The notes beneath the pieces are model-generated. The model was not told the origin of the DNA. It searched no databases and saw only the letters and a list, made by a program, of their open reading frames with translations. Shown here one piece after another: positions 1 through 64,000 of a stretch of DNA of 64,000 bases. Within the stretch, counting starts at the first letter, position 1; each line of letters starts with the position of its first letter. Made by a program: the position numbers and the translations under genes. This DNA comes from Pecten maximus (taxonomy: Eukaryota): positions 22,134,001 to 22,198,000 of the forward strand of contig NC_047018.1 of the NCBI RefSeq assembly GCF_902652985.1, in the 5' to 3' direction.

Positions 1-1694
1 TTTTGAGAATGTCACTTAATGAGGAGTTGACCTTTATTCCATACGGGGTGTTGTTGTCATTGAATCAGGAGACGTTCTCCCTCCTCGAACACCTGGTCGT
101 ATTCTCAATATAATTCTGTATTTTGTTCTCGTTGTATTGCTTCTGACCTAAAATTATGATTTCGTTTAAATATCGATATTATTTATTGAGTTATTAGTTT
201 TTTGTTTTTTGTTGTTTTTTGTTTTTTGTCAAGTTTGAAAATTCACATCATTAACAAAGTTTTCGTTTCATGTGTGTATCGCATTGAAAGTAATACCGTT
301 GTTTCCGCAGATGGTGTTATATTAGCCACATATTTAATTGTACGACATTAAAACTATTTTCTTCCATAAGACAAACTACTACAGATGTTGTTATTTTCAT
401 TGACGGTATTGTTTGCAGTCAAACACACTGGAAATGGCTACCTAGAAAATGATCAGTGAAGAGAATGCTATACTCAGTAGTCTGTTTCACTATTTCCGCT
501 ACCCTCCTTTTCCCCTACTGTTGGTAAAACCATGGAAACCTGAACCAAAGTTTTATTGTATGGTGATGTCACAATGATGGCAATGGTCATATCATTTGGA
601 GAGATTAGAGTCCACAGGTATTTGTAAACCCCGTCACTTTAAATAGTTTCCAATCTGTTTCAAAAGCGACCATCGTCTATTTTGTTGACAAATTATCGGG
701 TTCCTTTTGCAGCCATCTATTATCGATTTACACCTAGCAGAAGTCGGTCTGTCATTTTGACCTATTGATCCTACTCTTAGGCGCACGTGCACCTGTAAAT
801 AAAGGTAACATTAGCTTCATCATCATCACGTAACAAGAGCAATAGGTTAATATAATTCTAAGTTAAACTTTAAATGACACAAAAATTACCATAAGTGTCT
901 GCGCACTTTCAAAATTAGAATCAGCTGAATTAAAACACTGAATTGATTTCTTAACATTTACAGAATTTCCATTTGTAAACATAATTTGAATACTCTCAAA
1001 GAATATTTACATATTTTTATCGGTTAATCTCGACTTGGTTTATACACGTGTAGGTAGTCGTACTCACAAACAATGTTGGTTGGACAAAGCCGTTTATAAA
1101 TAACTGGATTAAGTAAGCCTGCACAGACGTATTATAGAAACAAACAGAGAATTAAATCGGTAACTTTAACGCACCTTGCTGTTTTTGTCACCCATTCTGG
1201 CAGACTGCCAAAACCAAAGGTGAAACGTAGATTATTTGCTGGTTAAAATATGTTTCCAATTTTGACGTAACTTCCCTGTAGAAAGCCCCCTGTCCCCATT
1301 CTAAGTACCATTTCTGATGTAAACAAAGATGTTTCGTCAGACTTCGGAACTCCAATAAAATACCCGGAAACTAATGACATGTAAGCCTTACAAATATTGA
1401 CACTGGTATGATATCTTTATGACCAATTCAATAGGGTGTTTAGCATTGTCCTGTGAACCATCAAACACATTGGTCAGTTGACATATTGCCAGCATTTAAA
1501 CTGACCGAAAATATAAACAACTCCGAAACTGAATGGAGTAACGCGATCGACATTTTGGTTAGTAAACTGAAAACGTGGACATTACTCAACAATAAACAAA
1601 ACTTTCTGGAGATCTCAGACACATGTACCAGGAATAATAACCTGTTATTAATAATAAACAAAACTCCAAGATTAATATATAATACATAAAACAC

Positions 1695-4600
1695 TCAGAT
1701 ATCAGGTGCCGGATACGATCGATTAAAAACTAAAAACCCAGATACCAGTAGTTATAAATTATATACCAAGTGCCCAGATATCAGTAATTATAAACCATGT
1801 ACCCAGATATCAGTAATCATTAACCAAGTACCCAGATATCTGTAATTTAAAACTTAGAACCCAGATACCCAGTAATTATAAACCAAGTACCCACGATATC
1901 AATGCTTATAAACCAAGTGCCCAGATATCAGTAATTATAAACCATAAACCCAGATATTAGTTATTATAAACCAAGAACCCAGATATCAGTTAATATACTA
2001 GTAAACCAAGAACCCAGATATCAATAATTATAAACCAAGAACCCAGATATCAGTTAATATACTAGTAAACCAAGAACCCAGATATCAATAATTATAAACC
2101 AAGAACCCAGATATCAATAATTATAAACCAAGTACCCAGTTATTAGTTATTATAAACCAAGAACCCAGATATCAGTTAACATACTAATAAACCAAGAGCC
2201 CAGATATCAATAATTATAAACCAAGAACCCAGATATCAATAATTATAAACCAAGTGCCCAGATATTAGTTATTATAAACCAAGTACCCAGATATCAGTTA
2301 ATATACTAGTAAACCAAGAACCCAGATATCAGTAATTATAAACCAAGAACCCAGATATTAATAATCATAAACCAAGAACCCAGATATCAGTAATTATAAA
2401 CCAAGAACCCAGATATCAATAATTATAAACCAAGAACCCAGATATCAATGCTTATAAACCAAGTACCCAGAATATAGTTATTATAAACCAAGTGCCCAGA
2501 TATCAGTTAATATACTAGTAAACAAAGAACCCAGATATCAGTAATTATAAACCAAGAACCCATATATCAATAATTATAAACCAAGTACCCAGATATTAGT
2601 TATTATAAACCAAGTGCCCAGATATTAGTTATTATAAACCAAGAACCCAGATATCAGTAATTATAAACCAAGAACCCAGATATCGGTTATTATAAACCAA
2701 GAACCCAGATATCAGTTATTATACTAATAAACAAAGAACCCAGATATCAATAATTATAAACAAATAACCCAGATATCAATAATTATATACCTAGTATCCA
2801 GATATTAGTTATTATAAACCAAGAACCCAGATATCAGTTAATATACTAGTAAACTTAGAACCCAGATATCAATAATTATAAACCAAGAACCCAGATATCA
2901 ATAATTATAAACCAAGTACCTAGATATCAGTAATTATAAACCAAGTACCCAGATATTAGTTATTATAAACCAAGAACCCAGATATCAATAATTATAAACC
3001 AAGTACCCAAATATCAATAATTATAAACCAAGTACCCAGATATTAGTTATTATACACCAAGAACCCAGATATCAATAATTATAAACCAAGTACCCAAATA
3101 TCAATAATTATAAACCAAGAAACCAGATATTAGTTATTATACACCAAGAACCCAGATATCAATAATTATAAATCAAGTACCCAGATATCAATAATTATAA
3201 ACCAAGTACCCAGATATTAGTTATTATAAACCAAGTACCCAGATATCAGTTAATATACTAGTAAACTTAGAACCCAGATATCAATAATTATAAACCAAGA
3301 ACCCAGATATCAATAATTATAAACCAAGAACCCAGATATCAATAATTATAAACCAAGTACCCAGATATCAATAATTATAAATCAAGTACCCAGATATCAA
3401 TAATTATAAACCAAGTACCCAGATATCAATAATTATAAACCAAGTACCCAGATATCAGTAATTATAAACCAAGTACCCAGATATTAGTTATTATACACCA
3501 AGAACCCAGATATCAATAATTATAAACCAAGTGCCCAGATATCAATAATTATAAACCAAGTACCCAGATATTAGTTATTATACACCAAGAACCCAGATAT
3601 CAATAATTATAAACCAAGTGCCCAGATATCAATAATTATAAACCAAGTACCCAGATATCAATAATTATAAACCAAGTACCCAGATATTAGTTATTATAAA
3701 CCAAGAACCCAGATATCAATAATTATAAACCAAGTACCCAGATATCAATAATTATAAACCAAGTACCCAGATATTAGTTATTATAAACCAAGTACCCAGA
3801 TATCAATAATTATAAACCAAGCACCCAGATATCAATAATTATAAACCAAGTACCCAGATATTAGTTATTATAAACCAAGAACCCAGATATCAATAATTAT
3901 AAACCAAGAACCCAGATATCAATAATTTCAAACCAAGTACCCAGATATTAGTTATTATACACCAAGAACCCAGATATCAATAATTATAAACCAAGTGCCC
4001 AGATATCAATAATTATAAACCAAGTACCCAGATATCAATAATTATAAACCAAGTACCCAGATATTAGTTATTATAAACCAAGTACCCAGATATCAATAAT
4101 TATAAACCAAGAACCCAGATATCAATAATTATAAACCAAGTACCCAGATATCAATAATTATAAACCAAGTACCCAGATATCAATAATTATAAACCAAGTA
4201 CCCAGATATCAATAATTATAAACCAAGTACCCAGATATTAGTTATTATAAACCAAGAACCCAGATATCAATAATTATAAACCAAGTACCCAGATATCAAT
4301 AATTATAAACCAAGTACCCAGATATTAGTTATTATAAACCAAGTACCCAGATATCAATAATTATAAACCAAGAACCCAGATATCAATAATTATAAACCAA
4401 GTACCCAGATATCAATAATTATAAACCAAGTACCCAGATATCAATAATTATAAACCAAGTACCCAGATATCAATAATTATAAACCAAGTACCCAGATATT
4501 AGTTATTATAAACCAAGAACCCAGATATCAATAATTATAAACCAAGTACCCAGATATCAATAATTATAAACCAAGTACCCAGATATTAGTTATTATAAAC

Positions 4601-7600
4601 CAAGTACCCAGATATCAATAATTATAAACCAAGTACCCAGATATCAATAATTATAAACCAAGTACCCAGATATCAATAATTATAAACCAAGTACCCAGAT
4701 ATCAATAATTATAAACCAAGTACCCAGATATCAATAATTATAAACCAAGTACCCATATATTAGTTATTATACACCAAGAACCCAGATATCAATAATTATA
4801 AACCAAGTGCCCAGATATCAATAATTATAAACCAAGTACCCAGATATCAATAATTATAAACCAAGAACCCAGATATCAATAATTATAAACCAAGTACCCA
4901 GATATCAATAATTATAAACCAAGTACCCAGATATCAATAATTATAAACCAAGTACCCAGATATCAATAATTATAAACCAAGTACCCAGATATTAGTTATT
5001 ATACACCAAGTACCCAGATATCAATAATTATAAACCAAGTACCCAGATATTAGTTATTATAAACCAAGAACCCAGATATCAGTTAACATACTAATAAACC
5101 AAGAGCCCAGATATCAATAATTATAAACCAAGAACCCAGATATCAATAATTATAAACCAAGTACCCAGATATCAATAATTATAAACCAAGTACCCAGATA
5201 TCAATAATTATAAACCAAGTACCCAGATATCAATAATTATAAACCAAGTACCCAGATATCAATAATTATAAACCAAGTACCCAGATATTAGTTATTATAC
5301 ACCAAGAACCCAGATATCAATAATTATAAATCAAGTGCCCAGATATCAATAATTATAAACCAAGAACCCAGATATCAATAATTATAAACCAAGTACCCAG
5401 ATATCAATAATTATAAACCAAGTACCCAGATATCAATAATTATAAACCAAGTACCCAGATATTAGTTATTATAAACCAAGAACCCAGATATCAATAATTA
5501 TAAACCAAGTACCCAGATATCAATAATTATAAACCAAGTACCCAGATATCAATAATTATAAACCAAGTGCCCAGATATCAATAATTATAAACCAAGTACC
5601 CAGATATCAATAATTATAAATCAAGTGCCCAGATATCAATAATTATAAATCAAGTACCCAGATATCAATAATTATAAATCAAGTACCCAGATATCAATAA
5701 TTATAAACCAAGTACCTAGATATTAGTTATTATATACCAAGTACCCAGATATCAATAATTATAAATCAAGTACCCAGATATCAATAATTATAAATCAAGT
5801 ACCCAGATATCAATAATTATAAACCAAGTACCTAGATATTAGTTATTATACACCAAGTACCCAGATATCAATAATTATAAAACAAGTACCCAGATATAAA
5901 TAATTATAAATCAAGTACCCAGATATCAATAATTATAAACCAAGTACCCAGATATTAGTAATTATACACCAAGAACCCAGATATCAATAATTATAAATCA
6001 AGTGCCCAGATATCAATAATTATAAATCAAGTACCCAGATATCAATAATTATAAACCAAGTACCCAGGTATCAATAATTATAAATCAAGTACCCAGATAT
6101 CAATAATTATAAACCAAGTACCCAGATATTAGTAATTATACACCAAGAACCCAGATATCAATAATTATAAATCAAGTGCCCAGATATCAATAATTATAAA
6201 TCAAGTACCCAGATATCAATAATTATAAACCAAGTACCCAGATATCAATAATTATAAATCAAGTACCCAGATATCAATAATTATAAACCAAGTACCCAGA
6301 TATCAATAATTATAAACCAAGTGCCCAGATATCAATAATTATAAACCAAGTACCCAGATATCAATAATTATAAACCAAGTACCCAGATATTAATAATTAT
6401 AAACCAAGTACCCAGATATCGGTTATTATAAACCAAGAACCCAGATATCAATAATTATAAACCAAGTACCCAGATATCAATAATTATAAACCAAGTACCC
6501 AGATATCAATAATTATAAACCAAGTGCCCAGATATCAATAATTATAAATCAAGTGCCCAGATATCAATAATTATAAATCAAGTACCCAGATATCAATAAT
6601 TATAAATCAAGTACCCAGATATCAATAATTATAAACCAAGTACCTAGATATTAGTTATTATATACCAAGTACCCAGATATCAATAATTATAAATCAAGTA
6701 CCCAGATATCAATAATTATAAATCAAGTACCCAGATATCAATAATTATAAACCAAGTACCTAGATATTAGTTATTATACACCAAGTACCCAGATATCAAT
6801 AATTATAAAACAAGTACCCAGATATAAATAATTATAAATCAAGTACCCAGATATCAATAATTATAAACCAAGTACCCAGATATCAATAATTATAAACCAA
6901 GTACCCAGATATTAGTAATTATACACCAAGAACCCAGATATCAATAATTATAAATCAAGTGCCCAGATATCAATAATTATAAATCAAGTACCCAGATATC
7001 AATAATTATAAACCAAGTACCCAGGTATCAATAATTATAAATCAAGTACCCAGATATCAATAATTATAAACCAAGTACCCAGATATTAGTAATTATACAC
7101 CAAGAACCCAGATATCAATAATTATAAATCAAGTGCCCAGATATCAATAATTATAAATCAAGTACCCAGATATCAATAATTATAAACCAAGTACCCAGAT
7201 ATCAATAATTATAAATCAAGTACCCAGATATCAATAATTATAAACCAAGTACCCAGATATCAATAATTATAAACCAAGTGCCCAGATATCAATAATTATA
7301 AACCAAGTACCCAGATATCAATAATTATAAACCAAGTACCCAGATATTAATAATTATAAACCAAGTACCCAGATATCGGTTATTATAAACCAAGAACCCA
7401 GATATCAATAATTATAAACCAAGTACCCAGATATCAATAATTATAAACCAAGTGCCCAGATATCAATAATTATAAACCAAGAACCCAGATATCAATAATT
7501 ATAAACCAAGTACCCAGATATCAATAATTATAAACCAAGTACCCAGATATCAATAATTATAAACCAAGTACCCAGATATCAATAATTATAAACCAAGTAC

Positions 7601-7638
7601 CCAGATATCAATAATTATAAACCAAGTACCCAGATATA
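1695..7638. repeat. 29-bp satellite array (about 200 units), consensus ATAAACCAAGTACCCAGATATCAATAATT
   Basis: Direct tandem periodicity of 29 bp. 35-bp variants (…CAGTTAATATACTAGTAAAC…) occur mainly in the left part. The left edge is degenerate and the right edge is sharp. Confidence 0.98.
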
Positions 7639-8351
7639 TACTTATCACTCGTTTATCATTATGTATGGACAAAGAAGCCAGATATAAAAAATGAAGAATG
7701 CGAAATGTCGTCTCAATTAATCTTTTATTCTGTTATTTATACGGTGTTTTGAAAAAATGATTAAAATAGTATTGTGTATGAATATAGTTCTGATTCAAGC
7801 AACGAATGAAGATACACCGTCCTATACTATAACTGGAGACGTTATTAACTGATCTACCTTGTAATTAGTTCTAGGTGTCCCTGTCAACTGGACCTACAGG
7901 TTTAGTTTTAGAGTAAGTACATGTTTTGTAAGTCTAGAAATTGTTTATATATGTCCATCAAAAATAATGGGTGGAACCTTGACAGAACCTTAACCAAGTT
8001 GATCGTAACGGGAATAGGAGAACTATTTATACCTGTTTACATACTTTGCTTACAAAAGAAATACATTTACAGGTACAACATTTATCATGAAATGGCAAAT
8101 AGATCATTAAGGCATTTAAAACACGACAAATACTGTGTTCTGTCTGACAAAGACAGATATCAATCTGTGAAGGACATGAACTTTTGACATCTTTTCGAGG
8201 TAAACACATTTCAATGAAGGATATTGCGAACACAGCATGCCCGTTTTTGGAATATAAAGAATTCTAAACTATTTGAAGGTGTTTTTATTGCATGAATTTT
8301 GACTTCCCGAGAATGTTTTTAGAATAATATCAACGTTACACAGCACTTGAC

Positions 8352-8545
8352 ATACTGTACTTCACTTTTATTTTGGTTGGGATTTATTTTCGCGTAAATA
8401 CGCTAAGAGAGTCAATCGAAATAACAGTCTTGCTGGGTCCATGATTCTAAAACCTCACCATTCGCGAATTTAACGTCATTTCTATATACGCTTTCATGTA
8501 CTCGCGAAAACATCTGAAGAGGTAAGTTCGCGAAATAAAGTATTA
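8352..8545. mobile_element. Degenerate MITE-like remnant with TACTGTA end and repeated TTCGCG(AA) motifs
   Basis: TACTGTA at about 8353 and four (T/C)TCGCG motifs near 8388, 8461, 8501 and 8527 in otherwise CpG-poor DNA. The right terminus is not recognisable. Confidence 0.35.
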
Positions 8546-10764
8546 TAAATATTGATGAATGTTTTAATATAATGAACTGGTACTTTTTTCATTCGCATGC
8601 TGAGGATCGATATTGATATGGAAAGCAATTCTAACAAAAGTACCAACAATGTCCTATGTTATGGGTACACAAATGAACAATTTCCCCAAACCAAGAAACT
8701 CAAAACATGTCTTTGATTATCTGATATCATTTCATATAATATCTTTAATTATTACTATGATAATGCCAACTGACAATTGAAATCTTCGTGACAAATCCCC
8801 CACAAAATCAAGGTATGAAATAAAGTAGTTGATTTGAAGGGAACGTTAAGAATAATTAATACCTATATCACATAGTACAAATGTATTTATAAAGTGGCGA
8901 AACTTAAACTAATTGTCAGGATAAAGGCCTTAAAGGTTATCGAGAACTTGCCAAAACAAAATTAATGATAGGTGTTTTATAAATGTTAAAGAACATTTGT
9001 ATATGTTTTTGTGTAATGTACTCATATAGTTATAAGTTGTACTCGAGCGGATGGACATAACAATGGCTTGTTGGCAGGGTGACTTGTTTGTATGGTGTAG
9101 GTACGTGGGATACATTACCAACCCTGTTTACATTGAGACAACGTGACCGCATGTATTAACCTTATTTTATGTCGACAGCATTGTTCTGATGTACTTGGTA
9201 TCCTTTGTTGATGTGCAGGTGTTTGTTATGGTATTCGACTTTGTGAAATATCTCTTAGTTTAACAGAATAATGTCGATGATTTAGTTTCTTGATATAACA
9301 GAGAATATATGAGAACGGTCTTAGTTTAGTTTTTATTTCTGAATCATACAGATATATGGATAGAATAAATTCACACGAGACTAACCTACGTCAATATATT
9401 TGGCTCATTTACGTAGGTGTACTACACATTAAAACACCTACCTGATATACATGGACGTAATTATTTTGTTAAATAAAAGTTTGCGGATTTGTAACTCTGG
9501 ATCACCAAGGTGGTAACGTAGATAGATTATGATAATCGTACATGTAATTAATAGGTAGGTATAGGGTTAGTGTTGTAAGCAATCACTGACGTCTACGACA
9601 AACAATGTTATAATCCCCTATATCGTTAATCCAATGTGACCTTATAGCACGTTGAAAACAACGTGAGAGAAACACGATAATATGTTTGTTGTCAGATTGT
9701 TATTACTCTAACATATTACTCCCGTATTTGTAAAAATCTGGATCCACAGTTTGAAGTATCAATTCATGTTCAAACCAACTTTCTTGAAAACCAGGTGACA
9801 AGGTTACAGAATGAACACAGAAAGTGTTGAGCGGTATTCGGCTTGAAGTAACTCCTAATCATTGTAAATTGTTAAACTTCGTATAATAAGGATAGACTGA
9901 AATTACACAGAATCATGGTATAGAGTCCTGAACATCAGACTGAATTCTCTCTGTTGAACAGTCAGGTTCACCATCTGCCGATTTCCAAATTGCTGAACAA
10001 ATATTTACTCCAATCATAAACGCTAAAAGTTTCTAATGACAATAACTGTTTCTGTAATTGTTTAACTTGGGTAACGGTCATATCTTCTGACTGTGTAATT
10101 TTATTGTAACTGGTGATTTGTTTCGTTGATAAAGCCATTGCTATGTAAGATTTTTGTTTAACTTCCATTGATTTTCTTAGTACCTCATTTTAAGATGGTT
10201 GTATTGAAAGACTTATCAAATAATTTTCTTTATGACCCTCATACAACATTTATTTATGAGATAGAACTTATTATTTCTATGAGTTTTTCGTTGGACACAA
10301 TTATTCATATCTTGTTTTGAACAGAAAGAGGGAACAGTCATATTATCGATAAACAGAATATTTACGAAAACAAAATATTTACAGTCACGTGGTATGGTGA
10401 TGTTGTCAGAATGGAAGTAAATAATAATGAATATCTTTTGTAGTACAATTGCCTATTACAAATATAAAGAATTCCTAGATGGTTATAATGCTCAAACAAA
10501 TCACAGCTATTTAAGCAAAACCAAATGCTGAAGAAAATCAAGATAACGAAACTTCTAACGCAGCCCCTGACATGTTCATACTTTTTCAAACATAATGCAA
10601 ACAGATATTCCTGTAAAATTCTACAGAAAAAAAGTAGGTCATCAAACCCAAACCCACACCAACCCCTCAATATCTGACATTCTGGAATGACCATTGGTCT
10701 TGATCATATTATCAGATATATATTTTGTATATATATAAAAAGATATATTTAAGTTTAAAATATG

Positions 10765-10770
10765 TTTATT
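10765..10770 (-). terminator. Candidate polyadenylation signal (AATAAA) of the 162-aa gene
   Basis: TTTATT on the plus strand about 1.15 kb downstream of the stop codon, after AT-rich UTR-like sequence. Confidence 0.45.
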
Positions 10771-11920
10771 TGAGTTACAAAAATATAAACATTACAAAAA
10801 TGCTATATTGTACAAATTCCTTCCACACATGCTACCATTACTCATCTATACATTTAGTTTTACTCTACTTAAAATAACTCGACTCAAAACTAATTTACAT
10901 AAATTTGCATTGTTCTGTAGTATGTGGTTCTGTATAGGTTAATTAGCACCACACATACACTCAGATGTATATATGTAATATATTATTGATATATAATATA
11001 GCCTCGATATAATGCCACAGAGAAAAATGGCGTCACAAAGAGTTTTGATGGTATTTCGAATGAAATATAGATGAATTGTTTGAAACAACGAACATTTCAA
11101 TATGTATTGGAATAAGCACAATGACATTTAAACAAGGAACATCATATCGAGGTTTTACTCTTCACTCATAACAACGTTCAAATACCAAATGAATTTCCAT
11201 TCAGTCACACTCGTGTTTTAAACATCGTATGTTAATATGTTTGTAGAAGAGCTTCACATGTTATACATGATATATGAATAGAGAGACCTTTTTAAATCAA
11301 CATGATTCGTTATATCATTTCTCTTAGAAAACAGTTAAAGAAGGCAGTAAAATATCATATTGTCATTGACAAATAAAAAATGTTATACATACATACAATT
11401 CAATCGCTTTCATACTATCACCTCCGTACATGAATAATAACGGATGTATATTCTACACCTATCGAATACCCGTAATGTAGTATAGTTTTCTATATCCATA
11501 CATTCACACAGTGAGGTTTACACATGATTATATCATGTATTCTGTCAGTTTTAATGAGGTAGTGAAGGTGCCAAATATTGGGTCTTCACAAATAATGAAG
11601 GTCGTCACGTTTTAACAAACGTGGACCTCCGCGTAGTTCAGAATCACTATTAATAAATGTTAATAACACCAGTGCCGAGTTAATATGTCTCCAACACGTC
11701 TTCATTATTCACAGATAATGTCACTAGTGCTCCAGGGGTACGTAAGCGTAGCGAGACCAGCGTCCAAGTGAAGAAAATCAGTAGCATACCAAACGTAGAA
11801 CGTACCAATAATTTTACCAAAGTTCAATAGAAAATGATTTCTCTGAACAAATTGCGGTTAGTAACACATGTCTTGGCAGGAACACATTGGCTGAATTCGG
11901 AAGTTGTCCGAATGTATCGC

Positions 11921-12409
11921 TCATTTGGTTAGGAGCATCTGTTTTGATGAAGGCTCATGCTTCAATATAGATTTTGGAACAGTTTTAATGTAAATTCTTG
12001 CAGCGTGTTTTTCAGCATTACATGGTTCGTAAGCTACCGGAACAATATAGCGTTCATCAACCCACTGTACGTGGTGTTCTGACCCCCTTCTTCTAGTTGA
12101 ACGACGTCCTGTTGCTCGCTTTCTTCCTTCATTAGCGTCTGCCGACCACTTTGGGCCTTCTTCACACTCCGACCCGTCTGGTGAGTCTGGAATTGTAGTT
12201 AGACTGTTTTTTTCGAGTTGTTTTCGAGATATACCGTCCAAAAACTTCATGACCTCAGGATCTAGGTTTGTTAGACTTTCCTCGTCGGAGAAATTTAGCT
12301 GTTTCAGCACCATCTGAAATGCGTCCGATCCCCTCCTCATAGGGACTTTATGATTCGGAGAGGGACTCCTTGACATTCCGCCCATACTGTGGTCACTGTC
12401 ACTGTCCAT
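11921..12409 (-). CDS. Single-exon 162-aa uncharacterised, probably disordered protein with RRGS/RRST kinase sites and candidate PP1-docking motifs
   Basis: Uninterrupted ORF that is GC-richer than its flanks, AAAATGG start context, hydrophilic Ser/acidic/basic composition. Motifs RRGSD, RRST, RRRGSE, HHVQW and KSILK. Confidence 0.8.
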   Translation of the reverse strand: MDSDSDHSMGGMSRSPSPNHKVPMRRGSDAFQMVLKQLNFSDEESLTNLDPEVMKFLDGISRKQLEKNSLTTIPDSPDGSECEEGPKWSADANEGRKRATGRRSTRRRGSEHHVQWVDERYIVPVAYEPCNAEKHAARIYIKTVPKSILKHEPSSKQMLLTK

Positions 12410-12804
12410 TTTAATGAGGTAGCGATTTCCACTTATTCAGGTTAAGTCTGAACAGCAATGTTTCCCCTTAGATCCGCGGACACAACATATAATACTTTAG
12501 AAAAAGTTTACCAACAGTAATTATTTTGAGTTAAAATAATTGTGTCACTTTCCACATGTTGTGTTTATCACTCCGCCCGGTTTTTTCGTAACAAGTGTAA
12601 ACGTACAACAAAAGCACTTTTAACACGTCCGCTCACAGTAGTCGATATGGTTTAAATGAGTCTTACAAGCGGGAGTTGTTTACAACTTATAAACTCCAAA
12701 CAGGCTGGTCTAAGCCTAACCTGGATAATTGCCAAATCTAAAGCTCATTTCTAAACACACAATAGAGCTCTCTCAATCCGCACAAATCTGCAGTATACCT
12801 TTAA

Positions 12805-12810
12805 TTTATA
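12805..12810 (-). promoter_or_regulatory. Candidate TATA box for the 162-aa gene
   Basis: TATAAA on the minus strand about 400 bp upstream of the ATG. Position only, no transcript evidence. Confidence 0.35.
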
Positions 12811-13653
12811 CACCGGCTTCCATGTCACTGTACACATAAAGCCGTGTTGTTATCGGGGTGATATTATGTTACTGCACTGATCTGAGTCTATACACGCCAG
12901 TTATTTTTGAACCTCATAAAGCTATTTTTCATACCCGAGTTGAAATTTATAGTTAAAGGTGAACAGACCGATGTTTAGGTAGATAGCACATACTTAGAAA
13001 CGGACCAGAGACGACTCATTTCAGTCAATACAATGTGTGGTTGTGTTTGCCGTACAAAAGCATAATGTATGTGGGCCATTTTTCGCTTCCTACAGTTATG
13101 CTTTGTCTAATATTGAACTACTATTTACAATTGATTCACATTTCCACGCCCAGCACTCAGTACCGTTTTTAAAACATACCTGGGACAATTGATCACATAA
13201 CGGTTACTCACTTGGAGATTCGTTGTTTATTCACAGGTACGTTTTTTAATTAACGTACTGAACACATTAGGTTCTTTGCGACATGTCCTCATAGTTGTAC
13301 AAATGGGGATGGTCATTTGCTAGAGTAGAAGGACACTGAAGAGCAGGATCAATTTAACACAATATTACTTTATTTTTCGTGGATAGAATATATATATAAA
13401 TATGGCTTGTACGGCTCACCTGGATATTTCAGCAACGAATGTAAAACACCTATTTGCCCCCATCCCTCTGCCCTTTGAGGGGGCAGACTCTCAAATTTTC
13501 AAAACATTTAGTCTCATTCATTAACAAATTCCAAACAAATTTTGGACTAACATTTACATTCACACAGAAGAGAGATTTTAAAAGATTTATTTCTATTTGT
13601 CTTATTTGGCCCCTCTGTCTTCAAGGGGCTAGATCATCTCGTTCTTATTTACG

Positions 13654-14553
13654 GGAGCCTGAAGTTGGTTCCGAGTTCCGAGTTTCGAATTCCGTTTAAG
13701 TAAAACGGAACTAGGAACCAGTTCCGAGTTCCGTTTAAGAAAAACGGAACTAGAAATTAGTCTCCAAATTCCTTAAAGAAAATATTCCTCGTACTTTATC
13801 TCAATATGAGACCCGAATCTGAAAAAGAAATGATATGTTAATGAGTGTAAGGACACTTATCAGTCAGGTATAAACTTTACGGGACTTGGCCCTTGTTCCC
13901 AGTTCCGTTTAAAATAAATGAAACTAGAAACCAGTTCCGAGTTCCGTTTAAGAACCAGCTCCGAGTTCCGTTTAAGTAAAACGGAACTACAAGGTATTAG
14001 CTTTACGGGTTGTGGTCCCCGTTCCGAGTTCCGTTTAAGAATAACGAACTGCTATGTATAAACTTTACGGGACTTTGTCCCAGTTCCTAGTTTCGTTTAT
14101 CTTAAAAGGAACTCGGAAAACCAATAAAGCTAATGCATAGTATGTCCGTTATTCTTGAACGGAACTCGGAAAACCAATAAAGCTAATGCATAGTATGTCC
14201 GTTATTCTTGAACGGAACTCGGAACTGGGACCAAAACTCGTAAAGCTAATAATAAATTGTAGTTCCGTTTACTCGGAACTGGTTCCTAGTTATCTTAAAC
14301 GGAACTCGGAACTGGTTTCTAGTTTCATTTATTTTATACGGAACTGGGAATAAGGACCATGTCCCGTTAAGTTGATACCCGACTGATAAGTGTCCTTACA
14401 ATCATTGACATATCATTTCTTTTTCAGATTCGGGTCTTATATTGAGATAAAGTACGTAGAATATTTTCTTTAATGAATTTGGAAACTAATTCCTAGTTTC
14501 GTTTTTCTTAAACAGAACTCGGAACACAGAACTCGGAACCAACTTCAGGCTCC
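13654..14553. mobile_element. Foldback/MITE-like non-autonomous DNA element, about 900 bp and almost wholly palindromic
   Basis: Left end GGAGCCTGAAGTTGGTTCCGAGTTC is the reverse complement of the right end GAACTCGGAACCAACTTCAGGCTCC. The arms pair for roughly 400 bp. Internal repeat GTTCCGAGTTCCGTTTAAG. 53-bp direct duplication at 14108-14213. No ORF. Confidence 0.9.
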
Positions 14554-17500
14554 ATTATATATATTGATTCTTCTTAGACCATCAAGGCTTCAGACCAAAT
14601 TTAGACACAATATGTCCTTTCTACAGAAGGACTCCCCTTAAGCCTTATCACCCAGGACTCGTATTTCTTTTTTTTTTAAATCTTTCCTCCAGGGATATCC
14701 CTGACTAAATTTTATTAAAATCCAGATAGTCTATTTGACGTGGTAGTCGTACAAAGAGTTCTAATTAACCATTTCGAGAGTTCTTGCAAAAAATAGTCTT
14801 GCTCGAAAGATGATCTTCCGGTTGAAACTATTATCAATATGCTCAACTCAGCAAATACACCTTGTGAATAGGAATTATTTATATAATAACTGAATGGGAA
14901 TGTCTATTCTATTAAGAAACAAATACTGTTGAACATGTCTATACATTGATTTCAGTATGCTTTTTTTCTGATAGAAAACGTACCTATCCTGAATGTATGC
15001 AAATAAATTCATGATTTTAATCATCTTTCATTGAAAGGATAAGCCGTGTTATTCCTTGTGGTTTTAAAGTACGTTCCATTTTAGAATAAATTTGTCAATT
15101 CATTTTAATATATTAAAGATCGTTTGTAGGAATGAACTTGCCTATTTGTATTTTTTGATGGCAAACTTCCAAATGATATATAACTTGATGAGTATGTGTT
15201 AGATAACAAACTGTGTCGAGTTAATAAATGCGGTTAGAATAATAATAGATTTGTACCTAAGACGAAATTATTTGTAGTGTTGGGATTAAAAAAAATCGGT
15301 CGAAACCATAGCAACTAGTAAAGAACGTGGATAAAGAAAACGAATTACACCAATATTGATTGAATACGGTTTATTACTTGCTTACGCACCTCTTTTAAGA
15401 TAGAAGTGGGGGTGGATAGATGTGTGCTTCCAGATAGGGAATGTTCTCTGGTGAAATCGAGAGTATTGACTCTGTGTCAACAAAGCCTTAACACAGCGGT
15501 AAAGACACACATGAAGGAACCAACATATAAGATTCAATTAAGGAGGACTGTACAGCTACTGTTGTACGGCTTCCCATCGTAAACATTGTTGACTTTTTAT
15601 TTTGAAGTAACAAAAGTATTCGACATGAGGTCAAGTCTACTAGGATACTAATATATATCAACGCTTGAACATACAATAAAAACACTCTATATTCTAAAAT
15701 TAAAGTTTTATGACGATTTAAATCATATGATGGATACCGAAGAAGAAACAAATACGAGTCAGTTTTAAGTACACTTTTATGATGTTGACAATACTGATGA
15801 ACTACGGGTATGTATGTGGGTATAGATGATAGTGAGACTGGTGATATAATATATCTATTGTAAAGGCTGTCACGTCTAAAAACAAGTGATTAACGAAATT
15901 GAAACTCAAAATCGATATGACAGAGCCAAAAAGATATAAAAAAAAATGTACTACCCTTGAAAAAGTACAAGGACCATGTGTTCCAGAGCGTTACGCGTCT
16001 TCTGCCTCAAAGCAGGGGAGGGGTTGTGTAGATTTCGTTGTTTTCGAGAACAGGATAAAATCGCCAAACGCACATCGTAAATGAATTAATCAACGAGAAA
16101 ATAACATAACTTTTTGCAAAAAATACAGGTTTTTGCTTCAAACATCTAATCGCACAAAAAATGAATCAACAAAAATCAACATATGATATATCGTCTTCTG
16201 CTGGATTTAGTGAAAGGACGCGTCTCCGTGTCATGTAAGATACATTAGTAGAACTACATTTTGTTTCTTTTCTGGAAACAAAAATGATATAATTCTCCTT
16301 TGTTCTTCAGGATATTCCTTGAAATATAAAGTCACGACCACTATTTGTTTGGTATACAAAGGGTTGGACAGAATATATGTATTTATCAGTGATAGATATA
16401 CAGTATAAGCCGTATAAAATATATAACTGCACCATAAAGCAGTTTCGTTCTGGTGCCAAAATTTGAAATCCAGAGGAAAGATAAGACATAGAAATGATCC
16501 TAGTAAATGTAATACCATAGAAATGCCACCTAATATATAATCTAATCCATACAGATACAACGAACAAGACCAGACAAAGGAACATTTGATATTTCAGTTT
16601 TTAAAAAAAGTATATTTCACCAAATGAAGTCAAGTGTTGTCACTTTCAGAAGATTTCTACACCAACATGGTTTTTTTTAGAAGGTTTTCTTTCTTTGCGT
16701 TTGCTGTGCCTTTTTTTCCCCTCAAGATGACTGTAGTAGTGGAACCCCTTACGTTGACTGTCCGTTCATTTTTGAATTATTTTCCAGACAAGCGACGTCG
16801 TAATTGACCTCCACAATTCAAAGTTAAAATTATTTTTTGAGGTGCTTAAGTGTGACCCAACTTTAGATGGTTTCACTGTATTACACCATGTAAAAGAATG
16901 TATTTAACATTATTATGATTTACATATTTTAGAATTATTTGAGAAGATTTGACGTCAGTTGAGGAATCAGATGTGCTTCACCAGTATTTTAACATGACTC
17001 ATTCACATTACAGCAAAAAGATGTATCCTCTTTAAATAGGTGTTATATTTCCTTTTTCATAATCAGAACAATGCACATTAATGCAGGGTATGATAAATTA
17101 ACCCCTGTTGTTCCTGTTTTTCGACTGTTATGAGGTAGTTCCAGAGCAAATTATGATTATACTAATTGTAATTGCTAAATTACTAGTGTAAAACCACGAT
17201 ATATATGTATCTCACCATTGTTAAGCTATAGCGAAACACCTGCTGTACCATTCTCATTGATAGTCAACATTGTACATTCCACGTAACACAAAGGCATAAT
17301 TCGCCTACAGCATTTATGAATAAATAAAAACTTTGTTATCATAAGCAAATACACTGTAGTTAAGTATACTGTTACTGTTTGCCCATACATACATGTATTT
17401 AATGCATGAATAAGTATTTCCCAGATCTACTGATCCCCTATAGACCTCCCGTTATGTTGGCATGTGTTGCATTGTTATAATACCCGTATCTGTGATATTC

Positions 17501-17887
17501 AAAGTTGTACACAAGTCTTATATTCATTTTGCTTGACCAGCCACTGATGAGTTATAAAGGGACTCAATAACAATATTAAACAGGGAATGTATACCTGTCT
17601 TTCCTTCAATATGTGATACTGTAATAACATCTGGTGATCACCATTGGAAGTACGCTTATCACATATCATTGTCTATTTCTCCTTCACAGGCAGTTAAATT
17701 TATGCTCTCAGAGACTCTTTGAAATAATTGGACGAGTGGCTCGGAGTTATTGCCCATGTATCCGACGAAGACAGATTTACACCATTATCCTATAATGTAC
17801 GTTAGGACACTTTTGATGCCTGGTGCTCCACCACCAGCTTTAAATCTAAAAGACTGTCTACTTATAGAAATTAACAATAAAGCCTCA

Positions 17888-17893
17888 TTTATT
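17888..17893 (-). terminator. Candidate polyadenylation signal of the kringle/CCP receptor gene
   Basis: TTTATT on the plus strand about 870 bp downstream of the putative stop. Confidence 0.4.
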
Positions 17894-18756
17894 GAAAATC
17901 TCATTGTTCAAGAAAATTAAATTCAAGCGGCATTTGAAAAGATAAAGGAGAGATGGTTGAGCCGAGAGCAGCATATCTCCTAACCACACAATATGTTGAT
18001 ATATGAGTATTGTTACCTGTTAAGTACTATTTTGATATATAAGTATGCATAGCTTGTGAAATAGTATGTTTTACAGTAAAAGTTACTTATACCATATGTC
18101 CAGGGATATTATAAAAGTGTCCGAAAATATATGAACAGAGAAAAGTAATTAAGAACGAGATGATTTTGAAATATATTGGCGATCATGAGATGTCAAACAA
18201 AACTTTAAACTGATATTTTGCGTGAAGTCTTTCTGATTTCAATTTAGAATTTGAATATCAATTCAGAAACATACAGAATCGGAACAATAAAGCATTCTTA
18301 AAAAGTAACATACAGGAATCAGTTATATATGGATAAAAGAAATATCATAAATGCTCTAACATTACTTCTCATCGACGAAAGAAAAGACACAATCAGCTAA
18401 TAGGTAACATGTATTCTATTTTAAGAATATAAAGCTGCATCGTTTTTAATATGGATGATAAAAATACATCATTCTTAGCAAACATTCAAAGAGTTATACA
18501 TAAAGGACACCGCGGTTGTGTCCCTTGGTAGACGTTCACATAAAAACAAATCTTTCTCTGGCAGTGATAATGAAGTGTGTGTGAGCAGACAAAATAGGTT
18601 CCAAATGCGATATTTATCAACATTTGATTAACGTATTACAAATATACACCAGCAAAATATCTGAATAAGGACATTTTAAAATCAGAAGCAATAACTATTT
18701 CATAATTGTTCTCTGTTCACAATGTAGGGTTTCTCTCTTTCTTGTGTCCTGCGTCG

Positions 18757-18764
18757 TCACAATT
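18757..18764 (-). CDS. Putative last coding exon of the receptor (E-L-stop, then 3' UTR)
   Basis: Strong acceptor CTTGTTTTTTTTAG. Phase 1 gives GAA TTG TGA. An unseen intervening exon could change the frame and lengthen the tail. Confidence 0.4.
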
Positions 18765-21700
18765 CTAAAAAAAACAAGCGATGAACTTTTATAATCTTAC
18801 TATTAATTTCCCTCGCTTATAATGTATTTAGTAATACTATTAACTTCACATCTGATACTTTAAACAAAATGAAATAAACCATTAATAAGAAACTAATAAT
18901 GAAAAAAATTAAATTAAAAAAGGCGAATATGCAACAATTCCTGCGCCACTACAATAACAATGACGTACTTTCTATTCTGTATAATGTGAAATAAGTGCGT
19001 TTTCAGTTGGATTCGTACAATCAGATTTTAATGAATCAAGAAAAAAATATCGCCATTGGTAAACCAGTCGTGTTATCGTAGTACACCTGCGCATACTTTT
19101 TCAACAGCCCATACGTCCCAACTTTATAGAGGAAGGCATCATCAATATTTGTACATGGGTAAAAGGAGCAGAACTCTTTTGAAGTAAAGTGTTTATTAAT
19201 ATGTTTTCTTTCAAAACTTTGAGGTGCTTAATATTGACTCTGAGATGGAAATGAAATGAGTTATTAGGATGACATTTTAAATTTGGACAGTAAAACTGTA
19301 ATTCTTTATTCCCAAACGAAGCAACTGTTACACGTGTATACAAGTATTCTACCATTTTACATAACCGTTTTCTATGATTCACCCATACACACGTATCTTA
19401 TTATTTTATATAGATACGAGTTTTCTATTACTTTACATATAAAAGAATTCCATTATTTTACATATATAAATATTCTATTGTACAAAAACTATACCTGTAC
19501 TTACCGTCTTCCATATCTTTATAAGTAATATTTATATTAGAACTCTTTCGGCTTGTCTTTCTTCTGAATTTTCTGCAACAGACAAGCCACACAAGTAAAG
19601 ATATATTTGGATTATCATTTAAAAAGTAGATAAATGATACATAGGAATACTCACTTAAAATTTTTAAAAGTCAACAAGACAGCGAAAACAAGTAAACAGG
19701 TCATAAAACCATTTCGCCGAAAAGTTGTATCAAGGGTCAAAATTGGAAGACATCAATTAATGACATTAACACCCATGTTGCATAATAAATGTATACAATA
19801 CATTTCTGACGTATCATTGAACAGAAAATGTGAATATCAATAAAAATAATTGTATATGGTTTGATCCTTACCTTACAAGAAAATATGTTGCTGTTGCTAC
19901 TGCTGTACCGAGAATTATGATTACACAGGCAGCAATGATGCCTTTATCAAGTACACTTAATTCTTCGCCAGAATCTGCTTCCGGTAACATCTTTAATGGA
20001 GCTAAAATAACAGACAAAAGAGTGACAGGTATACATGTATTATTCATTTGTTATTTTATACTTTTATCAAATACTCTTCGTTAACCTCAATAATCATATT
20101 GACATATATATAGGGTAATGATTAGTTGTAAATTGTGTGTGTGTGCGTGCGCGCGTGAAATTATAGTTTGTGATACTAATGTATGCTAAAATTATCTGAA
20201 ATAAAAAAAAAATACTTCACTTTTTCCTTTTATTTTATCACAAGCTGGTAATGACGAATTCCATCTTTTATCTTTCGTGCACATCAGACCAACGTATTTT
20301 TTGTCATTTTTACAGCCGACAGATATCACCCCTCCTACAGACAAGGAAGCACCGGCATCCATCTTCATCACATGCAGGTCATTTAATGTCGGAAGTGGAC
20401 ATTTCACCGCTGAAAAGTATTATTGAAATATTTCAGTGCTAAAATCACAAGCAATTACCAACCAGTAAATGAAATCGTAATTCTAACTAGGTAAAAAAAA
20501 AAGCAAAATGAACATTTACAGGAGATCCTTGAAAACGTAAAACAAGATTATTGCAAGGTGTTCCAGAGGTACGCTTCATCGTCAACGCCCACTAGGTTAT
20601 AACTAGGTGTTCCAGGGGTACGCTTCATCGACAACGCCCACTAGGTTATAACTAGGTGTTCCAGGGGTACGCTTCATCGACAACGCCCACTAGGTTATAA
20701 CTAGGTGTTCCAGGGGAACGCTTCATCGACAACGCCCATTAGGTTATAACTGGGTGTACCTGAGGTACGCTTCATCGACAACGCCCACTAGGTTATAACT
20801 AGGTGTTCCAGAGGTACGCTTCATCGACAGCGTCCGCTAGGTTATAACTAGGTGTTCCAGGGGTACGCTTCATCGACAACGCCCACTAGGTTATAACTGG
20901 GTGTACCTGAGGTACGCTTCATCGACAACGCCCACTAGGTTATAACTAGGTGTTCCACAGGTACGCTTCATCGACAACGTCCGCTAGGTTATAACTAGGT
21001 GTTCCAGGGGTACGCTTCATCGTCAACGCCCACTAGGTTATAACTAGGTGTTTCAGTGGTTCGCTTCATCGTCAACGCCCACTAGGTTATACAATGTAAC
21101 TAGGTGTTCCAGAGGTACGCTTCATCGACAACGTCCGCTAGGTTATAACTAGGTGTTCCAGGGGTACGCTTCATCGACAACCTCCACTAGGTTATAACTA
21201 GGTGTTTCAGTGGCCGAGTGGTTAAGGTGTCCCGACACTTTAACGCTAGCCTTCCACCTCTCTGGCTTGCGAGTTCGAAACCTACGTGGGGCAGTTGCCA
21301 GGCACTGACCGTAGGCCGGTGGTTTTTCTCCGGGTACTCCGGCTTTCCTCCACCTCCAAACCTGGCACGTCCTTAAATGACCCTGGCTGTTAATAGGACG
21401 TTAAACAAAAACAATGTTCCAGGGGTACGCTTCATCGACAACGCCCACTAGGTTATAACTAGGTGTTTCAGAGGTACGCTTCATCGACAACCTCCACTAG
21501 GTTATAACTAGGTGTTCCAGGGGTACGCTTCATCGTCAACGCCCACTAGGTTATAACTAGGTGTTTCAGTGGTACGCTTCATCGTCAACGCCCACTAGGT
21601 TATAACTAGGTGTTCCAGGGGTACGCTTCATCGACAACGCCCACTAGGTTATAACTAGGTGTTTCAGAGGTACGCTTCATCGACAACCTCCACTAGGTTA

Positions 21701-24700
21701 TAACTAGGTGTTCGAGGGGTCGACACGCCCACTAGGTTATAACTAGGTGGTTCCAGGGGTACCTTCATCGACACCCTCCCCCCCCCATAGGTTATAACTA
21801 GGTGTTTCAGTGGTACGCTTCATCGTCAACGCCCACTAGGTTATAACTAGGTGTTCCAGGGGTACGCTTCATCGACAACGTCCGCTAGGTTATAACTGGG
21901 TGTACCTGAGGTACGCTTCATCGACAACGCCAGCTAGGTTATAACTAGGTGTTCCAGAGGTACGCTTCATCGACAACGCCCACTAGGTTATAACTAGGTG
22001 TTCGAGAGGTACGCTTCCCACACGTCACGACCCACTAGATTTACCTAGGTGTCAAGGGGTCGCCTTCATCTACAACGCCCACTAGGTTTAACTAGGTGTA
22101 CCCCTGAGTACGCTTCAGTCGACACACGCCCACCTAAGTTTGATAACAGGGTTTCCAGAGGTACGCTTCATCGACAACGTCCGCTAAGTTATAACTAGGT
22201 GTTCCAGAAGTTCGCTTCATCGGCAACGCCCTACTAGGTTATAACTAGGTGTTCCAGGGGTACGCTTCATCGATAACGCCTACTAGGTTATAACTAGGTG
22301 TTCCAGAGTTACGCTTCATCGACATCGTCCACTAGGTTATAACTAGGTGTTCCAGAGTTACGCTTCATCGACAACGTCCGCTAGGTTATAACTGGGTGTA
22401 CCTGAGGTACGCTTCATCGACAACGCCAGCTAGGTTATAACTAGGTGTTCCAGAGATTCGCTTCATCGACAACGTCCGCTAGGTTATAACTGGGTGTATC
22501 TGATGTACGCTTCATCGACAACGCCAGCTAGGTTATAACTAGGTGTTCCAGAGGTTCGCTTCATCGACAACGTCCGCTAAGTTATAACAAGGTGTTCCAG
22601 AGGTTCGCTTCATCGATAATGCCCACTAGGTTATAACTAGTTGTTTCGTAATAACGCTTCATCGACAACGCCCACTAGGTTAGGACTAGGTGTTTCAGAG
22701 GGTTTCATCAAGAACAATACACGGAAAATACAAAACTGACAAACATACAAAGCACACTGGTGTTCTCATATTGAAAGAAAGGTTTGAATTCAATTGCGAG
22801 GAAGTACTACAAACGAGAAATTAATCTGAGACAATTTCAAACTGAATATCTTATATTTTCATGATATTGAAAATATACATCTTTCTATGTATTCTTAAGG
22901 GAAATGTGTGTATTAAACAAGTACCTGTACATATGGATTCGAGTTTCCCCCATGTGCCGTCAAGTCCACACTGAAGTGTACGAGAGCCCTGGAGTTCAAA
23001 TCCATCCTTACATTTGATACTAACAATATCCTTATACAGGTAGCTCGTCTTCTTTGGTATGATATTGTATTCAACTTCCAAAGGTGGCGCACACGATATA
23101 TCTACAAAATATCAATGTTAATCGGTACAGATTAACGTTTTCCTAAATCATATTTTCTAAGATTTCTAGCAATTTACTCAAATCACAAATATATAGGTCT
23201 GATTCAACCCTGCTGCTTTTACTAGCTTTCAAATGAACTGTGACGGAATATCTACGCATTGTAAAGACCGTATACTATTACAATGAGCGCTTTAGCGATA
23301 AGATTTGTAATCTAGCACAACATATTTAATACTTTGATGTTAAAAAAAACCAAGTTTGTCATTCCCGAAATTTATAGCTTCGTTACATACAGCAACCGAC
23401 CATTTTAAAAAGATAAATCATCATTCTTATACTTTCATTTTAACATATAACTACTACACGATGTAGATATATCATGGTACATAAAACTCTTGCAGGTGGG
23501 ACAGATTATGATATATTGTCTTGTAGTTGGGATCCTTACATTGACATGTTGGAGTGGAAGCGTTCCAGGTCCCGTCCTTAAGACATTTCATATACGAGGA
23601 ACCTACTACCCTCATCCCCGGCCGGCACCATATAGATATGACATCCCCGGGGGTGACGCCACTACCCTGCTCCACCATCACATACAGGTCGGAAGACAGA
23701 CTCGGTAGCGCGCACATCATTGCTGAAATACAGTTGGTTTTATCTTTATATATATATATATATATATATAATGAGAATAATTTGTGATATTGTAATCAAG
23801 GCATTTCATTAGTTAAAATGTTTAACTTTATTTGTACACTGAAATCAAACACATATGTTGTTTATAAGCAGCTTGGATGATGAGTTTTAAGATATGCAAT
23901 GCATTTAAAAAAATTAGTAGTAACTATGTACAAAAGTTATATAAGAATTAAGGACCTACCATTTATATTATATCGATATATAGACATCTCACTTCACCCT
24001 CAGTCAATATTTTTCTATCAGGCGATATAACACCTTAATGTCCTCACCAAAGACCCATTATTGATAAATATGTAGTTTCTTACTTACCTTGACAGTCTGG
24101 CAGATGACCTCCCCAATGGCCGTTTGCTTCACAGATCATCTCTTTATTCCCGACAGTCTTATAGCCAGACTTACATGCAACTGTCAGCGTTCCACCAAAC
24201 AATAGGTCTGAGGAGCTATTTATAATATACTGCAGCGTATCTGGAGGGGTGGGCACTTGACATGAAAGGGCTGCACAAAAGATGGAGAAAATTATTTCCA
24301 GATATGTTCTGAGTAATTAGAATTTATATGAGCAAACATTTATCTATAACCAACGTTCGATACTAACCATCACATCTGTGCATTGTTCCGTTCCATGTCT
24401 TGTCATGCTGACAAGCTAAAGCGACAGGAATTTGGGGACTATATCCTTCCGCGCATATCACCAAGATCTTGTCTCTGTAACTGTAAACAGTTTTCATACC
24501 CCGAACTATAACGCTGTGGTCAGGCAATACCGGACTTGAGCAGCTGGACACTAAAACAAACACACATTTTTTTCTTATTTGCAGAAAAAGACTATTTACA
24601 CATACGAGTAACAGTGTTGAGTTGTTGACATGAATTGTTACACATTATGTGCGTTTTAAGATTTCAACAGTATATAATAATCGTTATCCTCTTTATTGAT

Positions 24701-27700
24701 AAGGAGCCACGATATAGATACTCTTGATAACAACATGAGTATATTTTTGTTTACATTCTTGATATATATTTAAACACATGCTTAGAACCATTTTGGTTTT
24801 CTCGATTTCCCTTCTAGATGGCCCTAAGATCACCTGTACAAACTCTGACTCTAGCATGCCTGTTTCATCGAATTACTTCGTTTACCCTTCACAACCAGGT
24901 CCGATTCAACCCTTTCTAAACCTGATTAACATTCCGTGCGGCAAGTTAACCAGTAATACTATAATAAAATGAACAACATTCCCTGGAGCAAAGAAACCAG
25001 TAATACAAAAGAAGAATGAACAGCATTCCCTGGAGCAATGAAATGAGTAATACGGAAGTAGGGAGAGCAACATTCCCTAGCGCAAAGAAAATAAAACAGT
25101 AATACGGAACTAGAATGAATAACCTTCCCTGGAGCAATGAAATGAGTAATACGGAAGTAGGGAGAGCAACATTCCCTAGCGCAAAGAAAATAAAACAGTA
25201 ATACGGAACTAGAATGAATAACCTTCCCTGAAGCAAAGAAAACAATAATACGGAAGTAGAATGAACAACATTTTCAAGGGCAAAGAAAACAATGAAAATG
25301 AACAACATTTTCTAGGGCAAAGGAAGCAATACGGCAAGGAAAAGAGTAATCTGGAAGTAGAATGAACAACATTCACTACGACAAGAGCGTTACTCTTACC
25401 AACAAATAGTTAGCCAACCTTTTTCCAATGGATTTCCATTCGGGAAATGATGCTCGATATGTTATCTGACGGGCGCTTTAATACTTTTTACCAACGAATT
25501 ATCTGGTTTTTTCTTTGCTTTCCTCCCGTCTAATTGACCAGGCATTCTTCATGTTTTGATTTTTTGACTCCCACGAGCTTGACCTTCACGATTGCTGATG
25601 CCATGACCTTGACACGTTGCTCATACCATCAAAAGATAATTTCCTTATCATTTGACCTGTGTGACCTTGATTGAAGGTCAACGTTAACAATAATCACCAG
25701 TGTTACATATAGCCAGCCATAAGCCATATCATTATGCCTCTTTTCGAAAAAAAATTTGAAGTTTGGCGAAATATCATTTTTAATGTGCGATGTGTAATCT
25801 TTCGCTATCACCTTTGTATATGCGACCATTAGAACATGTTCGTTTTGATCTGATATGTTTATATTTGACCATTATTTGACCCCTCAATAAAGTCTTGAAT
25901 TTGATATATTCTCTTATCCCGACCAGGACCTACACCAGACACTAAGAAAGTGTGAAGTGAAGTTTTTCTCGTTCAAAATTCTTTTTAAATACATGTAGTT
26001 ATATTTATAGATCCCCGACATTAACCTTCTCGGTATCGTTAATGTCAAAATTAGCTCGGTATTCTTTATCAGGTACTAAAATATGAGCGTTTAATCGTGT
26101 TTACAAGATATATGGAAATAAGAATAACTATAACAATAAGAAGAAAAACATAACGAAAATTATAGGGGTTTCCATCTGAAATGAAAATCTCTGATTGAAT
26201 ATATAATAAATTACCTATACATTCACTTGTGTCGTACGACCAGGAACCGTTGACCAAACAGGTGAGCTCAGCAGGACCTTTCAGTTCCATTCCGCTGACA
26301 CAATTAAGTTGCAGCGTACCACCAACATTCATGTCCTCACTACGATTCATGATTACGTACTTTTCTGGTGGCATATCTGGTGGACTACATGTCACCGCTA
26401 TAAATGGAAAGTGATTACAAAAACTAAACGTTGGTATATCTATCGTATACGTTATAATTGTCCAATTCTTACACTGGCTCACTTCTGATGTTTTACCTCC
26501 TTCGAGCCAAACTGATAAAGCAGTTACCAGCCTGTATTCGCTTTGTGTTTTCAATTTTACCACGTTTACCTAAACATAATTAACAAATCAAATTAAAAAA
26601 TACATTATATAGAAATACTGCTAACAAGGGTTAATGGTGTCATCAATATGACGCAACGCTATACAATGGTGTCATTTCTGTTGCCTTTGACTTCAGGAAC
26701 AACGGGAAATAATTATCATAATGTAGTACGGGGATATGAATATCTTACAACTCTATGTGAAGCGTTCATATTATATGATACTAAAATACACAGTTAAAAC
26801 GAAATATATAAAAGATTATAATCAATGGATATAAAAGATTATAAGGGTTGGATAAACGTTTGAAATCAATGGAAATCATGCCTTTTACTCTGGTTAAGCG
26901 TGATTCAGTCATAGTCAATTTGTGTTTTATCACGAGGTTGAAGTAAATGAAAATAATTAGAAGATTATTATGTTAAATATTGTTAACTCTATATATGCTC
27001 TATACAAAAACGGGCATTAGTGATATAATCGGGTCAAATAAATAAAGTTAGTATACTCACGTACGCATTCTGGAACCTGACCGAACCACGACCCGTCTAG
27101 CTGACAGGTGAGGACATCATGAGATTTTGGAGTGAAACCCCTTTTACACAAAATCTTTAACGCATCCCCGTAAACGAACGATAATGTTCTATGCTCTATA
27201 TAGCTGTTGTTGGTCAAAGTCGGCAGAGGGCATTTAACACCTGGAATGAAAACACCCCACAGATATGTTTTATTAGGTAACACCTGGAATGAAATCAAGC
27301 CACATATATGTTTTATTAGGTAGCGCCTTGAATGAAAACAGGCAACAGATATGTTTTATTAGGTAGCGCCTTGAATGAAAACAAGCCACATATATGTTTT
27401 ATTAGGTAGCGTCTGGAATGAAAACAAGCCACATATATGTTTTATTAGGTAGCGCCTGGAATGAAAACAAGCCACATATATGTTTTATTAGGTAGCGTCT
27501 GGAATGAAAACAAGCCACAGATATGTTTTATTAGGTAGCGCCTGGAATGAAAACAAGCCACCAATATGTTTGATTAAGTAGCGCCTGGAATGAAAACAAG
27601 CCACTAATATGTTTTATCAGGTAGCGCCTGGAATGAAAACAATCCACTAATATGTTTTATCAGGTAGCGCCTGGAATAAAACAAGCCACAGATATGTTTT

Positions 27701-30700
27701 ATTAGGTAGCACCTGGCAGGAAAACAAACTATACATATGTTTATTTATGTATAACACCTATATAGTATGAAAGGAACATCAACATTTTATAGGTCTTTAG
27801 GGCCAAACAATGGTGAGTGAAAACGTAACAACACCAGACAAGAGACTCAGAGGGCCTATAGCGCTCACATTGTTGGACTTGACCAAACGTCAAAATAATG
27901 TTCGATTCATTAATAGCTTTATTTGTTGATGTCAAACATTGCTATATATGGTCATGGAATTGGGATCTCAACTGATTCAAAGATATAACACAGAAATGAA
28001 GGGGACATTTTTATAACATTATTGGGTTTATTTCTGGATGCCCAAAAAAACTATATACGGTTATGGGGTCGGGATCTCACCAATATCAAAGATATAACAA
28101 TAAAACTTAGCCTGTAGGGTTGGAGAAAACCCCGGGCATACTTTTATAACAATATTTTGTTTATCCCTTGAATCCCAGCAATGCTATATGTGGGTATGGG
28201 GTCGAAATCTCAACAAAATGAATAATATAGCCAGGAAAGAAAGTCCCTAGGGGTGGAGAAAATCGCATGGTCTTTTTTTTGCAATATGATCACGGTTATC
28301 TCTTCCTGTGCAGCAAATACTGTATATGGTAATAGGATAAGGATCTAAATCGTTTGAAAGATATCACCCAGAAACTAACATTCTAGCGGTAGTTGATTAT
28401 AACAATATAGCCAAATTACTCACTTTTGGTCCACCTCGGCCCCTGGGGGTCATCACCACCATTTGTAGATTTATTAATACCCTCAATTTCAATTTCAACA
28501 CATTTTATTGTCATTTAATTCGACAAATGGATCTGACATCAGGCATAGCCTATTTAAGTCATCTCCATATAAACATATATACAGGTAACAATTTTTTAAT
28601 CTCGAATATAACAGAAGTAGTATACATAATTTTATATATATTAACAGGAACATATATATGAATATATATATTAATTTACGTAGTTGATACATACAATTGC
28701 CAAATCACAAATTAACAGTAGATTAGAGTATAATTTAAATAATGAAGTATATATCACTCCAGGTAGATTTTTTTCGGTGTGTATAAATTGAGTCAAATCA
28801 TATGAATTTAGGTATTGTCTGTACACCATATTTATTGATAGAATTTTCATACATTACTTCCTTGGGCTGCAGGTCCTATAAAGTCCCCGTGTTAAAACAC
28901 ATTGACCAGTCACCCTAAAAGATGTATGAGAATTCATCAACAACTATGTTATACACATTTTTGCTAATACATATTACATAAAAAAAAAAAAAAAAACAAA
29001 AACGGGAGTAGTCAAAAGTGTTATCAATCTACCCTTAATTATTTTAGGAAATTTGTTACTTTATATAACTTAATAATACTATGACAACTTCCATCCAGTC
29101 CAATCTTGCCCATTTGCATAATGTTATATTGCTTGCAGGGTACTGTATGTGCTACATATATATATAATTGAGATTTACCCAGAATCAATATAGAATTGTC
29201 ATATATAACATATGCATAACTAAATTACTATGAATTTTACTAATTGATAAAAATATATGTGTTTGTGTGTGGGAGTGTGTGGCATGGGTGGGATATATAT
29301 TGCATGTTAGATTATATGTTAAATCTTCCAGTTTCTTGTATATATTGTGTTACAAATTTTAGAATATTTATGTTGACATTAGTGTTACATAAACTACATC
29401 CTTTTAGAAGAGTACTAGCATTATAATGGTTGTGATCATCTAAATGGTTTATTTGTGCTAAGTTCTGAATTAGAAGTTGTCTAGCATCAATAAATATGGG
29501 ACATTCAAACATAAAGTGGTGTATATTTTCATCTTCATAGTTACATGCACATGCTGCAGACTCAGCTAGATGATCTTTGTGAAGATCAGAGTTTAGGTTT
29601 GAGGCTTTATTTCTTAGTTGACAGAGTAGTAAGTTATATTTTCTTAGTCCGTAATACTTGAAAGTATCAGTTATCTCTAATATGTTATTATTATTATTAT
29701 TATTATTACCTGTAGATTTAATAAGTGTTTTGAATTTGTTCAATGAACTAGCATTTAATACTTCTCTATCTAGCTGGTTAAGTTCATTCAGTGTTGATGG
29801 GAAAAAGCTATTTGAGTAATTTTCCGTCCTACAAAATGGAGGATTGAATAGTCGATTATTCCTGAGTGGATATCTAACATGTGTACATGTGTTATCATTA
29901 ATGTGTTGTTCAACAATGTCTGCAAGGTATTTTGGTGTTTCTTTGTTCAGTATTTTGTACATTAATATAAGTTTATGGTTCTTTCTTCTACATTCAAGAG
30001 TTTCAATGCCAGTTTCAGTATATAATTTATCATGAGATGTCCCCCTTCTTAATCCTGTTATTATTCTCAGCGCTTCTACTTGGATTGATTCTAAGTAGTT
30101 TTTATTTTGGTTTGTACAGTTATCCCAGATTACATCACCGTATTCTAAAATTGGTCTTATATACGAGATATAGATAGTCAAAAGGCTTTTTCTATCAACT
30201 TTATGTTTTAGTAATCTTAATATGTTCATTCTTTTGTATGCTTTATCGTGGATATTTGTTATATGATGGTTCCATTTACCGTCGCTACTAAAAGTTAGTC
30301 CTAAGTGTTTGTGATCCAAGACACAGTTGATTGTATCATTAGCAAATAGGATATCAGGGTTGATTATCTCCCTTTTTCTGGAAAAAAGTACTGATTCTGT
30401 TTTTAACGGATTGAAGTTTATATCCCAATTTTTTGCCCATGTATCTATATTATCTAAATCATTAGTTAGTTTTCCAGCTATTTCAATATGGTTATCGTTA
30501 ATTATTTCATACAGTGAAGTATCATCAGCGAAGAGTTTAATTTTACTTTGAACACAGTCGGTTATGTCGTTGATGTATATTAAGAATAAAAAGGGACCAA
30601 GTACAGAGCCTTGAGGGACACCTGCGTTTATATTTTTGAATGTTGAGTAAAATCCTTCTGTTGAGACTCTTTGCTTCCTGTCAGAGAGATAATTCTTAAA

Positions 30701-33700
30701 CCACTGTAGTACTTTCCCCTTAATACCATAAGTTTCTAGTTTATAAAGTAGGCCTTCATGCCATACTCTATCAAAGGCTTTGCTGATATCACAGAAGATA
30801 AATCTAATTTCATTATTTTTATCCAAGTTACTTACAATAGTATCATATATTTCTAATAATTGGTTAATAGTGGAGTCTTTTGGTAAAAAACCTGACTGGT
30901 GCTTTGTAATTATATCACAGTCTTTCATATAGTTAAACAAATATTTAAAAATAACTTTTTCAATTATTTTACTAAAACATGGTGTGATAGATATAGGTCT
31001 ATAGTTGGAAACATCACTATTTGATCCCTTCCCTTTGTAAATTGCATTTATGTTAGCTGTTTTCCAAGAATATGGTATAATACCTGATTCAAGAGTTTTA
31101 TTGCAGAGTAATGTTAGAGGATGTATTAGAGATGGGGTTAATTGTTTGATTATTTTTGGTATAATGTTATCAGGACCAGGAGGTTTTTTATCATTAAGTG
31201 TTAATAGTTGATCTTTAATATCTTGTTCAGTGATAGTGATATTTTCTATTCTAAATGGAAAGTTATTATCAGGTGGATCAGGGGGTTCAAGGTTAGGAGT
31301 GGATGTAGATATTGAGCAAAAATAATTGTTTAAGCATTCAGCTTTATCAAATGGATGATGGATAACAGTGTTATTATCACATAGCGGAGGTAAACTATTA
31401 GATATATTATTACAGTTCATTACTGACTTAGCTATTAATACCCTCCACCTAAGAATACTACCAGTCAAATATGATTGAAACACATTGCTTAGTCCCAGAG
31501 AAGAAGACGTTTATAGCAATATAGCCAAATTGCTCCCTTCTGACCCCATCCCGCAGCCACTTACAGATGCTTCCAGTCAAATTAGGTTAAATTCCAATCA
31601 GTAATTAAGAAGAAGTCGACGGACGCAACGGTATGGCATAAGCTCAGCTTTCGTGAAAAAAATATATTGGTACACTCTCGTGTAGTTTGAAATGTAAAAA
31701 GTGGCTACGGTTACTCAAATCTTGTGATGTAGACCAACAGCTTTTAAATGGCTATGATTTTTGCATATGCTAACAGTTTTGAAAATAAATGCTGTTATAA
31801 ACACTTTCCTTTTTTAGGTTATAGATCATTGCAATGCAATGAGAAGTGTCTAAAGGTATCCGGATCTTGAACTTATTCTTTATATCTTCTTTACATATCC
31901 TATTTCAGAAAATATCTCTAACCTCTGACAGTGGGCTGGGGATTATCATTATTCAATATTATAGAAAAAAATAATCTGAGATCCCATGCATTTTAAGGTA
32001 AAAAATTCTTTCAAAATGCTGTTTTCATGATCTTACGATATTTGTATGAAAGAATATTACCCTGTGAGCAATACTTTGAAATGCATATTGACCGTCTGTT
32101 TCAGCAAACAAACAAAAAACAAAAAAAGCAAAAACGGGGATTGGCCCACAATAAAATTGTATTGTATTTTGAGAAAATACATTCTGTAGTTCTCCTTGTT
32201 ATAAGCAACCGCCAATTCTGGTAATAAATGGTAAATTAAGGAGCAACATACCTACCATTACACTTGGGTATCGCTCCTGAAAACGTTCCGTTTGGTAAGC
32301 ACTGCAAGACAGATGTACCATTGTGTAAACCTCGACACACAACCGTCACATTACCTCCTGGACTGAGGTCAGCCAAGGACCGGACAATGACCACATGGGA
32401 CGGGGGTACATCCGGTAGACTGCATGATGGAGCTGAAACCACGAGACATTGAGATCGGACATTAGATTCGACCAAACTGCCCCCGAACATTTACTAAGGA
32501 TACATTAAAGGGGAAAATATCTCTAAAAAATAAACTGTCTTGCGTTGTATTACGTCCATGAAAGAAATTAAATAATTAGAATTATCAGCAAGATAACCTT
32601 CGCAAAATTAAAAAAGACATATGGTATTTTTTGTCAAGAAAACAGACTGTAATCAGGAAACCTACATAGTCTCTATACAAGTACTAACCTTTACACTCAG
32701 GCATTTCTCCGTCCCAGCGGCCATCTGAAAGACAGCTAAAACTTCCTTGTCCAACACGATTGTATTGATTAATGCACTTTACCAATACTTGGCTGCCATA
32801 AGGATACTCGTTCTTTATCGGGTCAATGTAACTGAATGACAACAATTTCGGTTTTGGGCACATAACAGCTGGAATAAACCAAACAATCATACCAATCACA
32901 TATCAACGTCTTTCAACTGCTTTCAACGTCTTTATGATATTGTATACAGGAAAGGATTTTGGACTGATTATAGGTTCTCCATACACTGTGAGGCAATTCT
33001 CTTAAAAATCATCTCGATATACTTCGAAACTCGCCGTCATGTGAGTAACACTAGCCTTAACATATATGTGACGTCATAAATTTTCAATCTCATACCTCTA
33101 CACCGCGTCCTTTCTAAATTCCAGGAATAGTTCTGTTCAGAACAGGTTAACTCAGAAGTCCCCTCCAGGGTGTACCCATCTTTACAACTGACCTGTACAG
33201 TCACGACATATGGGAAATGCGTTACAAACATCCCTGTGATGTAGGTGTGATCAGGGAGGGGTTGGTGCTTGCAACGCACAGCTGAAAAGGGTAAAAGTTA
33301 ACGCGTTCGCTATTACGTTTGAAATACATTGTATCAAGGCCGTTATTACCGACTCTTTATAGAAGTTTGCTGTAACTGAATTGTAAAACCTTGACAGCGA
33401 TTTGCTGCCAATGCTACCTGTATCTCTTTTAAATATATCGACATTATCTCGATTGACTGGTATCTTTAGGACATAGAAGCCTGGATTACGGAACAACAGT
33501 TTTACTTAAACTTATCTTTTTGTACTCTATAGGATGGTTTAAATCTAACCTTGACATGTCGGAATGCTATATGTCCAAGTGCCGTTTTCCTGACATGATA
33601 TCCGTGGAGTAGCCACTGTTCTGAGTCCTTCCCCACACTGGAGCTCTAACAGAAGCACAGAGCCTGTGAAAAAGGCGATCTTTGGTGGGTTGACTACGGT

Positions 33701-36700
33701 AACGTTTTGTGGTAGTACCGGCGGCGGACACTGATTTAACGAGGCTGCAAGGCAGATCACACTCCCTAAACAGCATGGCACTCTAGTTCGCTTCTAGTTT
33801 CATCATAAATATTAATTCATCTTCTTCTTTTATTTCTCTACGTATATTATTTCAATTTTCTGCCTGTGTGCTCATGTAATGTTTATGTTTCTAGCTCTCT
33901 TCACAACAAAACGAAACAAGGAAATCTAAAGTCATTCAGTTTTCTATTTTATTTCATTTTAAATTTCCGTTCTTTAATGTGAAATACTTGACTGTTAAGA
34001 CTGCAATTTTCAAAGGATTCTATTATTTGATCTTTTTGCAACAGCAACATATTTTATAATGAAAACTATATTATACATAATTATATATACATATATTATA
34101 AATCCTTCAATTATTCATAACGCAAATTTCACTCACAACATAGTGGAACTGGACAAATCTCCCAACGCACATCTGGGTCTAGGGTATAACACCAAGGGCT
34201 AATCTCATTGTCAGGATTCCTACAGAAGTTTCTAGCCTCTTTGTCAACGAACTTCGCGTAGCGGTGAGAATGAAGTGTTGTATCAGACCATTCCTGACAA
34301 ACTCGCCCATTCACTGTAGAGTTAATATCTCCGCGATATTCTTTTCCTTTTTGTGTCAGACGACATCCGAGAGCTGAAACATCAACAGCTTGTAGTTGTT
34401 TTAGTGGACTTTGTTCCATTCAGGAACCTTGTAATATATTTTGCTTGCACTTATTCTAGTTCTCCAGCAAGTATATTTGTGTTAGTCTCTAGAGCTTGAT
34501 GATACTTTGAGCAGATCGTTTTCAGTAATCGTGTGCACGTGTTGGTGATATTCAATAGTACAACCTCTGAAGCAATTCCTCCGAAAAATAGTGATAACAT
34601 TAAACTGTACAAAGGCAAAACAATGAATAGATAAACAAATAAATAAATAAATACTCACGGTACTCGCAATGTCTTCCCCACCACGCCGAATCACACTCCG
34701 GACAGCCTCCGTCCGTGTCAACACATGTCTGATTAGCCTTGCAGTGTAAAGGGCAGGTTCCTTCTGGTCAGCAGTCAAAGAGAGTTGAATGAGGCATTCA
34801 ATTGATTAAGGAGTGAATTTAACATAACAAGAAGCGCATGGACCTTTAACGGTCACTTGAGTTCTGATATATTTCAGTCAATTTAATCCTTTTTGGCCCC
34901 GCCATCAGCTCCTGGGGATCAGTCAGAGCTAACATACCACTATACTGTCATTCTATACTGATAATTCTAACTTAGCTTTATAATTCCTAATGGTTCAAAA
35001 TGAAATTTACCTGTATAAACTATAGTAAAGTTTATCCTGCCCTTGAGCAAACATGAGACCTTAGTGTTATGAAATTCACAAATCTGGTAAAGCATCTTAA
35101 GACCCTTCCAATTATGAAGAGTATTTGATTCTACCTTATTTTGGTTTTGGGAAATTTAGTCAATTTTACCCTTTTTGTCCCCGGGCATCGGGCCTTAGGG
35201 ATCAGTCAGATCAGGATGTGCATACCATCACCCTTACTGAGAAGATTTTTGAATTTTCAGTCAATTTGACAACTTTTTACCCCACCCCTCAGTTCTCTGG
35301 GGGATAGGGACCATATATTCTTCAATTGTGGCTGACCTTTGACGATGGAATAGTTCTGCAAACTTTCATTAGAATTGGTCCAGGGTCTCTGAGAAGAAGT
35401 CAAAAATGTTACAGGCGACATCGTACGATGTAAGACGACGGACAAAAGGTAATTGGAATAGGTCACTCGAGACTTCGTCTCAGGTGAATTAAAAACCGAG
35501 TCACGTTGATCATGGTAATACTAGCCTAGTGTTTAAGCACTACACAAAACAGTTGATGGGCTGCATGATAAATAGATACGACATACATTTACCAATTACC
35601 TTTGCAAACGGGAAACTTTCCATCCCAGCTTCCATCATTCTTACACACAAACGTATCGTAACCGTAAAGCTGATAACCATCCTTACACCGTACCATGATA
35701 ACATCTCCGAACGAGAACGAGTCACTTCCATTTTCTACAAAGCTGTGGTCGTTCAGAAGTGGCACCGGACAAACCACCGCTACAACAGAAGACCGGAAAT
35801 CATAGATGTAAGTAATAATGAATACCATATATATATGTAATATAACTCAGTCGATTTATCAATTGAAACGGAAACTGCATAGAGTGCGTTTTCAGATTAG
35901 ACACCACTCAATATTCATTGGAAGATATCGAGATTGTAGTTTAGTCAGACTTTGAGAGTCAGCTATTTTGAGTTTTTAGATTATATCCAGAGGTCAAAGA
36001 CAGCACCATCAAGACAAACACCATGCTACTTGATGTAAATGTTTTCATTTTCATTAAAAAGTATCAGAATAAAAATAAAATCATTTTCAGTTTTTCCCTA
36101 AAGATTTTCTACTGTCAAACTACCTTGACAGATTGGCAATGACGAGTTCCACGTGCCATCTGCCTGACAATGCAGGTGTGCTTCCCCTATCAATCTATAA
36201 CCTGTATCACATTCGACCGTGGCGATATGGGTGTATGTATATTGTACAGATTTGTCCATCAAGAAGCTGTTTGTTGTTGGTCTAAGTTCTGGACAACGGA
36301 CACCTGTAATAGTAATGTGTATTCAATGAAATGTAGAGATATAATCGGTCGAATGTAAAATAAACCATATCCTTTCTTGATATTAATTTCAAATTGTCAT
36401 TGTTCAAGAATATGAAACCATGAAACAATACCATTATCGTTTAGATAAAATCAATTCAATTAGGCCTATTGCGAAATAAATGTGTTCCCGGCAACATCAT
36501 AGAAGCCGAGATTTTTTTCTGGCCGAGTTGTAAACACTATACAAATGTATGTTAATTGATGTAAAGTTAAAAAGAAAAGAAAGGAGATCTTACCTTCGCA
36601 TGCTGGCATGGTGCCGTTCCACTGAGAGTTGTTCTGACAATTAAAAATCGTTTGTCCTTTGGTTTCAAAACCTTGATCACATGCTACTTGAATGGTATCG

Positions 36701-39700
36701 TTCTGCTGATACGGACCTCCCGTGTCTTCAATAATACGACTGTTGTTTTTCAGTGCGGGACTAGCGCAAAACGTCACTGAAATAATAACCGTTATACTTT
36801 CTTTTTCTTCATACAGTCACGGATTCACACTAACCGTTACATAAGACATACTGCAAATTATGGTATATCAAAAAGATTTTGAAAACATTTATAAGGCAAC
36901 CATTCTTTCTCACATTTGATTTTAAATACATTGTATTAAGCGATAAACAGTGTAGCATTTATTTAAATGACACATTAACAATTAAGAAACTCCACAAAGA
37001 CAGAACTTATCGTACATTTACAAATTATTCAACTTTTGCAATACAAGATATCATGACAACATATTAGACGTACAAGAACAGGATAATCTATTCATTGTCC
37101 ATTTTCTGTTTGCTTGACAAATTATGTTGACTTGCTCTTGGGTGTCTCCACACGTAAGGTTCACCAACAATGTAGAACCCGTGTAAAATGCCAGATTTAC
37201 TGGTGACAGTACGCTGGAGTACATAGGCAGAGTTGGTGGTGGGCACAGGGCACCATTATCTGGTCAAAGATTTAAAGATAAACTTGATTATGATCCATTG
37301 ATGTTCCAACATGTTGATATTTGAGTTAACTATGGTTTGTTGTTGCTATATCACAGTTTATATTAACAGCTAGCTATGATTGTGTATTAGCGATATGTAT
37401 AATGAAATCATTATACTGCCGTGTTATATTCGTCTGGACATGATTATACCAGTAAATATTGATTTATTTATCTCTTTTCATTCAACATACTCAAGAGTCA
37501 AATGATAGAATTGATACCACGACATAAATATCGTTAAATATCACAGAATAAAAAAAAACCAGAATGTAACATGATTATGAAACAGTAATATTGCAGTATG
37601 GTGTACATTGCATATCTATGATTATTTTATGACTATGAAATTTATTAACTGCATCTTGGAACTGGACAGACTTCCCATCGCCTCTTCGGGTCTACAGTAT
37701 AGCACCAAGGCTTAGGTTCGTTGTCTGGATTCCGACAAAGGTTTCCAGAGTTTGCCAACTTCAGTTTGTGCCTATGAGGTGAGTTCGACATCCATTCCTG
37801 ACATTTTCGCCCACTAACGGTAATTGCAGTCGTCCCTTTGTAATTCGCTCCGCGGCCATCGTAACATTCCATAGCTTCAAGAATGTAAAATAAAACTGTT
37901 TTGACTACATGTATATAGAACTATCAGTTTTAAGCTAATGTTACAAGGCAAATGGGGAGTTAATTGGAATCTATCCCCTTTTGACCACTCTTCATGACCT
38001 TGATAGTTTTTTTTTTCCTTTTTTGTTTCGTTTTCCTTATATTTCGTGTAGACCATACTTTCAAACAAGGATTGCTAAATGAACTTAATACGGTGTAAAT
38101 ATTAAAATAAATAAATGTGACCTGTATACTTACGGTACTGACAATGGCGGCCCCACCAACCAGGTTTACACCGAGGGCACGCTCCATCAGGCTCCGTACA
38201 GGGTACACCTTCTGCGCACATAGGCGGACAGATACCCCCTTCAAACCATAATTTGAACGTTAGTAATGCCATGAAAATGTGTTTAATTACCTTGAAATTA
38301 TGACGTCATGAACAACATACGCATTAACATAACAAATCCTCAAACACTAAATACTTCAGTATAAATTTGGTTTAACAAGATGGTATCGAATTATATCGAA
38401 TAAGAACTATATTTTCACTTTGAAAGACGTCGGGTTGCCTTTTGAAGCAAACACTGATAAATGTACTTAAATACGTGTATACATCACATTCATAACCGGT
38501 TAATTATTTTTTATCCCTAGAATATTTTGTTTTGTAAAATGTTGATCATTATTTTGAAGTAATAAAGAAGTATCAATGACGCTATATTGTTGTGTAATGT
38601 ACCATCACAGGTAGGCATGGTTCCATTCCATGATCGGTCACCCTGACACCGGAACAAATGTCCACCCTTCTGGGTAAAACCCTCGGGACACTGGACCTCA
38701 ATGGTATCGTTTTGAGCGTACAGTCTGCTTGTGGCATCTCCAACTATAAAGCTATTGTTATGGAGCGTAGGTCGTACACAGTGAACAACTGTAACATAAA
38801 TATGGTACATGATATCTTGTCATCATTCACGGAATAAATCTATAAAATATATTAATAACATAAAGATAATGTTTGAAATCATGTCATTGTTCACGAATTT
38901 TTTTTGTCCAATCCTATCATAAAGATAATGCATGATGTCTTGTCGTTATGCACGGAATAAATTTATCCAATCATAACATTAAGATAGTGGATGGTATCTT
39001 GACATTATTCACGGAATAAGTTTATCCAATTTACATTTTAAATCAATGTATTCTCTCTATCTTGTCAGCAACTAAATCAACCAATCACCAGTCTCCGTTG
39101 ACAACGCCAATTAACCGATGACGGTACATTGTGCTTACCTATACAGTAATAAGTTTTATTTGATATTCCAAGAATATTCTTTTAAACTTTGAATTCAATA
39201 ACAGCAAGCACGTTTTCACGAGTATGTCTTTTTTTCAATTTATCAATACCTCTCCGTCATACAATGTGATGGTATGACGTCATATTTAAATAACGACGGA
39301 AAATCCGGAATTAATTCCAATCTTCAATCGTCGCTTGTCAAAAATTAATAACTCATTAGGATCACGACCCAGCTTCCTTGCGATGACTGCTCAGTTTCAA
39401 ATTATGAATTACATTTATGAGAAACCCAATGAAACTATTTTATTTTTAATGCTTCTATGAATTATTTAGATGGATTGAAATGATGTCTTTCACATTTATC
39501 TTTGTATACAATACAGTTCTGCCTAAAATTTAATCCTTAATGCGCAGTAGACAACTCATCATCTTTATTTAATGTGCAGTAGACAACTCATCATCTTTAA
39601 TGTATGGTAGACAACTCATCATCTTTAATGCGCAGTAGACAACTCATCATCTTTAATGTGCGGTAGAATATCTTATATTTTGCATACTATAACACGTTTT

Positions 39701-42700
39701 GTTAAATCTTTTTTAATCCTTAAAAGTTTAAGATAAATGCAGTATAAGACAACATTTTCATGACTATTTACTTAATGTTTTATGTCCAGGGGAAACTTTT
39801 TAATGCCTATTTGCCAATAATGACATGTTCATTATTTCTTTAGTCTGGTATATTTAAAAGTTAACACGTCATAATGTAGCTCGGTTGTATCATATTTGAA
39901 AACAGATAAAACTAAACACCCTTTATAAGCTTGGAAAACTATAAAGCCCTCTAGCATTTCAACATTATGGCGTATGTCTTTAATTTAATCTAATGATAAA
40001 GCGAGTTTGGAACAACGGACTATTCCATTGAGTTTAACAGTTTTCTACACCTTCGTCCTAATTGCCTTCAGAAACATCTGACCACAAGGAAACAGTTAGC
40101 TGATAATGTATTTACCATACCAGGCCCCAATTCCATCAGTATTCCCTATCTTTTGAAATATATATAGTCGTTCGTATATCTATATTATATATATGGATGT
40201 TTTGCAAGATTTTATTGCTTTAGTACTGCTGAAAAGTTATAGATTTTTTTTTTTAAACTTGCTTGAACGATGCTCTAAATAGTTGCATCTAGACGTATTC
40301 CAATTTCCTAATTCGACTTTTTTCAAAGGATAAAAAAAACAATAAAACGTTAAGTAAGTATATTTAAGTCAAGGTGCAAGAACATTTGTAAGTTTTACCC
40401 TTTTATCAAAACGTGTAGTTTATGGTCACATTTGGCAGTTACTGTTTGTGCTATATTTTTCAATACTAAATATACCGTATATACTGTATACTGTCTGACA
40501 ATCTTTTTAATATGATCATTTTACCATCTTTATGTTCTGGATATTGCTTGAATATTTTAGTTACTTATTTTTGTTTGTGTAAAACAAATGGGGTAATGTG
40601 CAATTGCACTGAACAAATGACTTTGTAACTTAAAGTGTAAACTCACCGTCTGTGACCATCTTGGTCAGCCACCTTGAAAAGACCCATCCCGAACGGGTAA
40701 ACGATATTGGATATTGTAGTAGTAAACAATCAGCTTACCTTCACATGACACATTATGCGACCAGGTCAAGTCATCCTGGCACGTGGTAACCATGGTCACG
40801 TTTTGGTCGGCACATCTCATTTCCACAAACATATTGTAGCCTATGTTGAATGGTTTATTTGTAACCTCTACCAGATGACTGTACATGGGCAGCGTAGGAG
40901 GAGGGCACACCGTGTCTATACAAACATTTTAAATGTATATATCCGCGGTTATTTTCTATCATATATCGTTCGACCTACCTCTGGAAAAAGAGATTTCATG
41001 GTTAGTACCGTTTTGTACAGATTACAGCACTTTTTCAGTAACACTGGATTTTTTATGAAGAAGGTGTTATATGATGCGGAGATTGGCTCCTCCAATTCTG
41101 ACAAGGAATGTCATTGGCCGTCCTTTTTTATATTCCTCTGTAATCAGATCCTCGTTCTTAATTGAAAATATAAACTTCTACTAAGAATCATCGGAAAAAT
41201 TATCATCAAAAATGCTATTTGAACACAACCACCAAAACATATGGCTCGCAAAAATTAATATTATTGTAATACAAACAGGTCTGTTACCACATTTCGGCAC
41301 GTTGCATTGTTGCCAGCGGACACGGGAATTAGTTGTGTAACACCATGGAGTAAGTTCAAGGTCAGGGTTGCGGCAGTAGTTAGCGGCTCCGTCATCGACC
41401 CTGTTGCTTAAAGGATGACTGTGTGGAGATTGGCTCTTCCAGTTCTGACAAAGAATGCCATTGGCCGTCCTGTTTTGTATTCCTCTGTAATCAGACCCGC
41501 GTTCTGTGTTGAAACATTCCACGCCTACAGAACAATATTTTAAAAAGATACAAATGCTTCAGTTGAAAGTCTGGTCATTTTAAACTGCATCTAATTTACA
41601 GCAACGACAATTTCTTATCTATCTTTAATGAATAAACATCAATAAATTAGTGTGTTGGTGTTTATTCAGTATAATCAACAATTTAGGCTTGGCGGTGGAA
41701 TTATTATTTAGATATCCATTTTATCCTCAGTTATCATATATTCCATCAGGACGAATATGATAGCTTCAAGTAAGTAAACGAACTATGTCACATCGCTCCC
41801 CTACAGTTAACGGCGCGTTATTTTAAAAGTACATTGTAGGAAAAGTCTCACTACCTAACCGTTGTTTGTACTCCAATTATACAGACATATTTGCAACATG
41901 CTTGTGAGATAGATTGATATGTACTACATCACCTGTACCTACAGGTGTCGGTCAGATTGTAAGCAAGTCATACAAAACACTTGCTCTATACTTAAATTCA
42001 AGTATATTCAGAAACAGGTTTTAGAGAAATTACCTGTACCTTATCTCAATTTGAATGTATTCACCTCCATCCCTCCCTACTCCATCTCACAACCTATATT
42101 AACAGATTTCAATCTGTTTTCGGACATTTGAAATACAACCATGTCACGCGGTTTACTTTCTTTCCAACTGGTACAAAACACGTGTTTCTGTCTAGGAAAT
42201 ACGCAGTAAAGCGGTTACGTGCCTCAACCTCATTCGTGTAGTTGGTTAGATTGTACAAAATGCATAATGAGTACACTTTTCACGTGATAGTGTGGCTACT
42301 TCCATATGTAGTGATTTCTCTGTCCTGCTTAATCACTAAACAATTATGTAACTTACACAACTAAAGAGTCCACAGTCATACCCATTATCAGTTTAGTTGG
42401 GCGGACAGTAAAATGATCGTATAATCAACGCGATGTGGAGTTCCAAAGTTGCCTCGGTGGTATCCAAATCAATATTACCTTCTTATTTCACTCAAATATA
42501 AACTTATAGATCATTATGGCACACAATGTTGTATATACTTACGATATTCACAGTGTCTTCCCCACCTTGTCGGCTTACACTTCGGACAACCTCTGTCTTC
42601 ATTGTCGCATGTAAGGTCGTCCTCACACATTGGAGGACAAAGATGACTACCTTTAAGAATAAATTTTGAATAGAAAAGAAAACACCAAAGTCATACTTAT

Positions 42701-45700
42701 ATTTGCTCAGGAACGATCAAACCTTATAATGGCAATACATCTAGGTACAGCAATACAAGCAACGTTTTACTCTGTTATGACAGTCAGTAGACAAGATGTT
42801 GGGCGGAAATGATAACAGATTTGGGTGTAATTTCTCATCGTTATCCGACTCAATTTGAAATAAATTTATATCAATGTATTATTTCAAAGAATTTTACAAA
42901 AGACACACAAGATACAAGCACCTTTTTAAAAGTGGATTGCAACTAAAGCATGAAATTAGCTATACATGTAGGTGTTTGCTAGGTTCCTAACAAGAATTAA
43001 GGAACAAATATGAAAAGGTTACATACGTTTCATTTTAGAGCGAGGTCTGGTGTAGTAATTTAAATACTTGATATAAATTGCATTTAATTCGAAAGAAGAA
43101 TTTAATCATATTTACCATTCATAAAGCAAGTGGGTAAAGTGCCATTCCAGGAACCATCTTCTTGGCATTCCAGAATACCATATCCTCGGATGTTAAATCC
43201 AGGTAAACAGCGAATATCCACGGTGTCATTGTGGTGATAGACAGAGTCATGGTCAGCAAAAATGTAGCTGTTCCTCTCCAAAGCGGGCCTCGGACAGAAG
43301 GGGGTTAAATCTATTCTTGCACAAGCAGGTGTCAAATTATATCAGGGAAAACACTCAAAGATTGTATTTCATAGTCCGCACAAGGCAAGAAATGATTAAT
43401 TTTATGAAGAAATTATTATGAAATTGGAGAACAGTGACAAATGGATGAATCACTTTGAAGATGTCGGCTAACTCCGTTTTCTCTCTTAAGCGAATGTTAT
43501 TTTGTGTGGCATTTGTAAATCAACTTTGTCTCTGTTTAGGAATTACCTTGGGTAGAATAGAATATAGGTAATTTTTGTTCTATATTGTCAGTTTTGATAT
43601 AGTGATCAAGTGCCGATTTAGGCCAAAACGTTTTTGTTAATTCATTGTTGTGCATAGGGACAAAAGTAAGAGAACAAAACAAAACTCAAAACAAAGAATA
43701 ACCACGAAAAAAACATAAAAAGTGTCATTTCAATTTTGTATTTCGTGTAGACATAATGATTCTAGTTATAATGTTACCGATAGACTCGAGGAAAAAGTCA
43801 AGCAAAGTACGTAAAGAAATCGCTAGATTTAGAATATATAGTTAAATGCATGTTGGGCAAAGAAACATGAACAATGTGATCAATTACTTCAATCAAGCCA
43901 TACGTTATAAATAATATCAAGGTTAACCTCCAACTCATTAATACCATGTTACTAAATATAGTAAGAAATTTTGTCAGATATGGCGTGGAATTACCTGTAC
44001 AGCCTTCAGATGAAGCCCACGTCTTGTTAGATTGACACCATATCGTCGCCTCCCTTTGAAGAGTTCCACACGAATTTACCACGCGCAGAGATGTTCCAGA
44101 AAAGAAAGGCTTTGAAAACGGAACGCCTACTGGTAGTACTTTGTGTACAGGGAATGGAGGTACAGGGCATAGTTTTTTTGAATCTGAAAACAAAATGTTT
44201 AAATATAATATGACATGACACCTAACTAGGGCCAGCTTCTGCAACGCGTCAAATATGCGCATTTAAAGCATTATGGACAAGTGTCTTCAATATAGCCATC
44301 CACTGCGGGGCTGATATTTACTTTCGCTATCATTAAACAGCATCTACCATAGTAGTACTAGCAACACTACCATCGATATTAGGAAGTGTTTAGTTATGTG
44401 ACAAGTATTTTTTTTCATCAAAAGATTATTTATTTTAATTGCTTGTTGATAACTAAACATTATCAAAATCCAAATTATCGTTTTCCTTTGTAAAGAGCAA
44501 ATAAACATATCACATATCACCTATCCAAGAATATGCTGAGAAAAGGAGAAACTGACCTTTTCCCTTTTGCATTCTAATTCTAATCACACCAACCAAAGTA
44601 AATATGCTTGTGTTTACGTTTCTATCACATAGGTTGTAACTGGTAATAACTTACCGCATGTAGGAACGTCACACACCTCCCAACGAACGTTTTTGTTAGT
44701 TGTATAACACCAGGGTGTTGGGTGGTTGTCAGAGCTACGGCAATAGTTTTTGGCTCCTTGAGTAAGGTTTCCGAATCTGTGTTTGTGTGGCGTGTTACTG
44801 GACCATTGTTGACAAACGCGCCCACTAACCGTCACTGACGCCGTGCCACGGTATTTTGCTGGATCATCAGCCCAAAAACAACCCATGGCTGTAAATAAAT
44901 ATATATAATACATACATGTATGCGGAGAACCAATTCCAAAGTAAGATATAACACTAAATCAAACAACCAAACAATAACTGTATAGATTAAAACGTGCTAT
45001 GTAGAGTTTGTATGAATCCCATTGCGTTCATACCATCGTAAACACAATACAACACTCTTCAATCCCTATATAAGCTTTAAGGGTCCCGTTTATCATTTAT
45101 TATATATAAGCTTTAAGGGTTCCGTTTATTACCTATTATACATATGGGGAAAATGACAAATCTCTGTTTAATAGATAGTATCTCTGTTTAAATCGTATGT
45201 CTGTTTATATCATATCACTGTTTATATAGTATGTCTGTTTATATAGTATCTCTGTTTATATTGTATCTCTGTTTATATCATATCTCTGTTTAAATCGTAT
45301 CTCTGTTTATATCATATCTCTGTTTATATAGTATGTCTGTTTATATCGTATCTCTGTTTATATCGTATGTCTAATTATATCGTATGTCTGTTTATATCAT
45401 ATCTCTGTATATATAGTATGTCTGTTTATATCGTATCTCTGTTTATATTGTATCTCCGTTTATATAGTATCTCTGTTTATATCGTATATCTATTTATATA
45501 GTATCTCTGTTTATATCGTATATCTATTTATATGGTATGTCTGCTTATATGATATCGGTGGCTTAAATTGTCGATAGGTCTTTGCAAGCTTTATTCCCGC
45601 ACTTAAATAATCAATTTGATAATAAATATGTTAAACAAAGCGATATTTACTGATAATAACATACTTACGGTTGTCACACTGTCGTCCCCACCAATTCCTC

Positions 45701-48700
45701 TCGCATTTAGGACATCCACCATCAGGGTCATCACATGTCTTTGACGCACAGTTTGTAGAACATGTGCCTCCATCTGTGGAAATAATATGCCAATGTTAAT
45801 ATAGCATTTAAATATAAAACTAAGACCCGTTAACTACTATTACATGTACATAGTTATCATTGTGTAATGGGACAGTACCAAAAACGGACTACCAAACACG
45901 CATTTTGTCCACTCATTAAAGATCCAGAAGATGAATTAGACCCATGTATGACTGTTTAAAAAGAAGAATATCGAATGTTGTTTCAAAACCCAAAAGTGTC
46001 ACCCGCAGCTCACATGTACTCATCTCATAACGTTCTGATATCACCAATTAGTTATCTATGACCAGACGACTTTATTTTATCATTATAATTGTTGTTTTTT
46101 TTCTTTTTTCGAGCAAACCAGAGCATTTTTTCCCAAAACATGGATTTTATGACGTTGGACCAATCACTAACATATTAAACAATTTGTATATCTGTTGGTT
46201 TTCGAACAACTATAGCTCTGTGGACATAAACAGTATATGACATGCTATCTTATCTCATTTTGCAGTATTTCTGACTAGGTATAGCGTTTTATAGATAATT
46301 CGATATCGGCAAATTATCAAGGCCGATTCCGCCTCGATTTCAATTCGTCCAACTTCACGATGGATTGACAATTATTTTGAAAATGAAGGACAAAAGCACG
46401 AAAATTTAATCCAAGTAGGATTTTTATGTTCAGTATGGTACTTGTCATTGTGTGTACACACAACTGATCTGGTAGCTTGAAGTTAAGACCTGCATTCTTC
46501 GCACATCCTGGTCCGCCATCTTGAAAAGACCATCGATAGTGAAAACGTTACTCCCACTCAACACACACTACCTTTCCCATGAAATACCTCTCCAACATTT
46601 GGCTTGTGACTTTCTTAATCATTTTTATCGTTAAAACATTATTGAAGAGTGTTATTGGCCAATTTTCCTTCGGTGTGATAAACAATTTCGGCTTAGTGGT
46701 ATGATAATGCTATAAATATATAATTATTCCTGTTTGGCTTCGGTGATAATATATTCACTCAGGACGAATATTTAGTGTGAAAGACACAAAGTAAATACAT
46801 TTCATCATATCGCTCTACTACCCATACCTAAATCATATTCTTAATGCTTCGCATCCTTTGATAATTAATCATGGTGTTATTTTATTCTGTTACGCTGTTT
46901 GCCCACATATTTTGTGCTCCCATCAGTCATGTTTTTATTCACCATGAACTTTAACTACCCTTTAAAGTTAAAAACATATTGTTGTGTATGATCAACTTAA
47001 AACGAATGAGTTAAGCATGAACTAATTTATACAGACTGTAGAGAAAACAAATAAGCTGGTTAAAATAGTCTTTAGTAAACATGAGCTTAATTAAGATACA
47101 GACTCGAGAACAAACATGATTAAAAATAAAATAAAAAATGTAAGCTGATGAGATAGTCTGTGGAATTATCATACGAGTTAATTAGCAATGACTCAGGAGT
47201 AAGCATAAAGGTTATTTTGATCAGTTTTGCGAGTAAATTTATAAACATGCAACCCTGCTAAAGAGATCTTCTCTGTAGCTTGATCGGTTGAGTGTAAGAC
47301 TAGTCAGCCAAAGGTCCCGGTTTCGATCTAGAGAGGAAGCATTGAAGTGATTATTATGTTCTCTGTTACAGAGGAGTGGGGTGCTGCAGTTGAAAGTGTC
47401 TCCTGTCCATACGCAGTAAAAATGTTAGGGGAAAACATCACCATTGATCCCTGCGTCACTGCTGTACTGAATGGTATAACTGATCTAGTTACAGAGAATT
47501 TTAAAGATGCTGTTCTCGGGTATGCAGTCTGCCGTCGTGGGGTTAAAGTAAAACAAATTTTAACTACAGTTACAGTACCTGTGTAAACACCTCAGCAAAA
47601 CCTATTGTTCTTAATCAAAGGTCAATATTGAGTACAGGCAAACAGATGAAGGTACATAGTAAATAATCTAGCTTTAGATCTTCCTACGAGGAAAGAAGTT
47701 ATCTTCGCGTGAGGAACTTGGTGTATAAATAAAACCAATATCACATTGTCCGAAATATTGCTCTGGCTTATAAAAAAGTGATCTTGTCAAACATAAGATC
47801 AACCCTCTTAATGAACGCATTGGGCATGCTAGAATCGGTGATCACCAGACTCGTCTAAATGTCTTTTGGGTTCTTTAAAGCAGTTATGTTTATCGAACAG
47901 GCATGACTTACTCGTGTCTGCCTAAGTTGTGCATCGAAATAAGACACTGGCATGTGAGAACGGGGGTTTCTATGTTAATTGCAAGCTTAGGAGACTGTAT
48001 CCTGTTCAATATATCATATACTTAATAATGACCCTGTCGAATATAGCGATCAAATGGCATTTACATTACTCAGCTACCATTGAGGATATGTACAGAATTC
48101 ACTCCTTATTTTCCATATGATTCTTACATAGGACAGTGATATATTAGTATTTCTCCGGAGAAAGCAACCGAAACATATCCATTACTCTCATTCAGTAAGT
48201 CTTGGTCTCTTATCATCCCATTTATATGAATAATTAGAACAAATGTAACCAGGATGAGAACGAAACTACTGGCATTGGATGCACAACATTAAATAGCAGT
48301 AAAAAGTACACATTATAAATGGTTCATGCATTATTCTTATACATGATCATATATTACAAACAAAAGGTCACAATTCTATAATGCACAAACTGGATTGAGC
48401 GATGAGCTTCCGCGTGGCCTTTCATTAAACATGTAAAACAGGTCAACATAGATACGAGGTAATCTTGGTAAATCATTATTTCAATGAGCAAAAATTAAAG
48501 TTCTATGAATAGAATGAGGATTTTTGCAATTATCTATTCGATTTTATTTTTTTATTTTATTTATTTATTTATTTATATATATATATTCATTCTTTATCTT
48601 GCTTTTGACATTTTCTTTTTAACATTAGACAATGCCGCTTTGTTAAGCGATATTTCATATGCGGTAATAGGTCTGATTTATAAACAATAACATATATCTC

Positions 48701-49745
48701 AGAAATGCCTGTCAAACCAGTATTTGAGTAGACTATTCTTTTTAAAAATCGCATCTTTTTTTCTTTTCTTTTTTTCTTCTTCTTCTTTCTTTCCTATTTT
48801 TTCATGGTTTTCTCGTATTGAAAGTGTTCACTCCATGACCCTTTTGAAATGAATGATACGCACGTAGCCTAACATGTTATTATTAGAATATCCGTACTTA
48901 GTAAGCCCGTGTGTTTGACAGTTGTATGGTAGCGGTAGGAAGAATGAGGCGGATTTCCTGTTCATAGTGTAAGCGAATGTCCCTAACCTGCCTACCACCC
49001 CCGTCCCTACTTAAACCGAAAGTACCACAGTAGTCCGTTATTGTCTTATCTAGTTTTATTTTAAGTTTGAGTGACATAGATAAACAATTATGTTATTATG
49101 TTACAGTGTCGTTAATTTCCGTCATTCAACAATACACATGTACGCAGACTGTATTTTGGACGCAGTAGGCCCACTTTCATTTTTTTTTTTTGTAAAATTT
49201 AGCAGTGGTGAACAGCTACTGTTCAGTTAGCTGAAGATATATGTTATATACACTTTTACGCAGATTTGAAAAATAGAAGCTGTTCCATAGCATTGCAGAT
49301 CAATTACGTATTCTAACTGAATAACCATTGATTGGTTTCTGTATTGACTGGCCGCATACGATGCGACTAGCGTTCTCTTTCAATAGGCCAAAACCACATT
49401 AATATAAATGTTATATATCACTTAAATAAATTATTGCTGGTTAAATATGTATGTTGATACACCTTCCAAAATGTGTATTTGTATTATTTGAATATGTGTG
49501 AAAGAAATAACGGGCGGGAGGGATGAGCGAACGGACGAACAGAGAGGCGGATAAATAGACAGAAATGGCTGTTAGTTGACAGACCATCATAGAGACAGAA
49601 ACGCAAACAGAAAAAGTCCGGATAAATCGGAAGAGTCTGTGTGGGGCAAAACTCAGATGCAGTAAAAATGTAAACAATACTTACACGAGCCCTTCATTAA
49701 ATACAAGAAATAACTGAATACGAATGTGTTCCATTTGTAATGCAT
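18757..49745 (-). CDS. Multi-exon gene: type I membrane protein, about 1,700 aa, with 4 EGF-like, 4 kringle and 19 CCP/sushi domains
   Basis: 31 exons with GT-AG boundaries join in one frame: SP-[EGF-K-CCP2]-[EGF-K-CCP2]-[EGF-K-CCP4]-[EGF-K-CCP11]-TM-tail. The first and last exons are less certain than the domain exons. Confidence 0.88.
19505..19563 (-). CDS. Receptor exon: cytoplasmic juxtamembrane [20 protein letters not shown]
   Basis: TTCAG acceptor, GTAAGT donor, phase 2 to 1, basic stop-transfer residues. Confidence 0.8.
19872..20001 (-). CDS. Receptor exon: transmembrane helix [23 protein letters not shown]
   Basis: TTATTTTAG acceptor, AG|GTAAGG donor, 23-residue hydrophobic stretch followed by Arg. 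Confidence 0.88.
20221..20409 (-). CDS. Receptor exon: CCP19
   Basis: C-P-L-P…C…C…W…P-A-C pattern, phase 1-1. The donor GTGAAG is weak. Confidence 0.85.
20556..22702. repeat. 49-bp intronic minisatellite (about 39 units), CTAGGTGTTCCAGGGGTACGCTTCATCGACAACGCCCACTAGGTTATAA
   Basis: Direct 49-bp periodicity, interrupted by a SINE at 21210-21414. Confidence 0.97.
21210..21414 (+). mobile_element. tRNA-derived SINE with V-SINE-type core
   Basis: Pol III A box TGGCCGAGTGG (21211-21221), B box GTTCGAAAC (21273-21281), core GGTTTTTCTCCGGGTACTCCGGCTTTCCTCC (21321-21351), tail GCTGTTAATAGGACGTTAAACAAAAACAA. Confidence 0.88.
22925..23101 (-). CDS. Receptor exon: CCP18
   Basis: ISCAPP…IKCKDGFEL…QCGLDGTW…C, 177 nt, phase 1-1. 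Confidence 0.9.
23540..23722 (-). CDS. Receptor exon: CCP17
   Basis: MCALP…WCRPG…[15 protein letters not shown], 183 nt, phase 1-1. Confidence 0.9.
24088..24270 (-). CDS. Receptor exon: CCP16 (not in the ORF track)
   Basis: Hand translation LSCQVPTPP…[34 protein letters not shown] acceptor, GTAAGT donor. Confidence 0.9.
24368..24550 (-). CDS. Receptor exon: CCP15
   Basis: SCSSPVLP…ICAEGY…[15 protein letters not shown], 183 nt. Confidence 0.9.
24950..25385. repeat. Degenerate tandem repeat of about 50 bp with a 99-bp dimeric duplication
   Basis: TGGAGCAATGAAATGAGTAATACGGAAGTAGGG recurs 99 bp apart (25031 and 25130), and AGTAATACGGAA…AGAATGAA…TTCCCT sub-units recur. Confidence 0.85.
26215..26397 (-). 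CDS. Receptor exon: CCP14
   Basis: TCSPPDMP…NCVSGMEL…TCLVNGSWS…C, 183 nt. Confidence 0.9.
27061..27240 (-). CDS. Receptor exon: CCP13
   Basis: KCPLPTL…LCKRGF…[15 protein letters not shown], 180 nt, GTGAGT donor. Confidence 0.9.
27235..27745 (-). repeat. 43-bp minisatellite (11-12 units) derived from the 3' splice site of the CCP13 exon
   Basis: The minus-strand unit reads CCTAATAAAACATATATGTGGCTTGTTTTCATTCCAG|GCGCTA. The last unit is the real acceptor at 27241. Confidence 0.92.
28485..31432 (-). mobile_element. 5'-truncated non-LTR retrotransposon (CR1/L2 group) with 13-bp TSD
   Basis: TATTAATACCCTC at 28472-28484 and 31433-31445. 3' tail AATAAAATGTG(TTGAAA)n. 3' UTR of about 830 bp. No endonuclease domain or ORF1. 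Confidence 0.93.
29312..31432 (-). CDS. LINE ORF2 fragment: reverse transcriptase plus C-terminal Cys/His motif
   Basis: Motifs [39 protein letters not shown], and CxC…E…HFMFECP. No internal stops. Confidence 0.95.
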   Translation of the reverse strand, partial: AKSVMNCNNISNSLPPLCDNNTVIHHPFDKAECLNNYFCSISTSTPNLEPPDPPDNNFPFRIENITITEQDIKDQLLTLNDKKPPGPDNIIPKIIKQLTPSLIHPLTLLCNKTLESGIIPYSWKTANINAIYKGKGSNSDVSNYRPISITPCFSKIIEKVIFKYLFNYMKDCDIITKHQSGFLPKDSTINQLLEIYDTIVSNLDKNNEIRFIFCDISKAFDRVWHEGLLYKLETYGIKGKVLQWFKNYLSDRKQRVSTEGFYSTFKNINAGVPQGSVLGPFLFLIYINDITDCVQSKIKLFADDTSLYEIINDNHIEIAGKLTNDLDNIDTWAKNWDINFNPLKTESVLFSRKREIINPDILFANDTINCVLDHKHLGLTFSSDGKWNHHITNIHDKAYKRMNILRLLKHKVDRKSLLTIYISYIRPILEYGDVIWDNCTNQNKNYLESIQVEALRIITGLRRGTSHDKLYTETGIETLECRRKNHKLILMYKILNKETPKYLADIVEQHINDNTCTHVRYPLRNNRLFNPPFCRTENYSNSFFPSTLNELNQLDREVLNASSLNKFKTLIKSTGNNNNNNNNILEITDTFKYYGLRKYNLLLCQLRNKASNLNSDLHKDHLAESAACACNYEDENIHHFMFECPIFIDARQLLIQNLAQINHLDDHNHYNASTLLKGCSLCNTNVNINILKFVTQYIQETGRFNI
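32256..32432 (-). CDS. Receptor exon: CCP12
   Basis: SCSLPDVP…VCRG…[15 protein letters not shown], 177 nt. The conserved Trp is replaced by Phe. Confidence 0.88.
32689..32868 (-). CDS. Receptor exon: CCP11
   Basis: MCPKP…KCINQY…[15 protein letters not shown], 180 nt. Confidence 0.9.
33096..33281 (-). CDS. Receptor exon: CCP10
   Basis: RCKHQPLP…[10 protein letters not shown]…TC…W…RC, 186 nt. Confidence 0.9.
33550..33744 (-). CDS. Receptor exon: CCP9 (post-kringle type)
   Basis: QCPPPVLP…QCGEG…[15 protein letters not shown], 195 nt. Confidence 0.9.
34137..34373 (-). CDS. Receptor exon: kringle 4
   Basis: YRG…CQEW…[16 protein letters not shown]…WEICPVPLC, six Cys, 237 nt. Confidence 0.93.
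34659..34763 (-). CDS. Receptor exon: EGF-like module 4
   Basis: Hand translation [34 protein letters not shown], 105 nt, GTGAGT donor. Confidence 0.88.
34826..35495. mobile_element. Helentron-type (HINE-like) non-autonomous element
   Basis: End AACAAG…GGTCACTTGAG. The other end, GGTCACTCGAGACTTCGTCTCAGGTGA…AAAAA, has a short hairpin, a sub-terminal inverted repeat and an adjacent GACGGAC motif. Internal degenerate tandem units. Confidence 0.65.
35600..35779 (-). CDS. Receptor exon: CCP8
   Basis: VCPVP…[10 protein letters not shown]…[15 protein letters not shown], 180 nt. Confidence 0.92.
36124..36303 (-). CDS. Receptor exon: CCP7 (not in the ORF track)
   Basis: Hand translation VRCPELRP…[31 protein letters not shown], 180 nt. 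Confidence 0.9.
36594..36776 (-). CDS. Receptor exon: CCP6
   Basis: FCASPAL…ACDQGF…[15 protein letters not shown], 183 nt. Confidence 0.9.
37074..37259 (-). CDS. Receptor exon: CCP5 (post-kringle type, not in the ORF track)
   Basis: Hand translation [58 protein letters not shown], 186 nt. Confidence 0.87.
37650..37874 (-). CDS. Receptor exon: kringle 3
   Basis: [12 protein letters not shown]…CQEW…[14 protein letters not shown]…WEVCPVPRC, 225 nt. Confidence 0.93.
38134..38238 (-). CDS. Receptor exon: EGF-like module 3
   Basis: [34 protein letters not shown], 105 nt, GTAAGT donor. Confidence 0.87.
38603..38788 (-). CDS. Receptor exon: CCP4
   Basis: HCVRPTL…QCPEGF…[15 protein letters not shown], 186 nt. 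Confidence 0.9.
39535..39668. repeat. Short tandem repeat of about 28-30 bp, about 4 units (TTAATGCGCAGTAGACAACTCATCATCT)
   Basis: GTAGACAACTCATCATCTTTA occurs four times. Confidence 0.85.
40739..40915 (-). CDS. Receptor exon: CCP3 (post-kringle type)
   Basis: [11 protein letters not shown]…RCAD…[14 protein letters not shown], 177 nt. Confidence 0.88.
41070..41158 (-). pseudogene. Decayed partial duplicate of the kringle-2 exon within the downstream intron
   Basis: GGAGATTGGCTC(C/T)TCCA(A/G)TTCTGACAA…CATTGGCCGTCCT…ATTCCTCTGTAATCAGA aligns with 41417-41505, with scattered substitutions. Confidence 0.8.
41288..41524 (-). CDS. Receptor exon: kringle 2
   Basis: [13 protein letters not shown]…CQNW…[16 protein letters not shown]…WQQCNVPKC, 237 nt. 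Confidence 0.93.
42543..42650 (-). CDS. Receptor exon: EGF-like module 2
   Basis: [35 protein letters not shown], 108 nt, GTAAGT donor. Confidence 0.87.
43116..43310 (-). CDS. Receptor exon: CCP2
   Basis: FCPRPAL…RCLPGF…[15 protein letters not shown], 195 nt. Confidence 0.9.
43995..44183 (-). CDS. Receptor exon: CCP1 (post-kringle type)
   Basis: LCPVPPFP…FFSGTSL…SCG…WCQSNKTW…GC, 189 nt. Confidence 0.87.
44655..44888 (-). CDS. Receptor exon: kringle 1
   Basis: GCFW…YRG…CQQW…[16 protein letters not shown]…WEVCDVPTC, 234 nt. Confidence 0.93.
45160..45552. repeat. 17-bp minisatellite (TGTTTATATCGTATCTC), about 23 units
   Basis: CTGTTT recurs every 17 bp (e.g. 45252, 45269, 45286). Confidence 0.93.
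45669..45773 (-). CDS. Receptor exon: EGF-like module 1
   Basis: [34 protein letters not shown], 105 nt. TTTCCACAG acceptor, GTAAGT donor. Confidence 0.87.
47270..47345 (+). mobile_element. Degenerate tRNA-like (SINE-head or pseudo-tRNA) sequence
   Basis: A-box-like TAGCTTGATCGG and B-box-like GTTTCGATC at tRNA spacing. The acceptor and T stems do not pair well. Confidence 0.4.
49685..49745 (-). CDS. Receptor first coding exon: signal peptide [20 protein letters not shown]
   Basis: 61 nt ending in phase 1 at a GTAAGT donor. It joins EGF1 to give …KGSYG|GTC, a plausible cleavage site. TATAAG at about 49893-49898 upstream. Confidence 0.7.
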
Positions 49746-51445
49746 CCCTGTGTCGCTGCAGGACTACTGTCAGACAGTGGGCCGTCATGATTAACTAGGG
49801 GGACTGTAACCCCACACTGAAGTGGCATCCACTTAACTAACCATCTATCATGTTATGTAAATTGGGGGATGTATAGCGGCTAAACTCTCTTTCTTATACG
49901 TCTCAAGTCCATGTTGCCTGTGTTCATGATAATTATATAATTATAACAAGAAACGTTACACTGCCACTCTTCAGCTACTATAAAACAGGGATTGTATTTG
50001 TACAAGTAAGAAATATCATATTTTAATCCTCGTTATATTGCCACCAATTCATCAAGCTAAGTTAATTTTGACCTATTATATGACTTTTCTAAATATGACG
50101 ATAGAGTTAGGGATATCTATGAGAGAATCGTAAAAATGTTTTCAGTCAGCGAGGTTGTCGATGAATAGAGGGAGAAGCATTACAGGCAGATTTACTGTGT
50201 ATAAATGAGTAATTGGGTATGTCATGTCGATGCTCCCCCAAATATTTTAGACGTTTGATTCATCGTAAACTATCATTTATTTTGAACAGTCTGATGAACA
50301 ATGGCAATCATAAATGTTGTCATTTTCATCTATCAGAGTTACTTCCCTTCCTTTCACTCCGTCAGTTGGAAGAGCGATAAGGTTGACTGTCAATGAGTAC
50401 CGATAATGCATTGTTGTCAGAACATACGCATATTTAATCATGTGACTATCGTACCACTCAATCCAGACTTTTACATTTCGTTCGATCTATTTTGATTTTC
50501 CTCAGTCACCTTCTCCATAACCATATCGACACTTTAGGCAATTGGCAACAGCTGTATGATGCGGTTTGATTCATTAATGGCCGTACTGTATCTGACTTGA
50601 TTTGTATTGAAAGTTGCTAATATCTTGTGTGTCTTTAGTGCAGCCTTGTTGATCGATTCCAATGCGCCGCCAATCTTCGATATGTTTTCTTAATGGTAGA
50701 GAAGGTTATTTTTGGTGACCAAATCACTTCTTATATATGCTTTATATTTAAAACGCCTAGCGCGAACATTTAATATGGTATACAACCAGTACAGGTTCTC
50801 CATAAACATATTTAAATATACTGTGTCTCACAACAATGCATAAAATGACACCCAAAGTATAAAAAAAATGTCTAATAAAAACCCAACAAACACTTAATAA
50901 ACTAATTGACTGACTATAGAGGCGAAAGGTGATACAATTTCTTCGAAATGCATCTGATTATTTATTCACTATAGATTCGAAATATACAAATATAAGGTAA
51001 TACGTCTTTTGGAGGTTGATAATAGCGTAAAGTATATGTGTATGTAATCGGTATATTGTTTAATACATTCTTTTTCTTAAGCATTGAACTGTTACCAAAT
51101 GGTAGTATACAGTCGACATGAATACAATTTAGGTGACAGATAAATAGAATGTCGGCCGTTAGGGTTGGCAAAATTTTAATAAACGTTATTTCTTATTGCA
51201 AAAGTAGAGCATTTGCCTCAAATTCCCACCGTTATAGACAAGACCATGCTGTTTCTCTTCTTTCTATTCTTTGCACATTCGAGGCAAATCTTGTAATATT
51301 TCTTTAAAAGGTCATGTACTGTACAGTGCGGGCATGTATACTGAAAAATAACATAAAATTGAATGGAAACCATATACTCATTGACGGAATAACGATAATT
51401 GCACGTCCCAACTTCCTATCAATCCAAAATATATCTATGCATGCA

Positions 51446-51933
51446 TATGGCAAGCCAAGTTGTCATTTATTCGCGGAGCAATATTGATCCAGTATTTTAC
51501 CAAATTATATAAGATATCTTATATATTATATAAGATTTATTATATGTTTATAAGATATCTTATATGTTTATAAGATATCTTATAGTTTATGAGATATCTT
51601 ATTTAAAGTTTATAAGATATCTTATATAATATATGAGATATCTCATAAAAGATATATATAAGATATCTCATTTAATTGTCTTTATAAGATATCTTATATA
51701 AGATATAAGATATTTTATATACTTCATAAGATACCTTATATCTTTTATGAGATATCTTATATAGTATATAAGATATCTTATAAGAAAAAATATATAAGAT
51801 ATCTCATAAAAGTTATAAGATATCTTATAAAGTATATAAGATATCTTATAAAGTTTATAAGATATCTTATATAATTTGGGTAATGCCTGGATCAACGTTG
51901 CTCCGTGAATAAATGACAACTTGACTTGCCATA
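51446..51933. mobile_element. MITE-like element with long TIRs, filled with the palindrome TATAAGATATCTTATA
   Basis: Left TATGGCAAGCCAAGTTGTCATTTATTC…TTGATCCAG pairs with right CTGGATCAA…GAATAAATGACAACTTGACTTGCCATA. TA at both ends. Confidence 0.88.
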
Positions 51934-52059
51934 TATGCAAGTGGATTTTTCAATCAATGTTTCATGTCTACAAAAATCGTATCCTACCCATAACAGAGAT
52001 ATTGATATTGTATAATGGCCGTGTCTGTATTGCATACTAGAATGAACTTATTCGCATGC

Positions 52060-52265
52060 ACTGTAGACCTAGACGGCCGGGGTTAGATTCCCCGACCGTA
52101 CGTGAAAATTTATGGTCACCTGCCCCACTATGTCGGTTTTCGTCCGGACTCCGTTTCCCCCAACACTAAGACTCCTAGCACGCGAGGTCCGGGCAAAGCG
52201 TGATTAATTTAAGTTGACATAACCTGTTTCACAATTGTTGTAACAATACATTTGTTGATAATAAA
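52060..52265 (+). mobile_element. Degenerate V-core SINE
   Basis: B-box-like GGTTAGATTCCC followed by GGTTTTCGTCCGGACTCCGTTTCCCCCAACA, a decayed version of the core at 21321-21351. Confidence 0.5.
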
Positions 52266-52739
52266 GATTACGACGATGAGGAATAACGTTTATGAAATGA
52301 TTTGCAAACATTACTGCAAGTACACCGCAAATAAATTTTGCAAGACACAGAATGTAAAATATAATATCATAAGTGAACTACTTGGAGAAGTATATCAACA
52401 TTGATGTGAAATCAATAAAAAACACAACAAAACATATGTCCTTTAACCTACATGTTCGGAAGTATAATTGTGGTCTGAGGCCATATGTGACATCCGCTTG
52501 CAGCGAAGTTTGCTGGTTAAACAATGGTGGTGTGACACCTTAATCGTATGATCCCTCCAAATATGATTGTTATTTCAACCATCATTCATTCTATAAATAG
52601 TACAAGCAAATAAACAAATATTTGTTTACGTGTATAACTGGTTTGTCATCGGTCATCTCACAACTCAATCATACTTTGTATCCAAACAATGATTTTATCC
52701 GGTGCCTATTTAATATTTTCTCCCTATACTAAAGTATTT

Positions 52740-52983
52740 CCGCTTCCGGTGACTACCGGCAGCTGACGAGCGAGCTGTCATTTGTCACCTTTGATCAATC
52801 ACTGTTAGCCACGTTGCATGTTGAAACAAAACACTGTTTGCACCGGATGATAACGATTATATCTAACACGTGTAATATACATTGAACCGGAAGAGAGATA
52901 TACCCCAGGAACAGAGATCTCCTGTGTATTTATAGACAAAGAAAGAGAAGATTCAGCTGAGAAAATTCGATATCCAAAGACAG
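52740..52983 (+). promoter_or_regulatory. Putative promoter and non-coding first exon of the CREC-family gene
   Basis: CpG-richer patch with two opposed ETS-type CCGGAAG motifs (about 52743 and 52887) and a donor CAG|GTTTGT at 52983/52984. The acceptor at 54790 lies 2 nt before the ATG, implying an upstream UTR exon. Confidence 0.5.
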
Positions 52984-54792
52984 GTTTGTTATTTCTTAAA
53001 CACTGCATAACCGAATGACTTTCTTTGATGTACTTTCGTTTCTTGTATGTTTTATATTGTGGTGTGCAGATCTGACACAACTGCTGTGCTGATTATATAT
53101 AATTAGTATTGACCTTAGGCCTACACATTCCAGTCTAGTCCTGCAGCTTAGGTCTAGGTATATAAAAGTTAACTCTACATTTTCTGCACACACTGTAAGC
53201 TTAATCATCCTACAGTAATCGTAATGATTAACATATATATAGATATGAGTGTTACTTTGTGTTTGTGTGTGGATGAACAATCAATCTGTGTAAGTCTCTG
53301 TCATGTTCCCACTTTTTAATTTTCAACTTTATCATGACTGCCATTTTGGTAATCACGTGATTGCAAAAGAAAAAGTAAAAATGCTTGAAGTCATGTGATA
53401 CTAGAGATCAATTGTGTGTTTTGACTTATTAGGAGTGCATACATAGCAATGTCTAAACACCTGTTAATCTAATTCAAGGGGCTTTAGCTGCTGAAACTGG
53501 CATGGAAAGACAAGGGTACCGATAGAATCGCTAATATTTCTTTACTGACCATTTGTGACACCTTCTTGAGATTGATATAATGAAACCTCAGACACCCATT
53601 TTCATAAAACATAACGGTTTACCTTTTGAAGGCAGCAAATCTGTCAAGGTAGATTGGTATCAACACGGAAATTCGCCTTGATTTTTAAAAGAAAAAGAAC
53701 TCTTTTCTACAATTATGAAGCCGAGGACCTAATCATAAAAATTAAGAGTGAATGTTTTTGAATTGAATTGTAAGATACACTTTTTTTATAGCTTAATATT
53801 TAAATCAATATAGGAATATGGTAAAGATCTAAGCCTGGGCTAGCCACTTGAGGGTTTGAACAGCCTAGAGCATAGCAGGATTTAACCTTTGTTTAATTTG
53901 TTGGAACACCTGTGTCGTTAGCAATCAATCATTATTGTATTCAAGAGATACTGTTTAACTTGACACGCCAGAAGTGACACAGACAAGATCAATATATAGG
54001 ACTATATACCTCACAGACGTACTCTACCTTACACTAGTAGTCCAACACCAGACAAATCTGTCAAAATGTCTAATGTAATGTCATTTCCACACAATTCAAT
54101 GTATACAGGTGCATTGCTCACACACAAACATTTAATCTTAATGTCCTGGCTCTTCTGTTATCTTTACTAATTCTGACACTTAGGTGTGAAATAGCAGTCT
54201 TTTAATATAAAGGATTATATATATTGTTATTCATGTACATTTATGTAATACAAATAGGTATATTGAAATCATAAACATATGTAGTCTTTGCTAGGGTTCA
54301 TAGCTAGCAACATTTCATTCTATAATTCATTGAGGGCTGAATCATTCAAAGGGAAATTTCCACAAGCTTAGGATAGTTAGGAACTTTATCATAGCGTCAA
54401 GACAGTGTTTGATTTTGTTAGACATGTCTTCAGGTTTTATAATTGACTGCATCCGACATGAAAAAATCATTGTCAGATATTAAAAGTCATTTTTAAGTGT
54501 GATTTCAATATACTGTATTTATCTGCAGGTCACCCCTGCCCACAAACAAGCCCCACTTTTTTCACAGAATCATCAATTCTTAAATGGTTCTAAAGTAAGC
54601 CCTCCCCAAAATTTTATACTGAAAATTCTGCACAAGTAAAGGAGGATATCAGTTATTTTTTCTGCATCTCCATTGGCTGTCTGTTACAATGTTTAAAAAG
54701 GCTCTTGACTCAATGATTGAGGACCTAAGATTTATATCAAGACTTCACTGTACAACAGTAACTACAGTAGTTTATTATTTTAACTTTCAGTC

Positions 54793-54955
54793 ATGAAGTT
54801 GCTGTGTTATACCGTCCTGTTATTGGCCTTCTGTCATTGGAGCTGTGGAGATCAGGAGCATTCCCATCACGGCAGTCACCATGCTCAGTCTGATTCTCAC
54901 CATTTTGATGAGAACGGAGAGCACAATGCCCATTTCGACCACGAAGCAATCTTGG
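54793..54955 (+). CDS. CREC gene coding exon 1 (signal peptide, His-rich segment)
   Basis: MKLLCYTVLLLAFCHWSCG…HFDHEAILG, donor G|GTTTGT. Confidence 0.9.
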
Positions 54956-57900
54956 GTTTGTTTATTGATTACATTGTAGACTGGATGTATATTAATGAAG
55001 AGATCATGATAATTAGATAAATACATGAACAATAGATTACATAGATATTACATTAGATATACATTTGTATATATGCATGAACATAATATTTGATAAATAC
55101 CTTTACATGATATTAGATAAGTACATTTACATTTAAATATATAAATTAGATAAATATACTTACCCAGGTACATTATATTAAATAAATGCATTTACATTAT
55201 ATTATATAAATACATTTACATTATATTCCTTTTTATATAATACATATTGGTTTCTATGTAACACATATTCCTTTCTATGTAACTCACATTTTATTTTTTT
55301 GTGTAATGTATTGCTATGTAGAACTACAGAATTTAGAGTAAATTATACTGCCATAATTGTTATTTTCAATAATATTGAAATTCACCATACAGTGAACATA
55401 GAAACAACACAGAATATATTGGTCATGCATAATGTTTATCTACTATTGAGTATATATCTTAGCATGAGGAACTGGTCCACTAGTTCTAGTCCAAGGTAAA
55501 GTGATATACATATATACAATGTAAGACAAGCTCCTTATACAGTACTCTTGTTTTAGCTTTGGTCTATAATGTCTTTTTTGACACACTATATACATGTATG
55601 TCTATATAAGTCCATATTTCTTCATGGCTATGTTTCAAAAAAGCATTTTCTACATTTATTATCCGTCCACAGGTTTTGATAATCAATTGACCATTTTGTA
55701 CTTTGTTTTTTGCAGGATCAAAGGAACTGGAAGAAGAATTTGATACACTAGCCCCCGAGGAGGCTCAGAGGAGGCTTCGACTGCTGTACAAACAAATGGA
55801 TGAGGATAAAGATTCATTTGTCACTGAAGAAGAACTCATGAAGTGGGTCATGGGTTCCTTTAAGTAAGTCCTTGGCTAGTCTATTGTGTAGACCATGCTC
55901 TGTTAACTTGGTCTTTGTCAATTATGAAGATTTTTCTATGAATCAATCAAAGCTAATGCCAAAAAGGATTCCATGTAAAGGGTAGGGTGGTGTCAAATCT
56001 ATACAGCCAAAAAAACATCATCATCCAAGGTCAATGTCATACACAGCTTGACCGATTGATGACTGCAATAACTGTTGGGGCCAGTCACAGGCCACATTAT
56101 CATTAAGATACATTCACCTTTTAATATTTCAAAATTATGAAACATGCTCTAAATGAAACAGCACATTGATGACTGCATTAACTGTACGTTGGGGCCACAT
56201 TGCCATTACACTCGCCTTTTAATATTTCCATTATTATCTGTTGTATTCAGAGCATGTTTTATAATTTTATCAGGTAGCACATGAAAATTGTTCTGACAGC
56301 TTCCATTGCATGGTCATAAAATAAAGGTGACAAACTTTGGTGTCTTAGCTTTTCTCTTCTATCTAAATGACCTGCCCTCATTCTTCCTAGCATCTCTCTT
56401 GATACTACCTCACATGAGGCCTTTAGTTGAGTATTCACGTCTGTCTTGATACTACCTCACATTTGGCCTTTAGTCGAGTATACACTTCTTTGAGGAAGGC
56501 TTTAGGTTTTGTTCCCTGGCCAAGACATACCAACAGGTAGTGTCTATTCCTACCTAATGCTCAGCATTTTAGGAGTGGGAAGACTGATCCTGTTGGATGT
56601 CACTTACAGTATGGTCCAGTGAGGAATACAGTCAACATCAGTTTCACGCTATTACAATGAGACAAACACAAATGTGCTGCAGCCTCCCAAAACACAAACA
56701 CATACACTACATGTATTTATCACACGGCTAAGGGAGGCCATCCTTAATAACTATAGCCGTTGATATAATGTTAAACGATACAAACCAATCATAATTTTGT
56801 CTTGGTTTTCAGGAAGCTTGATGCAGAAGACTCTTTGGAAGAATTTGATAAGCAAGATAAAGACACAGATGGGAAGTTGACATGGCATGAGTACATTGGA
56901 GAAGTGTATGGTTACAACCCAGAGGATATGGAAGACTTCCACAAACTCACTGATGAGGACCTGGACGACTTTAATAAGGTAGCTTTACACTGTATAACTT
57001 CCTAGATATAGGAAATATGAAATGTGCAAAGGTTAGCTCCCTTGCCTGAGGGTCACAGGGGTTAGATGTGTAAAAACTCTTTTAAACACCTTCCTCTGAA
57101 GATACAAAAGGTGCAGGATTATAATAGTTTGCCAAGATGATGTTGAAATGAAGGCAATCAAATTAGTTTCAATGAATGACCTTTGTAAATCATTAGTCAC
57201 AGACATCAAACATGCTTCAATATTGAATTATTTGTTTATGAATATGGTTTGGTTATCATAATTTTCACATGCGAGTTACTTTGGTTAAAACATGGCACGT
57301 CCTTAAATGATCCTGACTGTTAATGGGACAATAAACCATGACATCTGGCCCATGTATGTTAATTAAGCCTATCCCTGTCTGTTGTAGTCAGTAGCAACAC
57401 TAACATATCCTGTCTCCTTATCCCATCCTATCTCCTTATCCCACAATAAGCTTTCCCTCTACTTTAACCTCAAAATTTATATGATGTCCCCTACACAGTC
57501 ATATACAGGATAAGTATAGTGATATAATTTTGAAGAAAGGGAATTTAATTTGAACTAAACTGATGTGGACACGTTTCAGGTGGTATCGGAGGACCAAGAA
57601 AAATTCAAAATTGCTGACTTAAACAAAGACGAGGTATTAGATGCGGAAGAATACAGAGCTTTCACGCATCCATATGACTATGAACACATGCACGAGATTG
57701 AACTCACCAGAGCACAGAAGGACTACGACAAGGATGGCGATGGCTACATATCAAAACTAGAATTTGTGAAAAAAGGTTTGTAAACATGTATAGTCCATGA
57801 TATACTGGTTTCTTAATAGAGGTTCACTTAAAGTATTACCATATTATAAAAATAACTGGAATTACATATTATTTAGAGTCTACATATTGTATATTACAAA

Positions 57901-58524
57901 GTTCAGTGGCATAGCTTTGGCATATGTGTGAGGTATGGTGAGGTTAATGGGATGGGACACTCATACTTAGAATTGGTACTGAGAATTCTTGAGGAATGGT
58001 TGCCATGGATATGGTTAGGGGGTACTTGATCACTTATATGTCAACATTGCTGATGTTCAGTTTTTTGATAAGATATTGAAGGTATGGGGTTACCAGACTG
58101 AGCATATGGGTGTAATTTGAGACTGGTTTGCTTCCAGGTTAGTACCCCTGTACTCCTCCTAGTTAACATTCATCGAGAAAGTTGAATGCTTTTTGATATG
58201 CTATCCATGTTTTCTCATTTACACTGACATTGTTGGTAATTTCCAGACGGTGATGCAGACCGTGAGATAGAGATCTATGAGGAGGAGCAGTTTAGTTCTT
58301 ATGATAGGGATGGTGATGGAAAACTAAACCGTGAAGAGATTATGGAGTGGGTGTTACCTAGCAACAGAGAAGCTGCTTTAGAAGAAGCACAACATCTGAT
58401 ACAGCATGCAGACACAGATAAGGACGGAAAACTTACGGAGGAGGAAATGGTGGACAAACACGATGAATTTGTTGGTAGTCAGGCAACAAATTATGGAGGG
58501 TATCTACCTAAGGATGAATTATAA
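54793..58524 (+). CDS. CREC-family ER calcium-binding protein (reticulocalbin-2/calumenin-like), 316 aa, 5 coding exons
   Basis: Exons 54793-54955, 55716-55863, 56813-56978, 57580-57775 and 58247-58524 splice in frame (951 nt). Signal peptide, FDHEAILG motif, six EF-hand loops, VGSQATNYG, C-terminal KDEL. Confidence 0.93.
55716..55863 (+). CDS. CREC gene coding exon 2 (EF-hand 1, not in the ORF track)
   Basis: SKELEEEFDTLAPEEAQRRLRLLYKQMDEDKDSFVTEEELMKWVMGSF. TTTGCAG acceptor, GTAAGT donor. Confidence 0.92.
56464..56776 (+). mobile_element. Degenerate intronic SINE (Meta-type core suspected)
   Basis: Decayed head, CCTACCTAATGCTCAGCATT core-like motif, and a tail GCCGTTGATATAATGTTAAAC related to the tail at 21385-21406. 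Confidence 0.4.
56813..56978 (+). CDS. CREC gene coding exon 3 (EF-hand 2)
   Basis: DKDTDGKLTWHEY, phase 2 to 0. Confidence 0.92.
57292..57338 (+). mobile_element. 3' tail fragment of the SINE family seen at 21210-21414
   Basis: TGGCACGTCCTTAAATGA(T)CCTG(A)CTGTTAAT matches 21363-21394. Confidence 0.75.
57580..57775 (+). CDS. CREC gene coding exon 4 (EF-hands 3-4)
   Basis: DLNKDEVLDAEE, FTHP, DKDGDGYISKLE. Confidence 0.92.
58247..58524 (+). CDS. CREC gene coding exon 5 (EF-hands 5-6, KDEL)
   Basis: DRDGDGKLNREE, DTDKDGKLTEEE, PKDEL-stop. Confidence 0.93.
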
Positions 58525-58807
58525 AAATACTTAAATAGGTTCAGTTTAAGTTATATTTTAATGTTTTTATTTTTTTATCATCTTTAAGTTTCAGATACAT
58601 TATGTTATTAAAACATTATACAAAATTAGCTTTATGACAAACTACCCAATCCACTGCAATATTTTCTTATTCAAGATTTCACTATGTTAATAATATTATT
58701 GATTCTTCTATCCAGCAATAAGCTTACCCATAGCTTATCTTCAATATAAATGCCAACAAAAGGTCAAAGGTCAAATGCTAGTATTTCATTGGCATGTATG
58801 AACTTCT

Positions 58808-59649
58808 ATTAGATATTCTAACACGATTCGTTTGCAACGCATGTTTTGATTGGTTGCGGACCGACTTCTAATCTGCGATAGAACCATGACATATCGTGTT
58901 AAGCCACGCCCCGTTTCTAATCAAAACAATATGGCGTCAAGTTCGACTCGTAGCGAAATTCAACACTCTGCACCATTTATGATTGATGACCCGTGATATT
59001 GGAATCGAAAATGAAGAAAACGAATAGAATGAATTAACTTGCTAAATTTAACAAAAATCGTTAACATCATTCTTACCGTCATTTATTGATTGAAACGTTC
59101 ATGCCGTCCGTGTGAAAGCATCTAAGGTCAAGTAAAATCCGAAATGAAATGGAACAAGTGCACACAACTTCCCAGAACGATTGAGCCTGTAGAAACACAT
59201 CAACCCTGACTTTGTTAAAATGCACATGTCGTTAAGCATACTGCGTAAATCCAAATATGTCTTTAAATCTTCGGAAACAGGACTTTCACAACAATCCAAA
59301 TACCCCGCTTCGTTAACATACAGACCGAGCTCTCGACAGTATGGGCGTGGTCAATTGACCGCCTTTGATAGCTTCTCTCTGATTGGTCAATCTGCCACAG
59401 TATGAGACGTCACTAACGGAGGTCACAGAGTACTTAACAGCGTACTTGTAGCACTGTAAAACAATGTTTCTAAATATATGCGATAGTAAACGTGTTAGAA
59501 TGGGGATAGTACGTTGTTTTTCGTGGCTATACTGGCGATTAGAACATGAAATTTGGTTTAAACTCTCGACCTATCGGTCTCGAGTTCAAACCAAATTTCA
59601 TGTTCTAATCGCCAGTATAGCCACTCAAAACAACGTACTATCCCCTAAT
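58808..59649. mobile_element. Non-autonomous element with asymmetric inverted repeats and a terminal 144-bp hairpin (Crypton-like layout)
   Basis: ATTCTAACACG (58815-58825) is inverted at CGTGTTAGAAT (59491-59501), directly followed by the palindrome 59502-59645. Outer ATTAG/CTAAT ends. The family name is inference. Confidence 0.65.
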
Positions 59650-60061
59650 CATGTGTTGGCCCTGAGCTTATTATTGCAGGATCAGTTTCCATTATATGTG
59701 TAGTGACTTTAATACTCAAAATGCTTTATTTTTTCAAAATACCTTCCAATTAGCTCAAATTCCATGGTCTTGCCAAAAGTTTGATTGGTAAAAAAAAGAT
59801 ATTTTTTTCTGGAAATTGTGAAAAATTGTAAATTCTCTATTATATTAGCTCCCAGGGTATCAATTTTACTCCATATATAATAGAAACAGAACCCCTAGGA
59901 AACAACAACCTTTACACTTGATCACTTCATCTGTATTACAGGAGAATTAATAGTTTATACTGTTTTATGAGAGGTTATGTACCTTACCAGTGATAGTCTG
60001 GTAATTTGGAGCTTTCATTCATAATACTTTCATGGCCATTCTGGTTGAAATATTTCTTTTG

Positions 60062-60637
60062 TATTCAGTGGTAATAATAACCTAGTGGTATTCCAGTGGT
60101 AACAGTAACCTAGTGGTATTCGGTGGTAATAGTACCTCAGTGGTATTCCAGTGGTAAGAGTACCTCAGTGGTATTCCAGTGGTAATAGTACCTCAGTGGT
60201 ATTCCAGTGGTAATAGTACCTCATTGGTATTCTAGTGGTAATATAATAGTATCCTAGTGGTATTCCAGTGGTAATAGTACCTCAGTGGTATTCCAGTGGT
60301 AATAGTACCTCAGTGGTATTCGATGGTCAGTATCCTAGTGGTATTCCAATGATAACAGTATCCTGGTGGTATCACAGTGGTAATAGTATCCTGGTGTTAT
60401 TCCAGTGGTAACAGTAACCTAGTGGTATTCCAGTGGTAATAGTACCTGAGTGGTATTCCAGTGATAATAGTAACCAAGTGGTATTCCAGTGGTAACAGTA
60501 ACCTAGTGGTATTCCAGTGGTAACAGTAACCAAGTGGTATTCCAGTTGTGGTTGTATCCCGGTATCCTAGTGGTATTCCAGTGATAATAGTATCCTAGTG
60601 GTATTCCAGTGATAATAGTATCCTAGTGGTATTTCAC
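60062..60637. repeat. 28-bp minisatellite (AGTGGTATTCCAGTGGTAATAGTACCTC), about 20 units
   Basis: 28-bp periodicity, with an internal AGTGGTA sub-repeat. Confidence 0.95.
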
Positions 60638-63620
60638 TCAACAAAGAATTTATGTTATAACATCTTGACAGCATTGTATTGATTTCATTATGTTTGAGTA
60701 AAAGGAAATAAAGAAAGTGTGTGTCTAGTCTCCATTCCTATACCTTGGCCATTTCACAAAATACGTTTGTAAATATATTCTGAAAAGTTTTTTTTTACTG
60801 TATATTTCAACCTTTTTCTTGAATGTATTACAGTTGTGTAATTATCTATGAACTTTTCCAACAATGCATTCACTTGTTCAGATAGAAATTATTTCTAAAC
60901 ATAAACCCTGAGGTGTTTTTAAAGCTGAAATCTAATCTGAATATGATTTTGGGTACTGGAAACTTTTATACAGTTAGGAACCATTTTAAGGATATTGGAA
61001 ATCAAAACAATTTTTGTTGGAATGATTCAGTAACATATATATTTGTCAAATTTGTAATCAGAGACAACCTTTGGCAAATCAACTCTTTATACAGGATAAT
61101 CTGAATCAGTATGGTCTCTCAACAGAGGCTGTTTCATTGTAGTGATGGTCTCTATATTATATAAAAGTATGATTAGCCCCTTGTACAGCTACAGTTCACA
61201 TGACAGTAACTGAAATGAATTGTAAAAATTTGACCATATAGTATTATGTGTATTAGTAAGATCAAACTCTTTTTTTTTTCTTCTTGTTTTACATTTTCCC
61301 TAATTATACAATTTGCGATGTACATTTTATAAAGCAGTGTATCATAGTGATGCACTTTGTCAATTATACATTAGTGTTATTCTATCACAATTTGTTTTTT
61401 GTTTGAATTTTTCTTGTCCAACAAAGAAATGCATTCCAATAGAGGTACTTTATAATAACAAGCTTATTTATGGCTTATTTGATTAATTATGGCAGCAATT
61501 TGAATTTTTTTCAAAATTTGTCTGCAGACTGGTGCTCTAAAATGATGAAATGGTACATCAATGTGTGTACAACACCACGTATCTGTTAGAATCAGTTGGT
61601 GGGAATGTTTTCTTTAGATATGAATATCTATATATAGATATTATTTATTTTCACGAAGGGATCAAAGTCAAACTCTATGATATAGTGTTTTTATATTTCT
61701 AATATTTAATACTTATCGACCAAACATTAAGTCTGTTTAATTGAACCACTTGTGTAAAAACTTCACCAGATCTGTAAATCCATGTTCCTGGTATACGCTG
61801 TATCAATAAGCTGTATTAAAATATTTCACAGATTTTTGTCCATCTTCTGTACCATTTGATTTCCTCTTAGAATTTTCAGTGCAAAAATAAATATTCTTTT
61901 CCCCAAGATTAGTGGGGTTTTTCTAGGTTTGGAGGAATTGTAAAGAATAAAACAAGTAAGTCCCAATTTAATAAGTTGATATTATTAATTAGGCATTTAA
62001 CCTGCCAAGATAGAACTTATAGTAGCTATAAGCTGTTTTTCATGAAATAGTTTAAAATTTCATTCAGAGAATATGTTTTTATGTATGAACGAATTAAAAT
62101 CACAATTATTAAATGTGAAGAAGTTTAATTTCAGTAGTTATACATTTATATTTTAAACTCTGTCCTCAAACAGTTTAGAGCTCAATGCTAAAATTGGACA
62201 CAACAATAATATAAAAACTGTTTAAATTGTTGACAAATGAAAATTCAGAGTTTGTGAATGCTATTGTAAGTTGTGTACACTGTATGGAAGTGTTGTAAAT
62301 ACCATAAGACCTTGATTGACTGCCATTAAACCTTATTATGTTACTGAAACCTCCTTATTCTGTCATAAACCTTGTTATAGTGCCACCACTTACCGTATTA
62401 AAAAAAAAGATAAGTTATGAATATGCATCAAGTCCAATGTTGTTCACATAGAAAACCAGGTCTTGGATTTAGTGTTCTCACAAACTTCACAGGGTGATCC
62501 TCCTGTGGTTGCTACAGATGGAATAAATCTATCTCGCACGGGGTGTTAAAGACAACTGACACATTCTATGATGCTACTCACAATAACATAAAATCATCAT
62601 TTTATGTAACGTAACCATGTCGCAAATTGATAATATCATCAAATTTAAGTAAAGTATGTGAGAAAAATAATCAAACATGGGCCTATGCTGTAAATAGAGA
62701 TTTATCAACCCTGGCATAAGAGTTTGTCTGGCCTGTATTTGACAAGCCTTGCACTGACCAGCCCAACGCTTGTGCTCCGATTAAGATATCCTTGCCTAAG
62801 GAACAGGCCCATGTAGGATTCTATTATTCTTTAAGTGAGGTGGCAAATTATGTCAAAGTTTGACAGTTAAATATATTTTAAGATCATGTGTATTATACAA
62901 AATAACCCTATTTTAATGGCATTTTGGTACTAGCCAAGTCTGTTTTATTTATTATCGTGGACATGTTTGAAAGTTGATAAAATATTGAATGTATGTTTTA
63001 TATGAAAATTCAAGCTTTTCTAATGAAAAATGCTTTATCAATGCTGTACAAATGAAAGGATCAAAATATCACCTGTGTCAGATTGGCATGCATGTATGCC
63101 TAAAATCAAAACTGTGCAATACTATACAATTAAACGACAGTTATTTTATTCCGTTTTTGTTCAGTTTTATTTGTTTATATGGAGGTAAGAGAAAACACAA
63201 GACAGATCAATGTATATTTTGCTTTTTTCCTATTTGCAATTGCTTTTAAGCCCAAATGTCAAATGTCGATGGCTTTTTGATGATTGAGGGGATATATAGC
63301 TTCATGACGTTTTCCTTTACAACCAGAACGCTACATTTAGTTAAAGTGACAAAAGTACATGGTAAAGGGAGCAAGATCACAAAACAGGAAAAGTATTTGT
63401 AAAATAACTTAACACTTGATTTTTTTAAAATGATCGCAGACATGTTCTCGTTCTGACGAACGCTTTTGTACGTTTTACCTACGATTTCTCTTCGTTTTCT
63501 CTTCGCTTCCCTTCTTTAACCAATCTTTAAAATAACGTTTTCTTTCACATACGATGAAAATAAACCGTTTTAAAGGAATTTAAATTTTTAGATTTTGTAT
63601 CATTTGACCTCCGTGAATCG

Positions 63621-63924
63621 TGTATCTCGTACCTTGTATAGTGTTAACTGTACCTGTATCTCGTACCTTGTATCGTGTTAACTGTACCTGTATCTCGCAC
63701 CTTGTATCGTGTTAACTGTACCTGTATCTCGTACCTTGTATCGTGTTAACTGTACCTGTATCTCGTACCTTGTATCGTGTTAACTGTACTTGTGTCTTGC
63801 ACCTTGTACCGTGTTAAGTGTACCTGTATCTCGTACCTTGTATCGTGTTAACTGTACCTGTATCTCGTACCTTGTATCGTGTTAACTGTACCTGTGTCTT
63901 GCACCTTGTACCGTGTTACTGTAC
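63621..63924. repeat. 34-bp minisatellite (TGTATCTCGTACCTTGTATCGTGTTAACTGTACC), about 9 units
   Basis: 34-bp periodicity (63621, 63655, …). Confidence 0.95.
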
Positions 63925-64000
63925 TAATGGTTTACATATTTTATTCTCCAAGCTGGAAAAAAACTATAAATATGTGAATACATATACAATTATGGCTAAG

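What the first reader, a model, noticed from the sequence alone, without database searches (positions are those of the whole stretch)
18757..49745. Large EGF-kringle-CCP cassette receptor with no protease domain
Seen: hand splicing gives a continuous frame of about 1,700 aa, SP-(EGF-K-CCP2)-(EGF-K-CCP2)-(EGF-K-CCP4)-(EGF-K-CCP11)-TM-short tail. Established: long CCP arrays typify complement regulators and receptors (CR1, factor H) and selectin stalks, while EGF+kringle typifies plasminogen activators and HGFA, which also carry a serine-protease domain absent here. I do not recognise a characterised protein with this repeated three-domain cassette on a membrane anchor. Automated pipelines would probably label it SVEP1-, CR1- or plasminogen-like. 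Inference: a multivalent surface receptor or scaffold, possibly in invertebrate complement-like immunity, adhesion or gamete recognition.
Basis: partly seen in the sequence, partly recalled or inferred. Interest (0 to 1): 0.8.

Follow-up and report, generated by a model that had tools for sequence, protein, structure and literature searches.

The report
Scallop EGF-kringle-CCP membrane protein
This is a real, intact 1,704-residue king-scallop gene for a membrane-anchored protein built from four EGF-like/kringle/CCP cassettes and no enzyme domain; databases already hold it under a misleading automatic name ("SVEP1-like"), it was found only in scallops, and its function is untested.

Summary
Observation confirmed to the base. 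On the minus strand, 31 GT-AG exons (ATG 49745, stop 18759-18757) join into 1,704 aa with no internal stop. The order is SP-(EGF-like-K-CCP2)x2-(EGF-like-K-CCP4)-(EGF-like-K-CCP11)-TM-26 aa tail. The model is identical to RefSeq XP_033737673.1.

- **Organism:** the genome's size and scaffold count match the published Pecten maximus assembly.
- **Relatives:** full-length relatives appeared in only four scallop genera (60-75% identity, same domain order).
- **Domains:** neither the whole-protein Pfam scan nor the exon scans found a protease, VWA or pentraxin domain. The four kringles are solid. Fifteen of 19 CCPs pass Pfam; the other four rest on internal similarity. "EGF" is only weakly supported.
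- **History:** the four-fold cassette duplication predates the split of these scallops. A shorter paralogue, (EGF-K-CCP)x3-TM, lies on another chromosome.
- **Conserved features:** K2-K4 keep plasminogen-type lysine-binding residues. The tail keeps an invariant YKDM (YxxPhi) motif.

My best reading, by inference only, is a non-catalytic multivalent surface binding or endocytic receptor. No paper in the held library describes it. It is a lineage-restricted mosaic of familiar modules: a new variant of a known kind, of moderate interest.

The parts
49685..49745 (-). Exon 1: start codon and signal-peptide-like N-terminus ([20 protein letters not shown]), phase-1 donor GTAAGT
   Evidence: Conserved in four scallop orthologues.
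45669..45773 (-). EGF-like module 1 (6 Cys, CPxC..WWGRxC)
   Evidence: No Pfam hit for this exon; assigned by similarity to the other three copies.
44655..44888 (-). Kringle 1 (degenerate lysine-binding residues: CRSSDNH)
   Evidence: Pfam Kringle 4e-20. Residue table.
43995..44183 (-). CCP1 (type a, first after the kringle)
   Evidence: No Pfam hit. Similar to C5 and C3. The type-a profile hits Crry CCP1 at 1.5e-7.
43116..43310 (-). CCP2 (type b)
   Evidence: Pfam Sushi 1.5e-9. 45-48% identical to C4 and C6.
42543..42650 (-). EGF-like module 2
   Evidence: 77-94% identical in orthologues.
41288..41524 (-). Kringle 2 (CRNPDLE, WCY, RW kept)
   Evidence: Pfam Kringle 1e-21. Residue table.
40739..40915 (-). 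CCP3 (type a)
   Evidence: Pfam Sushi 2.7e-4, 21.7 bits, just above the cut-off.
38603..38788 (-). CCP4 (type b)
   Evidence: Pfam Sushi 2.7e-7.
38134..38238 (-). EGF-like module 3
   Evidence: EGF_laminin E 0.0026, below the cut-off. AF2 model pLDDT 82; only weak EGF-type Foldseek matches.
37650..37874 (-). Kringle 3 (CRNPDNE, WCY, RRW)
   Evidence: Pfam Kringle 2e-23. Aligned to plasminogen kringles 1-5.
37074..37259 (-). CCP5 (type a)
   Evidence: No Pfam hit. 44% identical to C9, E 4e-12.
36594..36776 (-). CCP6 (type b)
   Evidence: Pfam Sushi 1e-9.
36124..36303 (-). CCP7
   Evidence: Pfam Sushi 1.8e-11.
35600..35779 (-). CCP8
   Evidence: Pfam Sushi 1.9e-12.
34659..34763 (-). EGF-like module 4, with tandem acceptors at 34763 and 34760 (isoforms of 1,704 and 1,703 aa)
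   Evidence: EGF_laminin E 0.0047, below the cut-off. The one-residue difference between P0234 and P0153 falls at this junction.
34137..34373 (-). Kringle 4 (CRNPDNE, WCY, RW)
   Evidence: Pfam Kringle 2.7e-23. 76-87% identical in orthologues.
33550..33744 (-). CCP9 (type a)
   Evidence: Pfam Sushi 2.5e-9.
33096..33281 (-). CCP10
   Evidence: Pfam Sushi 3e-6.
32689..32868 (-). CCP11
   Evidence: Pfam Sushi 9e-13.
32256..32432 (-). CCP12
   Evidence: Pfam Sushi 0.009, below the cut-off. 36% identical to C14, E 1.4e-7.
27061..27240 (-). CCP13 (the module absent from the Ylistrum orthologue)
   Evidence: Pfam Sushi 3e-12. 55-column gap in Ylistrum.
26215..26397 (-). CCP14
   Evidence: Pfam Sushi 1.8e-8.
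24368..24550 (-). CCP15
   Evidence: Pfam Sushi 1.9e-8.
24088..24270 (-). CCP16
   Evidence: Pfam Sushi 8e-10. 82-90% identical in orthologues.
23540..23722 (-). CCP17
   Evidence: Pfam Sushi 6e-9.
22925..23101 (-). CCP18
   Evidence: Pfam Sushi 1.3e-11.
20221..20409 (-). CCP19
   Evidence: No Pfam hit. 41% identical to C17, E 2e-9.
19872..20001 (-). Acidic juxtamembrane stalk and transmembrane helix ([23 protein letters not shown]), phase-2 donor
   Evidence: Hydropathy window scores 1.89.
19505..19572 (-). Cytoplasmic tail exon ([22 protein letters not shown]) with conserved YKDM
   Evidence: YKDME is invariant in four species.
18757..18764 (-). Last coding exon: final residues E-L and the TGA stop (18759-18757)
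   Evidence: The C-terminus ...DMEDEL matches P0234.

Best explanation
SHOWN. A single intact protein-coding gene of the king scallop Pecten maximus (scaffold C4) encodes XP_033737673.1. The product is a 1,704-aa type I membrane protein. Its ectodomain is a chain of 27 small disulphide-rich modules, each on its own phase 1-1 exon. There are four cassettes of [EGF-like - kringle - type-a CCP], each followed by a run of further CCPs: 1, 1, 3 and 10. After these come one TM helix and a 26-aa basic tail. There is no catalytic domain. The cassette was duplicated as a block four times before the four sampled scallop genera diverged, and the order has been kept since. A shorter paralogue with three cassettes and a TM helix sits on scaffold C14.

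INFERRED. The protein acts as a non-enzymatic, multivalent cell-surface binding receptor. Kringles K2-K4 keep the plasminogen-type lysine-binding residues (Asp55/Glu57, Trp62, Tyr64, Arg71, Trp72). They would serve as ligand-binding heads for exposed lysines on proteins or microbial surfaces. CCP pairs space the heads, and the membrane-proximal run of 11 CCPs holds them away from the membrane (tens of nanometres, from my general knowledge of CCP module size). The invariant YKDM (YxxPhi) in the tail would couple bound ligand to clathrin/AP-2 uptake. A TM-less isoform predicted in Mizuhopecten suggests a soluble form as well.
For: Gene model:
- 31 GT-AG exons give an open 1,704-aa frame, identical to P0234/XP_033737673.1.
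- End-to-end orthologues exist in Mizuhopecten (accession-based naming, from memory), Argopecten and Ylistrum at 74, 75 and 60% identity.
- All have the same module order by local HMMs.

Organism: the genome totals 918,306,378 bp in 3,983 scaffolds, the figures published for P. maximus (PMC7191990).

Domains.

Age of the duplication: each cassette position forms a clade across species (support 89-100). Stem branches are 0.33 (cassette 3) to 1.0, against tip branches of 0.06-0.34.

Kringle pocket residues: CRNPDxE, WCY and RW are invariant in K2-K4 of all four species. They align to the corresponding plasminogen kringle residues; plasminogen K2 also reads CRNPDRE.

Tail: YKDME is invariant and RKFR follows the TM helix.

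Related ectodomain use: kringle plus CCP modules also form the ectodomain of a receptor tyrosine phosphatase in Ylistrum (P0171). This shows the module pair in a signalling receptor ectodomain in this lineage.

Expression hint: runs on record as RNA hold 0.17-0.22 of the sampled words of 33000-38900, and the best unconfirmed ones 0.23-0.24. By my model about 0.33 of that stretch is exon.
Against: - No ligand, tissue or expression pattern is known.
- Lysine binding is read from conserved residues only. All four kringles have a shorter 34-50 loop than plasminogen (74-78 against about 79 residues).
- K1 has lost the pocket residues.
- YxxPhi motifs occur by chance in short tails, although this one is invariant across four genera.
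- Overall identity of 60-75% is only moderate conservation, and no dN/dS was computed.
- Read-level splice evidence could not be obtained. The junctions rest on sequence logic and on two independent database annotations of orthologues.
Confidence: 0.5

Rival explanations
1. It is a complement-control-like (RCA-type) membrane regulator or receptor. The CCP arrays would bind C3/TEP fragments on self or microbial surfaces, as CR1, Crry or MCP do, and the kringles would be accessory.
For: Nineteen CCPs plus a TM helix and a short tail is the CR1/CR2/MCP layout. The type-a CCP profile finds Crry CCP1, CSMD1, MCP and C4BP-alpha as its best PDB matches. The ESM Atlas feature search lists CR2, CR1 and MCP clusters, but at 0.85-0.86, which is lead level only.
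Against: CCP similarity to RCA proteins is generic (24-29% to any CCP array). No RCA protein that I know of carries kringles. The most conserved parts include EGF2, K4 and CCP9, not only the CCP runs. C3/TEP binding was not testable here.
Confidence: 0.15
2. It is a structural adhesion or scaffold protein (cell-cell, cell-matrix or synaptic organiser, like CSMD, SEZ6, Hig or LEV-9) without an uptake function.
For: It is a long non-catalytic modular ectodomain with 34 N-glycosylation sequons and a short tail lacking any signalling domain.
Against: The family was found only in scallops, whereas core adhesion scaffolds are usually widely conserved. The conserved YxxPhi argues for trafficking. There are no expression data either way.
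Confidence: 0.2
3. Its main form is soluble, made by shedding or alternative splicing. It would act as a haemolymph opsonin or matrix component, and the membrane form is only a precursor.
For: RefSeq isoform X2 of the Mizuhopecten orthologue (P0151, 1,415 aa) ends after CCP15 with no TM helix. In the window, reading through the CCP15 donor meets a stop at once.
Against: The TM helix and tail are conserved in all four species. No TM-less isoform is on record for Pecten.
Confidence: 0.1
4. It is an annotation artefact: two or more neighbouring genes, or a decaying pseudogene array, joined by eye.
For: Read-level junction evidence is lacking. Introns carry a LINE, minisatellites and a decayed kringle fragment.
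Against: There are 31 in-frame exons with no stop and uniform phase. There is only one signal peptide and one TM helix. Orthologues align end to end in four genera with the same order, including an independent author annotation (OWF46394.1).
Confidence: 0.03

Closest known systems
SVEP1 / Polydom (the automatic database name)
   Same: It has many CCP modules and some EGF-like modules in one long extracellular protein.
   Different: Pfam finds no VWA, pentraxin or HYR domain and no calcium-binding EGF run. It has four kringles and a TM anchor, which SVEP1 lacks as far as I know. The name is a best-hit artefact.
RCA family membrane proteins (CR1, CR2, Crry, MCP)
   Same: It is a type I membrane protein with a CCP array and a short tail. 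Its type-a CCP is most like Crry CCP1 among solved structures.
   Different: RCA ectodomains are CCP-only. Here EGF-like and kringle modules interrupt the array four times. Sequence identity to CCP arrays is only generic.
Selectins (C-lectin - EGF - CCPn - TM - short tail)
   Same: The design logic is the same: a binding head next to an EGF-like module, carried on a CCP stalk, with a TM helix and a short sorting tail.
   Different: There is no C-type lectin domain. The head would be a kringle, the EGF-like module precedes it, and the unit is repeated four times.
Plasminogen activators, HGFA and factor XII (EGF - kringle - serine protease)
   Same: An EGF-type module lies directly before a kringle, each on a phase-1 exon.
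   Different: There is no trypsin-like domain anywhere in the protein or the window. The EGF-like module has an extra residue between Cys4 and Cys5 and fails the EGF models.
Plasminogen, apolipoprotein(a) and HGF kringles
   Same: These are the best sequence matches of the kringles (E 1e-16 to 1e-19 per domain). The pocket residues are kept in K2-K4.
   Different: All four kringles have a shorter 34-50 loop than plasminogen. There is no PAN domain and no protease. The chain is membrane-anchored.
Same-genome paralogue on scaffold C14 (26,211,998-26,225,435) and the Ylistrum kringle-CCP receptor tyrosine phosphatase (P0171)
   Same: The C14 gene repeats EGF-like - kringle - type-a-like CCP three times and then has a TM exon. 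P0171 has CCP2 - kringle - CCP6 - TM.
   Different: The C14 gene has no long CCP stalk and a different tail. P0171 has no EGF-like module by my HMM and carries two phosphatase domains.

Membership tests
SVEP1 / Polydom | VWA domain, pentraxin domain, HYR repeats and calcium-binding EGF run alongside about 30 CCPs; secreted | tested here: not met
   Pfam on the whole product (P0153) finds only Sushi and Kringle. A TM helix is present.
Kringle serine proteases (plasminogen, tPA, uPA, HGFA, FXII, prothrombin) | C-terminal trypsin-like serine protease domain (PF00089) | tested here: not met
   There is no PF00089 hit in P0153 or P0012. The chain ends in a TM helix and a tail.
Kringle serine proteases (plasminogen, tPA, uPA, HGFA, FXII, prothrombin) | Kringle fold with three disulphides and the CRNPD...PWC core | tested here: met
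   Pfam Kringle E 4e-20 to 2e-23 for each of the four.
RCA (regulators of complement activation) | Ectodomain made of CCP modules only | tested here: not met
   Four EGF-like and four kringle modules are interspersed.
RCA (regulators of complement activation) | Binding of C3b/C4b-type fragments, with cofactor or decay-accelerating activity | not testable with these tools
   This needs biochemistry with scallop C3/TEP.
Selectins | N-terminal C-type lectin domain followed by EGF and CCPs | tested here: not met
   There is no lectin domain in the Pfam scan.
   Two of the four copies hit EGF_laminin at E 0.003-0.005, below the cut-off; two hit nothing. A profile found no PDB sequence match. The AF2 model has pLDDT 82 but the best Foldseek E is 0.66; the weak list consists of EGF-type modules or EGF-bearing proteins.
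Scallop EGF-kringle-CCP cassette proteins (the group defined here) | Repeated [EGF-like - kringle - type-a CCP] cassettes, a TM helix, and no catalytic domain | tested here: met
   This gene and its three orthologues meet it. So does the C14 paralogue, in a three-cassette form. It was not found in any of the other 227 fetched kringle or CCP proteins.

The most novel reading that the evidence does not exclude
The gene founds a scallop-specific class of kringle-headed recognition receptors. In this reading, several lysine-binding kringles are displayed on CCP stalks, like a multi-headed 'kringle selectin'. They would capture microbes, damaged matrix or clot-like material by exposed lysines and deliver them for endocytosis. 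That would be a recognition principle not described for invertebrate immunity.
Probability: 0.12. Interest if true: 0.6.

Novelty: new variant of a known kind. Interest (0 to 1): 0.35.

Why it matters
- **Annotation:** the case shows how a best-hit name ("SVEP1-like") hides a distinct, conserved architecture. The four orthologues could be renamed.
- **Evolution:** it is a clean example of block duplication of a three-exon cassette by phase-1 exon shuffling. The arrangement then stayed fixed while at least four scallop genera diverged.
- **Function:** if the kringles really bind lysine-bearing ligands, this would be a protease-free, membrane-bound use of plasminogen-type kringles. It could be tested as a recognition or uptake receptor in a commercially important bivalve.
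- **Limit:** bivalve genomes are full of lineage-specific mosaics of these same modules, so the architecture alone would not surprise a specialist.

Tried and rejected
1. **Read-level splice evidence.** The look-up of sequencing runs found RNA-labelled runs. Nothing was laid. After that I sent no reference covering those places to any search tool. The tandem-repeat scan was stopped at 33900.
2. **Joined model.** The joined spliced protein was never typed or sent to a search tool. Exons were searched one by one by reference. The joined frame was checked only inside the sandbox. Whole-protein searches used database ids (P0012, P0153) that the tools themselves returned.
3. **The look-up of encoding contigs.** P0234 and P0012 are not on record there, so there is no synteny and no tool-given organism name for these two.
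4. **ESM Atlas, whole protein and one cassette.** Only generic Sushi clusters came back, scoring below 0.9. These are leads only.
5. **EGF-like profile against PDB sequences.** Only chance matches were found.
6. **Paper searches.** Searches by accession and by kringle, sushi, scallop and bivalve terms found nothing on this protein.
7. **Considered and rejected.** It is not a SVEP1 orthologue, not a plasminogen-like protease and not a mis-joined gene pair; see the membership tests.

Full report
**1. What is in the sequence**

The feature lies on the minus strand. Stop-to-stop open segments carrying several cysteines line up in one direction from about 45.8 kb down to 19.9 kb. A scan for AG acceptors and GT donors shows that every module sits on its own exon bounded by phase-1 introns.

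I added the 5' exon (ATG at 49745, donor GTAAGT after 49685) and the two short 3' exons (19572-19505 and 18764-18757), read directly from the DNA. Joined in the sandbox, the 31 exons give 5,115 nt and 1,704 codons with no internal stop.

The joined protein was not sent to any search tool. Exons were searched one by one by reference, and the joined search step was left out. Whole-protein searches were made only with database proteins that the tools returned.

**2. The modules**

- **Kringles.** Pfam recognises all four (E 4e-20 to 2e-23).
- **CCPs.** Fifteen CCP exons reach the Sushi gathering score. Four do not (C1, C5, C12, C19). These have the right size, phase and Cys/Trp pattern and match sister CCPs at E 1e-7 to 4e-12.
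- **Type-a CCP.** The first CCP after each kringle (C1, C3, C5, C9) is a distinct subtype. A profile of the four finds Crry CCP1, CSMD1, MCP and C4BP-alpha in PDB (best E 1.5e-7). In the whole genome this subtype matches only these four exons.
- **Type-b CCP.** C2, C4 and C6 form a second subtype, 45-53% identical to each other.
- **EGF-like modules.** These are the weakest call. They have six Cys with the invariant pattern C-x3-C-x5/6-C-x6-C-P-x-C-x3/4-W-G-R-x-C. Two of the four copies hit EGF_laminin only below threshold, and two hit nothing. A profile found no PDB sequence match. An AF2 model has pLDDT 82, but its best Foldseek E-value is 0.66. The weak matches listed are EGF-type modules or EGF-bearing proteins: integrin I-EGF, EGF, factor Xa, Notch, laminin LE. 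"EGF-like" is reasonable but not proven.
- **Anchor.** A 23-residue hydrophobic helix is followed by RKFRRK and a 26-residue tail.
- **What is absent.** Pfam on the full product shows only Sushi and Kringle. There is no protease, VWA, pentraxin or lectin domain.

**3. Independent confirmation and identity**

A HMMER search of 1.84 billion cluster representatives with the K3 exon returned a 1,700-aa protein with four kringles, the third at the position expected from my model (P0012). Its cluster holds XP_021361821.1, a 1,415-aa isoform, and OWF46394.1. All are named [quoted passage not shown].

A word search with P0012 found full-length relatives (100% coverage) in only three further clusters:
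- P0153/P0234 (XP_033737674.1 and XP_033737673.1)
- P0154 (Argopecten)
- P0155 (Ylistrum balloti)

P0234 is identical to my hand model. P0153 differs by one residue, at the tandem acceptor 34763/34760.

The genome that holds the window has 918,306,378 bp in 3,983 scaffolds. These are exactly the figures published for Pecten maximus (PMC7191990). Assigning P0012 to Mizuhopecten yessoensis rests on my memory of the accessions.

**4. Distribution**

- In the first word search, every hit outside scallops overlaps only through kringles, at 38% coverage or less.
- A second search with the C-terminal third (CCP13 to the tail) again finds only the four scallop proteins above 60% identity. Otherwise it finds generic CCP arrays at 24-29%.
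- Local HMMs for the EGF-like module, kringle and the CCP subtypes were run over all 234 fetched proteins. The cassette appears only in the scallop orthologues.
- Other kringle-plus-CCP mosaics exist but are built differently. One is a 1,728-aa protein with alternating CCPs and kringles and no TM helix (P0114, XP_074641425.1). Another is a Ylistrum receptor tyrosine phosphatase, CCP2-kringle-CCP6-TM-2xPTP (P0171). Two are crinoid SRCR proteins.
- Limit: proteins shorter than about 937 aa were outside the word search. The big search lists only its best 150, which favours multi-kringle proteins.

**5. History of the gene**

All four orthologues share the same module order. Ylistrum lacks only CCP13.

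I built a tree of the concatenated cassettes (EGF-like + kringle + type-a CCP). It groups each cassette position across the four species with support of 89-100. Stem branches are 0.33 (cassette 3) to 1.0, against tips of 0.06-0.34. The four-fold block duplication is therefore much older than the split of these genera.

The same genome holds only eight copies of this EGF-like module: four here and four on scaffold C14. On C14 three EGF-like/kringle/type-a-like CCP cassettes are followed by a TM exon (26,211,998-26,225,435). A further EGF-like/kringle pair lies at 26.2895-26.2907 Mb. The cassette therefore defines a small gene family, in a genome with at least 69 kringle exons.

**6. What it probably does (inference)**

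Three conserved features guide the reading.

- **Kringle pocket.** K2, K3 and K4 keep CRNPDxE, WCY and RW in all four species. These align with the plasminogen kringle residues that I know as the lysine-binding site: Asp55, Asp/Glu57, Trp62, Phe/Tyr64, Arg71 and Trp72. Plasminogen K2 itself reads CRNPDRE. K1 has lost them.
- **Most conserved modules.** These are EGF2, K4, CCP9 and CCP15-17 (about 77-94% identity). They are not confined to the CCP runs.
- **Tail.** It keeps an invariant YKDME. YKDM fits the YxxPhi sorting signal, by my knowledge of the motif.

I therefore favour a non-catalytic multivalent surface receptor. Its kringle heads would bind lysine-exposing ligands, and it would be taken up by clathrin-mediated endocytosis. 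I give this about 0.5 as a class of function; the specific lysine mechanism is less likely than that.

The rivals are an RCA-like complement regulator, a pure adhesion scaffold, and a mainly soluble form. The last is suggested by the TM-less Mizuhopecten isoform. None could be tested here.

Expression is hinted at only by word shares in public runs. Runs on record as RNA hold 0.17-0.22 of the sampled words of 33000-38900, and the best unconfirmed ones 0.23-0.24. About 0.33 of that stretch is exon.

**7. Comparison with what is known**

It is not SVEP1, not a plasminogen-type protease, not an RCA protein in the strict sense and not a selectin. In each case a defining feature was tested and not met (see the membership tests). 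Its design resembles a selectin or CR1-type stalked receptor. It borrows the EGF-before-kringle adjacency of the plasminogen activators.

No paper in the held library mentions the accessions or a scallop kringle-sushi protein.

**8. Verdict**

The gene is real, conserved within scallops, already modelled in RefSeq, uncharacterised and misnamed.

Its architecture is a new variant built from familiar, highly shuffled modules in a lineage rich in such mosaics. I score interest at 0.35. The most novel reading still open is a new kringle-based recognition receptor class. I give that about 0.12, and it would merit about 0.6 if true.

Noticed in passing
window 29312-31483 (minus strand): An intact 723-aa reverse-transcriptase ORF sits inside the 5-kb intron between CCP12 and CCP13, on the same strand as the gene. 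Pfam gives RVT_1 at 3e-30 plus zf-RVT. It is probably a young non-LTR retrotransposon.
   Followed up: partly
window 27240-27742: A 43-bp minisatellite of 11.7 copies (90% matches) ends exactly at the first base of the CCP13 exon, so the units repeat its acceptor region. CCP13 is the one module missing from the Ylistrum orthologue. The scan noted this separately as s1-785290.
   Followed up: partly
window 20556-22701: A 49-bp tandem array of 43 copies (76% matches) fills most of the intron between CCP18 and CCP19 and raises local GC to 45%. Smaller arrays lie at 24968-25330.
   Followed up: no
window 41074-41175 (minus strand): A decayed partial copy of the 5' third of the kringle-2 exon lies 113 bp downstream of that exon, in the intron. 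It is 88% identical over 90 nt and carries two stop codons.
   Followed up: yes
window 34760-34763: Tandem acceptors three bases apart at the EGF-like 4 exon explain the two RefSeq isoforms of 1,704 and 1,703 aa.
   Followed up: yes
P0151 (Mizuhopecten isoform X2, 1,415 aa): The orthologue has a predicted isoform that ends after CCP15 with 25 unrelated residues and no TM helix. It may be a soluble form.
   Followed up: partly
G000:C14:26211998-26225435 (L013, L015, L016) and 26289405-26290732 (L014, L017): Paralogous genes lie on another chromosome. One has three EGF-like/kringle/type-a-like CCP cassettes followed by a TM exon with a different tail. The other locus shows a lone EGF-like/kringle pair.
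   Followed up: partly
P0171 (Ylistrum balloti XP_060076906.1): This is a receptor-type tyrosine phosphatase whose ectodomain is CCP2-kringle-CCP6, with a TM helix near residue 604 and two phosphatase domains. It is an unusual receptor PTP ectodomain.
   Followed up: partly
G000, whole genome: At least 69 kringle exons match K3 at E<=1e-5, many in tandem clusters (C11 at 2.29-2.35 Mb, C13 at 21.35-21.42 Mb, C8 at 8.41-8.48 Mb). This suggests a large kringle expansion in this scallop.
   Followed up: no
window 2001-8000: There is a strong strand asymmetry of composition (GC skew -0.30 to -0.43, AT skew +0.24 to +0.31, GC 27-29%), unlike the rest of the window. It is probably a repeat block.
   Followed up: no
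window 11921-12409 (minus strand): A 162-aa ORF rich in Ser, Arg and Asp may be an exon of the downstream neighbouring gene.
   Followed up: no
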